This document shows, one piece after another, positions 1-64,000 of a DNA stretch of 64,000 nt. Source of the stretch: a virus (Duplodnaviria; Heunggongvirae; Uroviricota; Caudoviricetes); the IMG/VR virus record IMGVR_UViG_3300035210_000151. One strand, written 5' to 3'. The position numbers were made by a program, and so were the translations under genes. The stretch's first letter is position 1. Each line of letters starts with the position of its first letter. The notes beneath the pieces were generated by a model. The model worked only from the letters and a program-made list of their open reading frames with translations, was not told the origin of the DNA and did not search any database.

Positions 1-88
1 TATAAGGCACCGCCGTCATGATTGAACCTAAGATAACAGCCACTGCCATCAATAGATAATTTGAATTAAGAAAATTTGATTTTAACAT
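1..88 (-). CDS. partial (5' end) hypothetical membrane protein, runs off window
   Basis: ATG at 88-86 with GGAG upstream; reads MLKSNFLNSNYLLMAVAVILGSIMTAVPY..., open to window edge. Confidence 0.6.
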   Translation of the reverse strand, partial: MLKSNFLNSNYLLMAVAVILGSIMTAVPY

Positions 89-210
89 ATCACTCCGAAA
101 TTAATTAATACAATAACTATATTCGATTCTTATTAAATTTCAAGCATTAAAATACTTTTAAATAAAAAATAACCCACTATGGTCTATTTAATCTAACATT
201 TGTTATTTAC

Positions 211-981
211 TTATTTAAAAATTTCTGGAAAGGTAGTTTCTAATACTTTTTCAATGTTGAGCAATGCAGCAACAAACTCATCTTCTTTACCACCAGAATC
301 TTTCATGCTTACCAGTTTCATCATATTTCGCAAACTACCTGTAATAAGCAAACCACTGGCCTTAGCCGTAGGGAATAGCAAGTTACGGGTTTCGTTGTCT
401 TGAATATCATGTTCAGCCAAGATCTTTTTTGTAGATTCTAGAACAGCTTGGTAAGCGGCATAGTGGTTAGCATCACGCAACACCAGACAAGGGCTTTTCT
501 GAGCACTGGTTTTGGAGACTGTCAGACGGCTAAGGTGAACAATATCACGTTGAGTCGAAAACTCATGTTCAACACCAATACTGATACCTGTCAACATGAT
601 ACCGACTTGGATTTGATGCAATACCGAATGATGTTTCAATTCAATAGTGCTTTCAGCAATCGCATTCAATGTTTTGTTTTTAGGATTGAGATAACTCATG
701 AAAGAAGATAGTCCTACTGTTTGATAAAGCTTGTGCTTCACCATTGCAAGGCTTACATCGTTGCCCATAAAACAAAGACCGCCTGTTTTGTTCAACTCAA
801 TAGGAAAGCTGCCTAATGTAACAATAGATGCGGCAGAACCTGTCATAATGGTTTTCTCTTTGTCATGAAAACCACCACCAATAGCGGTGTGCATAAAAGC
901 CAACTTCTCATGACTTTTTAAATCAAGATTATTCATTTCGTTGTTAATCTGGTTGAAGTCAGCAAATGGGAACTTATGCAT
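211..981 (-). CDS. ThyX (flavin-dependent thymidylate synthase)-fold protein with degenerate RHRx7S motif
   Basis: HHSVLH..GIMLTGIS..VEHEF and ETRNLLFPTA..LLITGSLRN resemble the ThyX blocks H.SVFEH..F.I.GISR and EDAR.VLP.A...VT.NLR; RHR replaced by TQR. Confidence 0.6.
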   Translation of the reverse strand: MHKFPFADFNQINNEMNNLDLKSHEKLAFMHTAIGGGFHDKEKTIMTGSAASIVTLGSFPIELNKTGGLCFMGNDVSLAMVKHKLYQTVGLSSFMSYLNPKNKTLNAIAESTIELKHHSVLHQIQVGIMLTGISIGVEHEFSTQRDIVHLSRLTVSKTSAQKSPCLVLRDANHYAAYQAVLESTKKILAEHDIQDNETRNLLFPTAKASGLLITGSLRNMMKLVSMKDSGGKEDEFVAALLNIEKVLETTFPEIFK

Positions 982-982
982 G

Positions 983-2656
983 TTAGTTATCCTCTTTGAA
1001 TATATCAGTTAAAGTTTCAGCAAAGGTTTCGTTTTCTTTCTTTTCGTAAAAGACATAGAATGGATCGAAGATAGGGCAAATGTTTTTAAAGTCTTTGGCC
1101 GTATACTTACTGATGTAGAGATCTTCTTCTAATTTATCAATATACACTGAATAGATATTTTTCAGGCTATTCAAGTCGTCTTGGGTTAAGACATCTTTTT
1201 TCAAATACGTCATCATTTGTTTGATGAACAAATCATTATACAGGGTTTCGAATTTAAAGAATACTGACATCTGACCAACGTAGTATCTTTTTACAGCATT
1301 AGTGAAAGCCAATGTTTCATCGTAGTTTATTTCGTTGTTGATAAGCTTTTCTAACTTACCAAACATTTCAGTAAATACGACTTTAATTTGTTCTTCCAGT
1401 GAAGTATCTAGTGACAGATCTTGGCAGAAGGTATCGGTGTTAGGAATTGAGTTGTCACACAATTCAGTTGTGTGTAACAGCTTCTTGTTGTTGCTAGCCT
1501 TTTTCACTACGTTTTCGTAGTTGTGATTGGTCCAACGGTAGTCTTCTTGGAAGAACCTTTGGTATTTTTCTTTGTAGTGGTCAATCAAACTTTGTTCACC
1601 CACCAGTGCCAACAATTCATCTTCACGACCCATCAAAGCGAAACAGACGTTAGCCCACAAGAGATCTTTAATTTTCGCAATGTTGCTTTTATCAATGGCG
1701 AAGTCCATTTTTTCGAACAATGGATAAATACGACGCTTATTGTAGTCATATTCAATGTTTTCTTTTTTGATTAACGACACAAACAACATATCCGCCAGCA
1801 CCAATGTAAAGGCTTCACTCATCATTCTGGAAATGAGGTATTTGTGTTTAGCGAGTTTTGAATCATCAACGACAAACACATCAGTAAAGATAAAATGCAT
1901 GATGTCATGAAACATAAAGGTCATTTCATGCAATTCGTCTTTCTTGGGTGTCAATGGAATACCCGCGTTCAAACCCGGCAACCAGTAGTTCTTTTGTTTT
2001 CTGTTACTGGCTCTACGGATAAATAGACCTTCGTTCAAGACATTGTTGATGATGTTCTTGAATAGTGGGTTTTTGTAAGCAATCTTGTAGTATTCGTTCT
2101 CTTGGAACAACTGATAGATAAACGGCTCAAATGAGATAACATCATTCGTTTCTGTTGGGTTAAAGTTGAGGTTAACCTTTTTTTCGAATTCAAAAATGAA
2201 TGGAAGCTCATCAATCAACTTGGAAAACGCCAAATCTCGGGCTGAGTTTTTTACGCCATTGTCTTTCATGTCTTGATACGTCTTCATGGTTCTGGATGAA
2301 ACAAAGATGTCATCCCAATTATACACATCATCTCGGGTTGTCTTCAAATGTGGAAAAATAAACCCTTCAACTTCGGCAGGGAAATCAAATTGAGTTTTTA
2401 CGCCCTCTTTTTGAATGTTAGCGGTCACATTAGAGAAATGAACGACTTCGCAAAAAGCGTCGTAATCAGCTTTATCGCGGCTACGTTTTTCAAGCAATGT
2501 GGTTTGCTCACGAATGCAGAGATAATCAGTATCCATTGTTTCCAATGTCACCAATTCTTCGGGTTTTAGGTGGGTTGTGACTAGACCAATATCCTTGAAA
2601 TATTTGCTTAATTCTTTCTCTTTGTGAAAATTTGATGTTGAGATAAAAATCTTCAT
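983..2656 (-). CDS. Ham1/ITPase-fold N-terminal domain fused to a helical HDxxH..E domain
   Basis: MKIFISTSNFHKEKE, EVEGFI, NWDDIF, KTYQDM, KNSARDLAF parallel Ham1 motifs; C-terminal FHDIMH...MSEA; stop directly abuts the ThyX-like gene. Confidence 0.6.
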   Translation of the reverse strand: MKIFISTSNFHKEKELSKYFKDIGLVTTHLKPEELVTLETMDTDYLCIREQTTLLEKRSRDKADYDAFCEVVHFSNVTANIQKEGVKTQFDFPAEVEGFIFPHLKTTRDDVYNWDDIFVSSRTMKTYQDMKDNGVKNSARDLAFSKLIDELPFIFEFEKKVNLNFNPTETNDVISFEPFIYQLFQENEYYKIAYKNPLFKNIINNVLNEGLFIRRASNRKQKNYWLPGLNAGIPLTPKKDELHEMTFMFHDIMHFIFTDVFVVDDSKLAKHKYLISRMMSEAFTLVLADMLFVSLIKKENIEYDYNKRRIYPLFEKMDFAIDKSNIAKIKDLLWANVCFALMGREDELLALVGEQSLIDHYKEKYQRFFQEDYRWTNHNYENVVKKASNNKKLLHTTELCDNSIPNTDTFCQDLSLDTSLEEQIKVVFTEMFGKLEKLINNEINYDETLAFTNAVKRYYVGQMSVFFKFETLYNDLFIKQMMTYLKKDVLTQDDLNSLKNIYSVYIDKLEEDLYISKYTAKDFKNICPIFDPFYVFYEKKENETFAETLTDIFKEDN

Positions 2657-2689
2657 TTCTTGCTCCGTATTGATTAGCCGAACCCTACA

Positions 2690-2751
2690 ATTATAGCATA
2701 TTGATTATTTTAATACAAGGTATTGCTATCATAGCTTTATTGTGATATAAT
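2690..2751. promoter_or_regulatory. back-to-back sigma70-type promoters
   Basis: plus: TTGCTA-17-TATAAT with TGn (2723-2751); minus: TTGTAT-17-TATAAT with TGn (2718-2690). Confidence 0.7.
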
Positions 2752-2801
2752 CTATCAAATTATTTCAATAAATGTAAAAATAGAGGTTTAAAAACAATAA
2801 A

Positions 2802-3218
2802 ATGAAAGCAAGTAAATTTTTTATAGATGTGACTAACTCAAATGGTCACATCGACGTAAGTGTAAAACATCAGTTATTCCCCGAGTTCGTTCAAGAAGTC
2901 TATGGTCGTGAAAACCCGTCTGGCTACATCAATCCTGAAAGCGAAAAACAAATCGACAAACTGATTATGCAGCGTTATTTCTTCCGTTACTGGTTGGCAG
3001 GTCGTATCGATCCGAATGTCTATACTGGTAAGGATTTTATCATCTCAAAGAATGTGCCTTATGAAGCCCTTCTTGAAGATTATATGTCAGAAGTGGATGC
3101 AAGTCTTCCAAAACCGGAAGTCTTCTCATTGTTGCATTCTCGTGAAAAGGCCACCATCGAATTTGATGAATATTATGGTAGCTCTTCAGCCTACAAGTGT
3201 GTTATAATCGAAAAATAA
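2802..3218 (+). CDS. hypothetical protein
   Basis: 138-aa ORF after promoter, GAGG upstream. Confidence 0.75.
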   Translation: MKASKFFIDVTNSNGHIDVSVKHQLFPEFVQEVYGRENPSGYINPESEKQIDKLIMQRYFFRYWLAGRIDPNVYTGKDFIISKNVPYEALLEDYMSEVDASLPKPEVFSLLHSREKATIEFDEYYGSSSAYKCVIIEK

Positions 3219-3251
3219 CACACCCACTCACTCTTTAAATGGAGTTTCGAA

Positions 3252-4241
3252 ATGTTCGTAAAAAATTCAGTTCGTGCAAAAAAACATAACGTCCACGTTC
3301 ATATCCGTCCAGATGTGGCTGCAAATACGTCTATTCGTCCAAAAGACTTTATGCGGTGTAATGTGTCGTTTAAGAATACAGTAGATTTTATCCGTAATAT
3401 GACAACTGTTTTTGAGAATGTGGTAAAAAATACACCTATGAAGCATATTGGTACACCTTTCAAGACAATCCAGTTTGAGATAAAATCTCGTTATAATCCA
3501 AAGGTTGATTCATCTGATGTCACATCAGTTACTCACCGTTGTGTTTACAATGTTATCATCAATAAAAATCGTGGTTCGTCTTATTATGGTTATAACTTTT
3601 ATATCTATTTTATTCCGAAAAATGAAATCGTATCGTGTGTTCAAAACGATATGAACTTTGTTGCTGAATTGAAAGGAACAGAGCCGTCGATTGTAAAATC
3701 AATTGAACGCCGTATCAATGAAGGTCAACCATTGGCTAACAAGCTTTCTAAGCCTGTTGATCTAGCTTTGCCAAAAGGTTGCCAACCAATGTATAAAATC
3801 GAAGGTGATCACCCTTACTTTGTGGCGACACTAGATGAAGCGTCTTGGCTGAAAGACAAAAAGGGCATTACTTTTAAAGAAGTGATGGTGGTGAGTGTAT
3901 TTGGTAAGCTTTTCGAAGTAGTTGGCGAAGCTCGTGTTGAAGAAATTGATACGAATGATTATGTTCAAAACTATATCTTTAAGTCTAAAAATGATATTCC
4001 AAAAAACTTTAAGCACCAGCAATATAAAGTCAACAAAACCGAAACTGTTTACAGTAATATGTTGATTGATGATGCGGTTGAAGGCGTGTATGATATGGTT
4101 GCGGTTGGTAAAAAAGCTGGTATGCTGGCGGTGGTTATTCATCGTTCATTCCTTGGGGATGTTCGTGAAGTGATTTACACCGAAGACTCTAATGTCATGA
4201 AAGATTTGAAAGCTAAATTCATGAACCGTCGAAAAATTTGA
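3252..4241 (+). CDS. hypothetical protein
   Basis: 329-aa ORF, GGAG RBS. Confidence 0.8.
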   Translation: MFVKNSVRAKKHNVHVHIRPDVAANTSIRPKDFMRCNVSFKNTVDFIRNMTTVFENVVKNTPMKHIGTPFKTIQFEIKSRYNPKVDSSDVTSVTHRCVYNVIINKNRGSSYYGYNFYIYFIPKNEIVSCVQNDMNFVAELKGTEPSIVKSIERRINEGQPLANKLSKPVDLALPKGCQPMYKIEGDHPYFVATLDEASWLKDKKGITFKEVMVVSVFGKLFEVVGEARVEEIDTNDYVQNYIFKSKNDIPKNFKHQQYKVNKTETVYSNMLIDDAVEGVYDMVAVGKKAGMLAVVIHRSFLGDVREVIYTEDSNVMKDLKAKFMNRRKI

Positions 4242-4265
4242 TTTATTTTTGATAATAGCGAGGTA

Positions 4266-4520
4266 ATGACCATGATTAAACGTTACAGTGCAAGCCACTG
4301 CCCAAAATGTGCTCGACATGAAGATGATTACAATATTAAGCCTTTGGAACTTTTCGAAACTCCAATTGGGCAATATGTTTTATACAGTAGCCATAAAGTT
4401 ACTGTTACTCTTTATAACAAGACACTCAAAAACTATATGGATACTAAATCAGAAAATAAACAACTTCGGGATGAAAATGCTGAACTTTTGAAACGTATTG
4501 CAGAACTTGAAAAAGTGTAA
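4266..4520 (+). CDS. small protein with CPKC and C-terminal coiled coil
   Basis: GAGG RBS; CPKC; QLRDENAELLKRIAELEK. Confidence 0.7.
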   Translation: MTMIKRYSASHCPKCARHEDDYNIKPLELFETPIGQYVLYSSHKVTVTLYNKTLKNYMDTKSENKQLRDENAELLKRIAELEKV

Positions 4521-4651
4521 ATTAATTATAAGTTAACTTTTTCTATCATTTAAAAGATTATATAAAAAAGAATATGTAATGTTGTTATTTTTTAACTTGA
4601 TTTTAGAGATTATCAGCGTAATAATGTTAAAAGATAACAATATTTATATTT

Positions 4652-5389
4652 ATGAAAAACATATTTAATTTAATTTTTATTTATTTTATAAGCAATTATT
4701 CCATAGCTGGATACACTGTAAACATACCACTAGAATTAAACGGTGGGGCTTTACCAGTTGACACTATTGTATTCATTAATCCTTCATTACCTAACCCACC
4801 CGATCCAGAACCGACTGATCCAGTTACGTCTGGATGTTACTATTCTTTGACTGCACCCGCAGTTTCTGGCTTTGCAGAAAGCTATATTGATGGCTATTAT
4901 TATAAAGAGATGGCCTATGAAGGTAAAGAAGTAATAAATGGCATTAAAGGTGAATTAAAAGCCACATTTACTGGAAATGGAAATAGTACTACATATTCAG
5001 AAATCTGTTTTGGCCCCGAAGGACCAATTTTTAAAGTTTCCCATGAAGAAGATCTTGGCTGGGCTATTGATGATTGCCGTTATAATTCCGATCCCAATCC
5101 TGTGACTAGGACTGACAATCTTTACTATTGGAGAGAAATATCAGGCCAAGGCATATATTCCGATAAGCGAGCATTTACTAATGCATTTCTTGGAAATCTA
5201 GGTTCAATTACTTATCAGTCATCTGGATTAACTTTTCCCAATGGTTATATTAATACATCTTATGGACAGATACAACCACAAGATAATGTAACTATTAAAC
5301 GAGGATCTATTTATTTTTCAAGAGGTAATTTTCAACAAAGTAACGGCACAGAATTCTTTTATGCTATTTGTAAAAGGACAGTCAATTAA
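4652..5389 (+). CDS. secreted Cys-containing protein (signal peptide, YxxxxPLE motif, Pro-rich linker)
   Basis: signal peptide ending SIA; YTVNIPLE..IVFIN; PPDPEPTDP; N-terminus similar to 20886..21686. Confidence 0.7.
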   Translation: MKNIFNLIFIYFISNYSIAGYTVNIPLELNGGALPVDTIVFINPSLPNPPDPEPTDPVTSGCYYSLTAPAVSGFAESYIDGYYYKEMAYEGKEVINGIKGELKATFTGNGNSTTYSEICFGPEGPIFKVSHEEDLGWAIDDCRYNSDPNPVTRTDNLYYWREISGQGIYSDKRAFTNAFLGNLGSITYQSSGLTFPNGYINTSYGQIQPQDNVTIKRGSIYFSRGNFQQSNGTEFFYAICKRTVN

Positions 5390-5698
5390 AGATCAATCAA
5401 GTTATACCAAATAAGATTTATTACCAATAGATCTTATTTTTTGTACGGCAGTGTCAAAACAATTCAAAATGTTACCAAACCATTCGTTCTATTAAATTCG
5501 ATTATTATGACTATCAATTACTATTATATAAAGGTTTTTCTATATTTGTAATTAACTTAAATATTCCTTTTTTCGAATAAATAATGTTCATTTCATGTTC
5601 AATATTTGTAATTTATAAGTAAATATTGGTTAATTATTGTTGTTTTTAGATTAAAATTTGGTATATTATTTGGATAATAACAAATAAGGTATATTTTA

Positions 5699-6805
5699 AT
5701 GAAATTATTACGTTTAAACCTTCTTGTTGTAGCGGTTGCTATGGCGGGATGCAGTAAAGAAGCTCCACAAAGACCACCAGCAGGGCCAGTAAGCGTTAGT
5801 TACATCACCATCAAAGAAGAACCAGTAAAGATACAGTCAGAGTTAAAAGGGAGAGTTTCCGCCGTTACTGAAGCCGAAGTTAGACCACAAATTACTGGTA
5901 TTATTCAAACCATCAATGTAAAAGATGGACAAGCAGTAAAAAAGGGACAAACGTTATACAAAGTAGACCCATCACAATATAAAGCATCTTATGATCAATC
6001 CGTTGCTGCTTATGAATCTATCAAAGCTGATATAGACACAGCTCGTTTAAAATCAGAACGTTATTCAACGTTAGCAAAACAAAAAGCGATTGCCATTCAA
6101 GACGCGGATGATGCTAAATCTGCTTACCAAAAACTTGTTTCTACATTGGCTGAACGAAAATCAGCGGTGGATTTAGCTAAAATAAATTTAGAATACACAG
6201 ATATTAAAGCTCCTATTGATGGCATATTGGGTATTTCAACTATTACTCCGGGTGCTCTTGTGACTGCTAACCAAACTGAAAGCATTAACACTATCACCAC
6301 TTTGAATCCAATTTATGTAGACTTAGCACAACCAAGTAAAGAATTCTTAGACATGAGAATTTTACAAAAAGAGCTAAACTCAAAAGAAATCCCGGTGCAA
6401 CTTAGATTTGATAAAAAAGGTGATTATATTTTAACAGGCCATGTAAGTTCTAACGAATTTAAAGTTGACCAAACAACTGATTCGATTAAAGTAAGAGCCA
6501 TTTTTGATAACAAAGATAAATTGTTACTACCGGGAATGTATGCTTATACTCAAGTGACCTACGGTGTCCAACCTAATGGAATTAAAATACCATTACAAAG
6601 TGTTGTTCGTGGATTGAAAGGTGAATCTTCAGTATTTACCGTAGACAGCTCTAACAAAATTCAAAAAGTTGATATTGATACATTATACAGCACTGGATCA
6701 GAAGTCATTGTTAAAAGTGGATTGAAAGCTGGTGATAAAGTCGTTTTCGAAGGAATCGACAAAATAAAAAATGGGGCAGATGTTGCTCCTGTTGAACAAA
6801 AATAA
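5699..6805 (+). CDS. acrA: RND efflux periplasmic adaptor (AcrA/MexA family) lipoprotein
   Basis: lipobox AMAGC; AEVRPQITGII, INLEYTDIKAPIDG, GALVT, LLLPGMY. Confidence 0.93.
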   Translation: MKLLRLNLLVVAVAMAGCSKEAPQRPPAGPVSVSYITIKEEPVKIQSELKGRVSAVTEAEVRPQITGIIQTINVKDGQAVKKGQTLYKVDPSQYKASYDQSVAAYESIKADIDTARLKSERYSTLAKQKAIAIQDADDAKSAYQKLVSTLAERKSAVDLAKINLEYTDIKAPIDGILGISTITPGALVTANQTESINTITTLNPIYVDLAQPSKEFLDMRILQKELNSKEIPVQLRFDKKGDYILTGHVSSNEFKVDQTTDSIKVRAIFDNKDKLLLPGMYAYTQVTYGVQPNGIKIPLQSVVRGLKGESSVFTVDSSNKIQKVDIDTLYSTGSEVIVKSGLKAGDKVVFEGIDKIKNGADVAPVEQK

Positions 6806-6816
6806 GGAGATTTTAA

Positions 6817-9800
6817 ATGACATTTTTTATACACAGACCCGTTTTTGCTTGGGTGCTGGCTATTATCGTGATGATGGCTGGTTTACTCGCAATCAAAAAC
6901 TTACCAGTGTCTCAATACCCTGATGTGGCTCCACCTACTATTGGCATTTCTGCAAAATATCCGGGTGCGGACGCAGAAACTATCGAAAACAGTGTGACAC
7001 AAATTATTGAACAATCTTTAACTGGCTTAGATGGCCTCTTATATTTTAACTCCACCAGTAGTTCTGATGGTTCTGTTAAGATCAGTTTAACTTTTGAACA
7101 AGCGACTGATCCTGACATCGCTCAGGTTCAAGTGCAAAACAAACTTCAACAAGCTATGACCCGTTTACCTAATCAGGTTCAACAACAAGGTGTGACTGTG
7201 CGTAAAACACAATCAGACTTCTTGATGGTTATCGCCTTGTATGATGAAAAAGATAAATTGAATACCAGTGACTTGTCAGATTTTGTTGTTTCTAATATAC
7301 AAGATCCACTTTCTAGATTAGATGGTGTTGGTGATATTCGTATTTTCGGTGCTTCCTATGCTATGCGTATTTGGCTAGACCCTATAAAAATGGCTTCATT
7401 CAAATTAACCACTGGTGACATTGAGAATTCATTAAAAGCTCAAAACAATGAAATCGCTGCTGGACAAATTGGTGCTCAGCCTATTGATATTGGTCAACAA
7501 ATTACCGCCACTGTGAAAGCTCAATCAAAATTACAAACACCAGAGCAGTTTAGAGGTTTGTTATTAAAGAGCAACCTTGATGGTTCAAACGTTTTCCTTA
7601 GTGATGTTGCCACTGTTGAGTTAGGTCAAGAGAACTATGGTGTTTCACCAAAATTAAACGGACACCCAGCAACAGGTATTGCTGTTATGTTGGCTCCTAA
7701 TGCTAACGCATTGGATACTTCTGCTGGTGTAAAAGAGCTTTTAACTAAGTATGAAAATGCACTTCCAGATGGTGTTAAATTAGCTTTACCAATAGATAAC
7801 ACAGATTTTATTAAATTATCTATTCATGAAGTGGTAAAAACATTAGCAGAAGCAATTTTACTTGTGATTGTGGTTATGTTCTTATTCTTACAAAATATCA
7901 GAGCGACACTTATACCAGCCATTACAATACCTGTTGTTATCTTAGGAACCTTTGCTGTTCTTTCTCTGTTTGGTTTTTCTATTAACACTTTAACATTGTT
8001 TGCCCTTGTATTATCTATTGGATTACTTGTAGATGATTCTATTGTTGTTGTTGAAAACGTTGAACGTGTTATGAAAGAGGAAGGACTTGGGCCAAAAGAA
8101 GCCACTATTAAAAGTATGAAAGAAATCAGTGGTGCTCTTGTGGGTATTGCTACCGTTCTTTCGGCTGTGTTCTTACCAATGGCTTTCTTTGATGGAGCTT
8201 CTGGTGTTATTTATCGTCAATTCGCTGTGACCATTGCCACTTCTATGGCTCTTTCAGTGTTAGTAGCCATTGTGCTTACACCAGCAATTTGTGCAACATT
8301 CTTAAAACACTCTGATTTGAAAACAACGGGCTTCTTTGGTTGGTTCAACAGAACGTATGAAAATATTGAACATAAGTATGAAAAGAAGATTGCATTCATT
8401 AACAAACGCCCTGTTCGTTTTAGTTTGATTTATTTAATTATTGGTTTTGGCGTTTACTTGATATTTACAAGCATTCCAAATGGTTTTATTCCAAAAGAAG
8501 ACCAAGGCAACTTGATGGCAATGTATACACTTCCAGTGGGTGCCACAATGAGTCGTACTGATGTCGTTGGTAAACAGGTTTCAGATTACTTCTTGGGTGA
8601 AGAAGGTCATAATACACAATACATCTTTACAGTTTCAGGATTTAGTTTCAGTGGTAATGCTCAAAATGCTGGTATGGCTTTCGTAGCATTAAAGCCTTGG
8701 GCAGAAAGACTTGAACCTGAAAACTCAGCCGATGCTGTTGCATTGAGAGCAATGGGAAAATTGTCAGTCATCAAGGATGCAACAATATTTTCATTCACAA
8801 GACCAGCCATCAGTGGTTTAGGTCAATCTGATGGTTTCAACTTGTTCTTACAAGGTTTAGGCACTCGTGAAAATTTGAAAGCGGACAAAGATAAGTTATT
8901 GGAAATGGCATCAAAGAATCCAAAACTTGTAGGTGTACGTTTGAATGAGTTGAAAGAAACTCCACGTTTGAAAGTTAACATTGATAATAACAAAGCAACT
9001 GCTCTTGGTATTGAAGTATCTGAAATCAATAATACTCTTAGCACTGCTTGGGGTGGTAGTTATGTTAATGACTTTATTGATAGAGGTCGTGTTAAAAAGG
9101 TTTATGTACAAAGTGATATGCAATACCGTGCTATTCCAGAAGATATTAAATACTGGCATGTTCGTAACAAACAAGGTGATATGATTCCATTCAGTGCTTT
9201 TACAACAACTGCATGGGAATACAGTGCTGATGCGTTAGGTCGTTATAATGGTTTGGCATCTTATGAAATACAAGGTTCACCAGCTCCGGGTGTGAGTTCT
9301 GGCGAAGCAATGGACGAAATGGAAAAGATGATAGCTGAACTCTCAGGTCATTCATCTTTCTCTTGGAGTGGATTATCTTATCAAGAGAAGTTATCACAAG
9401 GTAAGACGGCTATGTTATATATGTTCTCTATCTTTGTGGTATTCCTTTGCTTAGCAGCATTGTATGAAAGCTGGTCTGTTCCATTTGCTGTAATGTTTGT
9501 TATACCACTTGGTATTTTGGGTGCCGTAGCTGCAGTTGCATTACGTGGTCTTGAAAATGATATTTATTTCCAAGTAGCGTTGTTAACAGTTATTGGATTG
9601 TCTGCAAAAAATGCTATCTTGATTGTAGAGTTTGCTGAGCTTTACTATAACCAAGGAAAATCTCAGTTTGAATCAGCTTTACTTGCCGCCCGTGCTCGTT
9701 TAAGACCCATCATCATGACATCCTTCGCGTTTATCGCTGGTGTTATGCCATTGGCTCTATCAAGCGGTGCTGGTGCAAATAGCCGTATATCTATTGGTAC

Positions 9801-9936
9801 AGGTATTGTTGGAGGAACCTTGACAGCTACATTCCTTGCAATATTCTTTGTTCCATTGTTCTTTATTGTTGTAAAATCAATTGTGGGAAAAAGGACGCCA
9901 CAAGAAACTAAATCAGAGGATGAACACCATGTATAA
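6817..9936 (+). CDS. acrB: RND efflux inner-membrane transporter, HAE1 family (AcrB/MexB-like)
   Basis: FFIHRPVFAWVLAI, LPVSQYP, GLLVDDSIVVVENVER, GLSAKNAILIVEFA, RLRPIIMTS; proton-relay residues present. Confidence 0.96.
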   Translation: MTFFIHRPVFAWVLAIIVMMAGLLAIKNLPVSQYPDVAPPTIGISAKYPGADAETIENSVTQIIEQSLTGLDGLLYFNSTSSSDGSVKISLTFEQATDPDIAQVQVQNKLQQAMTRLPNQVQQQGVTVRKTQSDFLMVIALYDEKDKLNTSDLSDFVVSNIQDPLSRLDGVGDIRIFGASYAMRIWLDPIKMASFKLTTGDIENSLKAQNNEIAAGQIGAQPIDIGQQITATVKAQSKLQTPEQFRGLLLKSNLDGSNVFLSDVATVELGQENYGVSPKLNGHPATGIAVMLAPNANALDTSAGVKELLTKYENALPDGVKLALPIDNTDFIKLSIHEVVKTLAEAILLVIVVMFLFLQNIRATLIPAITIPVVILGTFAVLSLFGFSINTLTLFALVLSIGLLVDDSIVVVENVERVMKEEGLGPKEATIKSMKEISGALVGIATVLSAVFLPMAFFDGASGVIYRQFAVTIATSMALSVLVAIVLTPAICATFLKHSDLKTTGFFGWFNRTYENIEHKYEKKIAFINKRPVRFSLIYLIIGFGVYLIFTSIPNGFIPKEDQGNLMAMYTLPVGATMSRTDVVGKQVSDYFLGEEGHNTQYIFTVSGFSFSGNAQNAGMAFVALKPWAERLEPENSADAVALRAMGKLSVIKDATIFSFTRPAISGLGQSDGFNLFLQGLGTRENLKADKDKLLEMASKNPKLVGVRLNELKETPRLKVNIDNNKATALGIEVSEINNTLSTAWGGSYVNDFIDRGRVKKVYVQSDMQYRAIPEDIKYWHVRNKQGDMIPFSAFTTTAWEYSADALGRYNGLASYEIQGSPAPGVSSGEAMDEMEKMIAELSGHSSFSWSGLSYQEKLSQGKTAMLYMFSIFVVFLCLAALYESWSVPFAVMFVIPLGILGAVAAVALRGLENDIYFQVALLTVIGLSAKNAILIVEFAELYYNQGKSQFESALLAARARLRPIIMTSFAFIAGVMPLALSSGAGANSRISIGTGIVGGTLTATFLAIFFVPLFFIVVKSIVGKRTPQETKSEDEHHV

Positions 9937-11302
9937 GAAGTTTGCATTATTAGTATTACCGTTAGCGATCAGTGGTTGTTTTTCACTGAATCCTGACTAT
10001 ACAAGACCCGAAGGAGTTGTTCCGGCACAACTCCCGACAACGGGCATTTATGGACAAAACCAACCGGGTGCTATTACACAAGAACAACTCTATTGGAATA
10101 CTTATATTTTAAATCCAAAATTGAAAGAGATTGTAAAAAGCTCTCTTAACAATAACAAGGATCTTAGAATTGCAATGGCAAATATAGAATCTGCCAAAGC
10201 TCAATACGGTATTACTAAATCTGATCGAATACCTACTCTAAACGGTAGTATTTCAGGATCTAGAAATCGTGGAGCTGGTGGTATTTCAGAAGGATATGAA
10301 GCCAACTTTGGTATTTCATCGTTTGAGATTGACGCTTTTGGTCGTGTAAATAGTTTAAGTTCTGCAGCTCTTGAATCTTTCTTATCCACGAAAGAAGCTC
10401 GTAGAGTTACCGAACTTTCCATTATTTCAGAAACCATGAAAGCCTATTTTAATATCGGACTTGCTAAGAGCTACTTAGCCATTGCTAAAAAGACTGAAAC
10501 AGCCACTTATGATAGCTTACAGATTATTAGTAAGCGTGTTGCAGTGGGTGTAGCTAACGCAAAAGACCTTAGTGATGTTGAAAGCGTCTATTTCAGAGCA
10601 CAATCTGATGTATTCAACTACCAAACACAAGTCGAACAAAGTATCAATGCTTTGGCTGTTTTAGTAGGTTCTAATGTGGATGAGAAGTTATTGCCAGAAG
10701 GTATCGTTGAATTGACTGATGGTATTAAAGATTTAAACATTGCCGTTGAATCCGATGTTCTCTATCAGCGTCCAGACGTATTGATGGCTGAACACCAATT
10801 GTTAGCAGCTAATGCAAATATTGGAGCCGCAAGAGCAGCGTTCTTCCCTAGAATAACGTTAACGACTTCGGCGGGTGTGGCAAGCTCTGATTTAACGTCA
10901 TTGTTTAGTAACACATTCAGAGTGTGGAATTTTTCACCAAGTATCAATATTCCAATTTTTGATTATGGAAGAACTGTCAACAACTTGAAATATTCAGAAG
11001 CTCAAAAAGATAAATATGTTGCTACCTATGAAAAGACTGTTCAAACTGCATTCAGAGAAGTTTCTGATGTCTTAGCTCGTAAAGGGACAATAGACAACCA
11101 GATCACATCTTATGGTAAGTTTGTTAATGCTAACCGAAACAGCTTCGATTTAGCCACTAAATCGTATGATGCTGGTGTGAGTGATTACCTCTCGGTATTG
11201 ACGGCTCAGAATAATCTTTATGATGCCGAAAAATCTTCACTCTCGTTAATGAAAGAGAAGTTTGATAACAAAGTTGATTTGTATAAAGTCATCGGTTTCT
11301 AA
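9929..11302 (+). CDS. outer-membrane efflux channel lipoprotein (OprM/NodT family)
   Basis: lipobox ISGC then LNPDYTRP; RPDVLMAEHQLLAANANIGAARAAFFPRITLT; start at MYKKF overlaps the acrB stop. Confidence 0.93.
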   Translation: MYKKFALLVLPLAISGCFSLNPDYTRPEGVVPAQLPTTGIYGQNQPGAITQEQLYWNTYILNPKLKEIVKSSLNNNKDLRIAMANIESAKAQYGITKSDRIPTLNGSISGSRNRGAGGISEGYEANFGISSFEIDAFGRVNSLSSAALESFLSTKEARRVTELSIISETMKAYFNIGLAKSYLAIAKKTETATYDSLQIISKRVAVGVANAKDLSDVESVYFRAQSDVFNYQTQVEQSINALAVLVGSNVDEKLLPEGIVELTDGIKDLNIAVESDVLYQRPDVLMAEHQLLAANANIGAARAAFFPRITLTTSAGVASSDLTSLFSNTFRVWNFSPSINIPIFDYGRTVNNLKYSEAQKDKYVATYEKTVQTAFREVSDVLARKGTIDNQITSYGKFVNANRNSFDLATKSYDAGVSDYLSVLTAQNNLYDAEKSSLSLMKEKFDNKVDLYKVIGF

Positions 11303-11320
11303 CGGTAAATTTTTTATATT

Positions 11321-11347
11321 AAAATACCAATTCGTTGGTATTTTTTT
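11321..11347 (+). terminator. Rho-independent terminator
   Basis: AAAATACCAA-TTCG-TTGGTATTTT plus T tract. Confidence 0.8.
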
Positions 11348-11474
11348 ATTTATTAATTTTAAATTTTTTTTTTAAAACAAAAGATTGAATTTATCAAGTA
11401 TTTAAAGATTTTAATATCATTGACAGAAACCATGTTTCAGGTTTAAATATTAGGATAATTTTATAGGTGTAGTA

Positions 11475-14246
11475 ATGACAAATAATAATGATCAAATAAC
11501 AAATAATAATGATGAACAATTGCTCATAGATAAATTTCTTTCATTTTTTTATGATTTTTTAAGATTGGGAAGTGATGGAACTCTTCGATTTAATGATTTT
11601 ATGATGGTTCTTGCTGAGAGACATGCTGGCGTATATGATTCGATATTGCTTGATCCTAATAAGATCACTCACCTTTCTAATTTAGCATTGATAGAAAAGC
11701 ATTACCAAAATCAATTTTTAGATGATAATATTACAAAAGAAATTGGTATAAAGAATCTTAAATACAAATTAAGTATTATTTCTTACATGACAATAATGTG
11801 CAGGCATTTACGTGTTCCACTTAGTCCACAAGAGCGATCTGCTTATTTTGATTACTTGCTCCACAAAAGTGATCAGCATCGTGATTTTCAGCGTTTTGTG
11901 GCTTCTCAACCCACAGTTGATATTGAAAATTTAGAATATTATTTTGTAGTTCGCCATATTACTGTATTATCTGGTAATTTTTCTATTTATCATAAAGAAC
12001 TTTATGATATTTGCAATCAAGCTATAATGGGTGATGAATTACCTGTTTTAGACTATAAAAAAAATGATGAGTCATCATCATTAACTGAACCTACTTCGGT
12101 TGATCTTGTTAATTGTTTCGAGTCTATTACTGACATTTATTACATTTTAAAATTAATGACTAAAAAAGATTTAACAGAAGAACAATTTTATACCAATGTA
12201 AAAAAAATAGATTATAGTTTGGTGTCTAATTATGATTACAAGCTATTGTTATATAAAGCAGTCAAATATTTTGATAGCCGATCACTTTCATATCTTTTAA
12301 CAATTAATAATAAATCATGTAATTTCGCTGATCTCATTCAACATATGATATCATACATTGAAGATGAATCTCTGTTAATTAAGAATACGAATATTCTTTT
12401 AGAACATATGGATATTGATTTCTGTTATCAAACCATAGAAAGTTACCAAGTTGAATCAATGTCCATCTTTGAAAAAATTTGTGAAGATAAACGATTTTTT
12501 TTGTGGGAATCTTTTCTTAAAAAAAGCATTGATGTAAGTCGAATCCCTAATATTGATAATTTTTTAGAATTTTCTTTTGCAACTTTAGAGATTGATGACG
12601 CAATAGAAATTTTTAAATTAGTCAGTGAATATGCACTCAGTAAACCTAGGCTTATTTATAGATTTTGTTATAAGTTTATGTATGACAAGCTTAATCTTTC
12701 AATATCGGCAGAACAAATAAAGAATGCACATGAATTTTTCAAAATGATGAATTTAAATATTTTTTCTACTGTTGACGACAAAGGTGTAATGTTAATCCAT
12801 AATTTTTTAAAGGGTAATTTTTTAAGTGAAGCACATAAAGATTATGTTGATAGATTGTTAGATTACTTTTTTGAACAGAAGCCCTCTGCTAATTATTGGC
12901 ATCATACTCATGATAGTGTAGGCAATAATTTTGTTCATTTGTTAACGTATTCAGTAGACTTTATGCACTTTGCCCATCAGTTAATTAAACAAAGAGAACT
13001 TTTAGAATTATTTTTTACTCCAGACTTACAAGGTAAAAGGCCAGTTGATTTTGTTTTAAAAACAGTTAAAAAAGGTTTGGTTCCTTATATCTTGGGTATT
13101 TTAAATATTCTTATCAATAAAGAAGATCCTTTATTCAATGATTTTACAGTGCTCCTTGATGGCTTTGTTACTGATGACCCTATTTATTCTGATGTTAAGA
13201 AAGCTATGGTTGATTTTGAAGGTGATAGTTTCAGTAAAATTGTAAAAGCACTGAACACTAAATTTCCAGCCAGTAATGATTTTGTTATGTATGATGTTTA
13301 TACAAAAGAAAATGTTGAAAAATTCGAAATTTATGTAGGCGAAATGCTTCCACCCGATAGTACAGTTAAACCTTGGGTTAACAAGCTAAAAACAATATCA
13401 GGATCAAAGAAGTTGATGTTTAGCACACAGTTAAAGAAAAATTTAGCTGAATTAAGAAGAACGTTCCCGAATTTTAAAGAGTTTATTGACCATGTAGAAA
13501 GCTATATTTATCTTAATGATATGGGAGATGGCTATTTCTGGATACCTGCATCGTTGCTGGTCAGTGCTCCGGGTATTGGTAAAACATTCTTCTTACATTG
13601 TCTTTCAAAGGCCGTTGGTGTTTCTTATGATATGATTAGTATGGAATCTGTTACTGCAGGATTTGTTTTGGTTGGATCATCTCAACAGTGGTCAGGTGGT
13701 CAACCGGGATTAGTATTCCAGAATGTGTTTAAATCAGAATATGCCAACAATATCCTTATTTTAGATGAGGTCGATAAGACGACAAGTAGTAATTATCCAG
13801 TAGAAGCTGTTTTGTTACCATTATTAGAAACGCATACAGCACAAAAGTTTAAAGATGAGTTTGTTAATCTTCCAATGGACATTAGTAAGATGATATGGGT
13901 CGCTACAGCTAACAGGCTTGATCAAATATCAGATCCTATTAAAAGTAGATTCCAAGTGTTTAACATTCCAAGTCCTAATTTTGAAGAGCGTATGATATTA
14001 ACACAAGCTATCTATCATTCATTACTTCAATCTAATGCATGGGGTAAGAAATTTGAAAAAGAAATATCTCGTGAGATTTTATCTGAGCTTTCAAAAGATA
14101 AGAATTCAAGCAGAGACTTACGAAAAACTATTTCAGATGCTTGTGGCCGAGCGGCGAAAAGACAAGACAATAAAATCATATTTGAAGATTTGAATATTCT
14201 ACGAACAAATAAAGAAACTTTACCATGGGACAAAAAACATGACTAA
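11475..14246 (+). CDS. Lon-type AAA+ ATPase without protease domain; long helical/ankyrin-like N-terminus
   Basis: SAPGIGKT, ILILDEVDK, LLPLLE...FKDEF..LPMDISKMIWVATAN; ends ~100 aa after the AAA core; DSVGNNFVHLL and DLQGKRPVDF are ankyrin-like. Confidence 0.8.
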   Translation: MTNNNDQITNNNDEQLLIDKFLSFFYDFLRLGSDGTLRFNDFMMVLAERHAGVYDSILLDPNKITHLSNLALIEKHYQNQFLDDNITKEIGIKNLKYKLSIISYMTIMCRHLRVPLSPQERSAYFDYLLHKSDQHRDFQRFVASQPTVDIENLEYYFVVRHITVLSGNFSIYHKELYDICNQAIMGDELPVLDYKKNDESSSLTEPTSVDLVNCFESITDIYYILKLMTKKDLTEEQFYTNVKKIDYSLVSNYDYKLLLYKAVKYFDSRSLSYLLTINNKSCNFADLIQHMISYIEDESLLIKNTNILLEHMDIDFCYQTIESYQVESMSIFEKICEDKRFFLWESFLKKSIDVSRIPNIDNFLEFSFATLEIDDAIEIFKLVSEYALSKPRLIYRFCYKFMYDKLNLSISAEQIKNAHEFFKMMNLNIFSTVDDKGVMLIHNFLKGNFLSEAHKDYVDRLLDYFFEQKPSANYWHHTHDSVGNNFVHLLTYSVDFMHFAHQLIKQRELLELFFTPDLQGKRPVDFVLKTVKKGLVPYILGILNILINKEDPLFNDFTVLLDGFVTDDPIYSDVKKAMVDFEGDSFSKIVKALNTKFPASNDFVMYDVYTKENVEKFEIYVGEMLPPDSTVKPWVNKLKTISGSKKLMFSTQLKKNLAELRRTFPNFKEFIDHVESYIYLNDMGDGYFWIPASLLVSAPGIGKTFFLHCLSKAVGVSYDMISMESVTAGFVLVGSSQQWSGGQPGLVFQNVFKSEYANNILILDEVDKTTSSNYPVEAVLLPLLETHTAQKFKDEFVNLPMDISKMIWVATANRLDQISDPIKSRFQVFNIPSPNFEERMILTQAIYHSLLQSNAWGKKFEKEISREILSELSKDKNSSRDLRKTISDACGRAAKRQDNKIIFEDLNILRTNKETLPWDKKHD

Positions 14247-17088
14247 CACAATCGCATTATTATTACCAGAAAAAGGCCGTCCTTTATTTGCTGGTAAAAC
14301 ATTACTTGAACGCATTCAATTTAACACACAGTACAATCGTTATTCGGAAGCTTATTTCATTAAAAAAGAAGAAATAAGGGCCAACATCATTGCATTGAAA
14401 ACATTTGCAAGTATATTATTGACGTTAAATGCTCAACGTATAAAAAAAGATAAAGAAATTTATGATTTATTAATTGATTTTCCATTGTTCTTGGATCAAG
14501 AATTTGTTCATAATTGGGAAAATGAAAAACCTTGGAAAAAATATCGTTTAGAGTCACATGTTTTAAATGGGTATGAAGATATTATTAATGGTCAATCACC
14601 TTCATTGGCATACTCTCCTAGCGAGTCTGGTTATTCAAATCGTGTGTGGGAACAATTTTTTATTAATTCTGATGCCAATGTTATTATTGATATTATTCAA
14701 AAGTCTATTGTTTCATTAGAGAACTATTTAAGTGAAAGAGAAGATAAAGAAGTTTCAGTTCTTGAAAAAAACATTTATCAATTGAAAGAAACTTTTTCTT
14801 TATGTGATGAAGATGTTTTTACCTTGTATTGGACAAATACTCTTTTTGATTCTAATTTAAGTCATGTTAATAAAGTTTGGGTACATGCTCTAGAACTCTT
14901 TCAGTATAACACCCAATTGTTTTTTAATCTTATAGAATCCCGTATGGGAGTTCCAGACAATACAATGCTTTATCGTTTAACCGCTAAAAAACCATTAGTT
15001 AGCTTGTTTTTTTACGAATCACTATCAATTACTAATAAGCCTCATGATATCTTGAAAGAGAACCAACCACAGAACTGGTCAACTGTTTGGAATAATATTG
15101 CAACCGATTTACTTAAAGATAATATTAGAATAGATTTTAGTTTAGAACATAAAACAATTCTTGATAATCTAATTCATTTAGAGCAAAGCGAGAAACTTCC
15201 ATTAGAATCTTGGGACTATCTAAATGGTATTTTGAATATTTGGAAGGCTCAACTGGGCGAAGGGAACACTAAAATATTATTTCATGGACTTAAAGGTTGT
15301 GGAAAAACATCACTAGCACTTAGTTTACTTAAAACTTTAAATTTTGAAGTTTATTCTCCAGTAAAAGATGATATAGAACATCTTGTTAGAAGTGTTATAT
15401 TTACCAATTATCTTCCCAAGTCAGCTTTAATTATTGAAGGCCATAAGGAGTTTTTGAAGGAATCAAAATTTTTAGAATACTGTAAATCTAATTTAATTTA
15501 TAATGTCGAAAATATCACTGATATTCCAAAAGATATTCTGGATCATTTTGATTATGTTTACGATTTGTCAGACATTCCTTTTGATGTTAGATTAGCCTAT
15601 TCAAAAACATTATTCGAAAATTCTAATTTGGCGATAAAAATTGCTCAACAACTGAAAACTTTTGGCAGTATTAAGAAAGCATCTTCACTGGTGAGTAATG
15701 AAACAGATTGGAAAACTATTTATCCACATGTTAATATTGAAAAAGGTAAAATAGGTGAATATTTTCATGTTCTCGATCATAATAGTTTTAAAGATATTCC
15801 TGTTTTAGCAGGTTATGATACACTATATGATACTTTCAATAACATATTGGATCTTTTTGAGAACCCCCACAAATATGAACAGTTCTCAGCAAAAGTTCCG
15901 AAAGGCTTATTAATTGAAGGTGCTCCGGGTACTGGTAAAACTTTATTTGTGAAACATATTGCTAAGAAAACACAATTACCATTAATTGTAGCTAACAGTC
16001 CACAATTGGCTAATAATCTCGACGGTGTTGCAGAAATTTTCAACTTTGCACGTATGTCAGCTCCTTGTATTTTATTTTTTGATGAAATTGATACTTTACT
16101 TATCAATCCTGACACACCTTTTGGTAAGGATAGTAGAAAACAGCAATTGTTGAATACGATGCTTTCAGAAATTGATGGCATTAAAAGTTTAACAGGTGTA
16201 CTCATTGTTGGAACAACGAATTATTATCACCAAATTAGTCCAATAGCCTTAAGATCAGGACGACTTTCAGAGACTGTTTCTATATCTGTGCCTAACAGTA
16301 AAGATCGATCCGCTATATGGGAATCGTATCTTTCCTCTAAGCCTACAGAAAACATAGACTACACTAATTTGGCTAAAATGTCAGGTGGATTTAGTGGTGC
16401 TGACATTGCAGAGGCTGCAAATCAATCAGCTTTATTGGCGGCATATGAGAACTCAAATGTTATCAGTTTAAAGCATATTAACAAAGCGTGTGAAATTATT
16501 ACATTAGGTCGTCCAAATCATCAGTTATTTGTTGATCCATTAGCCATGAACAAAACAGCAGTCCATGAAGTGGGACACGCTCTTATGGCAATCCATCATG
16601 GAGTAGAAGTCAATAGAGTCACCATTGTTCCAAGGCAAGGTGCGTTAGGCGTAACGTCTACTCTAGAAAAAGAAGGATTCTATTGTTTTTCAAAGGATGA
16701 TTTAAAAAACAAAATATCAATATTCCTTGGTGGCATTATCGCTGAACAAGTCATTTTTGGTTCATTTGAATCAGGAGGTTCAAGTGATTTAGACGTTATA
16801 TACAAAAAGATTTACCAAGCGTATTCAAAATTGGGTTTCAGTGATATTATTGGCCCGATAGGGAGTGATATTAATAATTGGTCTGAGCACAGGAAAATAC
16901 AAATTGAAAAAGAGTCTACTGATTTAGTTAATCTTATTTTCAAAAAAACCTTAGACTTATTGACAGCCTATAAGCCGCTTATTGATAGTTTTTCAAAAGA
17001 ATTATTAGAACATAAAAGTTTATCTATTGAAGATATAACTCATTGGAAAGAAGAATTAGATAAGTTAAAAACAATAAAAGTCTCCTAA
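14239..17088 (+). CDS. soluble FtsH-like protease: degenerate AAA + AAA + peptidase M41
   Basis: GLKGCGKT; PKGLLIEGAPGTGKT, APCILFFDEID, LRSGRL, GFSGADI; TAVHEVGHA, LGGIIAE, GGSSDL; no N-terminal TM helices. Confidence 0.88.
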   Translation: MTNTIALLLPEKGRPLFAGKTLLERIQFNTQYNRYSEAYFIKKEEIRANIIALKTFASILLTLNAQRIKKDKEIYDLLIDFPLFLDQEFVHNWENEKPWKKYRLESHVLNGYEDIINGQSPSLAYSPSESGYSNRVWEQFFINSDANVIIDIIQKSIVSLENYLSEREDKEVSVLEKNIYQLKETFSLCDEDVFTLYWTNTLFDSNLSHVNKVWVHALELFQYNTQLFFNLIESRMGVPDNTMLYRLTAKKPLVSLFFYESLSITNKPHDILKENQPQNWSTVWNNIATDLLKDNIRIDFSLEHKTILDNLIHLEQSEKLPLESWDYLNGILNIWKAQLGEGNTKILFHGLKGCGKTSLALSLLKTLNFEVYSPVKDDIEHLVRSVIFTNYLPKSALIIEGHKEFLKESKFLEYCKSNLIYNVENITDIPKDILDHFDYVYDLSDIPFDVRLAYSKTLFENSNLAIKIAQQLKTFGSIKKASSLVSNETDWKTIYPHVNIEKGKIGEYFHVLDHNSFKDIPVLAGYDTLYDTFNNILDLFENPHKYEQFSAKVPKGLLIEGAPGTGKTLFVKHIAKKTQLPLIVANSPQLANNLDGVAEIFNFARMSAPCILFFDEIDTLLINPDTPFGKDSRKQQLLNTMLSEIDGIKSLTGVLIVGTTNYYHQISPIALRSGRLSETVSISVPNSKDRSAIWESYLSSKPTENIDYTNLAKMSGGFSGADIAEAANQSALLAAYENSNVISLKHINKACEIITLGRPNHQLFVDPLAMNKTAVHEVGHALMAIHHGVEVNRVTIVPRQGALGVTSTLEKEGFYCFSKDDLKNKISIFLGGIIAEQVIFGSFESGGSSDLDVIYKKIYQAYSKLGFSDIIGPIGSDINNWSEHRKIQIEKESTDLVNLIFKKTLDLLTAYKPLIDSFSKELLEHKSLSIEDITHWKEELDKLKTIKVS

Positions 17089-17099
17089 GAGACTTTTTT
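17076..17099. terminator. bidirectional terminator between convergent genes
   Basis: AAAAGTCTC-CTAA-GAGACTTTTTT. Confidence 0.7.
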
Positions 17100-17103
17100 G
17101 TTT

Positions 17104-17571
17104 TCAAGCACCCGTTACTCGGGATTGACCATTTACACTCATGACTCTAATACGTTGCCCTACACTGAATCGTTCGTTGGTTTGAACTTGTTGAACTACT
17201 GAGCGTATTGCTCCACTGTCTAAGCGAAAAGTGATCTCAACACCATTACTTTTTGTAAGAAGATTTTCACCTGCAGCACCTAATAGACCACCACCAACTG
17301 CACCAATGATTGTGGTGATTATTGCCCCCTTACCACCGCCGATAGTGCTACCTGCCACACCGCCTAAACCCGCACCAGCAATAGCACCAATAGGTGTTTT
17401 AGTGCCTTCGATTTGAACAGGTCTTAAAGATGTAATGGTACCATACATTACGGTTTGAACAGCTCTTGCGTCTTCTCTTGAATAGGTGTCACCACCTAGA
17501 TTAGATACACAACCACTTAACGCAGTTGAAAGAGCAAGAAGAACAGCTAAACTTAGTTTGTTGAATGTCAT
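17104..17571 (-). CDS. slyB: outer-membrane lipoprotein SlyB/Pcp (glycine zipper 2TM)
   Basis: lipobox LSGC; GDTYSREDARAVQTV..GTI.SLRPVQIEGTKTPIG; glycine zipper; GVEIT.R.D.G. Confidence 0.9.
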   Translation of the reverse strand: MTFNKLSLAVLLALSTALSGCVSNLGGDTYSREDARAVQTVMYGTITSLRPVQIEGTKTPIGAIAGAGLGGVAGSTIGGGKGAIITTIIGAVGGGLLGAAGENLLTKSNGVEITFRLDSGAIRSVVQQVQTNERFSVGQRIRVMSVNGQSRVTGA

Positions 17572-17748
17572 AAATCACCTCATTAGTTTAATTGTTTAAT
17601 AATCATTTATTGACGAATCAATAAATGCTATTGTATTTGTTAATTGATTATATATTAAAAAAGATAAAAATCAATACAGACAACTTCAACTATTTCTTGC
17701 ACATTAGTTTCTATTGTTGTACAATAACCCATATTTTGGAGTTTTTAC

Positions 17749-18378
17749 ATGTTAAAACCAACAACCGTTGACGATCTCAATAAAATTTATCCACAGTATT
17801 CTTTTGTTAAGGAAGGTGGTAGTATTTATTGCTACGATGATGATCACTCTATTATTAAAGTAGCTGAGTGTGGTTATACGGATTATTTTGCTTTCTTCTC
17901 GATGACACACAAAATTTCACCTGAGCACTTTAAAGAAATTCAGACAGCCATTAAGCAAGTGCTTTCAGCTTATATCTTTTTTTGTTATCCTTTTTTTGAA
18001 GTTCAACGCCGACAGCTTTATCTCTATATGCTACAAAACCTTTATTGCAATAGAATGGTGATGAGCCAGCAGCTTGTTATTAATTATGTCACTAAATTCC
18101 ATGATGACACTATTTACTGGTCGCCAGAGATACAGATGGGTAATGATAATTTTTACTTACATTTAACTAACTATAACCAGATAAATGAATTCAATATCAC
18201 TATCACCGATCCGGTGGGTAGACTATTGAGTATTTCGATTACCGTTGATGAGATTAACAATAAACACAGTAAGCTCACTCACTTCTTTTTTGATACCATG
18301 TTACAACCTTATCTGGGTATTGAAGCGGGTGAACTTACGATGGATCATTTCAAAGTTATTGAGATGATGGTGGTTTAA
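17749..18378 (+). CDS. hypothetical protein with MxxI-type C-terminal tail
   Basis: ends ELTMDHFKVIEMMVV*. Confidence 0.8.
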   Translation: MLKPTTVDDLNKIYPQYSFVKEGGSIYCYDDDHSIIKVAECGYTDYFAFFSMTHKISPEHFKEIQTAIKQVLSAYIFFCYPFFEVQRRQLYLYMLQNLYCNRMVMSQQLVINYVTKFHDDTIYWSPEIQMGNDNFYLHLTNYNQINEFNITITDPVGRLLSISITVDEINNKHSKLTHFFFDTMLQPYLGIEAGELTMDHFKVIEMMVV

Positions 18379-19026
18379 ATGAATAGTAAATTGAATTTTT
18401 TGAAAAAGTTCCTAAAAAGCTCTCAATCTTTATTGTTGTTTAGCACGATTGTCTTTTATTTTTTTTCTATGAACTATCCAATTTATGAGAATACTGCTTT
18501 CAGAGTTCTAAACAATCTTAGCCTATTTTTAAGCATTTCATCTTTGATTATATTATTTCGAAAGGCTTTTATTAATTCATTGGCAATTAATATTACTTTT
18601 ATTGTATTTACATTTTTATTCTATGTTAATAGTTATTTTAAAATTATGGATACACATCTGTTTAATGTTTTTTACTTTTTTATGCTGGGTGTTAGTAATT
18701 TATTTATGAACCTGAAAGCCTTATTGTTCATTGTTGAAGCCTATAAAATTGAAGACGCAGAAAGGTTTCCAGTTTTCGATTGTATTGAATTGGATGCCTT
18801 TTTGTCTGATGACGATTTAATTTATTATACGCATGATCCTTATGCTCGTGAATTTGTTAAATTTAAAATCTATTACAGTAATTTTTATGCCTATGCTGGC
18901 AATATCTACTATGGTGGGCGAAACTATGATTTTTGGGATGTTAATAAATATATTCAAGAACAAAATATAGACATGAACCAATTGTCAGAAGATGACTTTC
19001 ATTTAATAGCTATGATTAACATTTAA
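18379..19026 (+). CDS. 4-TM membrane protein, family A, MxxI tail
   Basis: four hydrophobic segments; FPVFDCIE..DPY..F.KFK.YY; ends DDFHLIAMINI*. Confidence 0.8.
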   Translation: MNSKLNFLKKFLKSSQSLLLFSTIVFYFFSMNYPIYENTAFRVLNNLSLFLSISSLIILFRKAFINSLAINITFIVFTFLFYVNSYFKIMDTHLFNVFYFFMLGVSNLFMNLKALLFIVEAYKIEDAERFPVFDCIELDAFLSDDDLIYYTHDPYAREFVKFKIYYSNFYAYAGNIYYGGRNYDFWDVNKYIQEQNIDMNQLSEDDFHLIAMINI

Positions 19027-19173
19027 AGAGGACTTATTTACTCTTTTACTCGAAAACCCTGTAGACAACTGTTCATCTTTTCGGTTATAATAGACAGTGT
19101 TTAAAACAAGCATAAGCTTGGTTAAATTAATGATTTAAGACATACCACCTTTCGTTTATTTTGAGGATTAAAA

Positions 19174-19827
19174 ATGAACATCACACTTATTACTCAATTC
19201 CTAAAAAGCACTCATTTTTTGACCATTTCTATGGTTTTACTGTTTGCTGTGTATCTTTCACTGGTTACTTTTTCTGTACCAGCCTTTTCTTCCATTGTTT
19301 TTAAAATTGGTGTTTTTGTGGTGTTGGCTATTTCAATGCTCTCATTGTATAGCTTATGTCGAAAAGCATTTATCCACTCGAAAACTGTAAGCACCGTCAT
19401 TATTGTATTGAGTTTGGTATTCTACATTAATGAGTATTTACAAATTATACCTACTATTGCAACTCAAATTGTTTACCCTTTGTTCATGGGTATTTGGAGT
19501 TTGTATCTTGCGATGAGCGTTCTCTTTTTCAAAATGGAAGAACATAAAATTGAAGACAATTCTATTTTCCCAGAATACGATTGTATATCTATTGACCCCT
19601 TTGTTGAAGCTTATGATTTTGGTCAAAATCCACGGGAACCACTAGAATATGAGTTTGAACGGTTTACGATGTTTTATAAAAAAGCTTATGCGTCAAATGG
19701 CATTCTTTATTTGGGTAAAGAGAAATGTGATTTTTTTCAAGCTATTGATTATTTTAAAGAAGCTAAATCTGAAATTAATGAAATTTCTAGTGATGATTTT
19801 AAACTGATCACTATGTTTAATATTTAA
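19174..19827 (+). CDS. 4-TM membrane protein, family A, MxxI tail
   Basis: paralog (FPEYDCIS); ends DDFKLITMFNI*. Confidence 0.8.
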   Translation: MNITLITQFLKSTHFLTISMVLLFAVYLSLVTFSVPAFSSIVFKIGVFVVLAISMLSLYSLCRKAFIHSKTVSTVIIVLSLVFYINEYLQIIPTIATQIVYPLFMGIWSLYLAMSVLFFKMEEHKIEDNSIFPEYDCISIDPFVEAYDFGQNPREPLEYEFERFTMFYKKAYASNGILYLGKEKCDFFQAIDYFKEAKSEINEISSDDFKLITMFNI

Positions 19828-19838
19828 GGATGCCTACT

Positions 19839-20483
19839 ATGCGTCGTAATCTTAATTATCTATTCAAATTTATAACCAGCTCGCAATGTGTTATGCTGGC
19901 ATTGCCAATACTCTTACATGTGTATTTAATGTATTTCTATGACAAGCCTAATGCTTTATTCCTTATGGTCAATCAATTTACGATATTGATATCTTCATTG
20001 CCACTTCTATTGATATTTTTCAGAGCCTACAGTCATTCTAAGGTTGTTAGTTCTTGTGCGGTGTCATTAAGTATTCTCTTTTATTTGAATGCATATTTTA
20101 ATTTTATTGAAATCCATAACCTTACTGGAATTTATCTTTCATTGTTACTCTTTGGTTCTATTTTCATTTCGTTCAAATCTTTAACTGCTATTCAGGAAAT
20201 TCATCAAATTGAAGGATTGAGAAAGCTCCCTAAATATGACTGTATTGAAATATCAACTATCTCCAACTTTGAAGACTCTTACGAAAAATTAGATCCATAT
20301 CAAAAAAGCTTTACTAAATTTAAGTTTTACTACAAAAACTGCTATGCTTATGGTGGACAAATTTATTACAATGGTGAAAAACATGACTTCTCCAATGTCA
20401 ATAATTACCTCAATGAGCAGAAAATTGACATAAATCGACTAACATCGGACGATTTCAAGCTAATATCTATGATTTTTATATGA
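19839..20483 (+). CDS. 4-TM membrane protein, family A, MxxI tail
   Basis: paralog (LPKYDCIE..DPY); ends DDFKLISMIFI*; start may be 19830. Confidence 0.8.
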   Translation: MRRNLNYLFKFITSSQCVMLALPILLHVYLMYFYDKPNALFLMVNQFTILISSLPLLLIFFRAYSHSKVVSSCAVSLSILFYLNAYFNFIEIHNLTGIYLSLLLFGSIFISFKSLTAIQEIHQIEGLRKLPKYDCIEISTISNFEDSYEKLDPYQKSFTKFKFYYKNCYAYGGQIYYNGEKHDFSNVNNYLNEQKIDINRLTSDDFKLISMIFI

Positions 20484-20559
20484 TTTTTTGATTTTTTTTG
20501 TTGCTTTTTAAATAACAAGTATGTTAATATATAACAACTTAAATAGTGAGGATATAATC

Positions 20560-20862
20560 ATGCATAATCAACATTGTTTCTACGCTCTAAAAGATGGTAA
20601 ATCCTATCGTTCATTCAACAAGAACCCACTTCATTTCAAAATGTTTGAACAAGAAACCCCAATCAAGGTTGTTGTTAATGTGCTCAATGATGAAGCCGAA
20701 AAATTTACTCATGTTGGTTTGCTGAATAAAGAAGGTCGCCTTGAACATATTCATACCGAAGCTAAACATGTCAAAACATTTTTGGGTTTGAAAGAAGACG
20801 AAGAAGTTCCAGTCCACTCAGGTCGCATTGTTAAACTTCAAGCTGCAGCTTTCGAAAGTTAA
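20560..20862 (+). CDS. hypothetical protein
   Basis: GAGG RBS before MHNQHCF. Confidence 0.7.
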   Translation: MHNQHCFYALKDGKSYRSFNKNPLHFKMFEQETPIKVVVNVLNDEAEKFTHVGLLNKEGRLEHIHTEAKHVKTFLGLKEDEEVPVHSGRIVKLQAAAFES

Positions 20863-20885
20863 TTATCAATTTTGATTAGTGGATA

Positions 20886-21686
20886 TTATTGTTTTGGCGA
20901 TATATCCACTTTCACTGTTTGACTGGCTAAGTTGTTAAATAATGCACAGCGTGCAACTAATATTCTATTTTCAACAGGAATACTAGTGTCATTGTATTCA
21001 AATGGGCATGTTTTTCCATTGACAGTTATTTCATAGTTAACTAAGGTAGCTTGACCAACACCATTGATAGTTCTGAATATCGTTACTCCACCTTGATCGG
21101 TTAAAAATTCTATTTGCTGACCATTTATTGTTGATGGCGATAAGCTTGCTGGATCATATCTTTCAAATGACGCATAAGAACCTATTGGTGCAAAATACCC
21201 GTAGTAATGCGTAGTCCCCCATCCAAAATAATGAGCAACTTGCATGGTATGTGTAAATCTTGTTCCATAAGCAGTCTTTGTATTTTTTTGATTGTTTTCA
21301 GTTTCTGATTCAGTAATCAAATCACCTATATTCCGCTTATTGCCTAAACTTGATATTTCAGTATTTTGTACAGTTCTTGTTTTTTCTCCTGTACAATCAT
21401 TCGCGGATTGTTGAAAGCTTACACCTGTTGGCTTCGTATTGACGGTAGGTATCCAATTAGTGCATGTTTTAGGACCATAAACCCAATCAGTGATTATGGA
21501 CTCACCTTGACTCCATGTTTCGACTGGTTCGGGTTCAACGGGTTCTTTCTCAGGCTCATCTGGACTTTTTATATTGATAAAATTTATGTTTTCCAATGGA
21601 TAAACTAATCCGTATGAAGCAGACGAATTGATTGTTTGAATACTAACTAATAATATCATTAATGGTGTGAGTTTGTAGATTTTCAT
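20886..21686 (-). CDS. secreted Cys-containing protein (signal peptide, YxxxxPLE motif, Pro/Glu linker)
   Basis: signal peptide ending SSA; YGLVYPLENINFIN; PDEPEKEPVEPEP; CTNWIP module. Confidence 0.75.
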   Translation of the reverse strand: MKIYKLTPLMILLVSIQTINSSASYGLVYPLENINFINIKSPDEPEKEPVEPEPVETWSQGESIITDWVYGPKTCTNWIPTVNTKPTGVSFQQSANDCTGEKTRTVQNTEISSLGNKRNIGDLITESETENNQKNTKTAYGTRFTHTMQVAHYFGWGTTHYYGYFAPIGSYASFERYDPASLSPSTINGQQIEFLTDQGGVTIFRTINGVGQATLVNYEITVNGKTCPFEYNDTSIPVENRILVARCALFNNLASQTVKVDISPKQ

Positions 21687-21765
21687 ATATTTTTTATTGT
21701 TTTAATTTAAATATTATAACTTTATTTAGCTTGCTATCAAATATTATTAGTATATTTTTATAAAA

Positions 21766-22116
21766 TTACGAATAATGTGTGAAAACATAAATATTAAGCT
21801 TTAATTCATCTTCTGTAAAACCAAATGTCTCAACCAGTTCTTTTTTTAGCTTTTTATCACTGAATACTTTCTTATCAATCTCAGTCATGGGTATGCCTTC
21901 ATAGCTTTCTCTGGATTTAGCAATCAGTTTACCAATGAAGGCATATTCACCAGACATTCCATCAACAATAACAACGGTATCACCTTTCTTTTGAGTTCTT
22001 CGATTGGTGTAAGCATCATGAAGACTATCATTTTCCTCTATGTTATATTTTTCATTGTAGTCATCATAAGTCATTTTAATACCCATTATGATGTAATGAT
22101 TTTCGTTAACTGACAT
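21766..22116 (-). CDS. hypothetical protein, probable paralog of 52747..53133
   Basis: MSVN....I.G..+T N-terminus shared; DGMSGEYAFIG. Confidence 0.75.
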   Translation of the reverse strand: MSVNENHYIIMGIKMTYDDYNEKYNIEENDSLHDAYTNRRTQKKGDTVVIVDGMSGEYAFIGKLIAKSRESYEGIPMTEIDKKVFSDKKLKKELVETFGFTEDELKLNIYVFTHYS

Positions 22117-22445
22117 AGATGTTCACTCCTTTTAGAAACCTTATTATACGTTAATGGTTCAAAATAATCAATCAAAAAAACTGACATTTATGTAAACTTC
22201 ATAATGGCATTCTTGCTTATTACGGATATTTGTATGTTATTTCTATATTTTTCTGTTTTTTAAGCATTTAAAAATATTTTAAAAATAATGTGTGTAAATT
22301 ATATTAGCACGGAAAAATGACATGTATATGGTTTTTATGGGTGTTTTTTATGGCCTATTTTTTGTCAATATAAAAAAAATGATATAGCTTATTTTATATT
22401 GTTTATTTTGTGTTATACTGTAATTAACAACAATATGGAATTATT

Positions 22446-22892
22446 ATGGATCACAATGCTAATGAAAACAAATATGTTCAGATAATCACTGATGCTTTAA
22501 CTTCTGCTCAGGAAATGATGAAGGTCAATCAGTCAATTTTTGAAAAAGTATTGCCATCTGCAGTCGCAGATGAGATAGAGCATCGTGGACGCGGTGTTGA
22601 TTTTATGTTTAATGAATTAAAACACAAAGTTGAGAACGGAACATCTCTTACTCCACCAGAAGTTTCTATGGTTAACCGTGCTCTTGTTGAATATTCACAA
22701 AGGATAGACTTGGCTCAAACGCATTTTATTCATGTTAACGAAGATTACAGCCAGATTTCACATTTTAAAGAAATCGGACATGATATTTATAAGGTTCAAA
22801 TAGACTTTAATGCTAAGGTTGCTTTGGATGCTGGTAATAGAAATGATCTTGATGACGTTAAATCAAGATTGAATAACAGACCAAGACCGTAA
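22446..22892 (+). CDS. hypothetical helical protein with basic C-terminal tail
   Basis: 148 aa; ends KSRLNNRPRP*. Confidence 0.75.
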   Translation: MDHNANENKYVQIITDALTSAQEMMKVNQSIFEKVLPSAVADEIEHRGRGVDFMFNELKHKVENGTSLTPPEVSMVNRALVEYSQRIDLAQTHFIHVNEDYSQISHFKEIGHDIYKVQIDFNAKVALDAGNRNDLDDVKSRLNNRPRP

Positions 22893-22904
22893 GGTTCTCA
22901 ATAC

Positions 22905-22933
22905 AGAAAAGACATCTCAGGATGTCTTTTTTT
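22905..22933 (+). terminator. Rho-independent terminator
   Basis: AAAAGACATC-TCAG-GATGTCTTTTTTT. Confidence 0.8.
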
Positions 22934-22998
22934 GTTGTATTTATTTTTAATTTACGGTATACTAGCCATCTCATTTAAACAAACACGAGGATTTAACT

Positions 22999-23319
22999 AT
23001 GTCTCAACAACAAGGTCAACAAAAACAACAACCCATTGAAGTTCATCTGTTCAGTGCCAAACTGCATATGGTCGGCCACAACTACATGTTCCCAAAAGGT
23101 TCTGTTGTTCACATTCACAAACGTGTTGATGATAACAAATCCAAAAAAAGTGTTTTCCAAGGTCTTCACTTTAATAACGGTTCTGTGGTTGAAGTTCAGT
23201 TTGACGCCAAAACACTTCGTCACCTGAATTGGGATGAAAAGCCTGATCGCACTGCTTATCATGTAACTTTGGTTCAATCCGAAGTGGACGCACTCAACCT
23301 ACCAGCACTGCCAGTTTAA
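22999..23319 (+). CDS. hypothetical protein
   Basis: GAGG RBS, promoter upstream. Confidence 0.75.
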   Translation: MSQQQGQQKQQPIEVHLFSAKLHMVGHNYMFPKGSVVHIHKRVDDNKSKKSVFQGLHFNNGSVVEVQFDAKTLRHLNWDEKPDRTAYHVTLVQSEVDALNLPALPV

Positions 23320-23344
23320 CAAACGTCTGCAGTATTCATTAACC

Positions 23345-23364
23345 GTGTCCGGTTCGCCGGACAT
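23345..23364 (+). promoter_or_regulatory. intercistronic UUCG hairpin directly 5' of an RBS
   Basis: GTGTCCGG-TTCG-CCGGACAT followed by TGAGGA, no U tract. Confidence 0.55.
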
Positions 23365-23377
23365 TGAGGAATACAAT

Positions 23378-23590
23378 ATGAGCCTTTCCAAGAAAGCTAT
23401 CAGTGTTTGTTTTGAAGACTTGTCACTAGACGATGACGTTATCATTTGGGATCGTGACCACAATGCTCACGGAGCGACTGGTAAGGTTTATCATCTGGAT
23501 ACGACCACTCGGATGGTTTCAGTGGTGACAACAGGTTGTGTCGATACATGGGAAGGAATGGCGGATGGACTTCAAAAAGTCATAGATTAA
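23378..23590 (+). CDS. small hypothetical protein (possible SH3/KOW-like beta fold)
   Basis: GAGG RBS; DDVIIW....HGATGKVYHLD. Confidence 0.65.
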   Translation: MSLSKKAISVCFEDLSLDDDVIIWDRDHNAHGATGKVYHLDTTTRMVSVVTTGCVDTWEGMADGLQKVID

Positions 23591-23605
23591 AAAGTCATAG
23601 ATTAA
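23574..23605 (+). repeat. 15-bp tandem duplication spanning a stop codon
   Basis: AAAAAGTCATAGATT x2 (+AA). Confidence 0.9.
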
Positions 23606-23623
23606 GAACTTAGCAACAACATT

Positions 23624-23650
23624 AAACCTCACATCATTGTGGGGTTTTTT
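23624..23650 (+). terminator. Rho-independent terminator
   Basis: AAACCTCACA-TCAT-TGTGGGGTTTTTT. Confidence 0.75.
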
Positions 23651-23798
23651 ATTGTATGTTATTTGACTTTTTATTTATCTACTATAATTTAATAGTAAAT
23701 AAGGCATTTTGTAGATATGCCTACCTAATCACTACATGGGAAGCCAACGCCATCTACCAAACTAAATAACAGATAAAGTGATATCGGAGCATACACAC

Positions 23799-25451
23799 AT
23801 GAAAACAATCTATTTCATCGACAACGAGTCGATCAAAAGAACAGCTAAGTCTATTCAAAAAACAAACCCAACTTTCAAACACACTGTCATACTGGATGAC
23901 TTGGCTAAATTACTTGGCTATACATCATATAACCAGTATGAACACTATTTAACCAATGCAATCCTTTCAAAAGATAACAGTTTAAAGTCTCTTAAGGCAC
24001 TCACAAAAATAGATTCAATTGAATTACTTATTTTAAAAGATAAATTTATTGATAAATTAGCGAGCACTGGATATTCCATTGATAGTTTATATTTCATTAA
24101 CAAAATAATAGATAATCAGAGACAAGGTTTTATTGAACATTCACATTTAAATTTGAAAGCATATATTTACTATCTCCCTTTCGTTTTCACTCCTACAAAT
24201 GAATTGTTGAATGTAGATGCTACTTTTATTCGTCATGGTCAGTTACAAAATATTATTAATATTGTTATAGATGAATATAAAAAAATAGATGTTGAAGCTA
24301 TCGAGAACCTTATTCGTAGGATGAAAATATCTCCTGACTATTCTGTTGATAGTGAACTCTATAATGCATTTAGCAAATTTAATGATGACTTAAAAACTAG
24401 AGGAATTTATTATTATATCAAATCCATCATGGAAGATTTTGATTATGATGAAGGCTATTTAACCAAACTTATATTTGAAGGCCATAGTGTTGAAAAAATA
24501 GAGCATCACATAAACATAAGGATAGAAAAACAAAGGCTTGCAAGAAATGATGAAATTCCAGTATTCTTCAAAGCTGATAAATACACAAGTCTTCAAAACT
24601 ATTACCCATTTATACGTGAATCAGTGACAGAAGAAAAACCTTTTATTTTTGGTAGACAGGTTGACCAAAGCCCTTTTTTTGCGACTCCTGAACATTTGCA
24701 TTCAAATATTTCAGTATTAGGTGCTCCGGGGACTGGTAAAGGTGTTTTTATTCATTCACTCATGTTTCAACTAATGATGAATAATAGAGGTTTTTGTGTT
24801 ATGAATCCATTAGGTCGAGATTATTCTACAACTTACATAAAAAATATGGCAACTTTATTAAATAAAAAGAATGATATGTTTGTTTTTAATACAGATGCGA
24901 GTACAAAACTAATTTCTAGTAGCATTCATAATGATAAAATTGTTTACACAACATTTGATACAAGAGATGATGATAGGCGTAACGTAGATACTTTAAGACT
25001 TGGGAGCAATAGATTTGAACAAATATTGATCGCCTTGACTGAGCAATTCTTTACTTCAAAATTTAGAAATAAGAAGATTCCTTTTTATATCATTATTGAA
25101 GAGGCTCATAATTTGATGAATATTAATGAAAACACTGCAAATATGATTAAAAAATTGAATGAATTAAATATTTTCTTCGTTTTTGATCATCAACTTCATG
25201 AAGATTATATCAATGATCTTTGCAACACAACTTTGGTTACTAATTCATCATTTTTCTTGTTCAAAAATGCTGCCAACTTTGAATTCAAACAACTTATGAT
25301 TAATTTATATGATCGAAAAGAACTTATTGGGACAACTGGACCGACTAAAAAGCTACCGCCTGTCTTCAGCATCATTCAGAAGGGTGTTCATACAGGACAG
25401 TTCATTACTGAAATTGATGAAGATTTATACGATAATATTCAACAACCATAA
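23799..25451 (+). CDS. P-loop NTPase (TraD/VirD4/HerA-like) with small N-terminal helical domain
   Basis: HSNISVLGAPGTGKG, GFCVMNPLG, FYIIIEEAH; N-terminus KRTAK.I......KH..ILD.LA.LLGY..YN. Confidence 0.6.
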   Translation: MKTIYFIDNESIKRTAKSIQKTNPTFKHTVILDDLAKLLGYTSYNQYEHYLTNAILSKDNSLKSLKALTKIDSIELLILKDKFIDKLASTGYSIDSLYFINKIIDNQRQGFIEHSHLNLKAYIYYLPFVFTPTNELLNVDATFIRHGQLQNIINIVIDEYKKIDVEAIENLIRRMKISPDYSVDSELYNAFSKFNDDLKTRGIYYYIKSIMEDFDYDEGYLTKLIFEGHSVEKIEHHINIRIEKQRLARNDEIPVFFKADKYTSLQNYYPFIRESVTEEKPFIFGRQVDQSPFFATPEHLHSNISVLGAPGTGKGVFIHSLMFQLMMNNRGFCVMNPLGRDYSTTYIKNMATLLNKKNDMFVFNTDASTKLISSSIHNDKIVYTTFDTRDDDRRNVDTLRLGSNRFEQILIALTEQFFTSKFRNKKIPFYIIIEEAHNLMNINENTANMIKKLNELNIFFVFDHQLHEDYINDLCNTTLVTNSSFFLFKNAANFEFKQLMINLYDRKELIGTTGPTKKLPPVFSIIQKGVHTGQFITEIDEDLYDNIQQP

Positions 25452-25461
25452 GACTACTGTT

Positions 25462-25491
25462 AAAAGAAACCCTTTCGAGGGTTTTTCTTTT
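25462..25491 (+). terminator. Rho-independent terminator
   Basis: AAAGAAACCCT-TTCG-AGGGTTTTTCTTT. Confidence 0.8.
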
Positions 25492-25564
25492 ATTTGCTGT
25501 TAAATAAACATTTTCAAGTTTGACAAAATAGATATTTGAGTTACATTATTTGGGGGAGAATTCT

Positions 25565-26398
25565 ATGAAATGGTTAACTAAATATTTTAATAAAAAAGTC
25601 AATAATGAAGAATTATTTTTAAATCATTTAAAGTCAACCTATGATTTTGATGAAGCCTGCATAATTAAAAAAGATGACTCCGACTTTCTAAATATTATTA
25701 GGACTATTGCAACTTCAATTATTGTTCGTGATAATAGACCGCTTGGTATATCAACCGCCGATCCTGACAGCATTCAAGAACTTACTAACAAGATCCTTTC
25801 AGAATATGATTATTCTATTATAAAACTTTCACGTAACTACACAATGTCTAAATCGTATGATTATGCTTTGTTTTCAGAAAATGTTACTGGATATAGTATT
25901 TCATTTAAGTATTTAACTGATCGTAATTTGTTTGCCTCATTTCCTCATCTTGATGGTTTTGGATACTATTACAAAGAACTAATTAAGATAAGCAACTATA
26001 AATTCACGAATAATCAGCAACCTGCTTGTTTAAGACCCTCTTATTCAATTAGATTTCCATTGTTAAACAATGGTATGTTAGATGATTATAAAAGACCTTA
26101 CTATGTAAGACTAGAAACTGGTCATCGTGATTTAGAAGTTACTGTTGATATTTATGATGATGATAATAAAACTAATTATTGTGCTAAATTGTTTTATGGG
26201 AACACACTTTTAAAAGAAGAAAATTATAGTTCAATGAATGATTTTACTTTATTTTTAGATGAATTTCTATTTCCTTACAATTTAACAGAAACTATTATTA
26301 ATGAAGTTGGAATTCAATTGCCATTATCGTTTACACCAGATTTTGTAAAGTCCATGAACAAAGATTTTAAGCTTACTATTGATATGTTAAAGATATAA
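25565..26398 (+). CDS. family B protein, MxxI tail
   Basis: FLNHLK.TYDFDEA; FLFP; ends KDFKLTIDMLKI*. Confidence 0.8.
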   Translation: MKWLTKYFNKKVNNEELFLNHLKSTYDFDEACIIKKDDSDFLNIIRTIATSIIVRDNRPLGISTADPDSIQELTNKILSEYDYSIIKLSRNYTMSKSYDYALFSENVTGYSISFKYLTDRNLFASFPHLDGFGYYYKELIKISNYKFTNNQQPACLRPSYSIRFPLLNNGMLDDYKRPYYVRLETGHRDLEVTVDIYDDDNKTNYCAKLFYGNTLLKEENYSSMNDFTLFLDEFLFPYNLTETIINEVGIQLPLSFTPDFVKSMNKDFKLTIDMLKI

Positions 26399-26409
26399 GG
26401 ATAACTACA

Positions 26410-27270
26410 ATGACAGACTTAGCCAGAAAGAAAAATTTAGAAACTTCAAATATAAAAGTCAATGAAGACCAAGAATATATTGAGATCTTTTTAAATCATT
26501 TAAAAAATGAATATGATTATGATAGTGTATCTCTTTATACTTTTCAATCACCATTTGAAAGTTGTCAATTAAATATTTTAGATGACGCAATAAACTCAAT
26601 AAGTAATATGGCGAATCGTTTTGACAATTATAAAAAATTAATATTAGAGTATTTTGATACTATTAAGATTGTCAAACTTACAAGAATTTATGAATTTCAT
26701 GAAGATAGTTATTATTTAATTATTTCAACTCAGTGTAATGTTAATGAATACACTATAAATTTATCATCTAGGTTTAATGATTTTGGTATTTTAAATTTTG
26801 AAAATGTTGATGATGAAAAATTTATTTATTCTTTCGAAGACTTTATGATTTATTTAAATTTTAAAATTAATCGTGTTTCTAAATTATGTCAATTTGAATC
26901 AGTTTTTATAGTTAATTCTAAAATCAATAATAAGCCACCATTTTTAATATATAATCATAAAACAAACTTTCATCTTCCAGTTTGTTACAATAGAAAAGCA
27001 CAAATAATTGTTAAAAGCACTAAAATAAACGAAATTGAAACATTGCTAGATTTAACACTTAATTTAAATAAAACGGTCATTAAGCATTGTTCATGTATTA
27101 TTAATAGTGCAGATTTAAATATCCAGATATTGATAGAAAGATTTATTTTTCCATTGAATGAATCTATTATTTTACTGAATGAATGGAATATTTATCCCCA
27201 ATTAACTTATGATTTCATGAATGTTGATTATAGTAATTTTTGGGATTTAAAAATGATGGTGCAAATATGA
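26410..27270 (+). CDS. family B protein, MxxI tail
   Basis: FLNHLKNEYDYD; FIFPLNE; ends NFWDLKMMVQI*. Confidence 0.8.
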   Translation: MTDLARKKNLETSNIKVNEDQEYIEIFLNHLKNEYDYDSVSLYTFQSPFESCQLNILDDAINSISNMANRFDNYKKLILEYFDTIKIVKLTRIYEFHEDSYYLIISTQCNVNEYTINLSSRFNDFGILNFENVDDEKFIYSFEDFMIYLNFKINRVSKLCQFESVFIVNSKINNKPPFLIYNHKTNFHLPVCYNRKAQIIVKSTKINEIETLLDLTLNLNKTVIKHCSCIINSADLNIQILIERFIFPLNESIILLNEWNIYPQLTYDFMNVDYSNFWDLKMMVQI

Positions 27271-27286
27271 AAATTAGGAGATTTAT

Positions 27287-28192
27287 ATGAAAGAAGGACA
27301 TGTATTCAGGTCGTTTACTGACACTGGTGATATCTATTCACAGCAAATACTGCAGAACAAGACACTTGAAAACTTTCTTTTGCATTTAAAAGAGTCCCTT
27401 GATTATGAGCAGGCTACCATTTATATTTATGACAACATAACTCAAAACTCAAAGGTTGACCTTGTTGAGAAGGCTATTAATTTTATATTAAAGGCTCGTT
27501 TCAAAAATAATATAGACTCTGATCAATATAGTCATTTTAAAGATAGATTATTTAACTACTCAGAAGTGATTCAGGTTGTTCAATTGACGCGAGTTTATAA
27601 TAGACATAAAGAATACCACTATTTATTTGTATCCAGTTATCTTGATGGTGATGAATTGAATATCATTATCCCTTCTGAATTAAATGAATGTTCTTTCTTA
27701 GGGGTTCCATCAATTAATATAAGTCAGTATCGAAAATATCCTAGCTATGATGATTACAACCATTTTGTTGAATTTAAAGAAGATAAAGTTAACAATAATA
27801 GAACTCATTTTCTTCAATCTGTTTGTGAAATAAACATGGAAATAAACTACTCCAGTCCTATTCTATCAAGCCGTCTTAAAACTACTTATGACGCTATCAG
27901 TTACGATAGAAAAGCCCAAGTCGTTTTAACATTATACCCACAAGATTATGAGTTTAACTGTGATTATGTTATTGATTTATCATTAATATACAAACAAAAA
28001 ACAATAAAAAGAACAGTTATTGAGCATCGTAGTGTAAACGATTTGGATAAAATCATTGAGAAATTCATATTTCCATTGGCTGAATCTTATGAACTTATTA
28101 ATGAATGGGAGTTAGATCCTGAATTGACAGCAGAGTTTATGTCACATGATTATGAATCTTACTGGGAATTAAAACAAATGGTGGAAATATGA
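27287..28192 (+). CDS. family B protein, MxxI tail
   Basis: FLLHLKESLDYE; FIFPLAE; ends SYWELKQMVEI*. Confidence 0.8.
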   Translation: MKEGHVFRSFTDTGDIYSQQILQNKTLENFLLHLKESLDYEQATIYIYDNITQNSKVDLVEKAINFILKARFKNNIDSDQYSHFKDRLFNYSEVIQVVQLTRVYNRHKEYHYLFVSSYLDGDELNIIIPSELNECSFLGVPSINISQYRKYPSYDDYNHFVEFKEDKVNNNRTHFLQSVCEINMEINYSSPILSSRLKTTYDAISYDRKAQVVLTLYPQDYEFNCDYVIDLSLIYKQKTIKRTVIEHRSVNDLDKIIEKFIFPLAESYELINEWELDPELTAEFMSHDYESYWELKQMVEI

Positions 28193-29127
28193 TAAAGGCT
28201 ATTTTAAATTTTATCAAGGGTAAAGAAAACTTAGTTCCTTTAAAAGATGAAGCTATGCCAGAACTTTCAATACTGGACGAAAGATTATCTAGATTAAATA
28301 AACATTTTATTTTACTAGACAAACCTTTAAAAAATCTATTAACTTTTCTGAAAGAAAAATATGATTATGATAGTGCTTCTTATTATTATTATTCACAACC
28401 ATTTTCTCAATATAATGAAGACGATCAGCTTTTTTTAAAAGAGGCTTTAGATCAAGCATATGCTAAATCTAGGACGCCTGAACTGCATTCTTTTGCTTTT
28501 ATTGAACTTAAACGATTTTTTGATAATAATCATAGTTCAAATATTGTTCCTATATACAGCTTTTTACAGAATGATGATATCATCAGAATTCTTCTTGATG
28601 GGATTGACATTAATTTAAATTTTCTAAGAATAAAAACCATTAATTTAAAAAACATTAATTTAAAAAACATTCATGGACGTAAATTTATTGAATACAGAGA
28701 GTATTATGATGATGACACAAATACAATGCCTTCATTTCAACACCTACAATCTGTTTTTAGTGCTGCAATTCCATTAAGAAATTCACCACCTATTTTAGAT
28801 ATTAATGATGCTCCTGTTACAGAAGAAGAATTTCTTAACTATAAAGATCGAGATGTTGAGTTGATCATTAGACGATATTTTGATAAAAACTCTATCGAGC
28901 ACTGTTCTATTGAATTGTTGAACAAAAAAGATATTATAAAATCCAAATTGATAAAAATGACTAATGAAAAAATTGATATTGATAAAGAGGTTGATGATTT
29001 TTTGTTTCCACTTCTAGAAACATCTGAATCGCTAGCTTTGTCTAATCTTACACCTGTATTTTCTAAGGACTTTATGTCGAATGATTTTTCAGATTATATT
29101 CTGTTAAAAAAAATGGAAGACATTTAA
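28189..29127 (+). CDS. family B protein, MxxI tail
   Basis: FLKEKYDYDSA; FLFPLLE; ends SDYILLKKMEDI*. Confidence 0.8.
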   Translation: MIKAILNFIKGKENLVPLKDEAMPELSILDERLSRLNKHFILLDKPLKNLLTFLKEKYDYDSASYYYYSQPFSQYNEDDQLFLKEALDQAYAKSRTPELHSFAFIELKRFFDNNHSSNIVPIYSFLQNDDIIRILLDGIDINLNFLRIKTINLKNINLKNIHGRKFIEYREYYDDDTNTMPSFQHLQSVFSAAIPLRNSPPILDINDAPVTEEEFLNYKDRDVELIIRRYFDKNSIEHCSIELLNKKDIIKSKLIKMTNEKIDIDKEVDDFLFPLLETSESLALSNLTPVFSKDFMSNDFSDYILLKKMEDI

Positions 29128-29190
29128 AAAGGCGTTGACGAAACTATTTCATCAGGTATTCTAACAGTATTCGACAAGGAGATTTAAGAA

Positions 29191-29406
29191 ATGACGTATT
29201 TTAATGCAAAAGGCGAAAATCATTCTGGTAAGGAGCTTTTTGACCGTGATGGCTTTGTAAAAGTAGATGTTCAGCATGAAATTGCAAATGTTGATCTGAA
29301 TGAGTTTCCAGCTCTATCAGAGATTGTTCGTTGCCATTATGCCCTCAAAGTGTGGCACAACCATCCTAATGAGGTACCGCAAACCATCTTTTCTCGAATT
29401 AAATGA
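29191..29406 (+). CDS. small hypothetical protein
   Basis: own promoter, AGGAG RBS, terminator downstream. Confidence 0.7.
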   Translation: MTYFNAKGENHSGKELFDRDGFVKVDVQHEIANVDLNEFPALSEIVRCHYALKVWHNHPNEVPQTIFSRIK

Positions 29407-29421
29407 GAAATAAACAAAAAT

Positions 29422-29445
29422 AGACCTCCTATCGAGGTCTTTTTT
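29422..29445 (+). terminator. Rho-independent terminator
   Basis: AGACCTC-CTATC-GAGGTCT plus T tract. Confidence 0.75.
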
Positions 29446-29511
29446 ATTGCATTGACACCATTATTTGTGTATAATCGCTCCATCAACCTTCATCCACTCA
29501 GGAGTTAAATA

Positions 29512-30615
29512 ATGGAGTTGTTTCTAATCGGCATTCCGTGTGCTTTCATCCTTCCATTGATTTGTAAATTCATTTTTCCACATGAAGTGACTGTGAAAGA
29601 ATATCTACTTGTCTCTTTCGTTAACGTTGTGTGTGTCACTGTGTTTTATTTTCTTATCAACCTTCATGCAACATGGGATACGGAAATTTGGAGTGGTCAG
29701 GTCACCAGTAAACAGTCTGCGAAAGTTTCCTGTGAGCACTCTTATCAGTGTAACTGCCGTCAACAACGTTCTGGCACTGACAGCAAAGGTAATGCAACTT
29801 ATACCACTGTGTGTGATACCTGTTATGACCATAGCTATGATGTTGATTGGCAAGTGGACAGTAACGTAGGTCGTGAACTTATTAATCGTGTTGACCGTCA
29901 AGGTGTAAAACAGCCTCCACGTTTCAGCAAAGTTGAAGTAGGTGAACCTTTTGCGACCACTCGTAGCTTCACTAACTATATTAAAGCCGCACCTGACACC
30001 TTGTTTGTTGAAGCGGCATCCATGAAAGATAAATATATTGGCAAACTTCCAGAGTATCCAGATATTTATGACTACTATCGTATCAATCGGGTTATTACGT
30101 TGGGTAAGGTCGGTGTTCCAGCCAATGATTTGAATATTATGTTGAATGAACAAATGCGTAAATGGGGGCCATTAAAACAAGGTAACGTGATTGCTGTCTT
30201 TGTCGATGATACTTATCAAGAAGACTTCTATCATGCCTTGCAGTCTCACTGGTTGGGTGGTAAAAAGAATGATATTATCGTGATTACTCAGGTTGATAGC
30301 ACTGGTAAAATCGGTTGGAACCGTGTATTCTCTCGGGCAGATACGGCAACCTTTGATAAATCAGTCGAATTTGACTTAACCGCCATGAAACAGTTTGACA
30401 ATGCTAAATATGTAGAAATTTTGAATCAGAACATTGGTGAACGCTTTCATCGGATGGACTTTGAACAGTTTAAATACTTGTTGGAAGAGCTGAAGCCCTC
30501 GACAACCGCATTGATTGTTGGTATAGTCTTTGCTCTTATCATCAACTTGGGTTTGAACTTCTTGATTGTCAAAGAAGACTTGTTCGGTGATGGTTTCCGT
30601 AGACGTTTTAGCTAA
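29512..30615 (+). CDS. membrane protein with Cys/His-rich extracytoplasmic domain
   Basis: 2 N-terminal TM plus 1 C-terminal TM; CEHSYQCNC...CDTCYDH; WLGGKKND. Confidence 0.8.
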   Translation: MELFLIGIPCAFILPLICKFIFPHEVTVKEYLLVSFVNVVCVTVFYFLINLHATWDTEIWSGQVTSKQSAKVSCEHSYQCNCRQQRSGTDSKGNATYTTVCDTCYDHSYDVDWQVDSNVGRELINRVDRQGVKQPPRFSKVEVGEPFATTRSFTNYIKAAPDTLFVEAASMKDKYIGKLPEYPDIYDYYRINRVITLGKVGVPANDLNIMLNEQMRKWGPLKQGNVIAVFVDDTYQEDFYHALQSHWLGGKKNDIIVITQVDSTGKIGWNRVFSRADTATFDKSVEFDLTAMKQFDNAKYVEILNQNIGERFHRMDFEQFKYLLEELKPSTTALIVGIVFALIINLGLNFLIVKEDLFGDGFRRRFS

Positions 30616-30639
30616 AAAAAGCCCTTCGGGGCTTGTTTT
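30614..30639 (+). terminator. terminator-like hairpin
   Basis: AAGCCC-TTCG-GGGCTT then GTTTT. Confidence 0.65.
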
Positions 30640-30677
30640 AAAAGATGTAAAAATCTTCAAAAAATGTAAAAAAACAA

Positions 30678-30706
30678 TTGCTACACAACGATTTACTTGC
30701 TATACT
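30678..30706 (+). promoter_or_regulatory. sigma70 promoter, extended -10
   Basis: TTGCTA-17-TATACT with TGn. Confidence 0.7.
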
Positions 30707-30747
30707 TATCACCTAACTTAAATAACTCTTAAAGGAGAGTAGAAAGA

Positions 30748-31350
30748 ATGAATACAATGAATAAACAACGTGGTAGTGTCGTGGCTTGGGCTGTTGGTGG
30801 TCTGTTTCTACTAATCCTTGTTAGTTGCCTTATTTTTACTGGCTTGGCGATTTCAAAGCGAAATGCCTTTGTTAAAATTGAAAACAACATTCATATCGCT
30901 TATGAAGAATCGAAAAACGTTCACTCCAACTACGTGCTTCGTATTCAGGAAATGGCTCAGGTGCCTAAGATGGCAGCCAAGCAATTGAGTGAAGTTATTA
31001 AAGCAAGTAACGAAGGTCGTTATGGTAATGATGGTTCGAAAGCCGTGTTCCAGTTCTTGAAAGAGCAAAACCCGAGTATTCCAGATAGCCTTTACACGAA
31101 TATTCAAAAGGAAGTGACGGGTGGCCGACTCGACTTCCAGTCCAAGATTACTCGTGTCAATGATAACAAAGGTGTGGCTTACAACATGCTTGATGATACG
31201 ATTGGTGGTTTTATTCTGAAAGATATTTGGGGTCTGCCACGCAAGAACATCGGTTACGAAGGTGGCCCAGACGATTACAAAGTTATTATGTCCGAACAAT
31301 CTGTCGAAACCTTCCAAAAAGGTGTAGACAAGCCGGTCAACATGCTCTAA
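30748..31350 (+). CDS. single-TM helical protein, LemA-like
   Basis: N-terminal TM, N.FV..EN.I, helical body, FLKEQNP. Confidence 0.6.
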   Translation: MNTMNKQRGSVVAWAVGGLFLLILVSCLIFTGLAISKRNAFVKIENNIHIAYEESKNVHSNYVLRIQEMAQVPKMAAKQLSEVIKASNEGRYGNDGSKAVFQFLKEQNPSIPDSLYTNIQKEVTGGRLDFQSKITRVNDNKGVAYNMLDDTIGGFILKDIWGLPRKNIGYEGGPDDYKVIMSEQSVETFQKGVDKPVNML

Positions 31351-31363
31351 CGAGTATGATAAT

Positions 31364-31390
31364 AAAAGGGAGCCGAAAGGCTCCTTTTTT
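31364..31390 (+). terminator. Rho-independent terminator
   Basis: GGAGCC-GAAA-GGCTCC plus T tract. Confidence 0.85.
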
Positions 31391-31449
31391 GTTGCTTAAG
31401 ATAAGCTATTTATGGTATAATTGTGTCAGTTTTATAAATGGAGACAAGC

Positions 31450-31842
31450 ATGTCAGCACAAAAGTTTAGCAAAAACCCAGAGTATAAAATGGATGAAATC
31501 TATTTTGTGGCCGATGAAATGGGATTGCAACGTCAATCGCTTTCTTATGAAAGAACGAAGGGCTGTCGCTCACCGTATTGGCAGCACTTTGAGTCTGGTC
31601 GCCAATTTCGCTACAATGAGTCCACCAACACCCTTGATGTGTCGTCTACTGATATGGATCGTTGGGCTAATTCCACTGTATTGAGTGTTGAAGTTCCTGA
31701 ACGACTTGAACGCTTCCGTCAATTGCTGCTAGAATGCATTCTAATGACCCATAACACGCCGATTTGGGACGATGAAGACGAAGTTAAGCGTAAACAGCCA
31801 CACACCCGTAAATGCCGTAATATTCGCCGTAAAACAGTCTAG
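31450..31842 (+). CDS. hypothetical protein
   Basis: GGAG RBS before MSAQKF; promoter TTGCTT-18-TATAAT at 31392-31421. Confidence 0.75.
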   Translation: MSAQKFSKNPEYKMDEIYFVADEMGLQRQSLSYERTKGCRSPYWQHFESGRQFRYNESTNTLDVSSTDMDRWANSTVLSVEVPERLERFRQLLLECILMTHNTPIWDDEDEVKRKQPHTRKCRNIRRKTV

Positions 31843-31851
31843 GAGAAACCT

Positions 31852-32100
31852 ATGAACCATAATCTAAACATTGCTCTTGTCATCTTCTTCTCATTAGTGC
31901 TGGTTGGCATGGTGGGTTGGCCGTTCATTAAGCGTTGGTATCACAGTCGCTTGAAGAACCCTTTTGAGGTCACATTGAACGGTCGGACTTATCTCATTGA
32001 TCAAAAGTCAGGTGAATGGATTGTTGAACAGATGGCTCGACAAGATAAAGTTTTTGATGAATTAGAAGCAAAAAAAAACGAAATTAAAACGTCGGAGTAA
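31852..32100 (+). CDS. small single-TM protein
   Basis: AGGAG RBS; N-terminal hydrophobic helix. Confidence 0.7.
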   Translation: MNHNLNIALVIFFSLVLVGMVGWPFIKRWYHSRLKNPFEVTLNGRTYLIDQKSGEWIVEQMARQDKVFDELEAKKNEIKTSE

Positions 32101-32154
32101 TTGCTTTTTTATTTTATTTGTGTTAGATTCTCCATGACTTAAGAGGATCTAACC

Positions 32155-32829
32155 ATGTCGAGTAACACATTAAAAGATACAACCTTTGTTGAATCAGTTT
32201 TCACCACCTTCTTTTTTTCTTTTTTCGCCTATCTATTGGCTAGTCTTGGTCTTTACCTTGGGGCTGCTATATATATGGATAAAAGCACTACACTCAGCAC
32301 TAATTTCTTGTGGAATGTTGGATTAGTTAACGTCTTTGTAGCTTTTGTTATTCTTATATTTATGCCTGTTAAATTGAAATGGAGAGTCGTTGGACTTTTG
32401 GCATTCTTTGCCGTTATCACTTATTTTGATCTTTATAAGCAATCCACCATCCGCTATTATCTTGGTTATGGGTCATACATGAATCCAGAACTCTATCCTG
32501 AAAATTCTAATCAACGTAAGCTTATTAACGATGTAATAGCTAATAAGGATCTTGATTTGTTTGGTGACTATAATACAACCTATTTTCAAAAGGCAGATAT
32601 TGATAAGCTTGGCAATATGACCAACTTCTTTATGACCTATGGACAACGTAACGATCAAATGAAAGCCTTTGAAGCTAAATTTAAAGAATTATTGAACGCT
32701 CCATTCTTAACAGCTTGGGATTATTCAAAATTTGAAGATGAAGTGGTTGACTACCTTATCAGTAATCCTGCATCTTTACAGCGTTCTGAAACTGTTTCAA
32801 TGGTACACACTATAAAGTTTGGAGTTTAA
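32155..32829 (+). CDS. 3-TM membrane protein, family E
   Basis: three TM segments then soluble module ELLNAPFLTAWDY..F. Confidence 0.8.
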   Translation: MSSNTLKDTTFVESVFTTFFFSFFAYLLASLGLYLGAAIYMDKSTTLSTNFLWNVGLVNVFVAFVILIFMPVKLKWRVVGLLAFFAVITYFDLYKQSTIRYYLGYGSYMNPELYPENSNQRKLINDVIANKDLDLFGDYNTTYFQKADIDKLGNMTNFFMTYGQRNDQMKAFEAKFKELLNAPFLTAWDYSKFEDEVVDYLISNPASLQRSETVSMVHTIKFGV

Positions 32830-32832
32830 TCT

Positions 32833-33699
32833 ATGAATAATTTAAAATTTGGCATTTTGCTTTTAGTTTCAATTCTGTTTTGCGTCTTAGGTGGATATGC
32901 GATTGTCACCACTTATTATCAGACTGCTATAAGTGATTATGGTTATACATTTGGAGAAGGCGTTAATTATGTATTGTTAACAATGTTCTCATTGTTTGGA
33001 CTTTTCACTTTCTCATATGCTTCTACATTTCTAAATAAACCTAAAAAATCGCTTGTATGGCTCATGGCTCTTGCTGTTGTCTTTGTTCCGATTATTTATT
33101 TTGGTGTATCATCATTGAGTAAAGAGGACAGAGTGTATCAACAAGCACTCAAAAATTATGGTTCTAACTTCAATTTTATTGGAGCGGCAACATTTACAAA
33201 AATCACTCAGCATCCCGATTATATTCAATATAAATATCAACTTGATAATTTTGAGAAAGATAAAGAAAGCAGAGCAGCTTATGTTGCGTTACTTAATGAA
33301 AGAGTCGCAAAATATAAGAAATATTTGGAATCACAGAACAAATCTTTATTTGCAAATAGTTATTACATATTTGGTTCAGACTATAATACATTCTTGCTTC
33401 GTTATAAGGGCATAGAAAATGAAACCGTTCAGAAAGAATTGTATGAGATTACAAAACATGGTGTAGTTTCCTATAATGATATGATGGATTTTCAAACAAA
33501 GTTTGTTAACAATTATAAAACAGTGGCAGTTAAAATTGAAGATATTCAGCCTACTACTGGCACTGGCACTGGCACTGGCACTGGCACTGGCACTGGCACT
33601 GGCACTGGCACTGGCACTGGCACTGGCACTGGCACTGGCACTGATGTTTTAACACCAACAATACCCATTGACAATAAAAACATTAAAGAAGGCGAATAA
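32833..33699 (+). CDS. 3-TM membrane protein, family E, with (Thr-Gly)14 tract
   Basis: three TM; E..+YQ.+LK shared with 33705; TG repeat near C-terminus. Confidence 0.8.
   Translation: MNNLKFGILLLVSILFCVLGGYAIVTTYYQTAISDYGYTFGEGVNYVLLTMFSLFGLFTFSYASTFLNKPKKSLVWLMALAVVFVPIIYFGVSSLSKEDRVYQQALKNYGSNFNFIGAATFTKITQHPDYIQYKYQLDNFEKDKESRAAYVALLNERVAKYKKYLESQNKSLFANSYYIFGSDYNTFLLRYKGIENETVQKELYEITKHGVVSYNDMMDFQTKFVNNYKTVAVKIEDIQPTTGTGTGTGTGTGTGTGTGTGTGTGTGTGTDVLTPTIPIDNKNIKEGE
33556..33642 (+). repeat. perfect hexanucleotide microsatellite (ACTGGC)14.5, in frame
   Basis: 14 exact ACTGGC copies plus ACT. Confidence 0.97.
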
Positions 33700-33704
33700 A
33701 TATT

Positions 33705-34721
33705 ATGATAACTACTAACAGTGATAGTTTAAAACAAACAGAAGAACCATTAACCATTAAAGATTATTTATTTATGTCATTCATGGCTGGTATGTTTATT
33801 TTATGTTTTTCTGTTCTTCTTGATAGTGTGATAACTTATCTTTTAGTTAATGCATTTGGCTATACTAATTTCGATTTAAAATTATCTGAATATACACAAA
33901 TTTCAGGATGGTTACTTGTTATGTTTATAATTGTCTCTTTACCATTTGCAATCTTGTTTAACGTCAAAACTATATACAGCATTATAATGTTTATAATTTT
34001 AGCGATATCCACTACTGTATTTTTTGTTAAATCAAGTGGCATGACGATTGAAAAATATGCCTATCAAGAATCTCTTAAACAATTTGAGAGTCAATATTTG
34101 CTGTCAGGTAACAAAGGAACAATGGCTTCTCAGCACTCAGATATGATTGATTTCTATGCTTATAAAGACAATAATCTTTTGAGTGAATCAATAAGACGTA
34201 ATTATTTCAATATATTATCGGTCACATCCACTAAGTTAAATGATATTTCTAAATATACGACTGTTTACAATTTAGGTTTTTTTGCTGACTATTTCCTAAG
34301 TAAACAGGACACTGATAAGTTTTTTATGGCTTATTCTGATGTTAAAGATCCAGAATTACGGAATGAACTTGAATCTATGATGAAAAATCCACTTATTAAA
34401 ACTTTAGACTATGCTGCATTTCATGCTAATTATAGAAAAAAGTTTGTTGAAAACAATGCTTCGCTCGTAGATCTTAAATTACCTGTATATGTAACAACAG
34501 AGACTAAACGTGTGAAAATGACTGACCTACAAAATATATCCAGTATTATTCATTTTTTTGATAACAATAAAGAACTTGCATTAACGTCAATAAAAACAGA
34601 ATTTGTGAACTTGCTTTCTCAACCTTCTATTTCTGTTGCTGATGTCGATCAATTTAGACATAATTTGACGACTGTGCTTAAATCAGATACAAAACTTTAT
34701 TCACTAATGTCTCAATTATGA
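33705..34721 (+). CDS. 3-TM membrane protein, family E, two copies of the soluble module
   Basis: ELESMMKNPLIKTLDY..F and EFVNLLSQPSISVADV..F. Confidence 0.8.
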   Translation: MITTNSDSLKQTEEPLTIKDYLFMSFMAGMFILCFSVLLDSVITYLLVNAFGYTNFDLKLSEYTQISGWLLVMFIIVSLPFAILFNVKTIYSIIMFIILAISTTVFFVKSSGMTIEKYAYQESLKQFESQYLLSGNKGTMASQHSDMIDFYAYKDNNLLSESIRRNYFNILSVTSTKLNDISKYTTVYNLGFFADYFLSKQDTDKFFMAYSDVKDPELRNELESMMKNPLIKTLDYAAFHANYRKKFVENNASLVDLKLPVYVTTETKRVKMTDLQNISSIIHFFDNNKELALTSIKTEFVNLLSQPSISVADVDQFRHNLTTVLKSDTKLYSLMSQL

Positions 34722-34743
34722 CTCAATAAATTTAGAAACGACT

Positions 34744-34771
34744 AAAAACGCCTTTAACTAGGCGTTTTTTT
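34744..34771 (+). terminator. Rho-independent terminator
   Basis: AAAAACGCCT-TTAACT-AGGCGTTTTTTT. Confidence 0.8.
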
Positions 34772-34838
34772 ATAAATTGATTGTAATTTTTTGCTATTGT
34801 GGTATAATAACTCAAATCAAAAAAATGAGATTATCACT

Positions 34839-35687
34839 ATGAATAACACCTATAAAGTCTGCATTAAACTAAACTACTCACAAGAGTCTGTGACTAAACA
34901 AGCTGAGATCACTAAGCTGATTGCTTTTATTCATTCCGTTATGACCAAAGCTGGGTGGCGGGAAGCCGCTGATGATGAATCTACCATTGATTATGTATTT
35001 TCGATTGGTGGTGACGGCACTATGCTACACACCATGCAAGATCACGTTGTCACCAAATCTATCGTTGTCGGCATTAACGCTGGTAACGTAGGCTTCTTGA
35101 CCCCATACAACATCGAAAATGTGTATGACATGTCTGTTTTCAAATTCCTTGAAAATGGCTTCCAGTCTCGTGTAGAACACCGCAGCATTCTCAAACATAG
35201 CTTTAACAACCGTCCAGAAGTTGGGATGGCTGTCAACGAATACACCTTTACTGCAGACCAAGTGAACCATGTTCTCGACTTCTCGATTGAAGTTGATTAC
35301 AAAGGACATATCAGTAAAGCTGGTCACTACAAAGCTAACGCCTTGTTGATTTCTGGCCCTTGTGGTTCGACTGCTTATAACATGAACTCTGGCGGGGCCA
35401 TTGTTGACCCGACTGTTCGCTGTATGCAAATTATGATGGTGGCTCCCACTATCTTGGGTATCCGTCCTTTGATTATTGGTCGTAACTCAATTATCCGTTT
35501 GAAGTTTCACAATAATGCCAAAGTCTTTATTGATGGTCAGCCTCATACCGATATCCCCGTGACCGAAGATGAAACGTTCAGTATTGAGCTTCTTCCAGAA
35601 GAATCCCGTGTGCTGTTGCCTGATGACTTCAACTTTTACAGTATGCTTAGCACCAAGCTTCACTGGAATAATGGTAGTGGCGTATGA
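34839..35687 (+). CDS. nadK: NAD(+) kinase
   Basis: SIGGDGTML, GINAGNVGFL, AVNE, GSTAYNMNSGG, FIDGQ, KLHW. Confidence 0.92.
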   Translation: MNNTYKVCIKLNYSQESVTKQAEITKLIAFIHSVMTKAGWREAADDESTIDYVFSIGGDGTMLHTMQDHVVTKSIVVGINAGNVGFLTPYNIENVYDMSVFKFLENGFQSRVEHRSILKHSFNNRPEVGMAVNEYTFTADQVNHVLDFSIEVDYKGHISKAGHYKANALLISGPCGSTAYNMNSGGAIVDPTVRCMQIMMVAPTILGIRPLIIGRNSIIRLKFHNNAKVFIDGQPHTDIPVTEDETFSIELLPEESRVLLPDDFNFYSMLSTKLHWNNGSGV

Positions 35688-35923
35688 GTGACTACGACGA
35701 AGCAAAAGCGGCAGGATTGACCGATATTGATCGCTGGACGGATGGTGTTGAGCATCATCCAATGTCTGAAAAGTTGATGGCTTTTTTAGAAGCACATGAT
35801 TTGAAAGACTATGGTGACTATTTTGGTTGGAAAACGGGTGGTGATGGTGACAATGGCGAAACCTTGATGTATCAAATGGACGCTTTCTTTGAACTGCAGG
35901 ATAAACAAAAACATCAACCATAG
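35684..35923 (+). CDS. small hypothetical protein
   Basis: ATGA overlap with nadK; WKTGGDGDNGETLMY. Confidence 0.75.
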   Translation: MSDYDEAKAAGLTDIDRWTDGVEHHPMSEKLMAFLEAHDLKDYGDYFGWKTGGDGDNGETLMYQMDAFFELQDKQKHQP

Positions 35924-35932
35924 GATCTTAAT

Positions 35933-36421
35933 ATGACCATGCTTAATATAGAGAAAATCATTTCATCTGCCATGAACGTCATTAATCATTTTCCTTGTGA
36001 TAAGCGTTATCTGTCTGGTATGATTAAAGATCTGAGAACTGTTAATAGCAACACTGCTTTTGAATTAAAAGAGCATGAATCTACTGAACGGGATGAAGTT
36101 CCTTTTTCATTCGAATTGGTGATTAAAGGTCTTGAAACGGGTTTAGATATTGAAAAATATTTTCCACTTCGGGATGATGTGACAGATGACTATAAGAACA
36201 TCCACTTCTGCTCAGTATTCTTTAACAGTCAAAGTGATATTGAAAAAATCGTTTTTACTCTCATATCAAACAGTCGGTCAGTGAGTTTTGAAGTTGAATT
36301 TGGCAGTGACTTTGCATTCAAATGGTATGAGATGAACTACTACAATCCTGACAAACTTTTTGGAACGTGTAATGATTCTATTGTGGGTTTGCGAGAAGAT
36401 ATGTCGTATTTGTCTTGTTAA
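35933..36421 (+). CDS. hypothetical protein
   Basis: 162-aa ORF, AGGA RBS. Confidence 0.7.
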   Translation: MTMLNIEKIISSAMNVINHFPCDKRYLSGMIKDLRTVNSNTAFELKEHESTERDEVPFSFELVIKGLETGLDIEKYFPLRDDVTDDYKNIHFCSVFFNSQSDIEKIVFTLISNSRSVSFEVEFGSDFAFKWYEMNYYNPDKLFGTCNDSIVGLREDMSYLSC

Positions 36422-36434
36422 ATAGCTAGGAAAC

Positions 36435-36463
36435 AAAAAAGGTGACTATTAAAGTCACCTTTT
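36435..36463. terminator. bidirectional terminator
   Basis: AAAAAAGGTGACT-ATTAA-AGTCACCTTTT. Confidence 0.8.
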
Positions 36464-36477
36464 CTTTTGCCTAAATT

Positions 36478-36921
36478 TTAAGATATTTTAAGACCGTAAA
36501 ATTTATAGCTAGTAAATCCTGCAGGAATGTTGTTTTTATCCAGTGTGAAAGCCGCCGCATTAAAGCAATCTCTAAACATTTTAAATTCAGTAGCTTCTGG
36601 ATCGTAGGTGGCTTTGAAAGCTTTCACTAATCCAGACTTACTGGCTTTGATAACCCGTGGGATACCATAGCCACTGTTGTTTGGATGATAGTCAAAGGCC
36701 GCATAGAGATAACCTTGCTTGATTATCTTTTTCAAATCTTTGTCATCCACATGGATATTAACACATTGACCGTCTTTGAAAGAAGCCTCTACTGATAGGC
36801 TTGTCATTCTTTTTGAAATTAGATCTTCCAATTTCTTAATGCAATCAGCTTCTGTGAAGTCAATATCAGCAATGCAGGTTATACCATGATGTTGTTGCAT
36901 TGTTAAGGTCAGTTGTCCCAT
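36478..36921 (-). CDS. hypothetical protein
   Basis: AGGAG RBS; 147 aa. Confidence 0.75.
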   Translation of the reverse strand: MGQLTLTMQQHHGITCIADIDFTEADCIKKLEDLISKRMTSLSVEASFKDGQCVNIHVDDKDLKKIIKQGYLYAAFDYHPNNSGYGIPRVIKASKSGLVKAFKATYDPEATEFKMFRDCFNAAAFTLDKNNIPAGFTSYKFYGLKIS

Positions 36922-36937
36922 GTTATTTGTCTCCTAA

Positions 36938-37660
36938 TTAAATAACCAACATTTCAATCACTTTTAAAGCGTCTTTTGTTCTTCTTGGTATATTGTATTC
37001 TGATTTAAGATACAAGTCATAGAAGCAGTGTTCAAAGGCTTCAAAATAGGTTTTCGTCAATGATACCATCTTACTTGATTCACTAACATGTCCGTTTAAC
37101 GTTTTCTTTATCTTTTTATGATAATCCAAAGTAATCTTATTATCATTATTATCGTTTAAGTTAATGGTTAATTTCACAGTTCTTTCGTTAAAATGAAAAA
37201 TAACAGTATACTCAATTCTATCTTTATTAGAGTTCAGAAAAATACCATGCCTTCTTGATAGAAGAGCGTTTACCATTTCTACAGCGGTTTGATATTGTAT
37301 ATTAGGATCAATAATGAATAGATTTTTCAAAGCATATTTTTCAACAACATTAATAAATGATTTTTTCATGTCATTCAGTTCTTTATGTTGCAATAAATGC
37401 ATTGAAATATTAGTTGTCATATTATAAAGATTTATCGTGTGTTTGTCTGCGTTATAGACAACTTTAAGTATATCTCCATAGTGTGTCATGATCTTAAACT
37501 CAATCGACACAGTAGTAATTCCACGAATTTTTTTGTCAATCTCATAATTTTCAAAGAATAACCACGGATCGAATATTTTTCTTAGCTGGTCATATATTAG
37601 TGTGATTTGTTCAGTATCTTCCATATAGACAAATCTGACTGGGAGTGGTTGTATTGTCAT
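36938..37660 (-). CDS. hypothetical protein, MxxI tail
   Basis: ends KDALKVIEMLVI*. Confidence 0.8.
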   Translation of the reverse strand: MTIQPLPVRFVYMEDTEQITLIYDQLRKIFDPWLFFENYEIDKKIRGITTVSIEFKIMTHYGDILKVVYNADKHTINLYNMTTNISMHLLQHKELNDMKKSFINVVEKYALKNLFIIDPNIQYQTAVEMVNALLSRRHGIFLNSNKDRIEYTVIFHFNERTVKLTINLNDNNDNKITLDYHKKIKKTLNGHVSESSKMVSLTKTYFEAFEHCFYDLYLKSEYNIPRRTKDALKVIEMLVI

Positions 37661-37670
37661 TGTTTGCTCC

Positions 37671-38300
37671 TTAATACTTCAACATTTCAATTGTTTTCAA
37701 ACTGTCAGTATCAAATTCTTTAATAGACACCATTGATTCTTGGGTATATCGTTTAACATCTTCAACTGAAATATTTGTGCCCTTCACACCTTTATTATCA
37801 AATTTAATTCCATTATTGATGTAGGTATACAATTCATCTCGAAATTTAATTCTTCTTTCTTTTTCTGATTTAAACAAATTCAATAGATTAAAATCTTCAA
37901 GATATATAGTTAAATCTGGCTTAGAGTCATAATCTTTGATAAACTTGTTATCTTTTAACAAATCGCTTAGAAATTTTGAATCCATTGCAAATAAAGTGAT
38001 TAGAGCAACGGCCATAATAATGCTTGATGTCACACCAAAATCATATTTAGCTTGACCAATTCCAGAGCAGACACACATAACTGTCAGCATAATTTTATTT
38101 CCGATGCCTCTTACTATGATAGCCTTTGAAAGTAGTACCATAATATACGGGTACAAATTTCCTAGTATTATAGCAACACCAATCAATGCCATGTATTTGT
38201 TTTCAGCATAGTGGTAATACCCATACGTCGCAAAGACACCTAATAGTATCATGAACAGGTAGGGCTGAAAAATAAATGCCATTTTCATTTTAAAATTCAT
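37671..38300 (-). CDS. 4-TM membrane protein, MxxY tail (family A-like architecture)
   Basis: four TM segments; ends DTDSLKTIEMLKY*. Confidence 0.8.
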   Translation of the reverse strand: MNFKMKMAFIFQPYLFMILLGVFATYGYYHYAENKYMALIGVAIILGNLYPYIMVLLSKAIIVRGIGNKIMLTVMCVCSGIGQAKYDFGVTSSIIMAVALITLFAMDSKFLSDLLKDNKFIKDYDSKPDLTIYLEDFNLLNLFKSEKERRIKFRDELYTYINNGIKFDNKGVKGTNISVEDVKRYTQESMVSIKEFDTDSLKTIEMLKY

Positions 38301-38420
38301 TCGGCTATCCTCTTTTAGACTCTCATTATAATACCATTATTCAAATATTTAATCAACAAAAAGCTTGATTAACTGTCAATTTTTTGTTATTATTTACCAA
38401 ATTATTTAGAGATTGCCATC

Positions 38421-39113
38421 ATGAGCAAAATTAAAACATCCAAGAAAAAATATCCCAAGACCTACCATGTGCCTTGGAGCTTGGCTATTCAATCAGATGA
38501 CAAAATGTTTAAATCCATGAGCCACTTTCATGGAAAATTCATTGTGGTCACTGAAAAGCTTGATGGAGAGAACACTACCTTGTCTTCGACTTACTACCAT
38601 GCTCGTAGCCTTGACAGTCAATTCAACTGGACACGCTCTTGGGTAGCGACTATGCACGCTGTGCTCAAATACGATATTCCAGAAGGTATGAAGCTGGTGG
38701 GTGAGAACTTGTTCGCTAAGCACGCTATTGAATATCCAGATTACTCACTGGAAGGGTATTTTTACCTGTTTTCAATGTGGGAAGATATCGTAGGCAGTGA
38801 AGAAGACTACTGCTTGGATTATGAAGATATTGTGAGCTATGCTAACTTGTTCGACTTGCCAATGCCAAAAGTGCTTTATCGTGGTATCTATGATGAAGTG
38901 ATTTTGAAGAAGATTGCTAACGAATTGGATACGACACGTTCCGAAGGCTACGTTATTCGGACAGAAGAAGGCTTCATGCGGAGTGAGTTTACTAAATGTG
39001 TGGCTAAATTTGTTCGTGCCAATCATGTTCAAGACACTTCCGAACATTGGTTGAAAAAGGCTGTTCAAAATGGCAAACTACAACCTAATGTTCGTCCAAG
39101 CTATATGGGGTAA
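38421..39113 (+). CDS. ATP-dependent RNA ligase family protein
   Basis: KYPKTYHVPWS; motif I TEKLDGEN; GENL; FYLF; EGYVIR; AKFVR. Confidence 0.88.
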   Translation: MSKIKTSKKKYPKTYHVPWSLAIQSDDKMFKSMSHFHGKFIVVTEKLDGENTTLSSTYYHARSLDSQFNWTRSWVATMHAVLKYDIPEGMKLVGENLFAKHAIEYPDYSLEGYFYLFSMWEDIVGSEEDYCLDYEDIVSYANLFDLPMPKVLYRGIYDEVILKKIANELDTTRSEGYVIRTEEGFMRSEFTKCVAKFVRANHVQDTSEHWLKKAVQNGKLQPNVRPSYMG

Positions 39114-39118
39114 TTAGA

Positions 39119-39541
39119 ATGACTTCTATTGAAACCTATCTGAGTAATATCAAAGCTTCTTTTGATGATTTTCGTTTTGTTAATGGTGATTGTCATAATT
39201 TGGCAGTTGCCATTCATAAACAGTTTAAAGGTCAGCTTTGTGCTATTATCAGAGAAGAGTTTGACGACTGTGATGAACTTTACTCTACGACTTACTCTCA
39301 CATGCTGTTTATTGATGAAAATGGCATTGAATGGGATATCGATGGTAGTGGTGCGGATGAACGATGGATTGAGCAGTGGCCGGAGGATGGTGATGAAGAC
39401 GGACATACTTCTGAGTTTAATTATGTGTCTTTGACACTTGAAGAACTTCCAGCCTTTTTAGCGGAACATGACTGTGAACTCGATGAAACGCTCATAAATG
39501 AATTGTTAAATGTCTCCGAACCTGTTATAATGAACCTGTAA
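39119..39541 (+). CDS. acidic hypothetical protein
   Basis: FVNGDCHNLAVAIH...H......WDIDG. Confidence 0.75.
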   Translation: MTSIETYLSNIKASFDDFRFVNGDCHNLAVAIHKQFKGQLCAIIREEFDDCDELYSTTYSHMLFIDENGIEWDIDGSGADERWIEQWPEDGDEDGHTSEFNYVSLTLEELPAFLAEHDCELDETLINELLNVSEPVIMNL

Positions 39542-39563
39542 TCACATTTTAGGAGTATCTGTC

Positions 39564-39773
39564 ATGAGTGAACAAAATTTGGTTGGCGTTCCTTTAAAAG
39601 ATCTTGAATCATTTTTAGCAATAAGAGCACTTATTGGTGGCATTTACGACACAATGAATCGTGAAAATCAGCCCAATCTTAATCATAACCATGTGGGCAA
39701 CTTGCTGGATGCTTCCTTGGCTGAATTTGTTAACGGGCCTAAAACTAACTCTTTTTTTGGTAAACCATTATGA
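39564..39773 (+). CDS. small hypothetical protein
   Basis: AGGAG RBS. Confidence 0.65.
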   Translation: MSEQNLVGVPLKDLESFLAIRALIGGIYDTMNRENQPNLNHNHVGNLLDASLAEFVNGPKTNSFFGKPL

Positions 39774-39955
39774 GTAGCAAATACGCACAAAAAGCTAAAA
39801 AAATGAGCCACACTGACCGCCGTAAGGAACAGTTTAAACCTAAATATTCCTATTGCTCTAACTGTGGTCTTGAATCGGGTATTTCCGATAAACACTTGCA
39901 GTTTTCAAAGTGTTATTGTGGCGGCACGTATCAATCATTTCGTCCTAATCCATAA
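39770..39955 (+). CDS. small zinc-ribbon protein
   Basis: CSNCG...CYCGG; ATGA overlap. Confidence 0.7.
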   Translation: MSSKYAQKAKKMSHTDRRKEQFKPKYSYCSNCGLESGISDKHLQFSKCYCGGTYQSFRPNP

Positions 39956-39991
39956 TTTAAACCTTCATTCCTTGATATAGGATATAACTCT

Positions 39992-41068
39992 ATGCAATTT
40001 AAAGAAATTTATGATGGTCTTGATAGCAAAATCAAGCAGTATATCAATGATAATAATTTACAACAAGTTGACCATACGAATCTCAATGATAGTGAATTAT
40101 TGCTGAAAAATCAATTCAGCTTCAAAGAAACAGCTATGCATATTTATTGTGTTCATCAAACATCATTGAAAATTGTTAATGATGTTCTCCCTTTTAATAC
40201 TGCGTCCGTTTTTCGATTTGAACAATTGTTGAAAAATATTGGTTGTCTTTTTAGCACTGATTCCATATCTTTGGAATCATTTAACAAATCAAAAGATATC
40301 AAGCTTTTCTTTTTTGGAAAAATGCACAATGAAAAAGATTTTTTTGCAATTAGTTTTAAAAAATATAGTATTTTTATACGTGTCATAGAAGAAAGTATTA
40401 CTATCTCCGCGAATTCCCTGTTAACCGTAGAGCAGCCTCTTTCAGATGATATTAATGTTGATTTTAATTTGGCTTTAGATGAGTTCATTAATCAAATTTC
40501 TCAGGTAACTGGATTTGTTGTCGATTCTAATTTTCAAGAAAATATTGATAAAACAACAATGAGTGAGCGAATCAATAATATATTTGCTCAAAAAAGTATT
40601 CAAGATATTGTGTATGTTGACAAGTCTGATATTCTAACGGCTATGCTTCTTTACAAAGAAACATCCACATTCGAAGTGGGCGTTGATGATTTTTCTTTTT
40701 CAAAAGAAGATCATAAAACAATGTTTGCATTACTTAATCAAATATTTTTTAATGATTGTTATGATACATTAACTAAAATCATTACAGTCGTCATTAATTA
40801 TCAAAAAGCTATGCATAGAGAAGATAAACTTAGTATTGGATTTCCTGTAAACGGTCGATTTTATGACACGGCAAAATTACCAGTAATTAACATTTATCTG
40901 AATGAGAAATATCAGTTAGGATTTTCTACAAATGGTTATGTTTTCACAAACAATGAAGTTCCACAACATGTTAAAGACTATAAACGTTTGCCAGAGGTGT
41001 TAAACAAGATCCTTGAAGAAAGCGAACGCCATATTGAACGTGAAAAACTGACAAAGCAATTGATTTAA
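39992..41068 (+). CDS. hypothetical protein, probable paralog of 54357..55562 lacking the tail
   Basis: shared SL....LF..D and D.F.+.FK.+SI..R blocks; ends EKLTKQLI*. Confidence 0.75.
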   Translation: MQFKEIYDGLDSKIKQYINDNNLQQVDHTNLNDSELLLKNQFSFKETAMHIYCVHQTSLKIVNDVLPFNTASVFRFEQLLKNIGCLFSTDSISLESFNKSKDIKLFFFGKMHNEKDFFAISFKKYSIFIRVIEESITISANSLLTVEQPLSDDINVDFNLALDEFINQISQVTGFVVDSNFQENIDKTTMSERINNIFAQKSIQDIVYVDKSDILTAMLLYKETSTFEVGVDDFSFSKEDHKTMFALLNQIFFNDCYDTLTKIITVVINYQKAMHREDKLSIGFPVNGRFYDTAKLPVINIYLNEKYQLGFSTNGYVFTNNEVPQHVKDYKRLPEVLNKILEESERHIEREKLTKQLI

Positions 41069-41127
41069 ACTTGATATTGTGTTATCTTAATGCCACTTCT
41101 TGTGGCATTTTTTTTGGAGAATTTTCA

Positions 41128-41877
41128 ATGCGAGTTCGAATTGATTTAAAAACAGTCAAGCTTATTAAAACATTCAACCCGCATGTTGACGTGAACGCTT
41201 TATATTTGCCAGTAGAAAACGTTTTTGAAGAAAGAGATGCCTCTGTTAGAACTAAACAATTGACTCGTAAAAAAAGCATCCAAGAAGAATATGACTTCAT
41301 CTATTTTTATGCCAAAGAGAGCTTCACAAATTTTAAAATTGTCAGTGACAAAACAACTTATTATGTGATTGTTGATAGTATTGTGCTGAGTGTTCCCCAT
41401 GACTTTGAAGTAGACTATGGATTCAGTCTTCATAAAATGTTGGTAAACGATTATGAAAATCAAACCAAGCATGTAGATAACATGTTAAAAGCGGCTTACA
41501 TCAACCTTTACATGTCAAAAGAACACAATGTTTCTAAGCATGTTTTCAAAAGTCTATTTATTGATTTTTTTACATCTAAAGCTTTTAATGAGCGTAAAAT
41601 CTTGGCTGGTGGTTCTTTGAACCGTAATTTTGTCTGTGAATTAACTTATCTTGGACATAAGTTTTCATTCTCCACATTTTCAGCCTCATCAGGTGTTTTG
41701 GTTGAGTTTAACTTTCCAGAATTTAAATTTCGAAAATGTTACCCAATCAGCTCTTACAATATAGATAAATTCATTCTTGATTTTGTCAATGAATCCGAGT
41801 ATAATTGTAAATCTACGAAGGAAGCTACCCAGCACCTTAATGATTATATCTTAATCCGTAAAATGATGAACATTTAG
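41128..41877 (+). CDS. hypothetical protein, MxxI tail
   Basis: GGAG before MRVRID; ends NDYILIRKMMNI*. Confidence 0.8.
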   Translation: MRVRIDLKTVKLIKTFNPHVDVNALYLPVENVFEERDASVRTKQLTRKKSIQEEYDFIYFYAKESFTNFKIVSDKTTYYVIVDSIVLSVPHDFEVDYGFSLHKMLVNDYENQTKHVDNMLKAAYINLYMSKEHNVSKHVFKSLFIDFFTSKAFNERKILAGGSLNRNFVCELTYLGHKFSFSTFSASSGVLVEFNFPEFKFRKCYPISSYNIDKFILDFVNESEYNCKSTKEATQHLNDYILIRKMMNI

Positions 41878-41885
41878 GAGATGCT

Positions 41886-42257
41886 ATGATTGACGCAAAC
41901 AAAGCAAAAAATCTACTTGAAGAACATGACGCATACTTTCGCTCCAAACATTGGTTTCCAGAAACTTATGTGAAAACTGATGGTTTTCATTTTAATCTCC
42001 GTCATCAACTGAACGGTTGCAGTATTGTTGACTCTTATCAAGCCCTTCAATTTCTCTATGAAACGCTTCGTGAAGAAGATGAGGAAGACGATGAAGTAAA
42101 GCCTCGACTTTCTGACGAAGATGTTCTTTTGCGACATGGTTATGAAATGATTTGTGAAAGTCCATTGGAAATCGCCTCTATTGACGACCAGCATGTATTT
42201 GTCAGTGGTGAAGCTGCGGTTATTTTGTTGTCTTCTTTGCGTAATATCACTAAATAA
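41886..42257 (+). CDS. hypothetical protein
   Basis: AGGAG RBS; ICESPLEI...GEAA. Confidence 0.75.
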   Translation: MIDANKAKNLLEEHDAYFRSKHWFPETYVKTDGFHFNLRHQLNGCSIVDSYQALQFLYETLREEDEEDDEVKPRLSDEDVLLRHGYEMICESPLEIASIDDQHVFVSGEAAVILLSSLRNITK

Positions 42258-42321
42258 AGGCTGCACGAGCCTTTATTTTATGTTACAATAGACCCAACTT
42301 AAATCAATGGAGTTATTTTCG

Positions 42322-42771
42322 ATGACTACAAAACGCACAGCGTCCAAAATGAGTAAAGATGGCTACATTAACCCATATACCAACTATGGTACTGATGGCA
42401 AACTCATTTCACTTGATTTTGAAAATAATGTTATTGAACGAACTGAATATAACCATCCTTATTCGTTTTCGACTCGTTGCACTTGGGCTATTCTTGGTGA
42501 GAAGCGTAAAGAAATTGAAAAACTGGATACCCTGAGTGGTGTTTATAGTGACCGCTTGTTTCAAGCCGATTCATTGGCCTACAACATGGCTTGTCGCTCT
42601 GTATGGGGTAATGAAGGTCAGTATTTTGACTCACGCCGTCCAAAGGATGTTGAGAAAATGCTTCAACTCATCTACTCAAATCCAAAATTGAAACTGTATC
42701 GAATTCTTAAAGGTTGTAATGTTGGCAACGGCTACCCTGTTTGGTATTTCCACTTCTACACCGAAGAATAA
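42322..42771 (+). CDS. hypothetical protein
   Basis: HPYSFS, VYSDRL, CNVGNGYPVW. Confidence 0.75.
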   Translation: MTTKRTASKMSKDGYINPYTNYGTDGKLISLDFENNVIERTEYNHPYSFSTRCTWAILGEKRKEIEKLDTLSGVYSDRLFQADSLAYNMACRSVWGNEGQYFDSRRPKDVEKMLQLIYSNPKLKLYRILKGCNVGNGYPVWYFHFYTEE

Positions 42772-42806
42772 AAAATAACTACTATTTTAAGCATTTTAAT
42801 ATAAAT

Positions 42807-42830
42807 GAGGGCTTCGGCCCTCTTTTTTTT
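42807..42830 (+). terminator. Rho-independent terminator
   Basis: GAGGGC-TTCG-GCCCTC plus T8. Confidence 0.88.
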
Positions 42831-42880
42831 GTTGTTTTTTTATGGTATAATAACGCCATATTAAACAAGAGCGAAATCAA

Positions 42881-43627
42881 ATGAAAGCTAAAACACCGAT
42901 GAGCGTCATGAAATCAGAAATCGACAAATTGAAGGAATTTCCTTTGCTGTCGTTCTTTGGTCTTAATGGCCGTCCAAAAAACTTTATTGCTTTGGGTAGT
43001 GAAGACAATCGTGAAGTGATTGTTGTCAATCCAGTGACGTTTGATTACATGGCCGTTTATGGCATTCTTGGTGAAGTTTGTCACAATGAGAAAGGACATG
43101 TTCGTCATACTCGTAGTATTGCTTTGTGCTTCAACTACAAGACCGAAGAAACTGTTCGAGCGAGTGTCGTGCTCAGTAAAGAAGGACAGGTTGAATATTC
43201 AAAAGAATACACTGTTCCAGAATTTAAGGTTTTGTTGAAAGCTTTTGTTGAAAAAAACAAAGAGTGTCATGACCATTACATGCTGATGGAAAACTTTATT
43301 GCTACATTTGGTATTGTGGTGAGTTCTTCTTTATCACGCTCTGAAATCAACCAGATTAAGGTTGCTTATGTGAAGCAAGTGACTGGCCTTCGTGATGCTA
43401 TCCGTCATGCAGAGAAGAAGAAAGTAACGATTAATCAAAGTATTCGTGATTCGAAAACAGAAGAAGAAAAAGCGATTTACATTCAGCGTCTTAATGAGTT
43501 GAAAGAAATGATCAAAACGGCTAATGCTGACATGGTTAGAATTGTGAAACATGATTTTAAAAATATGCCTGCCGACGCTCGTAAATATTTCTTTGAAACA
43601 CTCAAAAAAGAAATGATTTGCTACTAA
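42881..43627 (+). CDS. hypothetical protein with C-terminal coiled coil; possible MxxY tail
   Basis: ends FFETLKKEMICY*. Confidence 0.75.
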   Translation: MKAKTPMSVMKSEIDKLKEFPLLSFFGLNGRPKNFIALGSEDNREVIVVNPVTFDYMAVYGILGEVCHNEKGHVRHTRSIALCFNYKTEETVRASVVLSKEGQVEYSKEYTVPEFKVLLKAFVEKNKECHDHYMLMENFIATFGIVVSSSLSRSEINQIKVAYVKQVTGLRDAIRHAEKKKVTINQSIRDSKTEEEKAIYIQRLNELKEMIKTANADMVRIVKHDFKNMPADARKYFFETLKKEMICY

Positions 43628-43689
43628 TTAAACCCATATTGTCAAATCATACTTTTATGATATATTGAACAAAAACAGAGAGAATTAAA

Positions 43690-44085
43690 ATGAATAACAA
43701 GGAACTTGTACAAAAATCTATGGAAGCCAAGCAATCGGCATATGTCCCTTACTCTAAATTTCCAGTTGGTGTGGCGTTGCTCACTACTAAAGGGGTATTC
43801 TTGGGTGCCAATATTGAAAACGCTTCCTATTCGATGACTTGCTGTGCAGAGCGAACTGCTTTTTGCGTAGCTCATATGCAAGGTTGCCGTAAGGGTGATT
43901 ACATCAGTATCGCTATCAATGGTGATACCAACCAACCCCTTCCACCTTGTGGTGCTTGTCGTCAAATTATGAGTGAGTTCTTGCTCCCTGATACGGAAGT
44001 TATTTTGTCTAACAAGGATGGGGACTTTCAAGTTTACAAATTTTCTGATATAATGCCACTTACATTCACTGATTTGAACGGATAG
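43690..44085 (+). CDS. cdd: cytidine deaminase (homotetrameric type)
   Basis: AYVPYSKFPVGVAL, GANIENASY, CAERTA, PPCGACRQ. Confidence 0.93.
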   Translation: MNNKELVQKSMEAKQSAYVPYSKFPVGVALLTTKGVFLGANIENASYSMTCCAERTAFCVAHMQGCRKGDYISIAINGDTNQPLPPCGACRQIMSEFLLPDTEVILSNKDGDFQVYKFSDIMPLTFTDLNG

Positions 44086-44095
44086 GAGTTTTAAC

Positions 44096-44416
44096 ATGTC
44101 TAAGACTATTAAAAACCAGCGAGACTGGAAATATCATCACCTTTTCAAACAGGCTGCTGCTAATTTTAAGATCTATCGGGCTGATCCTGTGTTAAGCACT
44201 GATGCTATTCGATTGTATCAAGAAGATTTTAATAAAATGCTGGCTGACGAACACTTTACAAAAGAAGATGTTTGTAAAGTTGCTATCAGAGAAGGATATC
44301 GTCGTTACTCTAAGGCTAAATTAAAAGTGCGTAATCGTCGCATTGATAAACGTTCAGCACGTCAAAAAGCCTTGGTTGAAATTCGTAATATGGACTTTGA
44401 TGTTATTGATGATTAA
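44096..44416 (+). CDS. basic hypothetical protein
   Basis: AGGAG RBS; Arg/Lys-rich C-terminal half. Confidence 0.7.
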   Translation: MSKTIKNQRDWKYHHLFKQAAANFKIYRADPVLSTDAIRLYQEDFNKMLADEHFTKEDVCKVAIREGYRRYSKAKLKVRNRRIDKRSARQKALVEIRNMDFDVIDD

Positions 44417-44461
44417 TACTTTTTTGGTAGTATATTCTGTTTTGTTATAACAAAAAATATA

Positions 44462-44490
44462 TTGCCATATAGCCACTACTTTGCTATACT
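44462..44490 (+). promoter_or_regulatory. sigma70 promoter, extended -10
   Basis: TTGCCA-17-TATACT with TGn. Confidence 0.7.
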
Positions 44491-44524
44491 AAACTCACAT
44501 TAAATAGGAATAGAGGATACAATT

Positions 44525-45046
44525 ATGAGCGGCCAGACTAAAAAACTCCAGCAAAAGCAACTTGCAAAAGCAATCCAGATTGCGGCTACGGCTCATGTTG
44601 GTCATTTTGACAAAGGCGATAATGCCTATATCCTTCACCCACTTAGTGTGATGAATGGTCTTGAAAGTAAAGATCCAGAAGTGATGCAAATTGCTGTGCT
44701 TCATGACGTGATTGAAGATTGTCCAGAGTGGACTCTTGACCGTCTTCGTGGCGAGGGCTTCTCTAATCGTGTTCTGATTGGTTTGTCGTTTATGAGTAAG
44801 ACCGAAGAAGACTTGAAAGCTGGTGATGAAGGCTACTATGCATACATTCGTCGCATGTTTCAAAACATTGATGCCGTCTTGGTTAAGATGTCTGACATTC
44901 GTGATAACAGTCAGGTGACTCGTTTGAAAGGTCTTCGTGAAAAAGATCAGAAGCGTATGGTTAAATATGCTCGTGCTTACACTATGTTGGAAGAACATCT
45001 TGAATCGGTTCGTGCTTCTTGTCTAACAGGAAATCATAAAGTTTAA
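44525..45046 (+). CDS. HD-domain hydrolase, SpoT/Mesh1 (small alarmone hydrolase)-like
   Basis: AIQIAATAH.G..DK...YILHPL.V; AVLHDVIED; VLVKMSDIRDN. Confidence 0.82.
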   Translation: MSGQTKKLQQKQLAKAIQIAATAHVGHFDKGDNAYILHPLSVMNGLESKDPEVMQIAVLHDVIEDCPEWTLDRLRGEGFSNRVLIGLSFMSKTEEDLKAGDEGYYAYIRRMFQNIDAVLVKMSDIRDNSQVTRLKGLREKDQKRMVKYARAYTMLEEHLESVRASCLTGNHKV

Positions 45047-45062
45047 ATATTGTTTCATTTAT

Positions 45063-45087
45063 AAAGCGGCCTTCGGGTCGCTTTTTT
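45063..45087 (+). terminator. Rho-independent terminator
   Basis: AAAGCGGCC-TTCG-GGTCGCTTTTTT. Confidence 0.85.
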
Positions 45088-45138
45088 ATTGACTTTAAAA
45101 TAAAAAACTATATGATTGTTATTTTAAAAGGACATATA

Positions 45139-45921
45139 ATGACTCTTTCAAAACATGCATGTTATTTGGACAACGATCCAAATTCTACTGACCCGCCAGA
45201 ATATTTTATACCGGGAGCAACTTCAGTTCCTGTTATTAGAGGAAAATATACAAAATTTCGAGAATCACAACCATTAGATAATCGAAGGCGTGCTATTAAA
45301 ACTTTTTGTCTTAACGATTCTGTCGATTTATTTGCTTCTTTATTGTTTTCAAATGAAGTGTTTTCAATAGATTTTTATGACGCTGTAAAAATAATATCTT
45401 TAATAGATGAAAGTATTGATAAATTTAATTACAATGAATTGAACGTTCATTTAAGGTTTTTTTTAGATGACGATGGGTCTTATTCATTAAGGCATAAACG
45501 TTTTTTAAATCATGACTACCACCCTTTTTGTTTTGAGAACAATATATCATCTGTTGTTAGTGTTATTTGTGAAGAAAATTTAAATCAATCAAACGCTAAT
45601 ACTTTATTTAAAACTCTATTTAAAAATCGCTTTCAACTGACCGATTGCACCACAAAGAAAAGGTATACTGAGACTATTTATCTTGCTGAGCATCGTTTTT
45701 ATATTGATGTCACTGTTAATTGTGATTTAAATGATGCCATAGTTCCATTAGTTATCGCTTATGATGAGTTTGGTGTTTTGTATACTGACTATTATTATGA
45801 CCATCAATATATTGCACCTTACATTTTAAAGGCTATTAAACCTTCTTTTGATGAAAAAATAGTTAATTCCGACTATTTTAACCAGAATGAAACGAATGCA
45901 CTTAAAATGTTGTGGATGTAA
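45139..45921 (+). CDS. family D protein, MxxM tail
   Basis: IVPLVIAYDE...YYY..QYI......IKP....YFNQ matches 57479/60091/60942; ends NETNALKMLWM*. Confidence 0.78.
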   Translation: MTLSKHACYLDNDPNSTDPPEYFIPGATSVPVIRGKYTKFRESQPLDNRRRAIKTFCLNDSVDLFASLLFSNEVFSIDFYDAVKIISLIDESIDKFNYNELNVHLRFFLDDDGSYSLRHKRFLNHDYHPFCFENNISSVVSVICEENLNQSNANTLFKTLFKNRFQLTDCTTKKRYTETIYLAEHRFYIDVTVNCDLNDAIVPLVIAYDEFGVLYTDYYYDHQYIAPYILKAIKPSFDEKIVNSDYFNQNETNALKMLWM

Positions 45922-45991
45922 CCTGTACAGGTTACTTTTCGAAATGTAACCTAATTAGGCTACTTTAGTGAAAGTAGCCCGTACAGGCTAC
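45918..45991. repeat. three 18-bp palindromes GTARCC-N6-GGYTAC at exact 28-bp period
   Basis: 45918 GTAACCTGTACAGGTTAC; 45946 GTAACCTAATTAGGCTAC; 45974 GTAGCCCGTACAGGCTAC; 10-bp spacers TTTTCGAAAT and TTTAGTGAAA. Confidence 0.9.
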
Positions 45992-46014
45992 TTTTTATAT
46001 TGTTGACTTGTAAA

Positions 46015-46572
46015 TTAAGAAATATTGTTTCTATTTTTTCTTGATTCTACTACTGGCAATGCTAATACGTCTTTATTAAGGCTTGATTTGTATGCCATAT
46101 CAGAAGCTTTGTTTACAAGTGCTGCAATACCTTTGTAAGCAGCATAGCCAATCGCAACAGGAATACCGACTATTGGAAATTCTGTCATTAAGTTTCCTTT
46201 TAATGCTGTGTCTGCCAAATTTTTCATTTTTGAATCACCTTTTACACCTAAATTCAACTCTTTAAAACGCCCCGCAGTTGGGCTGTCTGGCAATCCGCTT
46301 TTTTTACTGATAAGTTGGACGATCTCATTCATTCTATCGGTTTGTTTTGTTGCTATGGAATCTTTCAACATGTCTATTTGTGTAGAGGATATTGAAATGC
46401 CCATTGATTCTATTTTTTCTTGTGCTCTTTTAGCAAACAACATGCCATTAAGCCCAACCATGTTTCCACGTTCAGCCTCTTCTTTTTGCAGAACCTTGGC
46501 ATACTTCTCAATCACTTTTAATAGTTTATCTTCTACTTCGTCAGCCGTTTTTACTTTAAATAGTGAATTCAT
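46015..46572 (-). CDS. hypothetical protein with near-C-terminal hydrophobic segment and basic tail
   Basis: start MNSLFKV; FPIVGIPVAIGYAAY; ends SRKNRNNIS*. Confidence 0.7.
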   Translation of the reverse strand: MNSLFKVKTADEVEDKLLKVIEKYAKVLQKEEAERGNMVGLNGMLFAKRAQEKIESMGISISSTQIDMLKDSIATKQTDRMNEIVQLISKKSGLPDSPTAGRFKELNLGVKGDSKMKNLADTALKGNLMTEFPIVGIPVAIGYAAYKGIAALVNKASDMAYKSSLNKDVLALPVVESRKNRNNIS

Positions 46573-46710
46573 ATATATTCTCTTTATTCGTTTATTATAA
46601 TATAGCATGAAACGGATTACAAATATATGCACAGCAGCATAAAAAATAAGAAATGACATTATTAACCTGTTATGCTATAATAAATCTATTAAAAAATCAG
46701 GAGTATCCTA

Positions 46711-47298
46711 ATGGAAATTGCATACGTCAAAGCCGGAGTTCTTTTTGGTCTTATGGTTGTTTTGCCAATCCTGTTCATCATGAAGCATGAAGGTGTCTTC
46801 AAATCTAAAAACACAGTAAAAAAAGCAGCAGTTAAGAAAATTAGTAAAGAGGGCGATTGCATTGATTTCTTCGATGAACTGCTTGCTTATATGTCGGCAG
46901 TCGTTGGTTCTCAATTGGATTATGCTTCTAGGACATCAGTTCGTGGTCTTGTTTTTAAAAATCTTACCCATAAAAAGCCCTTTAATGGTAAGCAACTGGA
47001 ATGTGAGAGTGTTCAAATTCGTTTCATGTTGAAAATTTATCCAAAAGGTGTTCGTCGTATTGTTGCCCATGCAGAAGCCAGTTATGGCAGTCCCAGTTGG
47101 GATGGCAAAGAAATGCATTACAACTATCCGATAGTCTACCATTCGTTTGAGTGTGATGTTAATGCATTCCAGTCGATGTGGGATGAGATTACAGCAAAGT
47201 TCTATGTGATTGATGTCAGTGTTGAAGAAACCAGTGAACGTGTGCGAGAAGGTGTGATGTCTTATTGGACTGAGAAAAAATATGGTCATCTGCTTTGA
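46711..47298 (+). CDS. single-TM anchored hypothetical protein
   Basis: AGGAG RBS; N-terminal TM. Confidence 0.75.
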   Translation: MEIAYVKAGVLFGLMVVLPILFIMKHEGVFKSKNTVKKAAVKKISKEGDCIDFFDELLAYMSAVVGSQLDYASRTSVRGLVFKNLTHKKPFNGKQLECESVQIRFMLKIYPKGVRRIVAHAEASYGSPSWDGKEMHYNYPIVYHSFECDVNAFQSMWDEITAKFYVIDVSVEETSERVREGVMSYWTEKKYGHLL

Positions 47299-47314
47299 TT
47301 AAATTGTAGACAAT

Positions 47315-47340
47315 AAAAAAGTGGCTCAGGCCACTTCTTT
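47315..47340. terminator. bidirectional terminator
   Basis: AAGTGGC-TCAG-GCCACTT between convergent genes. Confidence 0.65.
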
Positions 47341-47558
47341 TATTCTTTTAAATAGCCTTCTGCCATTTTGTTTGGCATGACGACAATGCAGAATAAATAT
47401 TGTAACGATAAGGCGATGAAATGAATAAGATCCATTTTACCCGCTGTAATATCATCTATCAATACTTTATAGAAAATCGGTGTGGATAATACAAAGCAAA
47501 ATAAAAAGGCCACTGTGAATACTTTACTTTTAAAGGCTTGTTTGATTGATGTGAACAT
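47340..47558 (-). CDS. small 2-TM protein (tandem paralog 1)
   Basis: SIK.A.K.K.F...F..CF.L.TPIF.K....D..AGKM...H......LQYLFC. Confidence 0.8.
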   Translation of the reverse strand: MFTSIKQAFKSKVFTVAFLFCFVLSTPIFYKVLIDDITAGKMDLIHFIALSLQYLFCIVVMPNKMAEGYLKE

Positions 47559-47568
47559 TCTTTATCTC

Positions 47569-47781
47569 CTATGAACTTCTTTGTTTACTGAAAAAACTAG
47601 GTAGTGATGACACGCAAAATAAATATTGTAATGTCATGACAGTTCCATGTAATAATGTCATTTTTCCCGCTTCAAAATCTTCCAACCCTATTTTAATGAA
47701 TATGGGTGTTGCCAATAAAAAACAGATCGCAAAATATATTTTAAATGTCTTGTCTTTTAAGGCATTCTTGATGGATTCCAT
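47569..47781 (-). CDS. small 2-TM protein (tandem paralog 2)
   Basis: same pattern as 47340..47558. Confidence 0.8.
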   Translation of the reverse strand: MESIKNALKDKTFKIYFAICFLLATPIFIKIGLEDFEAGKMTLLHGTVMTLQYLFCVSSLPSFFSKQRSS

Positions 47782-47903
47782 TATGACTAACCTCTTTCAA
47801 TTATCTCTTCATTTTACCTATGCAGATAGATTTTGTCAATTTGATTTAATCTTTAAGATACTGTATAATGCCTACATTATCCACCTATTTAGGAGTTCAC
47901 ATT

Positions 47904-48230
47904 ATGAGTTTACTACAAGCTTTTGTTATTTGCTTTATTGCTTATTTGATTTATAAACTTTTATCATCTGGTGGTGTGCCTAAGTCTGTTATTGACAAAA
48001 TGACTATCACATTGGCAAAAGGTTTCAAGAAGGTATCTCAAGAACATAAGGAGACTTTGGCTGGATGCTATGCTGATTTTCATTCAGGTGATACTGCTCG
48101 AATCGACGCTGCTATTAAAAAACTTGATGATAAATTCAATGAAGAAATGGCTGAAGCAGATGAGATAATTGCTAAACATAATGAAAAACCAACTACTGCC
48201 ACACCTAACATAATAAAGCAACAGTCTTAA
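47904..48230 (+). CDS. single-TM hypothetical protein
   Basis: AGGAG before MSLLQAF. Confidence 0.7.
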   Translation: MSLLQAFVICFIAYLIYKLLSSGGVPKSVIDKMTITLAKGFKKVSQEHKETLAGCYADFHSGDTARIDAAIKKLDDKFNEEMAEADEIIAKHNEKPTTATPNIIKQQS

Positions 48231-48238
48231 GGATAATT

Positions 48239-49006
48239 ATGATCAGTAAAGGCTTCAAAGATAAAGTTAAAGAATTGCTCTATCTTTATTATAATATTCA
48301 ATGTGATAGGATTATCCATTCTTCTGATTATTGTTATTATATTAACGCCAAAGACAAATTAGGAGAGACACTTTATTTAACACTGGAACTTTATGGTAAT
48401 GAATTTGATAATTCAACTCCATCACTTTTTCAGGTGTATATTGATGCTGATGATATGGTTAATCGAAGACTGTTCAGGCTTGATAAAATTCAAACGGCTC
48501 TTAATAAATCTTTGGATTTTTTAAAATATGTAAAATCAACAAGAATTACTTCTTTTAAATTAGATAGCAACACCACAAACTATGTGCTTCTTTCTGGTGG
48601 GTGCTCTATGGGTCGTAGTTATTTGAATATTACCTACACAATTCCTTACTCGAAAGAAAATGGATTTAGTTTGTTTGTAGACAAAAATATTCATAAAATT
48701 GCTGAAATTGGAATGCAACACTTTGATTGCCAATTTAAAATATTTGATAACGCTAAAACTACTGTTTCAAATAATTATTTGACCGATTTTTCGTTTAACC
48801 TAAAAAATGATGAACAATCGGCATTAGATGACTATATCTTAAAAATTATTGTTTCTTATGACTTATCCATTCACCTTCACAGTGACAATTTTAGTAATCT
48901 GGATGTCGCTGACTTTTTTTATAGTTTGAAATACAGTCTTATTTCATACGATAATATTGAATATGTAAAAGATTTTTACACAGTTATCAATATGATTGAA
49001 ATTTGA
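48239..49006 (+). CDS. hypothetical protein, MxxI tail
   Basis: ends KDFYTVINMIEI*. Confidence 0.8.
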   Translation: MISKGFKDKVKELLYLYYNIQCDRIIHSSDYCYYINAKDKLGETLYLTLELYGNEFDNSTPSLFQVYIDADDMVNRRLFRLDKIQTALNKSLDFLKYVKSTRITSFKLDSNTTNYVLLSGGCSMGRSYLNITYTIPYSKENGFSLFVDKNIHKIAEIGMQHFDCQFKIFDNAKTTVSNNYLTDFSFNLKNDEQSALDDYILKIIVSYDLSIHLHSDNFSNLDVADFFYSLKYSLISYDNIEYVKDFYTVINMIEI

Positions 49007-49136
49007 AGAAAACCTTATTAAAACTTTTCTATTATGGTTGATTTTTGAATTATTAAAAAAAGGCACTTATGTGTCTTTTTTCTTTTAAAACTATTTAATT
49101 ATGCTATAATTAAATTATTAACAAAAAAAAGTATTC

Positions 49137-50963
49137 ATGGATATATTATTAGCCGATAGATTGAGATCTTATTCTCTAGGTCACAGTATTTATAGTTTAG
49201 AAGCCTTTCATTCAGAAATCTTTGCGTTAGGTGGTTTTGAAGAATTCTTTGAAAAAAATTATGGTAATCAAAATGGTTATCTTGATGATTTAAGTCATGG
49301 TATTGTCAGTCATCGCATCAAAAAAATGAAGATATTTCACGATTTTGTTGATGACCCAGACCGATTCAATAAAAATGATATCACTCACGATCTAAAAAAA
49401 TTAAACTTGTTGCAGGTTTTCAATCCCTTTGATAAGAATAAGTTTAAAACAGGTACAGATATTATTTTTCACCAATGGCTAATGGAAGCTAAAAAACATG
49501 GTGTTGACATTACAGAAGAACAAAATCGTTTTATAGCCCTACAGAAGAAAGCATTTGAATCCATTAAAAAAGTGGAACAACATAAACGAGTGATCGATAC
49601 GGCCATTTTTAAAACGTTTGATCTTCATCAAACTTTTGATTCAAGATCTAATGACAATGTTAAAATTATTAATATTCTAAAACATTATTCTGACAACATG
49701 GATTATTTGACAGTTGATTCTCTTTGTAAATTAGCTAGCACAGGTGGTTATGGATTACTTGACCTTAAAAATGACTTCAATGACATCACCATGTCGATTG
49801 TCAAGAAAATTCGTCAAGAACAACCTTATGCCTATGGCTCACTTGCAGAAACCTATTCTCAGTTTCTTAAAAATGGCACAGGTCCATTGACCGCTTTCTT
49901 TACGACTAAACTTGATAGTGCTATGGAACATAATATTGAATTAAGCAAATCGCAATCTATTAAAAGAGCGTCATTGTTTGTGGATGGGAGTGTCTTATTC
50001 ATAGATAAAAATGATCAACATATTATTCCAGAAAACAGTCGAGAACTTAATCAATATATCACTAAATTCAATTTAGACTTAATTGATTTTAAATTTAGAA
50101 AACAACCTGTATTTGGTAAAATCTTCAAAAATAAGTTTCTTGAAGATCAAGACAATATTAACATTACTTTATCCACAGCTAATTCATTCTTGCTTAATTA
50201 TGATATTTTAAAACAAATTAAGTTTGATAAAAGCATTCTGGATAAAGGCTTTGAACAGATTAACGACTATATTGAAAACTCTGTTAAAACCTATAAAGTT
50301 TATAAATACGCTAACAGCATGTTAAGTTCTAAAAATAAACACTTGATGACGGAGAGTGCTTATCCTTTTTTTGAAAAATTTTATGATGAAAAACTTAAAG
50401 AAGATTTTTTACAAGATTACATTGGTAAAAAGTTGGCAATGCTTACAACCCCAGAAGAATTTACAGCTTTTGTTAAGAATGTTCATGACAAGTTTTTTGA
50501 TTTTGGCAAGTATTCTACTATTACTTTACTTGATTCTATTGATAAGAAAGCTCTCTCATTAAATGATAATGAATGTATTGTTCACATTGAATCTTTTGAA
50601 GAAAGTAAAAAGTTGGGTACCAATAACTGGTGTATTTCGCGTGACCGTAGCTATTTTGATGATTACGTCAAATTTGATAGAAGACAATACTTCTTTTTTG
50701 ATTACACTAAAGAATCGAGTGATACCATGTCTATGATTGGTATTACATTGAAAGACGATGGACATATTCGTGCCGCTCATAAAAAGAATGATGATTCCGT
50801 TGCAAATCATGCATCAATGCAAGATTTAAGATTAAAAATTATTTGTTTGGATTATGATTTCTATAAAGATAACTTAGACACTTACCTCAAAAAAGAAGTT
50901 GAAGCTGAGTTACAACAAATTGAACGTAAGAAAACAAAATCACTTAAAAATAATAGTATCTAA
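49137..50963 (+). CDS. large protein with C-terminal PcfJ-like domain and basic tail
   Basis: FEESKKLGTNNWCIS....FDDY.....QYFFFD......MIGIT; ends RKKTKSLKNNSI*. Confidence 0.65.
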   Translation: MDILLADRLRSYSLGHSIYSLEAFHSEIFALGGFEEFFEKNYGNQNGYLDDLSHGIVSHRIKKMKIFHDFVDDPDRFNKNDITHDLKKLNLLQVFNPFDKNKFKTGTDIIFHQWLMEAKKHGVDITEEQNRFIALQKKAFESIKKVEQHKRVIDTAIFKTFDLHQTFDSRSNDNVKIINILKHYSDNMDYLTVDSLCKLASTGGYGLLDLKNDFNDITMSIVKKIRQEQPYAYGSLAETYSQFLKNGTGPLTAFFTTKLDSAMEHNIELSKSQSIKRASLFVDGSVLFIDKNDQHIIPENSRELNQYITKFNLDLIDFKFRKQPVFGKIFKNKFLEDQDNINITLSTANSFLLNYDILKQIKFDKSILDKGFEQINDYIENSVKTYKVYKYANSMLSSKNKHLMTESAYPFFEKFYDEKLKEDFLQDYIGKKLAMLTTPEEFTAFVKNVHDKFFDFGKYSTITLLDSIDKKALSLNDNECIVHIESFEESKKLGTNNWCISRDRSYFDDYVKFDRRQYFFFDYTKESSDTMSMIGITLKDDGHIRAAHKKNDDSVANHASMQDLRLKIICLDYDFYKDNLDTYLKKEVEAELQQIERKKTKSLKNNSI

Positions 50964-50974
50964 TTGAGGAATAT

Positions 50975-52693
50975 ATGGAAATTAATGATTATTTAAAAAT
51001 AGCCAATGAATATGCAGTGAAACATAATAAAACTGATGACTTTATTGTAATGGGCCTTTATAAACTCATTCAAGAAACTGATTTAAAGCGTGTTTATGCT
51101 CATAGTTTGCTAAGTCAGTATGGTGATAATTCATTTGGTTTGACAACATCGCAAAGCAGTCCACTCACACATGGCGTTCAAACAGTAACACGTATTATCA
51201 CTGACCCATCTGGTAAAAATGGGACTACAAGTTATTCGATTGATAGAGATAAAAATAATAATATACGTGATGTTTTTTTTGGTCATGAACAGGATCATGA
51301 TTTGGTCAGACGATTTAATGATGACTTACAAAATGTAGAGAGCTTGTTTGATTTGAAAGATGTCTATACCTTTGATGAAATAACTCGTATTAAACATTTA
51401 ACCTTAGCATCTCTTTCAACAGGGCTTGCCTTAGAGTTAATCTCTCAAAATAATGAATCATTTGAAACAGGTAAATATAATGCTATTCAAAATTCATATC
51501 ACAATCAAATCTCTCTCGTTGAGGATGTTAATTATGGTAAAAGTCAAAAATTTGATTTTTTCTCAAAAGATCCACTTTATGAATTGCTTCATGCAAAAAA
51601 AGAATTCCCTTTCACCCCCGATGATTTTTTTAAAGAACTTAATCCTACAGCACAAGCAAAAATTATTGATATTTCTGGATTTGGGCACATTACTTTTATT
51701 GAAGAAGTTTTCCAAGATTTGATAGACAGTGACTCTCCTTTTATTACGGATTCTTTTGTTGGATCGTTATTTACAATGGATTCACTTCGTGATGTGATTA
51801 TTTCTTATTATGATTATAATGAATTAGATGATCTTAAATTTGAATTTAGTTTGATGGCTGACCGTTTTCTATCTAATCCCACTATTGAACAGCTTATAGA
51901 ACATGATGAAAAATTTTCTAATGTCGATGATATGTTGATGGAAGTTTATGCAAAACACCCAGAAATAAATTATTCTATTCAAGATATATCCATTATTAAA
52001 GATAAAGATATATTGAATCGTAATGAAGTGATAGAACATCAAGTGGATAAATTCCACATGTATGAATCAGCCAGAGAAATTAGCGATCTTGGTCCAAGTC
52101 ATAATGATAGACGTGACTTCTTATCAAAGTTTAAATTGTATGGTTCAGACATTTTAAAAGAAGGTGAATACAGAATGCGTTTTATTTCTAGTAATCAGTT
52201 TGCTGCAGATGCTGTATTGTCAGCTAGTTTTTATTTTGATGAAGGTATTCATAATGAAATATTGATTGATTCTGTTGCTATTAATCCTCAACTATCTGAT
52301 ACACATATTACTGAGCTTTTGGAATCAGTTGTAGATTATGCACAAAAGAATAAAAGCATTATTATGTTTACATATGATAAAGACTCACCTTGGGGTGGTA
52401 TCGACAAAACACGTTTAATAAACATTGTAAATGCTGTTGTTGAGCAGTCTATTGATAATGTTCCTTTCCTTTGTAACTTTGGTATAGAAAAAGATAGATA
52501 TCACTATGCTTGTAATTACCTAGTTAACATGGATGGTATGAAATATGAAGAGTTGCCAAAATTATTTGATAAATTGAAAACATTTATTGATAATAATTCT
52601 GACCTTGATGATCTACAGCTAGAATTAAAAATGGACGAACTCATTGCAAAAGAACGTAACAAATTAAAATCAGACAATAAAGCCTCCATTTAA
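50975..52693 (+). CDS. large acidic hypothetical protein with basic tail
   Basis: 572 aa; ends KERNKLKSDNKASI*. Confidence 0.8.
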   Translation: MEINDYLKIANEYAVKHNKTDDFIVMGLYKLIQETDLKRVYAHSLLSQYGDNSFGLTTSQSSPLTHGVQTVTRIITDPSGKNGTTSYSIDRDKNNNIRDVFFGHEQDHDLVRRFNDDLQNVESLFDLKDVYTFDEITRIKHLTLASLSTGLALELISQNNESFETGKYNAIQNSYHNQISLVEDVNYGKSQKFDFFSKDPLYELLHAKKEFPFTPDDFFKELNPTAQAKIIDISGFGHITFIEEVFQDLIDSDSPFITDSFVGSLFTMDSLRDVIISYYDYNELDDLKFEFSLMADRFLSNPTIEQLIEHDEKFSNVDDMLMEVYAKHPEINYSIQDISIIKDKDILNRNEVIEHQVDKFHMYESAREISDLGPSHNDRRDFLSKFKLYGSDILKEGEYRMRFISSNQFAADAVLSASFYFDEGIHNEILIDSVAINPQLSDTHITELLESVVDYAQKNKSIIMFTYDKDSPWGGIDKTRLINIVNAVVEQSIDNVPFLCNFGIEKDRYHYACNYLVNMDGMKYEELPKLFDKLKTFIDNNSDLDDLQLELKMDELIAKERNKLKSDNKASI

Positions 52694-52700
52694 TTGATAC

Positions 52701-52730
52701 AAAAAAAAGAGAACACTGAGTTCTCTTTTT
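52701..52730. terminator. bidirectional terminator
   Basis: AAAAAGAGAAC-ACTGA-GTTCTCTTTTT. Confidence 0.8.
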
Positions 52731-52746
52731 AGATCTCTATCTATAA

Positions 52747-53133
52747 TTACCCGATTTGAGAGACAATCGTCAGCGTTGGTTCTTTACTGACCACACCATA
52801 TTTTTCAAGTAATGGTATAGCAAACTCATTGTAGATTTCCAATGTTTCCATCAATGTCTCGGTGGTATCTGATGATTTGTTGAGATACTGTTTAATTTCG
52901 TTTCGATCTTCGGTAATCGCTACACCCAGAAAATGTGGAATTGATTTATCTTCATCGTAGACATAACCTACTTCTCGATACATGTTCTGACTGTCAGTAA
53001 ACATAAAGACCTCATTGTCTTCATTCTCTTCATCATAGTTGTCATTGCCATAAATGTCTTTATACAAAGCCGTCGCTTGGGCATGGGTGAGTGGAACACC
53101 TAGGATTAAAATATCGGTTTTGTTTACGCTCAT
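52747..53133 (-). CDS. acidic hypothetical protein, probable paralog of 21766..22116
   Basis: MSVNKTDILILGVPLT; AGGAG RBS. Confidence 0.75.
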   Translation of the reverse strand: MSVNKTDILILGVPLTHAQATALYKDIYGNDNYDEENEDNEVFMFTDSQNMYREVGYVYDEDKSIPHFLGVAITEDRNEIKQYLNKSSDTTETLMETLEIYNEFAIPLLEKYGVVSKEPTLTIVSQIG

Positions 53134-53312
53134 AAGGATTCTCCTGTTGAATAAAAATAATTAGCTCCTAATCATACTTAAAATAAGTATATAAGTCAAA
53201 GTATTTTTATAACAAAATCATGTCTTTTTTATCTATTTTTTATTGATTTTTTCTTTTACACTCAATATTTTTATGGTATAATGGATTTATCGAAAACAAC
53301 GAGGGTTTAACC

Positions 53313-53513
53313 ATGCCAAAGCAAACCATTGATGTGTCCAAAATCGCCTCCCAACTTGATGAAAAAACAATCGAGATCACCAAAATTGATGAGCTGATTG
53401 CTCGTGAAAAGAAAGAAAGCTGCATTGATACTTTTAAAGTCGCTCGTAAAATCGCTTTCAAAGAAATGAAAAAACTTCAAAAAATCCTTCAAAAAAAAGA
53501 GGCTACTGCTTAA
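53313..53513 (+). CDS. small helical protein
   Basis: extended -10 TGGTATAAT, GAGG RBS. Confidence 0.7.
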   Translation: MPKQTIDVSKIASQLDEKTIEITKIDELIAREKKESCIDTFKVARKIAFKEMKKLQKILQKKEATA

Positions 53514-53516
53514 CTT

Positions 53517-54293
53517 ATGTCACTGTTTGAAACCTATGAAAAAAGCAAAAGCATGGTTTCGCTGAGTGCGGAGCAATGCTTGTACTTTAAAAATGTGCTT
53601 GTACAAAAATTATCACTTATCAACAATAATTCCTTGCTTAGATTTGAACATCTTTATAATCGTCTTCATTTTTTTGAGAATAAAACCACTGTCTACGATT
53701 TTACAGAAAAACAAAAATTAGGTATTTCATTATCTTATCGTCTTGATAACATTAATGTTTCAATGTACGTTTATGTTAATTTTGATGATAATGGTGTTTT
53801 TAGTTGTCTTTCTTATCCAACAATGCGAATAGTTGATAAAAATATTATCACACTTTTACATTTATTTAAGTCAAGCCACAATGGAATAGCTTTGACTTTT
53901 AATCCATCCGAATTAAATTCAAATTATATTATTGATATTTCAGGTGTTTTTTTGTTTGATCATAAGTTTGATTTTAAATTAGATTTATTTTATTATTTTT
54001 CGGAACATTTAATCACTGATCAACATTATGTTAGATATTGTAATAGAGGGGCAATTAAATTAACAGTAGATACCTTTAATGACATTGAATCCGAATATTT
54101 GTATATTGATTTTGTTAATTTGTTATATTCAGGTAATTCCTATTTTTTAAATTCTTTTGTCAAGACACCCATCAATTTTTCATCACTTAAATTATTTAAA
54201 AAAAGCAGACACTTATTTGATATGATTTTGAACAGTCCACACAAAGAAATTTTGTTAGATGAATTGAAAGTCTATGATATGGAAACTTATTAA
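53517..54293 (+). CDS. family C protein, MxxY tail
   Basis: SL...Q...F...L...L..+NNNS; I.F.N..Y.....F+NSFV...+NF; ends DELKVYDMETY*. Confidence 0.8.
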   Translation: MSLFETYEKSKSMVSLSAEQCLYFKNVLVQKLSLINNNSLLRFEHLYNRLHFFENKTTVYDFTEKQKLGISLSYRLDNINVSMYVYVNFDDNGVFSCLSYPTMRIVDKNIITLLHLFKSSHNGIALTFNPSELNSNYIIDISGVFLFDHKFDFKLDLFYYFSEHLITDQHYVRYCNRGAIKLTVDTFNDIESEYLYIDFVNLLYSGNSYFLNSFVKTPINFSSLKLFKKSRHLFDMILNSPHKEILLDELKVYDMETY

Positions 54294-54356
54294 TTATTGA
54301 AATGAGTCCTTTTTTATGCTATAATTAACGATAAATTTTAATGAAGGTTTTTTAAT

Positions 54357-55562
54357 ATGTCACATTCACGCATTGATACGTTGGCTAATGTTATCCATTT
54401 GGCTCCCTATATTGATTCATTTAACTTCAACCGAATGGAACCAGTGCGTGATGTTGGTGATATGAGTTTTTCAACTCAATATTTTGCTAGCTCACGTTAT
54501 GACACCTTATCTATTATTTTTCCCAGCTTTCAAGAAAGCTTGCGGTTTATGTTTTCTGACTTTAAGGATTCAGAAATTAAAATGATTGATTCGGCTCTTC
54601 AATTTTATCTTCGACTATTCCCTTATGACCCTTTATTGGACGCTATGAAAGATCCTGTTACAACAGTCTATATGCATAAACGAGATGATTCATTTCTGAT
54701 GAAGTTTAAATGCTTTTCTATTGCGTATCGCTATAATGAATGGATCTTCCAGATTAATGACAAGTTTAATAAAGATAGATGTATGTTAGCAATGACTTAC
54801 GATGAGCTTCATATGGCTATACTGAGTGCGTTTGAGGCAATGTTTAAGGATATCTTCATGAACCATTCATTGATTGTTGATAATAATATTGTTAATGCAG
54901 TGGCTTCCAATCAAACCAACTTTGCTTTCTCAACAATGCGTTATAGTCATACCTTTACGCATGAAAGTGATATGGATTTTGCCATGCACATTAAAAAATA
55001 TAATAAATTTAGGGTATTTGAAGATCGCATAAGTAACGAACATGTCTTTAATAAAGATGAAATGTGTGTGATTGGTAATTTTACTGTTGAAAAGAATATT
55101 ATGAGTGTTGCAAAACTATCTGAAACTCAGATTACCATTCACAATGAATCGGTTCATTTGTTAGACCATTTATTTAAAGTTGCTCTAAGACCATCAGAAC
55201 TTGATTATTTGAAAAAAACACTAGAATTGATGCGTCTGTCTGATAGTTGCTATCCTAATCAAAAGGATACAAAAATTAAGATTGTTCGTTCAAACAACAG
55301 TAAGAAAACTATTTTTAATTTGATTACAGAGCGATGCCCTTTCACTTTCAGAACTGGCCGACACTGTATTACGATTGGGGCTTATATTTCTGTAGGGATT
55401 TATATTGAAGATGAATACACTTCATTGAACCTACCTTCTTTTGAAGCGGCTTATGAAGTTTGTTATGATAAGTTTATTACTCATGTGAGTAAGACATTAG
55501 ACATCAAACCAGAAGATGTGACTGACCTTCATTTTAAAACACTTGAAATGTCTAATTATTAG
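54357..55562 (+). CDS. hypothetical protein, MxxY tail
   Basis: ends DVTDLHFKTLEMSNY*. Confidence 0.8.
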   Translation: MSHSRIDTLANVIHLAPYIDSFNFNRMEPVRDVGDMSFSTQYFASSRYDTLSIIFPSFQESLRFMFSDFKDSEIKMIDSALQFYLRLFPYDPLLDAMKDPVTTVYMHKRDDSFLMKFKCFSIAYRYNEWIFQINDKFNKDRCMLAMTYDELHMAILSAFEAMFKDIFMNHSLIVDNNIVNAVASNQTNFAFSTMRYSHTFTHESDMDFAMHIKKYNKFRVFEDRISNEHVFNKDEMCVIGNFTVEKNIMSVAKLSETQITIHNESVHLLDHLFKVALRPSELDYLKKTLELMRLSDSCYPNQKDTKIKIVRSNNSKKTIFNLITERCPFTFRTGRHCITIGAYISVGIYIEDEYTSLNLPSFEAAYEVCYDKFITHVSKTLDIKPEDVTDLHFKTLEMSNY

Positions 55563-55571
55563 GAGAGTATT

Positions 55572-56390
55572 ATGATTAGCGAGATGTTTCTTTTTGAAAA
55601 ATTTAATATTAGTTCTTTAAAAACTTCATTAACTGACAAACAGGTGGCCTCTTTCACTAAAAAATTGATTGTGATGCTACTTAAACTTAATAACAATAGT
55701 GAAATTACGATGGACTATTTGGTTAACAATTTAAAAATCGTAGAAACAGAAAATAAATTTAGTAAGAATGATAATCCTTCACGTCCTTTTATTTTTATTG
55801 ATACGGCGTTTATGTTGGGTGATACATTGATTCCAGTTAGAATTTCTGCTGAATTTTGTAGTGAATATTCTAGGTGGCCTTTATCTTATAACAAATACGA
55901 AATAACATTTCAAAAAACGGATAATTCTAGTTTGTTTTCTTTGTTTAATATGTATAAACCTAGCATTGGTACGAGTTCTTTTTATTTGGGTTCATTTAGA
56001 GATGATGCTGTTTACACAGTGTTCACAAAAAATGTTTTTAAATTTCAGCATTATTTTGTTAAAACAACTCGTAACAGGTTTCACATCGAATACACAATAA
56101 AGAAAAACAAAGTTGAATCCAGTCAAATTATTGATGATGAGAACGATGAGTACTTGAAGTTTGATAATAAAATACTTTCAGCCAATGATGAAACATTGTT
56201 TATCCATTTTGCGAATGCGGCCTACACCAAAGAATCTGACTTTGTAAACTCTTTTGTTAGAGACAGTGTTAATTTTAAAGACATGAAATGCTTTGCTCAG
56301 CTTAAAAAAATGTTTTTAGATATTTATACAGGTGAACAACGTCAACGTCTTATTGATGAATTGCTAATCTTTCAGATGGTTGATATTTAA
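55572..56390 (+). CDS. family C protein, MxxI tail
   Basis: paralog of 53517; ends DELLIFQMVDI*. Confidence 0.8.
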   Translation: MISEMFLFEKFNISSLKTSLTDKQVASFTKKLIVMLLKLNNNSEITMDYLVNNLKIVETENKFSKNDNPSRPFIFIDTAFMLGDTLIPVRISAEFCSEYSRWPLSYNKYEITFQKTDNSSLFSLFNMYKPSIGTSSFYLGSFRDDAVYTVFTKNVFKFQHYFVKTTRNRFHIEYTIKKNKVESSQIIDDENDEYLKFDNKILSANDETLFIHFANAAYTKESDFVNSFVRDSVNFKDMKCFAQLKKMFLDIYTGEQRQRLIDELLIFQMVDI

Positions 56391-56520
56391 ATTATTCTGA
56401 ATGGTTGTGTGTAGTATAATGGTTAAGTTCAAAAAAAGAATACACAAAAAAAGCTTTACCTGCTTTCTAAAATTTGCTATAATTCAATCTCAAATCAAAC
56501 AACACTTGGAGTTTTAAACA

Positions 56521-56709
56521 ATGACAACTACCCCTAATGCTCGTAAATTTGGCCCGAAAGAACTTGTAAAAACTCGTGATGGTTGGACTGGTCGTGTTTC
56601 GGCTTCTTACAAAGAAGATGGTGTGGTTCAGTATATGCTCAGCGAGATTAATACAGGTGAATCGAAAACTGTTGCAGAGAAAGATCTGCAGCGTGTTGCT
56701 CTCGGTTAA
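56521..56709 (+). CDS. small SH3/KOW-like protein
   Basis: KFGPKELVKTRDGWTGRV...QY.......VAEKDL; own promoter, RBS, terminator. Confidence 0.7.
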   Translation: MTTTPNARKFGPKELVKTRDGWTGRVSASYKEDGVVQYMLSEINTGESKTVAEKDLQRVALG

Positions 56710-56721
56710 TCCAGCTATCAC

Positions 56722-56752
56722 AAAAAAGATCCTCTTCGGGGGATTTTTTTTT
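56722..56752 (+). terminator. Rho-independent terminator
   Basis: ATCCTC-TTCG-GGGGAT plus T tract. Confidence 0.8.
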
Positions 56753-56972
56753 ATTTTAAAATTTGATAGGCATGTGTTTTTTTTGTGTGATTTATTCGTT
56801 TATAGATTAAAGAACTTTTTAAATAATTTGATCGAAGTGTTTTATACATCTTTGACTATAAACACTCAAAAAACATTACAAAATATAATTTTTTTCTTGT
56901 TGTATTGTTTGACAATATATAATTGGAGGCATAAAATGTAATTAAGGATAACTACTCCTATGGAGGCACAAT

Positions 56973-57431
56973 ATGTCTAAGACTTTTAATCAATTGCTTA
57001 TTGAGGATGTTCTAGAAAGTGACAACAAAGAGTTTTTTAAACTGGTGGCTTGTCACAACAAGACAAGATTCAGATGGCAAACAGGTATCTTCTTCTTCAT
57101 TCTTTTTGGATACCTTATTCAACGCTCTGTCTTCGGAAACCCATTTCCATATCTCTGGATAGCACTGGGACTTCTCGCTCTCTTCATTCTTTTTAACTTC
57201 GCTAAACAACACTTAACATTCATTAAGTTCTTTAACTTGGATTATCGAGTTAATCATCTCAATCATGTGTGTGACTGTGTTATTTCTGGTGATGATGAAG
57301 CTATTAAGGCTGACGCACGTTGTATTAAATCAGATATTGAGAAAGGTCTTGTTGATAGTAAATATTTGGAAAAACTATCACTGGATCGTAAACACCTAGA
57401 AGAATACATTGATAAAAAATATGGTGACTAA
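56973..57431 (+). CDS. 2-TM hypothetical protein
   Basis: GGAGG RBS; two hydrophobic helices. Confidence 0.78.
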   Translation: MSKTFNQLLIEDVLESDNKEFFKLVACHNKTRFRWQTGIFFFILFGYLIQRSVFGNPFPYLWIALGLLALFILFNFAKQHLTFIKFFNLDYRVNHLNHVCDCVISGDDEAIKADARCIKSDIEKGLVDSKYLEKLSLDRKHLEEYIDKKYGD

Positions 57432-57478
57432 CCATTATTCAGCCACTAACCTAGCCAGACCTTGAAAGTTTGGCTTTT

Positions 57479-58369
57479 CTATTTAAACATTGCCATGTCT
57501 AAGAAATCAATATCCCTTTGATCAAAATAACTAACTTCGTTAAAGGCTTCATTCAGCAAATTAGGCTTTATTTGATCGATTAAAGCCGCAGGTACATACT
57601 TATTTTTGTAAAAATAATGAATTTCTGTTGGCTGATTATTTTCATCCGTTATTACAATGGCAGGTGTTATCTTGTCTTGATTAAAATTAACATGTATGTA
57701 GACAATGATGTTTAAATTAAAATAATGATAGCATTTTAAATGCTGTTCTTTATTTTTATTGTCGCTGAGTTCATTATGAAATGTCCTCATAAAAAAATTG
57801 TTATTTATCGGTATGAACGTTGCATTTTTGTATTGAATAACGCTAGGCTTTGTTTGATCATAATAATAAGAAACCTTACCATTCTCTAATTTTGTAAATA
57901 CTTTTTCGGATATCAAAACAGCATTCTTATTGCCAATAAGAACGTCATCAAACCTTAATCTCACTCTCATTTTTTCGTCATCTAACTCGTCCAGATATTG
58001 CTCAACTTTTTCATAGTCTTCAAAATGGAACGCTGTTAGATTATCATTAAACAAGATATCTTTAAATTCAGTGGCATCAATATTTTTTTTATATTTAATT
58101 TTTCTTTGTGTTCCGACATAGTTGTTATATCGTGGAATTTCGTTATGTAATTCATCTTCAACATTAATAGGTTCATTAATCATTACAGGTAATTGGATGA
58201 CCGTTTCTAAATTGAACTCTTCTTCGTATTTGTTTTCTGGTGAGACATATATATCTCTCTTTTCTGGTTGGCTTTTAATTATTGTGACGGTTCCATCATC
58301 CCCGATAAATTCAATGGGTGATTCGTAAGTTACCAAAGAAATGTTTTTGATAATGGTGTGTTTTGACAT
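57479..58369 (-). CDS. family D protein, tail with one extra residue
   Basis: MSKHTII; PAIVITDE; ends RDIDFLDMAMFK*. Confidence 0.8.
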   Translation of the reverse strand: MSKHTIIKNISLVTYESPIEFIGDDGTVTIIKSQPEKRDIYVSPENKYEEEFNLETVIQLPVMINEPINVEDELHNEIPRYNNYVGTQRKIKYKKNIDATEFKDILFNDNLTAFHFEDYEKVEQYLDELDDEKMRVRLRFDDVLIGNKNAVLISEKVFTKLENGKVSYYYDQTKPSVIQYKNATFIPINNNFFMRTFHNELSDNKNKEQHLKCYHYFNLNIIVYIHVNFNQDKITPAIVITDENNQPTEIHYFYKNKYVPAALIDQIKPNLLNEAFNEVSYFDQRDIDFLDMAMFK

Positions 58370-58445
58370 GAAAGTCTCCAAAAATATTTTAAATAATAGC
58401 ATAATAAAACCATAAAGTCTATTATTATCATTCGCTCACTCAATC

Positions 58446-58474
58446 TTGACGTAAATTAATAAAAATGCTATAAT
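58446..58474 (+). promoter_or_regulatory. near-consensus sigma70 promoter
   Basis: TTGACG-17-TATAAT with TGn. Confidence 0.8.
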
Positions 58475-58505
58475 TAGGCAATTATCTAATATAGGAGCAT
58501 TCAAT

Positions 58506-58691
58506 ATGTCTTCAAGAGCTGAAAGATTCGCCAACTGCAAACATGAGAAAGTTCAAGACTTTACTGATATCTGTCTGAAATGTGGTGAAAGCATTTATGC
58601 CACTGTGGGCGAAATTAACTTGGAAGAACATCGAAAAGAGCGTTCCAAAAGAGAAACCACAAAATTCGACCCAGAAGACACAGGTTGGTAA
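58506..58691 (+). CDS. small zinc-finger-like protein
   Basis: CKH......ICLKCG; AGGAG RBS. Confidence 0.7.
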   Translation: MSSRAERFANCKHEKVQDFTDICLKCGESIYATVGEINLEEHRKERSKRETTKFDPEDTGW

Positions 58692-58715
58692 CTTTAATAA
58701 TGAGGTTTATGAATC

Positions 58716-59165
58716 ATGCGTTTAGCTTGTAAAAAATGTAATACCACCCTTACCAACGATCTCTATCAGGTTAAAAACTTTGTGAGAGATACCGTTGTCG
58801 TTGATGATATTCCAAGCGATAGTTCGGAAGAATACATTAACTTTCCAGCCTATAATGGTAATAATGAACCCAGTCCAAGGTATTCAATCAAAAAAGGCTC
58901 CTTTGCTTTGTTGAAACACGCAAATCCTCGTATGCTGCAGTTCAATCAATATCGAAATTCCCAAAATAACATTTTTGTATCGCCAGAAGACATCCTTAAT
59001 CAAACTCAATTAGCCTTTGTTTCTGGCTGGGGTTGTTGTGGCAATAGCTATATGGACTTTAACTGCCCATCTTGCCATGCTTTCTTAGGTTATCAACACC
59101 TTGATTGCTATGAAGACAAACACGTCCGCTTTTATGATAAAAAGGTAATACGTCAATACAAATAA
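58716..59165 (+). CDS. Cys-rich putative zinc-binding protein
   Basis: CKKC ... GCCG.....CPSC...LG....DC. Confidence 0.75.
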   Translation: MRLACKKCNTTLTNDLYQVKNFVRDTVVVDDIPSDSSEEYINFPAYNGNNEPSPRYSIKKGSFALLKHANPRMLQFNQYRNSQNNIFVSPEDILNQTQLAFVSGWGCCGNSYMDFNCPSCHAFLGYQHLDCYEDKHVRFYDKKVIRQYK

Positions 59166-59252
59166 TATAATCCTTTATTAATCTTAAACAGGTCTTCTGT
59201 TTTTAGTGTTTTTGTGGTATAATACCATTATTAAAAACAGGAGATTTCCTTC

Positions 59253-60041
59253 ATGCAAAATTACACATCCATTTCTAAACAAGAAGCTATTGCTAAGTTT
59301 GGACACTATTTTATTTTAGAAAGCTCTGATAATCGTTTTGGGTATGTGATTACTGAAAAGTTGGGTCAATACTATTCTATTTTTGATGATGAAGAAAGCA
59401 TGGATTTTGACGAAGCCTGTGGATCTTTGATGGCAAAAGTTACTGTTAACTCTCATAAAAAAATTATCAAAAATGACATGATAATGAACACACTTTCTAG
59501 CAAGTGGGATCTTTACCGATATCGTAAAGGTTGGCTCAAACCAGAAATGACTCAAAACATTTACAATTTTCTTGTAAAAAACGATCTCGCTCGTAGTAAT
59601 TTGGAGATGGTCGAAAACTATGTGAATTGTCCAATTGATTTTAATCTTTTTACCAAACATCTTCCTGAACAGTTTCACTTGCCTACAACATGCTTCGAAA
59701 AAGATAAAGTCTATTATCAGTTTAAGCATTCTAATAGCGTCAACAGAAACAGTGAAGTGGTTGAAGTAAAGCCTTCAAGCATTGAACTTTCTTTCGATGA
59801 AGACAATGTAATCGCAATGAGTGTGTCTTTTAAGACCCTTGATGGTGAGGATGTTAATGGTTCGGTGTCTATTCGTGATTTCAAGAAGTATTCAAAGGCT
59901 GCTACTGGTGAGCAGTATTTTGAGACAGGTTACAGTGATACCTTTATTTTTATTGATAAAGAAGCCTGTAAAAAGTTTGCCATTGATACGATCAATAAAG
60001 ACATTGAGCATTTTAAAAAATCCATTGAAGCACTGTCTTAA
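59253..60041 (+). CDS. hypothetical protein
   Basis: AGGAG RBS, extended -10 promoter. Confidence 0.78.
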   Translation: MQNYTSISKQEAIAKFGHYFILESSDNRFGYVITEKLGQYYSIFDDEESMDFDEACGSLMAKVTVNSHKKIIKNDMIMNTLSSKWDLYRYRKGWLKPEMTQNIYNFLVKNDLARSNLEMVENYVNCPIDFNLFTKHLPEQFHLPTTCFEKDKVYYQFKHSNSVNRNSEVVEVKPSSIELSFDEDNVIAMSVSFKTLDGEDVNGSVSIRDFKKYSKAATGEQYFETGYSDTFIFIDKEACKKFAIDTINKDIEHFKKSIEALS

Positions 60042-60060
60042 TCATTAAAAAGCAGATACA

Positions 60061-60092
60061 AAAAAGCCTGATTGATTTCAGGCTTTATTTTT
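60061..60092. terminator. bidirectional terminator
   Basis: AAAGCCTGA-TTGATT-TCAGGCTTT. Confidence 0.7.
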
Positions 60093-60927
60093 AAATCCTT
60101 ATCATTTCTAAAAACTCAATATCTCTTTCATTAAAATAACCAAACGCTTTAAAATCTTCCAGTAATATGTTAGGTTTTAATACATTCATTATGTCGGGCG
60201 TGATGTATTCATTTTTGTAATAACAGTGAACCTCTAATACAGATCCTTTCATATCTTCCACCACAACAGCAGGAACCACCTTGTTTTCTTCTGGATTAAC
60301 GGTTGTATATACTTGAAGACTAAGATGACTGTAATGATGTAATTTTAGGTAGGTTTCTTTACCTTGTTCGAATACATTATGAGCATGCTTTGAGATTGAT
60401 GTTTCACTTAATTCTATATATTTACTTGGGTAATTTTTATAAAAATAAGGTACTAACATTGAATCTTTGTCTAAGTTGAATGACTTTTCTACTAATCTCA
60501 TTTTACCTTTTCTTGATATAAACTTAATATTCATTATCAAATTGTCATGAAAGGGCATTTTATTAAACCATTTATGAAAATGGGCTTCATCTTTTTCGTC
60601 TAACTCAATAGGATAATGGGTGAATAATATTTCTCTAAAATTTTCAGTGTTGATGCTGCCTTTGTATTCAGGGATTATTATGTTTTCTTCATATTGATTA
60701 AATTCAGGTTTTGGCCTTTCAATAGGATCAACACTCATACTGTTTTGATAATACTTTGTTTTGAGTCCTGTACTGAAAAGGTTAGCCATAAGATTACGCA
60801 ATGTCGCTGCATCAGCTTGGGCAAATGGGTTTATCATGTTTGACAACTTGGTGTCAAAGAATGAATTATAGTCAAAAGCTGGTGTAATCGTTATTGTGTG
60901 TTTTGATGTTTTTTTCATAATTAGCAT
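60091..60927 (-). CDS. family D protein, MxxI tail
   Basis: SKHTITI; PAVVVED...EVHCYYKN; ends RDIEFLEMIRI*. Confidence 0.82.
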   Translation of the reverse strand: MLIMKKTSKHTITITPAFDYNSFFDTKLSNMINPFAQADAATLRNLMANLFSTGLKTKYYQNSMSVDPIERPKPEFNQYEENIIIPEYKGSINTENFREILFTHYPIELDEKDEAHFHKWFNKMPFHDNLIMNIKFISRKGKMRLVEKSFNLDKDSMLVPYFYKNYPSKYIELSETSISKHAHNVFEQGKETYLKLHHYSHLSLQVYTTVNPEENKVVPAVVVEDMKGSVLEVHCYYKNEYITPDIMNVLKPNILLEDFKAFGYFNERDIEFLEMIRI

Positions 60928-60941
60928 CCTATTCTTATTTC

Positions 60942-61802
60942 TTAAATCATTACCATGTCTAAAAATTCTATATCTCTTTTATTAAAGTAGTCAGGATCAT
61001 TAAAATTTTCTGATAATATGTCAGGTTTCAATTCACTGATTGTTTCGGGTCTGACGTATTGGTTTTTATAATAACAGTGTACTTCAAGCGGACGATCACC
61101 AAGATCCGTTACGACAATAGCGGGAACAATCCTTTCCATCACTGGATTTTTGATTAATTTAACAAAAATGCCTAATTCATTGTAATAATGTAACTCCATA
61201 TAGCATTGTTTAGTTTGATGGTTGAATACATCATTACTGTTAATGGTCGTTGTGCTTTTGCACTCAATCATGCTGGGTTTTGTTTCATCAAAGTAGTAGG
61301 TTAATTGTTCGTCCGTGATCTTTAAGAATTTTTTGCTTTTAGCATAAAATTTTTCGGATGATTGTATAAATTTAAGGTGAACTATCATGTCTTCGTTATC
61401 AACTGAACTGTTCAGCATGTCAAGAATCGTAGGCTCATCACTTTCAAGTGAGATAAAACTATTGCTATACAAAAATTGTTTGAATTGAGCATTATCAATG
61501 TTGGTTATATGGTCATATTTCTTTTCATTTTGCGGATAGCTATTAAACTTTGGAAAAGAATCAAGCCATGAATCAAATAAACTGGTGTTTACTGGGCTAG
61601 GGTTAGTAGACAGCCTTGGCATATTTAATATCGGCAATGAAAACGTAGATTTACTTCTTGGTTGTACCACACCATTTTGAACACTTTGACTTAAATTAGG
61701 CTTGGGATTGTTCCAAAAATATGCAGGTGCTGGCACACCGAATGTAAGTTGATCCACATCCCACTCAAATACGCTATTTATGATTATTTTGTGTCTTGAC
61801 AT
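60942..61802 (-). CDS. family D protein, MxxI tail
   Basis: MSRHKIII; PAIVVTD...EVHCYYKN; ends RDIEFLDMVMI*. Confidence 0.82.
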   Translation of the reverse strand: MSRHKIIINSVFEWDVDQLTFGVPAPAYFWNNPKPNLSQSVQNGVVQPRSKSTFSLPILNMPRLSTNPSPVNTSLFDSWLDSFPKFNSYPQNEKKYDHITNIDNAQFKQFLYSNSFISLESDEPTILDMLNSSVDNEDMIVHLKFIQSSEKFYAKSKKFLKITDEQLTYYFDETKPSMIECKSTTTINSNDVFNHQTKQCYMELHYYNELGIFVKLIKNPVMERIVPAIVVTDLGDRPLEVHCYYKNQYVRPETISELKPDILSENFNDPDYFNKRDIEFLDMVMI

Positions 61803-61955
61803 AATATTCTCCAAAGACCTTACACCTTAGCATAAAAAACAAAAAAAATCCACTGTTTAAAATTGTTTTTGTCTATTGTTTTGAATTTAAATTCTTGATA
61901 TTGAAGTGTGTTTTTGTTATAATAACATCCTTACACACAGACAGAGAACTTCATT

Positions 61956-62486
61956 ATGGACCTTGCAAAATTTCAAGAATTGATTGTCTTTGGCATTAAA
62001 GTCAAAGAGACTGATTTTTCATTCTATACCAATGTGCATGACCTTTCACAATGGGGCTTTGAGTTCTGGAAAGTCGCTGAAGAAACACTTGATGCTGCTG
62101 ATTTTTCTGGCGTTAAGTCTATTTCTGCTGCTTTGGGTGTTGATTTTGAGCGTATCCGCATGGCTCGTTATGATGAACTCTTCATGCAAGAGCAATTAAC
62201 GCGACCAGTGAATGTGAATGGTGTTCATCATCAAGCACTTTTCATTTTTGATGTGTTATGGGAAAGCTGGGACTGTGATGCGACAGGTTGGGTTGTAAAG
62301 ACAGAAACAGGTAATAAAGTTGTGTTCACGAATCATGGTTCTACTTATTTTGTCACTGCTGATGAATTGAACGCATGTGTTCGTGATTATCAGTCTATGA
62401 TTGAAGCCGGTTCTGGTGATTTTAGTGAATCTGATTATCAAGATGGCATTCGTGACATTCAACGTGCCTTGTCGATGACTAACTGA
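61956..62486 (+). CDS. hypothetical protein
   Basis: WESWDCD..GWVV......VFTNHG. Confidence 0.78.
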   Translation: MDLAKFQELIVFGIKVKETDFSFYTNVHDLSQWGFEFWKVAEETLDAADFSGVKSISAALGVDFERIRMARYDELFMQEQLTRPVNVNGVHHQALFIFDVLWESWDCDATGWVVKTETGNKVVFTNHGSTYFVTADELNACVRDYQSMIEAGSGDFSESDYQDGIRDIQRALSMTN

Positions 62487-62528
62487 TTTTTCTTAATGGT
62501 TACTTTGAAAAAAAATCAAAAAAAGATG

Positions 62529-62557
62529 TTGCCATTTTCAAAAAACATTGATAGAAT
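62529..62557 (+). promoter_or_regulatory. sigma70 promoter, extended -10, no ORF directly downstream
   Basis: TTGCCA-17-TAGAAT with TGn. Confidence 0.65.
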
Positions 62558-62563
62558 ACAAAC

Positions 62564-62680
62564 ACTTAAACAAAGGCAGTAAATAAAGGTTGAAAACACC
62601 GAAGGTCGTAAAAGCTAGTCGCCACAAACCAGCTTGTAGGCAAGCAGTTCAATAGAACACTTTACGGCATCTTGAACTAT
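62564..62680 (+). ncRNA. putative structured non-coding RNA or long leader
   Basis: follows promoter; long-range stem GTCGTAAA/TTTACGGC enclosing several small hairpins; locally GC-richer. Confidence 0.35.
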
Positions 62681-62730
62681 TTATTCACTTGATATTGGAG
62701 TATTTTAAGATGTAAATTTTAAAAATAATA

Positions 62731-62759
62731 TTGACAACAAAGCATAATCGAGATAAAAT
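62731..62759 (+). promoter_or_regulatory. sigma70 promoter
   Basis: TTGACA-17-TAAAAT. Confidence 0.75.
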
Positions 62760-62803
62760 CAAACCGCAACAAACAAACTTAAATAGAATTGGAGATCTAC
62801 AAC

Positions 62804-62923
62804 ATGGCACAAAGCGAAAAAGTAAAACGTGAAATTGAACTGGCTTACCGTAAGCGTGATTCGGAAGTTGCAGCCCAAATCGAGCGTGAATGGGCACGTC
62901 ATGAGAAAAAATCTCGCAAGTAA
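62804..62923 (+). CDS. 39-aa charged helical microprotein (not in ORF track)
   Basis: GGAG RBS; MAQSEKVKREIELAYRKRDSEVAAQIEREWARHEKKSRK*; own promoter and terminator. Confidence 0.8.
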   Translation: MAQSEKVKREIELAYRKRDSEVAAQIEREWARHEKKSRK

Positions 62924-62943
62924 GTCTTGATTTAGACATAAAC

Positions 62944-62968
62944 AAAAAACCCCTTCTTGGGGTTTTTT
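62944..62968. terminator. bidirectional terminator
   Basis: AAAAAACCCC-TTCTT-GGGGTTTTTT. Confidence 0.85.
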
Positions 62969-62990
62969 CTTTTGTACTCTATTTTTAAAA

Positions 62991-63407
62991 TTAGTGTTTG
63001 TGAATTGTTACTATTTCAGTTGTTTCATAACCTAATGTTTTTCTGTATGCCTCTATGATCTCTTTTTCCAATTCCGCTTTCTTAATCTTTCCTATTGTTA
63101 ATACACTTAACAGCTCTCTTACATGGCTGGCATCGAATTCATGTTTAACAAGAGCATCCACAACATAATTTTTAATTTCATCATTTCTTAACATTTTTAT
63201 TTTTTTCTTTTTTAATTCAACTACTTTTTTATATTTTCTCATATTTAATTTACGATGACAAAATGAAGTAAAAGTTGCTAAAATAAACAGTCCTACAAAT
63301 AAAGCGATAACTTCTGGCATTTTGTCTGGGGCCGCATGATATATCGTTGTAAAACATAGAACAATAACCATAACGATTGCCATTATTGCAATAACTAAAT
63401 GAAACAT
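62991..63407 (-). CDS. 2-TM protein with pilin-like N-terminal helix
   Basis: AGGAG RBS; MFHLVIAIMAIVMVIVLCFTTIYH, second TM, basic cytoplasmic part. Confidence 0.7.
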   Translation of the reverse strand: MFHLVIAIMAIVMVIVLCFTTIYHAAPDKMPEVIALFVGLFILATFTSFCHRKLNMRKYKKVVELKKKKIKMLRNDEIKNYVVDALVKHEFDASHVRELLSVLTIGKIKKAELEKEIIEAYRKTLGYETTEIVTIHKH

Positions 63408-63581
63408 ATAAACTCCTTTTAAATTATGTATTAAAAAAGCATATCATTTAAAATAATCATTTCAAATTTTATTTATTACATTATAATCTTTTTATAGATT
63501 TAACATTTACTTTACATTGATTAAGTTAAAATATTTAAATTATATGATATACTATAAATAAACAATAATAATTTATTATCA

Positions 63582-64000
63582 ATGGATAATTTTCAAAAAC
63601 TTCATAATATAAAAGAAGCCTTCGATGACAGACTTTATCAAACAGAAGACTTTAAAATAACTAAAGGCTTACTTTATGATTTTGGTACTTATCTTGAACA
63701 AAACAAGGGTGTATTGTATGGCTTGTTAGGAGCATCTATTTTTAATATTGCTGCCAATGCCATTCCAGTTAATAATACTGCTACTGCTACCACCTTTAAT
63801 AATCCTGTTGTGATCGAACAAATGAAGAATAAACTTGATTCTAATTTGATTAATCGCCGTGGTATGGATGTTTATTCCAAAATAGAAAGTTTCAAAGCGG
63901 CTGCTCAATTGGGTAACACCATTCAGAATCATAAGTATATTGGACATGAAATTCATGAACTTAATGCGGATACCATTAAAGGCTTAAAAGATGATGTAGC
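63582..64000 (+). CDS. partial hypothetical protein, runs off window
   Basis: ATG 63582, MDNFQKLHNIKEAF..., open to the end. Confidence 0.7.
   Translation, partial: MDNFQKLHNIKEAFDDRLYQTEDFKITKGLLYDFGTYLEQNKGVLYGLLGASIFNIAANAIPVNNTATATTFNNPVVIEQMKNKLDSNLINRRGMDVYSKIESFKAAAQLGNTIQNHKYIGHEIHELNADTIKGLKDDV

Follow-up and report, generated by a model that had tools for sequence, protein, structure and literature searches.

A stop-anchored C-terminal Met tail on many orphan proteins of a megaplasmid-like element and its possible role as a docking handle

Described C-terminal docking peptides and the element

The adaptor SspB binds the N-domain of ClpX through its C-terminal tail, a tether to an AAA+ protease, and poxvirus ankyrin proteins are expanded, fast-evolving substrate binders with a constant C-terminal F-box/PRANC docking module. 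In the present study, we describe a C-terminal tail observed in a window of 64,000 nucleotides (the whole stretch analysed, IMGVR_UViG_3300035210_000151) and in related records; no published description of this tail was found in the literature. As in an SspB-type tether, the proteins carrying it would combine a variable target-binding body with a short C-terminal peptide docking on one machine, as proposed here; however, SspB-type adaptors number one or a few per cell and have an extended, partly basic tail, whereas herein dozens of families carry an acidic, predicted helical tail in which the position of Met is fixed. The F-box/PRANC likeness is an analogy only, as that module belongs to the eukaryotic ubiquitin system and no relation in sequence or fold is expected. 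The Dot/Icm signals (hydrophobic terminal signal and E-block), as far as described in the excerpts of PMC10025392, are likewise C-terminal, hydrophobic and acidic and are found on many unrelated proteins of one system, but these signals are loose in consensus and register and occur on enzymes of all sizes, whereas the present tail is register-locked, Met-specific and found on orphans of 170-320 aa. The clamp peptides of T4/RB69 gp43, gp33 and gp55 are also short amphipathic plugs with i, i+3, i+6 hydrophobic spacing (excerpts of PMC6212786), although the proteins that bind clamps in this way act in replication and transcription, and in these records such enzymes lack the tail while membrane proteins carry it.

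The GC content of the window is 33%, and most of its genes belong to no family. Relatives were found on contigs of 1.85-1.92 Mb, suggesting that the element is likely a pMEGA-like megaplasmid. The pMEGA megaplasmids of Enterobacteriaceae (PMC12633466) have in common with this element a megabase size, low GC content, mostly hypothetical genes, tandem multicopy families, SlyB, AcrAB-TolC, FtsH-like and Clp proteases and NAD-metabolism genes. The two are likened by described features, and the relatives observed herein (up to 1.9 Mb, 31-34% GC) differ from pMEGA in size and composition (1.33-1.58 Mb, 26-29%; PMC12633466), whose main text does not contain the term "C-terminal". The best runs were peat metagenomes, and the best plasmid matches of AcrB were in Pantoea and Rahnella (60%). 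No tRNA genes were found in the window, no match was obtained by blastn of positions 29512-31350 against E. coli genomes, and no genome with a relative was found in GTDB scans.

Form, register and spread of the tail

In the window, Met was observed at position -4 (the last residue being -1) in 20 of the 69 ORFs of at least 80 aa, against a background Met frequency of 2.3%, so that approximately two such ORFs are expected by chance; elsewhere among the ten C-terminal positions, the count of Met was 0-5 per position. Consistent with this expectation, 18 ORFs with Met at -4 and one ORF with an extra residue represent true tails, and two further ORFs look like chance: 42881..43627 (+), which the earlier note had listed as a possible carrier (leave-family-out score -4.4, Met kept in 2/4 family members), and 33705..34721 (+; score -5.7, Met kept in 2/6), which is absent from the list in that note; in both, judged from the sequences, the Met is probably fortuitous. 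All 20 tails quoted in that note are present in the sequence, and its ORF starts stand except that two can begin a few codons upstream (19830 for 19839 and 45112 for 45139).

The consensus, [D]-x-h-x-[VL]-h-[ED]-M-h-x-I-stop, covers approximately 14 residues and is strictly anchored to the stop codon; two AlphaFold models predict a helix ending in Met-x-x-Ile-COOH. Of family-weighted tails, 78% have a hydrophobic residue at -3 and 89% have one at -1, the frequencies at -1 and -4 being influenced by the choice of profile seeds on these two columns, and the profile fits hydrophobic-x-x-Met-x-x-hydrophobic at a free C-terminus. Acidic residues occupy single positions only (-5, -11 and -15), with no Glu-rich block upstream of the terminus, and the last 30 residues are mildly acidic (mean charge -1.6). 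With a cut-off of 4 bits or more, 164 termini were scored in register, compared with 0-3 when the profile was shifted by 1-5 residues. The suggestion that selection acts on the peptide is supported, as codons vary at six tail positions (-1, -5, -6, -7, -10 and -11) and no base past the stop is conserved. Of the 51 direct-repeat families, the 20 largest include one that overlaps tails, and this one links paralogs within a single family.

In three related records, 22-25% of the ORFs end in the tail. A scan with a stop-anchored profile, which the earlier note had called for, was made with a profile trained on the related records. In a held-out distant record (G004), whose proteins barely match, it scored 43 of 188 ORFs in register and 0-1 when shifted, and in unrelated viral loci it scored none of 230 ORFs. 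Enrichment of Met at -4 after collapse of paralogs had been set beforehand as a test, and the tail persists in 40 of 293 families. The window carriers form 10 groups by sequence, and 22-23 profile-unlinked groups were distinguished among 28 tail families, with a further 28 families in G004. The Met is at least 90% conserved in an alignment of 31 sequences with a mean column identity of 29%, and was found in 14 of the 15 distant relatives viewed.

The first carrier of the window is a singleton, a soluble orphan of 209 aa (17749..18378, +; score 16.4) ending in DHFKVIEMMVV, next to a paralogous trio of multi-pass membrane proteins of 215, 217 and 217 aa (18379..19026, 19174..19827 and 19830..20483, all +). 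The soluble alpha/beta protein at 26410..27270 (+, 286 aa; AlphaFold terminal helix 275-284), in which Met283 and Ile286 are invariant across 33 aligned relatives while the bodies drift, has tail-bearing paralogs at 27287..28192 (+, 301 aa) and 28189..29127 (+, 312 aa) and a distant soluble family member at 25565..26398 (+, 277 aa; hhalign probability 98%). The same pattern is observed in the protein at 60942..61802 (-, 286 aa), whose Met283 is invariant in 17 aligned sequences and whose relatives lie on contigs up to 1.92 Mb; its family includes paralogs at 60091..60927 (-, 278 aa) and 57479..58402 (-), the latter with the one extra residue noted earlier, a Lys that places Met at -5, and a member of 269 aa at 45112..45921 (+) with a weak tail (LKMLWM) that is stronger in its orthologs. 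Another soluble alpha/beta protein (53517..54293, +, 258 aa; AlphaFold pLDDT 92, terminal helix 243-257) has a tail-bearing paralog at 55572..56390 (+, 272 aa). The other carriers are soluble orphans at 36938..37660 (-, 240 aa; score 21.7), 41128..41877 (+, 249 aa), 48239..49006 (+, 255 aa) and 54357..55562 (+, 401 aa, the longest of the window) and a Tyr-terminal membrane protein at 37671..38300 (-, 209 aa).

Carrier proteins and the weighing of explanations

Carriers are narrow in size, with 90% within 170-320 aa, and are both soluble and membrane proteins, as previously noted. At least one hydrophobic segment was predicted in 11% of carriers and 28% of non-carriers and at least two in 10% and 11%, respectively; the rarity of a single segment in carriers points to a cytoplasmic reader. 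Packaging into virions, one of the roles suggested earlier, is unlikely, given that multi-pass membrane proteins are predicted for approximately 10% of carriers and that the element resembles a megaplasmid. None of the 71 carriers scanned (21 from the window, 17 family representatives and 33 G004 proteins) reached a Pfam curated cut-off, and no enzyme or toxin domain was found on them. As the earlier note had stated, recognisable enzymes lack the tail; in Pfam scans, no recognisable regulator or annotated enzyme carries it, and the nucleic-acid enzymes found here (DEDDh exonuclease, UvdE, RNA ligases and a methyltransferase) end without it. The description of the bodies as unrelated is weakened, as two soluble families without sequence similarity (hhalign probability 0.3%) resemble each other in the order of the alpha/beta elements of their AlphaFold models, suggesting that some carrier bodies may be one old, hyperdivergent superfamily. 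The terminal helices are modelled at high confidence (pLDDT approximately 90), as a helix packed into the structure would be, which counts against docking. The reading in which the carriers represent one or a few such superfamilies, with the tail as an ordinary last helix on its own core or dimer interface and no outside reader, appears improbable.

Hundreds of AT-rich orphans resemble Legionella effector sets, and RalF has a hydrophobic residue at -3/-4 near its C-terminus. The tail might be the substrate signal of a Dot/Icm-like (type IVB) secretion or conjugation system of the element, with the carriers as cargo into recipient or neighbouring cells, an explanation that we consider doubtful but credible. 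The tail agrees with the Dot/Icm signals in its hydrophobic terminus and differs from them in the missing Glu-rich block. DotL and IcmW are encoded by every one of the similar pMEGA elements (PMC12633466), and T4SS signals, including hydrophobic and Glu-rich types, are C-terminal in the excerpts of PMC10025392, in line with the mild acidity of the tail region; in the same excerpts, however, these signals are variable and poor in consensus, in contrast to the fixed register observed herein. The narrow size of the carriers and their lack of enzyme or toxin domains also argue against export. Moreover, a separate Lys-rich C-terminus is found on 60 of 799 non-carriers, among them an ART-PolyVal protein, a typical transferred protein. 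Such proteins are predicted to travel with DNA (part of PMC5512222), and export may therefore use another tail, although the Lys-rich C-terminus is weakly defined and basic C-termini are common in bacteria. The DotL coupling-protein profile PF02534 and the clamp profile PF02767 were not found in five related fragments (181-437 kb). The fragments read represent only 10-25% of elements reaching approximately 1.9 Mb, and the remainder may encode a reader such as a coupling protein. Non-polar C-termini are degrons for FtsH and Tsp, FtsH takes both membrane and soluble substrates, and the first tail array is closely preceded by an FtsH-like gene; to our knowledge, however, known non-polar degrons are compositional and need no Met at a fixed place, and a general turnover tag would not be expected to be missing from every recognisable regulator or enzyme. 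A degron by which an FtsH-like or Clp protease of the element, or a host protease, keeps the carriers short-lived is decidedly improbable. A sliding-clamp-binding peptide of the RB69 gp43 type, tethering carriers to a DNA clamp, has in its favour that gp45 has a hydrophobic pocket filled by peptides of this kind (excerpts of PMC6212786), but nucleic-acid enzymes without the tail and multi-pass membrane proteins with it make this explanation very unlikely.

A proposed docking handle and its significance

Herein, we propose, with a probability of approximately 0.4, that the tail serves its carriers as a handle for docking on one cytoplasmic partner, for which an AAA+ machine such as an element-encoded unfoldase or protease is the most likely candidate. 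The earlier idea of a single receptor is supported in that the motif is stop-anchored and common to many families, while the receptor itself is something that we infer. According to this proposal, the Met-helix handle would connect to the partner dozens of binding modules that evolve fast and are probably not enzymes. A pocket of the partner would read Ile(-1) with its free carboxylate, Met(-4) and, at -7, the hydrophobic residue. Each body might recognise a different target, such as host defence or competitor proteins, and the AAA+ machine would be the hub of a set of interchangeable adaptors whose heads vary while the tether stays constant. The choice of an AAA+ machine as the most likely partner reflects availability: two candidates lie in the window, an AAA ATPase of 923 aa with a long N-terminal part of no known kind (11475..14246, +) and an FtsH-like AAA and M41 peptidase protein of 949 aa upstream of the first tail array (14239..17088, +), and G004 encodes a ClpA/ClpB-type ATPase. 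Similarly, pMEGA4 encodes ClpA, ClpP, two ClpS and three FtsH (PMC12633466). Because AAA+ genes are common on such elements, their presence on the same element lends weak support. In its strongest form, which we regard as unlikely, the proposal describes a bacterial counterpart of F-box proteins, in which hundreds of exchangeable, rapidly diversifying binders, soluble and membrane, dock by way of their Met-helix handle on one AAA+ protease that the element encodes, thereby sending chosen host defence or competitor proteins to destruction.

In the readable parts of these elements, one 14-residue motif, captured by no family library, tags at least a fifth of the coding capacity, and its DNA pattern also serves as a marker for locating such elements. 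If the partner is a protease, the tail would indicate a programmable-degradation system in bacteria, whereas with a secretion system as the partner it would be an export tag of unusual precision. The tail offers one point of access to a large set of genes that otherwise resist annotation, and it could give hundreds of orphans a common role.

Distribution of the C-terminal tail

All of the tails quoted in the earlier note were present in the sequence. Met at position -4 was observed in 20 of the 69 window ORFs (non-overlapping, at least 80 aa) compared with 0-5 ORFs for each other position among the last ten; the background Met frequency was 2.3%, and about 2 ORFs would be expected by chance. 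Two genes, 42881 and 33705, appear to fit these expected chance cases, because their profile scores were poor and Met was kept in a minority or half of the family (2/6 and 2/4 members for 33705 and 42881, respectively); 42881, suggested as a possible carrier, i.e. an ORF bearing the tail, is therefore probably not one. In total, the window holds 18 carriers plus gene 57479, the tail of which has one extra Lys, and together these fall into 10 groups by sequence.

The related records G001, G002 and G003 (162-193 kb), the gene content of which overlaps that of the window, had Met at -4 in 59/264, 53/225 and 62/247 ORFs, respectively. Paralogs were collapsed by cutting off the last 45 residues and then clustering the 805 ORFs into 293 families. 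The enrichment persisted, with a majority Met at -4 in 40 families compared with 3-9 at other positions, and in 32 of the 197 families found in at least two records compared with 1-5. A 14-residue C-terminal profile with leave-family-out scoring called 151 of the 805 termini compared with 0.12% of 45,552 internal windows, and a register shift of 1-5 residues reduced the matches from 164 to 0-3, consistent with the stop-anchored signal proposed from the window. As Met(-4) and a hydrophobic last residue were the criteria for picking the profile seeds, these two columns are circular, whereas the others are not: hydrophobic residues occupied -7 (86%), -9 (78%), -6 (76%) and -3 (78%), and acidic residues -5 (53%) and -11 (43%). 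At G001 169037-180847, one carrier family has 14 paralogs in a tandem array that is interrupted by a Sir2 gene, and 13 of these paralogs have Met at -4.

Scanning viral contigs with a DNA pattern yielded 46 loci, 12 of which came from tail-rich records; none of the 230 ORFs in the other 34 loci scored with the profile. One of the 12 led to a distant held-out record, G004 (181 kb, 31% GC), which has 188 ORFs, just 14 of them with a match in the training records. Met at -4 was observed in 45 of the 188 ORFs, and 43 scored compared with 0-1 in shifted register; the scoring tails spanned 28 body families, only two had a BLAST match to the training set, and the scan had selected on a single G004 tail. 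With a looser pattern, the four family records gave whole-record counts of 20, 14, 9 and 3, compared with counts of 1-2 for 33 virus records that are unrelated and had each been chosen for at least one match. The two-gene pair at window 49137-52693 (608 and 572 aa, no Pfam match) is conserved across distant elements, and its first gene, of which G004 has three copies and the further record G041 two, is usable as a lineage marker. Two records found via this gene family had 46 and 31 raw DNA-pattern matches compared with 7 in each when the pattern was reversed, and a third had 9 compared with 1. The motif thus characterizes this lineage of elements.

Properties of the carriers and a second C-terminus

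In the training set, 90% of carriers were 170-320 aa long compared with 35% of other ORFs (84% of G004 carriers). Of the 71 carriers scanned, none reached a Pfam cut-off, and none of the annotated proteins scanned had a carrier-level tail score (one exonuclease with Met at -4 scored -8.7), in agreement with the initial impression that recognisable enzymes lack the tail. By crude hydropathy, at least one membrane segment was predicted in 11% of carriers compared with 28% of non-carriers, and at least two in 10% compared with 11%; by this measure, the carriers are soluble or multi-pass and seldom look signal-peptide-like. Among 1.84 billion representatives, the profile of the family of window gene 53517 matched just 26, one of which is clearly unrelated, and Met at -4 was kept in 14 of the 15 full-length relatives viewed. 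In three alignments, the -4 Met is one of few near-invariant columns. A membrane protein at L088:10496-11257 (-), resembling the 18379 family by eye, has a degenerate tail, one residue short and without Met, and is a natural loss-of-tail variant. Rare tail extensions include L083:7780-9024 (+), a 414-aa protein in which three extra residues follow a tail-like helix.

A different, Lys-rich end was observed on 60 of 799 non-carriers compared with 1.4% of internal windows, often finishing in a hydrophobic residue and located on larger proteins. Such ends occur at window 3252-4241, 14239-17088, 49137-50963 and 50975-52693 (the last three called by eye) and on several G004 proteins, including one of the ART-PolyVal kind. 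Proteins of this kind are predicted to travel with DNA, according to the accessible text of PMC5512222, and the Lys-rich end is possibly the true transfer signal.

Gene content of the element

The window has a GC content of 33%, and no tRNA genes were found in it. It encodes an AcrAB-TolC-type pump, NAD kinase, RNA ligase, cytidine deaminase and a SlyB-like lipoprotein (our reading of a glycine-zipper match), and the rest is mostly without annotation. At 11475-17088, an AAA ATPase gene adjoins and overlaps that of an FtsH-like AAA/M41 protein, each with a long uncharacterized N-terminal part. Distant matches to the former (34% over the AAA part) lie on 800-kb Variovorax plasmids, the nearest AcrB copies (60%) on Pantoea and Rahnella plasmids, and relatives of carrier 60942 on contigs of 0.77-1.92 Mb. 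Among the 24 runs listed, 8 hold at least half the words, all 2020 peat metagenomes that may represent one campaign; two of these are flagged as possible sources. The phrog_2087/phrog_1383 pair at 29512-31350, the first gene of which matches 497 phage records at <60% identity, may explain the filing of these fragments as viral in IMG/VR. A perfect 6-nt tandem repeat at 33556-33645, encoding a Thr-Gly run in ORF 32833-33699, is also found in G001, and three similar intergenic stretches (34787-34822, 46660-46695 and 59202-59237) contain TGNTATAAT, an extended -10 promoter consensus. G004 has host-like genes for several aminoacyl-tRNA synthetases, GAPDH, a thioredoxin reductase-like protein, asparagine synthase, RtcB, a Pnkp-like ligase and a Clp ATPase, and G002 encodes a TrpRS-like synthetase.

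Judged from gene-content descriptions, this profile recalls the pMEGA megaplasmids, which in the accessible text of PMC12633466 carry SlyB, AcrAB-TolC, a Dot/Icm system, three FtsH and ClpA/ClpP/ClpS, alongside multicopy families arranged in tandem; SlyB-like, AcrAB-TolC-type and FtsH-like proteins are common to both.

A proposed docking handle and its alternatives

Herein, we propose that the tail may serve as a handle by which the carriers dock on a single cytoplasmic hub (probability about 0.4). A binding pocket would select a helix that is hydrophobic over a broad face and places Met at a fixed distance from the free carboxylate, and the absence of enzyme domains together with the narrow size suggests that the carriers might be binding modules rather than general cargo. 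These features, and the Lys-rich rather than tail-like end of the ART-PolyVal protein, place docking first. AAA+ machines read terminal peptides, and such machines are present on the element, so an element-encoded AAA+ machine would be the likeliest candidate hub.

The main rival, a type IVB export signal, is less probable. The DotL and IcmW encoded by pMEGAs (PMC12633466) and the C-terminal position of T4SS signals would favour export, although these signals are described as variable in the consulted part of PMC10025392, and the G004 protein of the DNA-travelling type carries the Lys-rich end instead of the tail. A structural helix seems unlikely, a degron more so, and a clamp peptide of the RB69 type (from the accessible text of PMC6212786) would be a distant outsider.

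The term 'C-terminal' is absent from the main text of the pMEGA report (PMC12633466). No description of the tail was found among the full texts searched on megaplasmids and giant phages, a coverage that most subscription journals lie outside. C-terminal docking and address tails are of an already known kind. If the docking reading extends to many exchangeable target-binding proteins docked by their tails on one element AAA+ protease, such a system would be categorically new.
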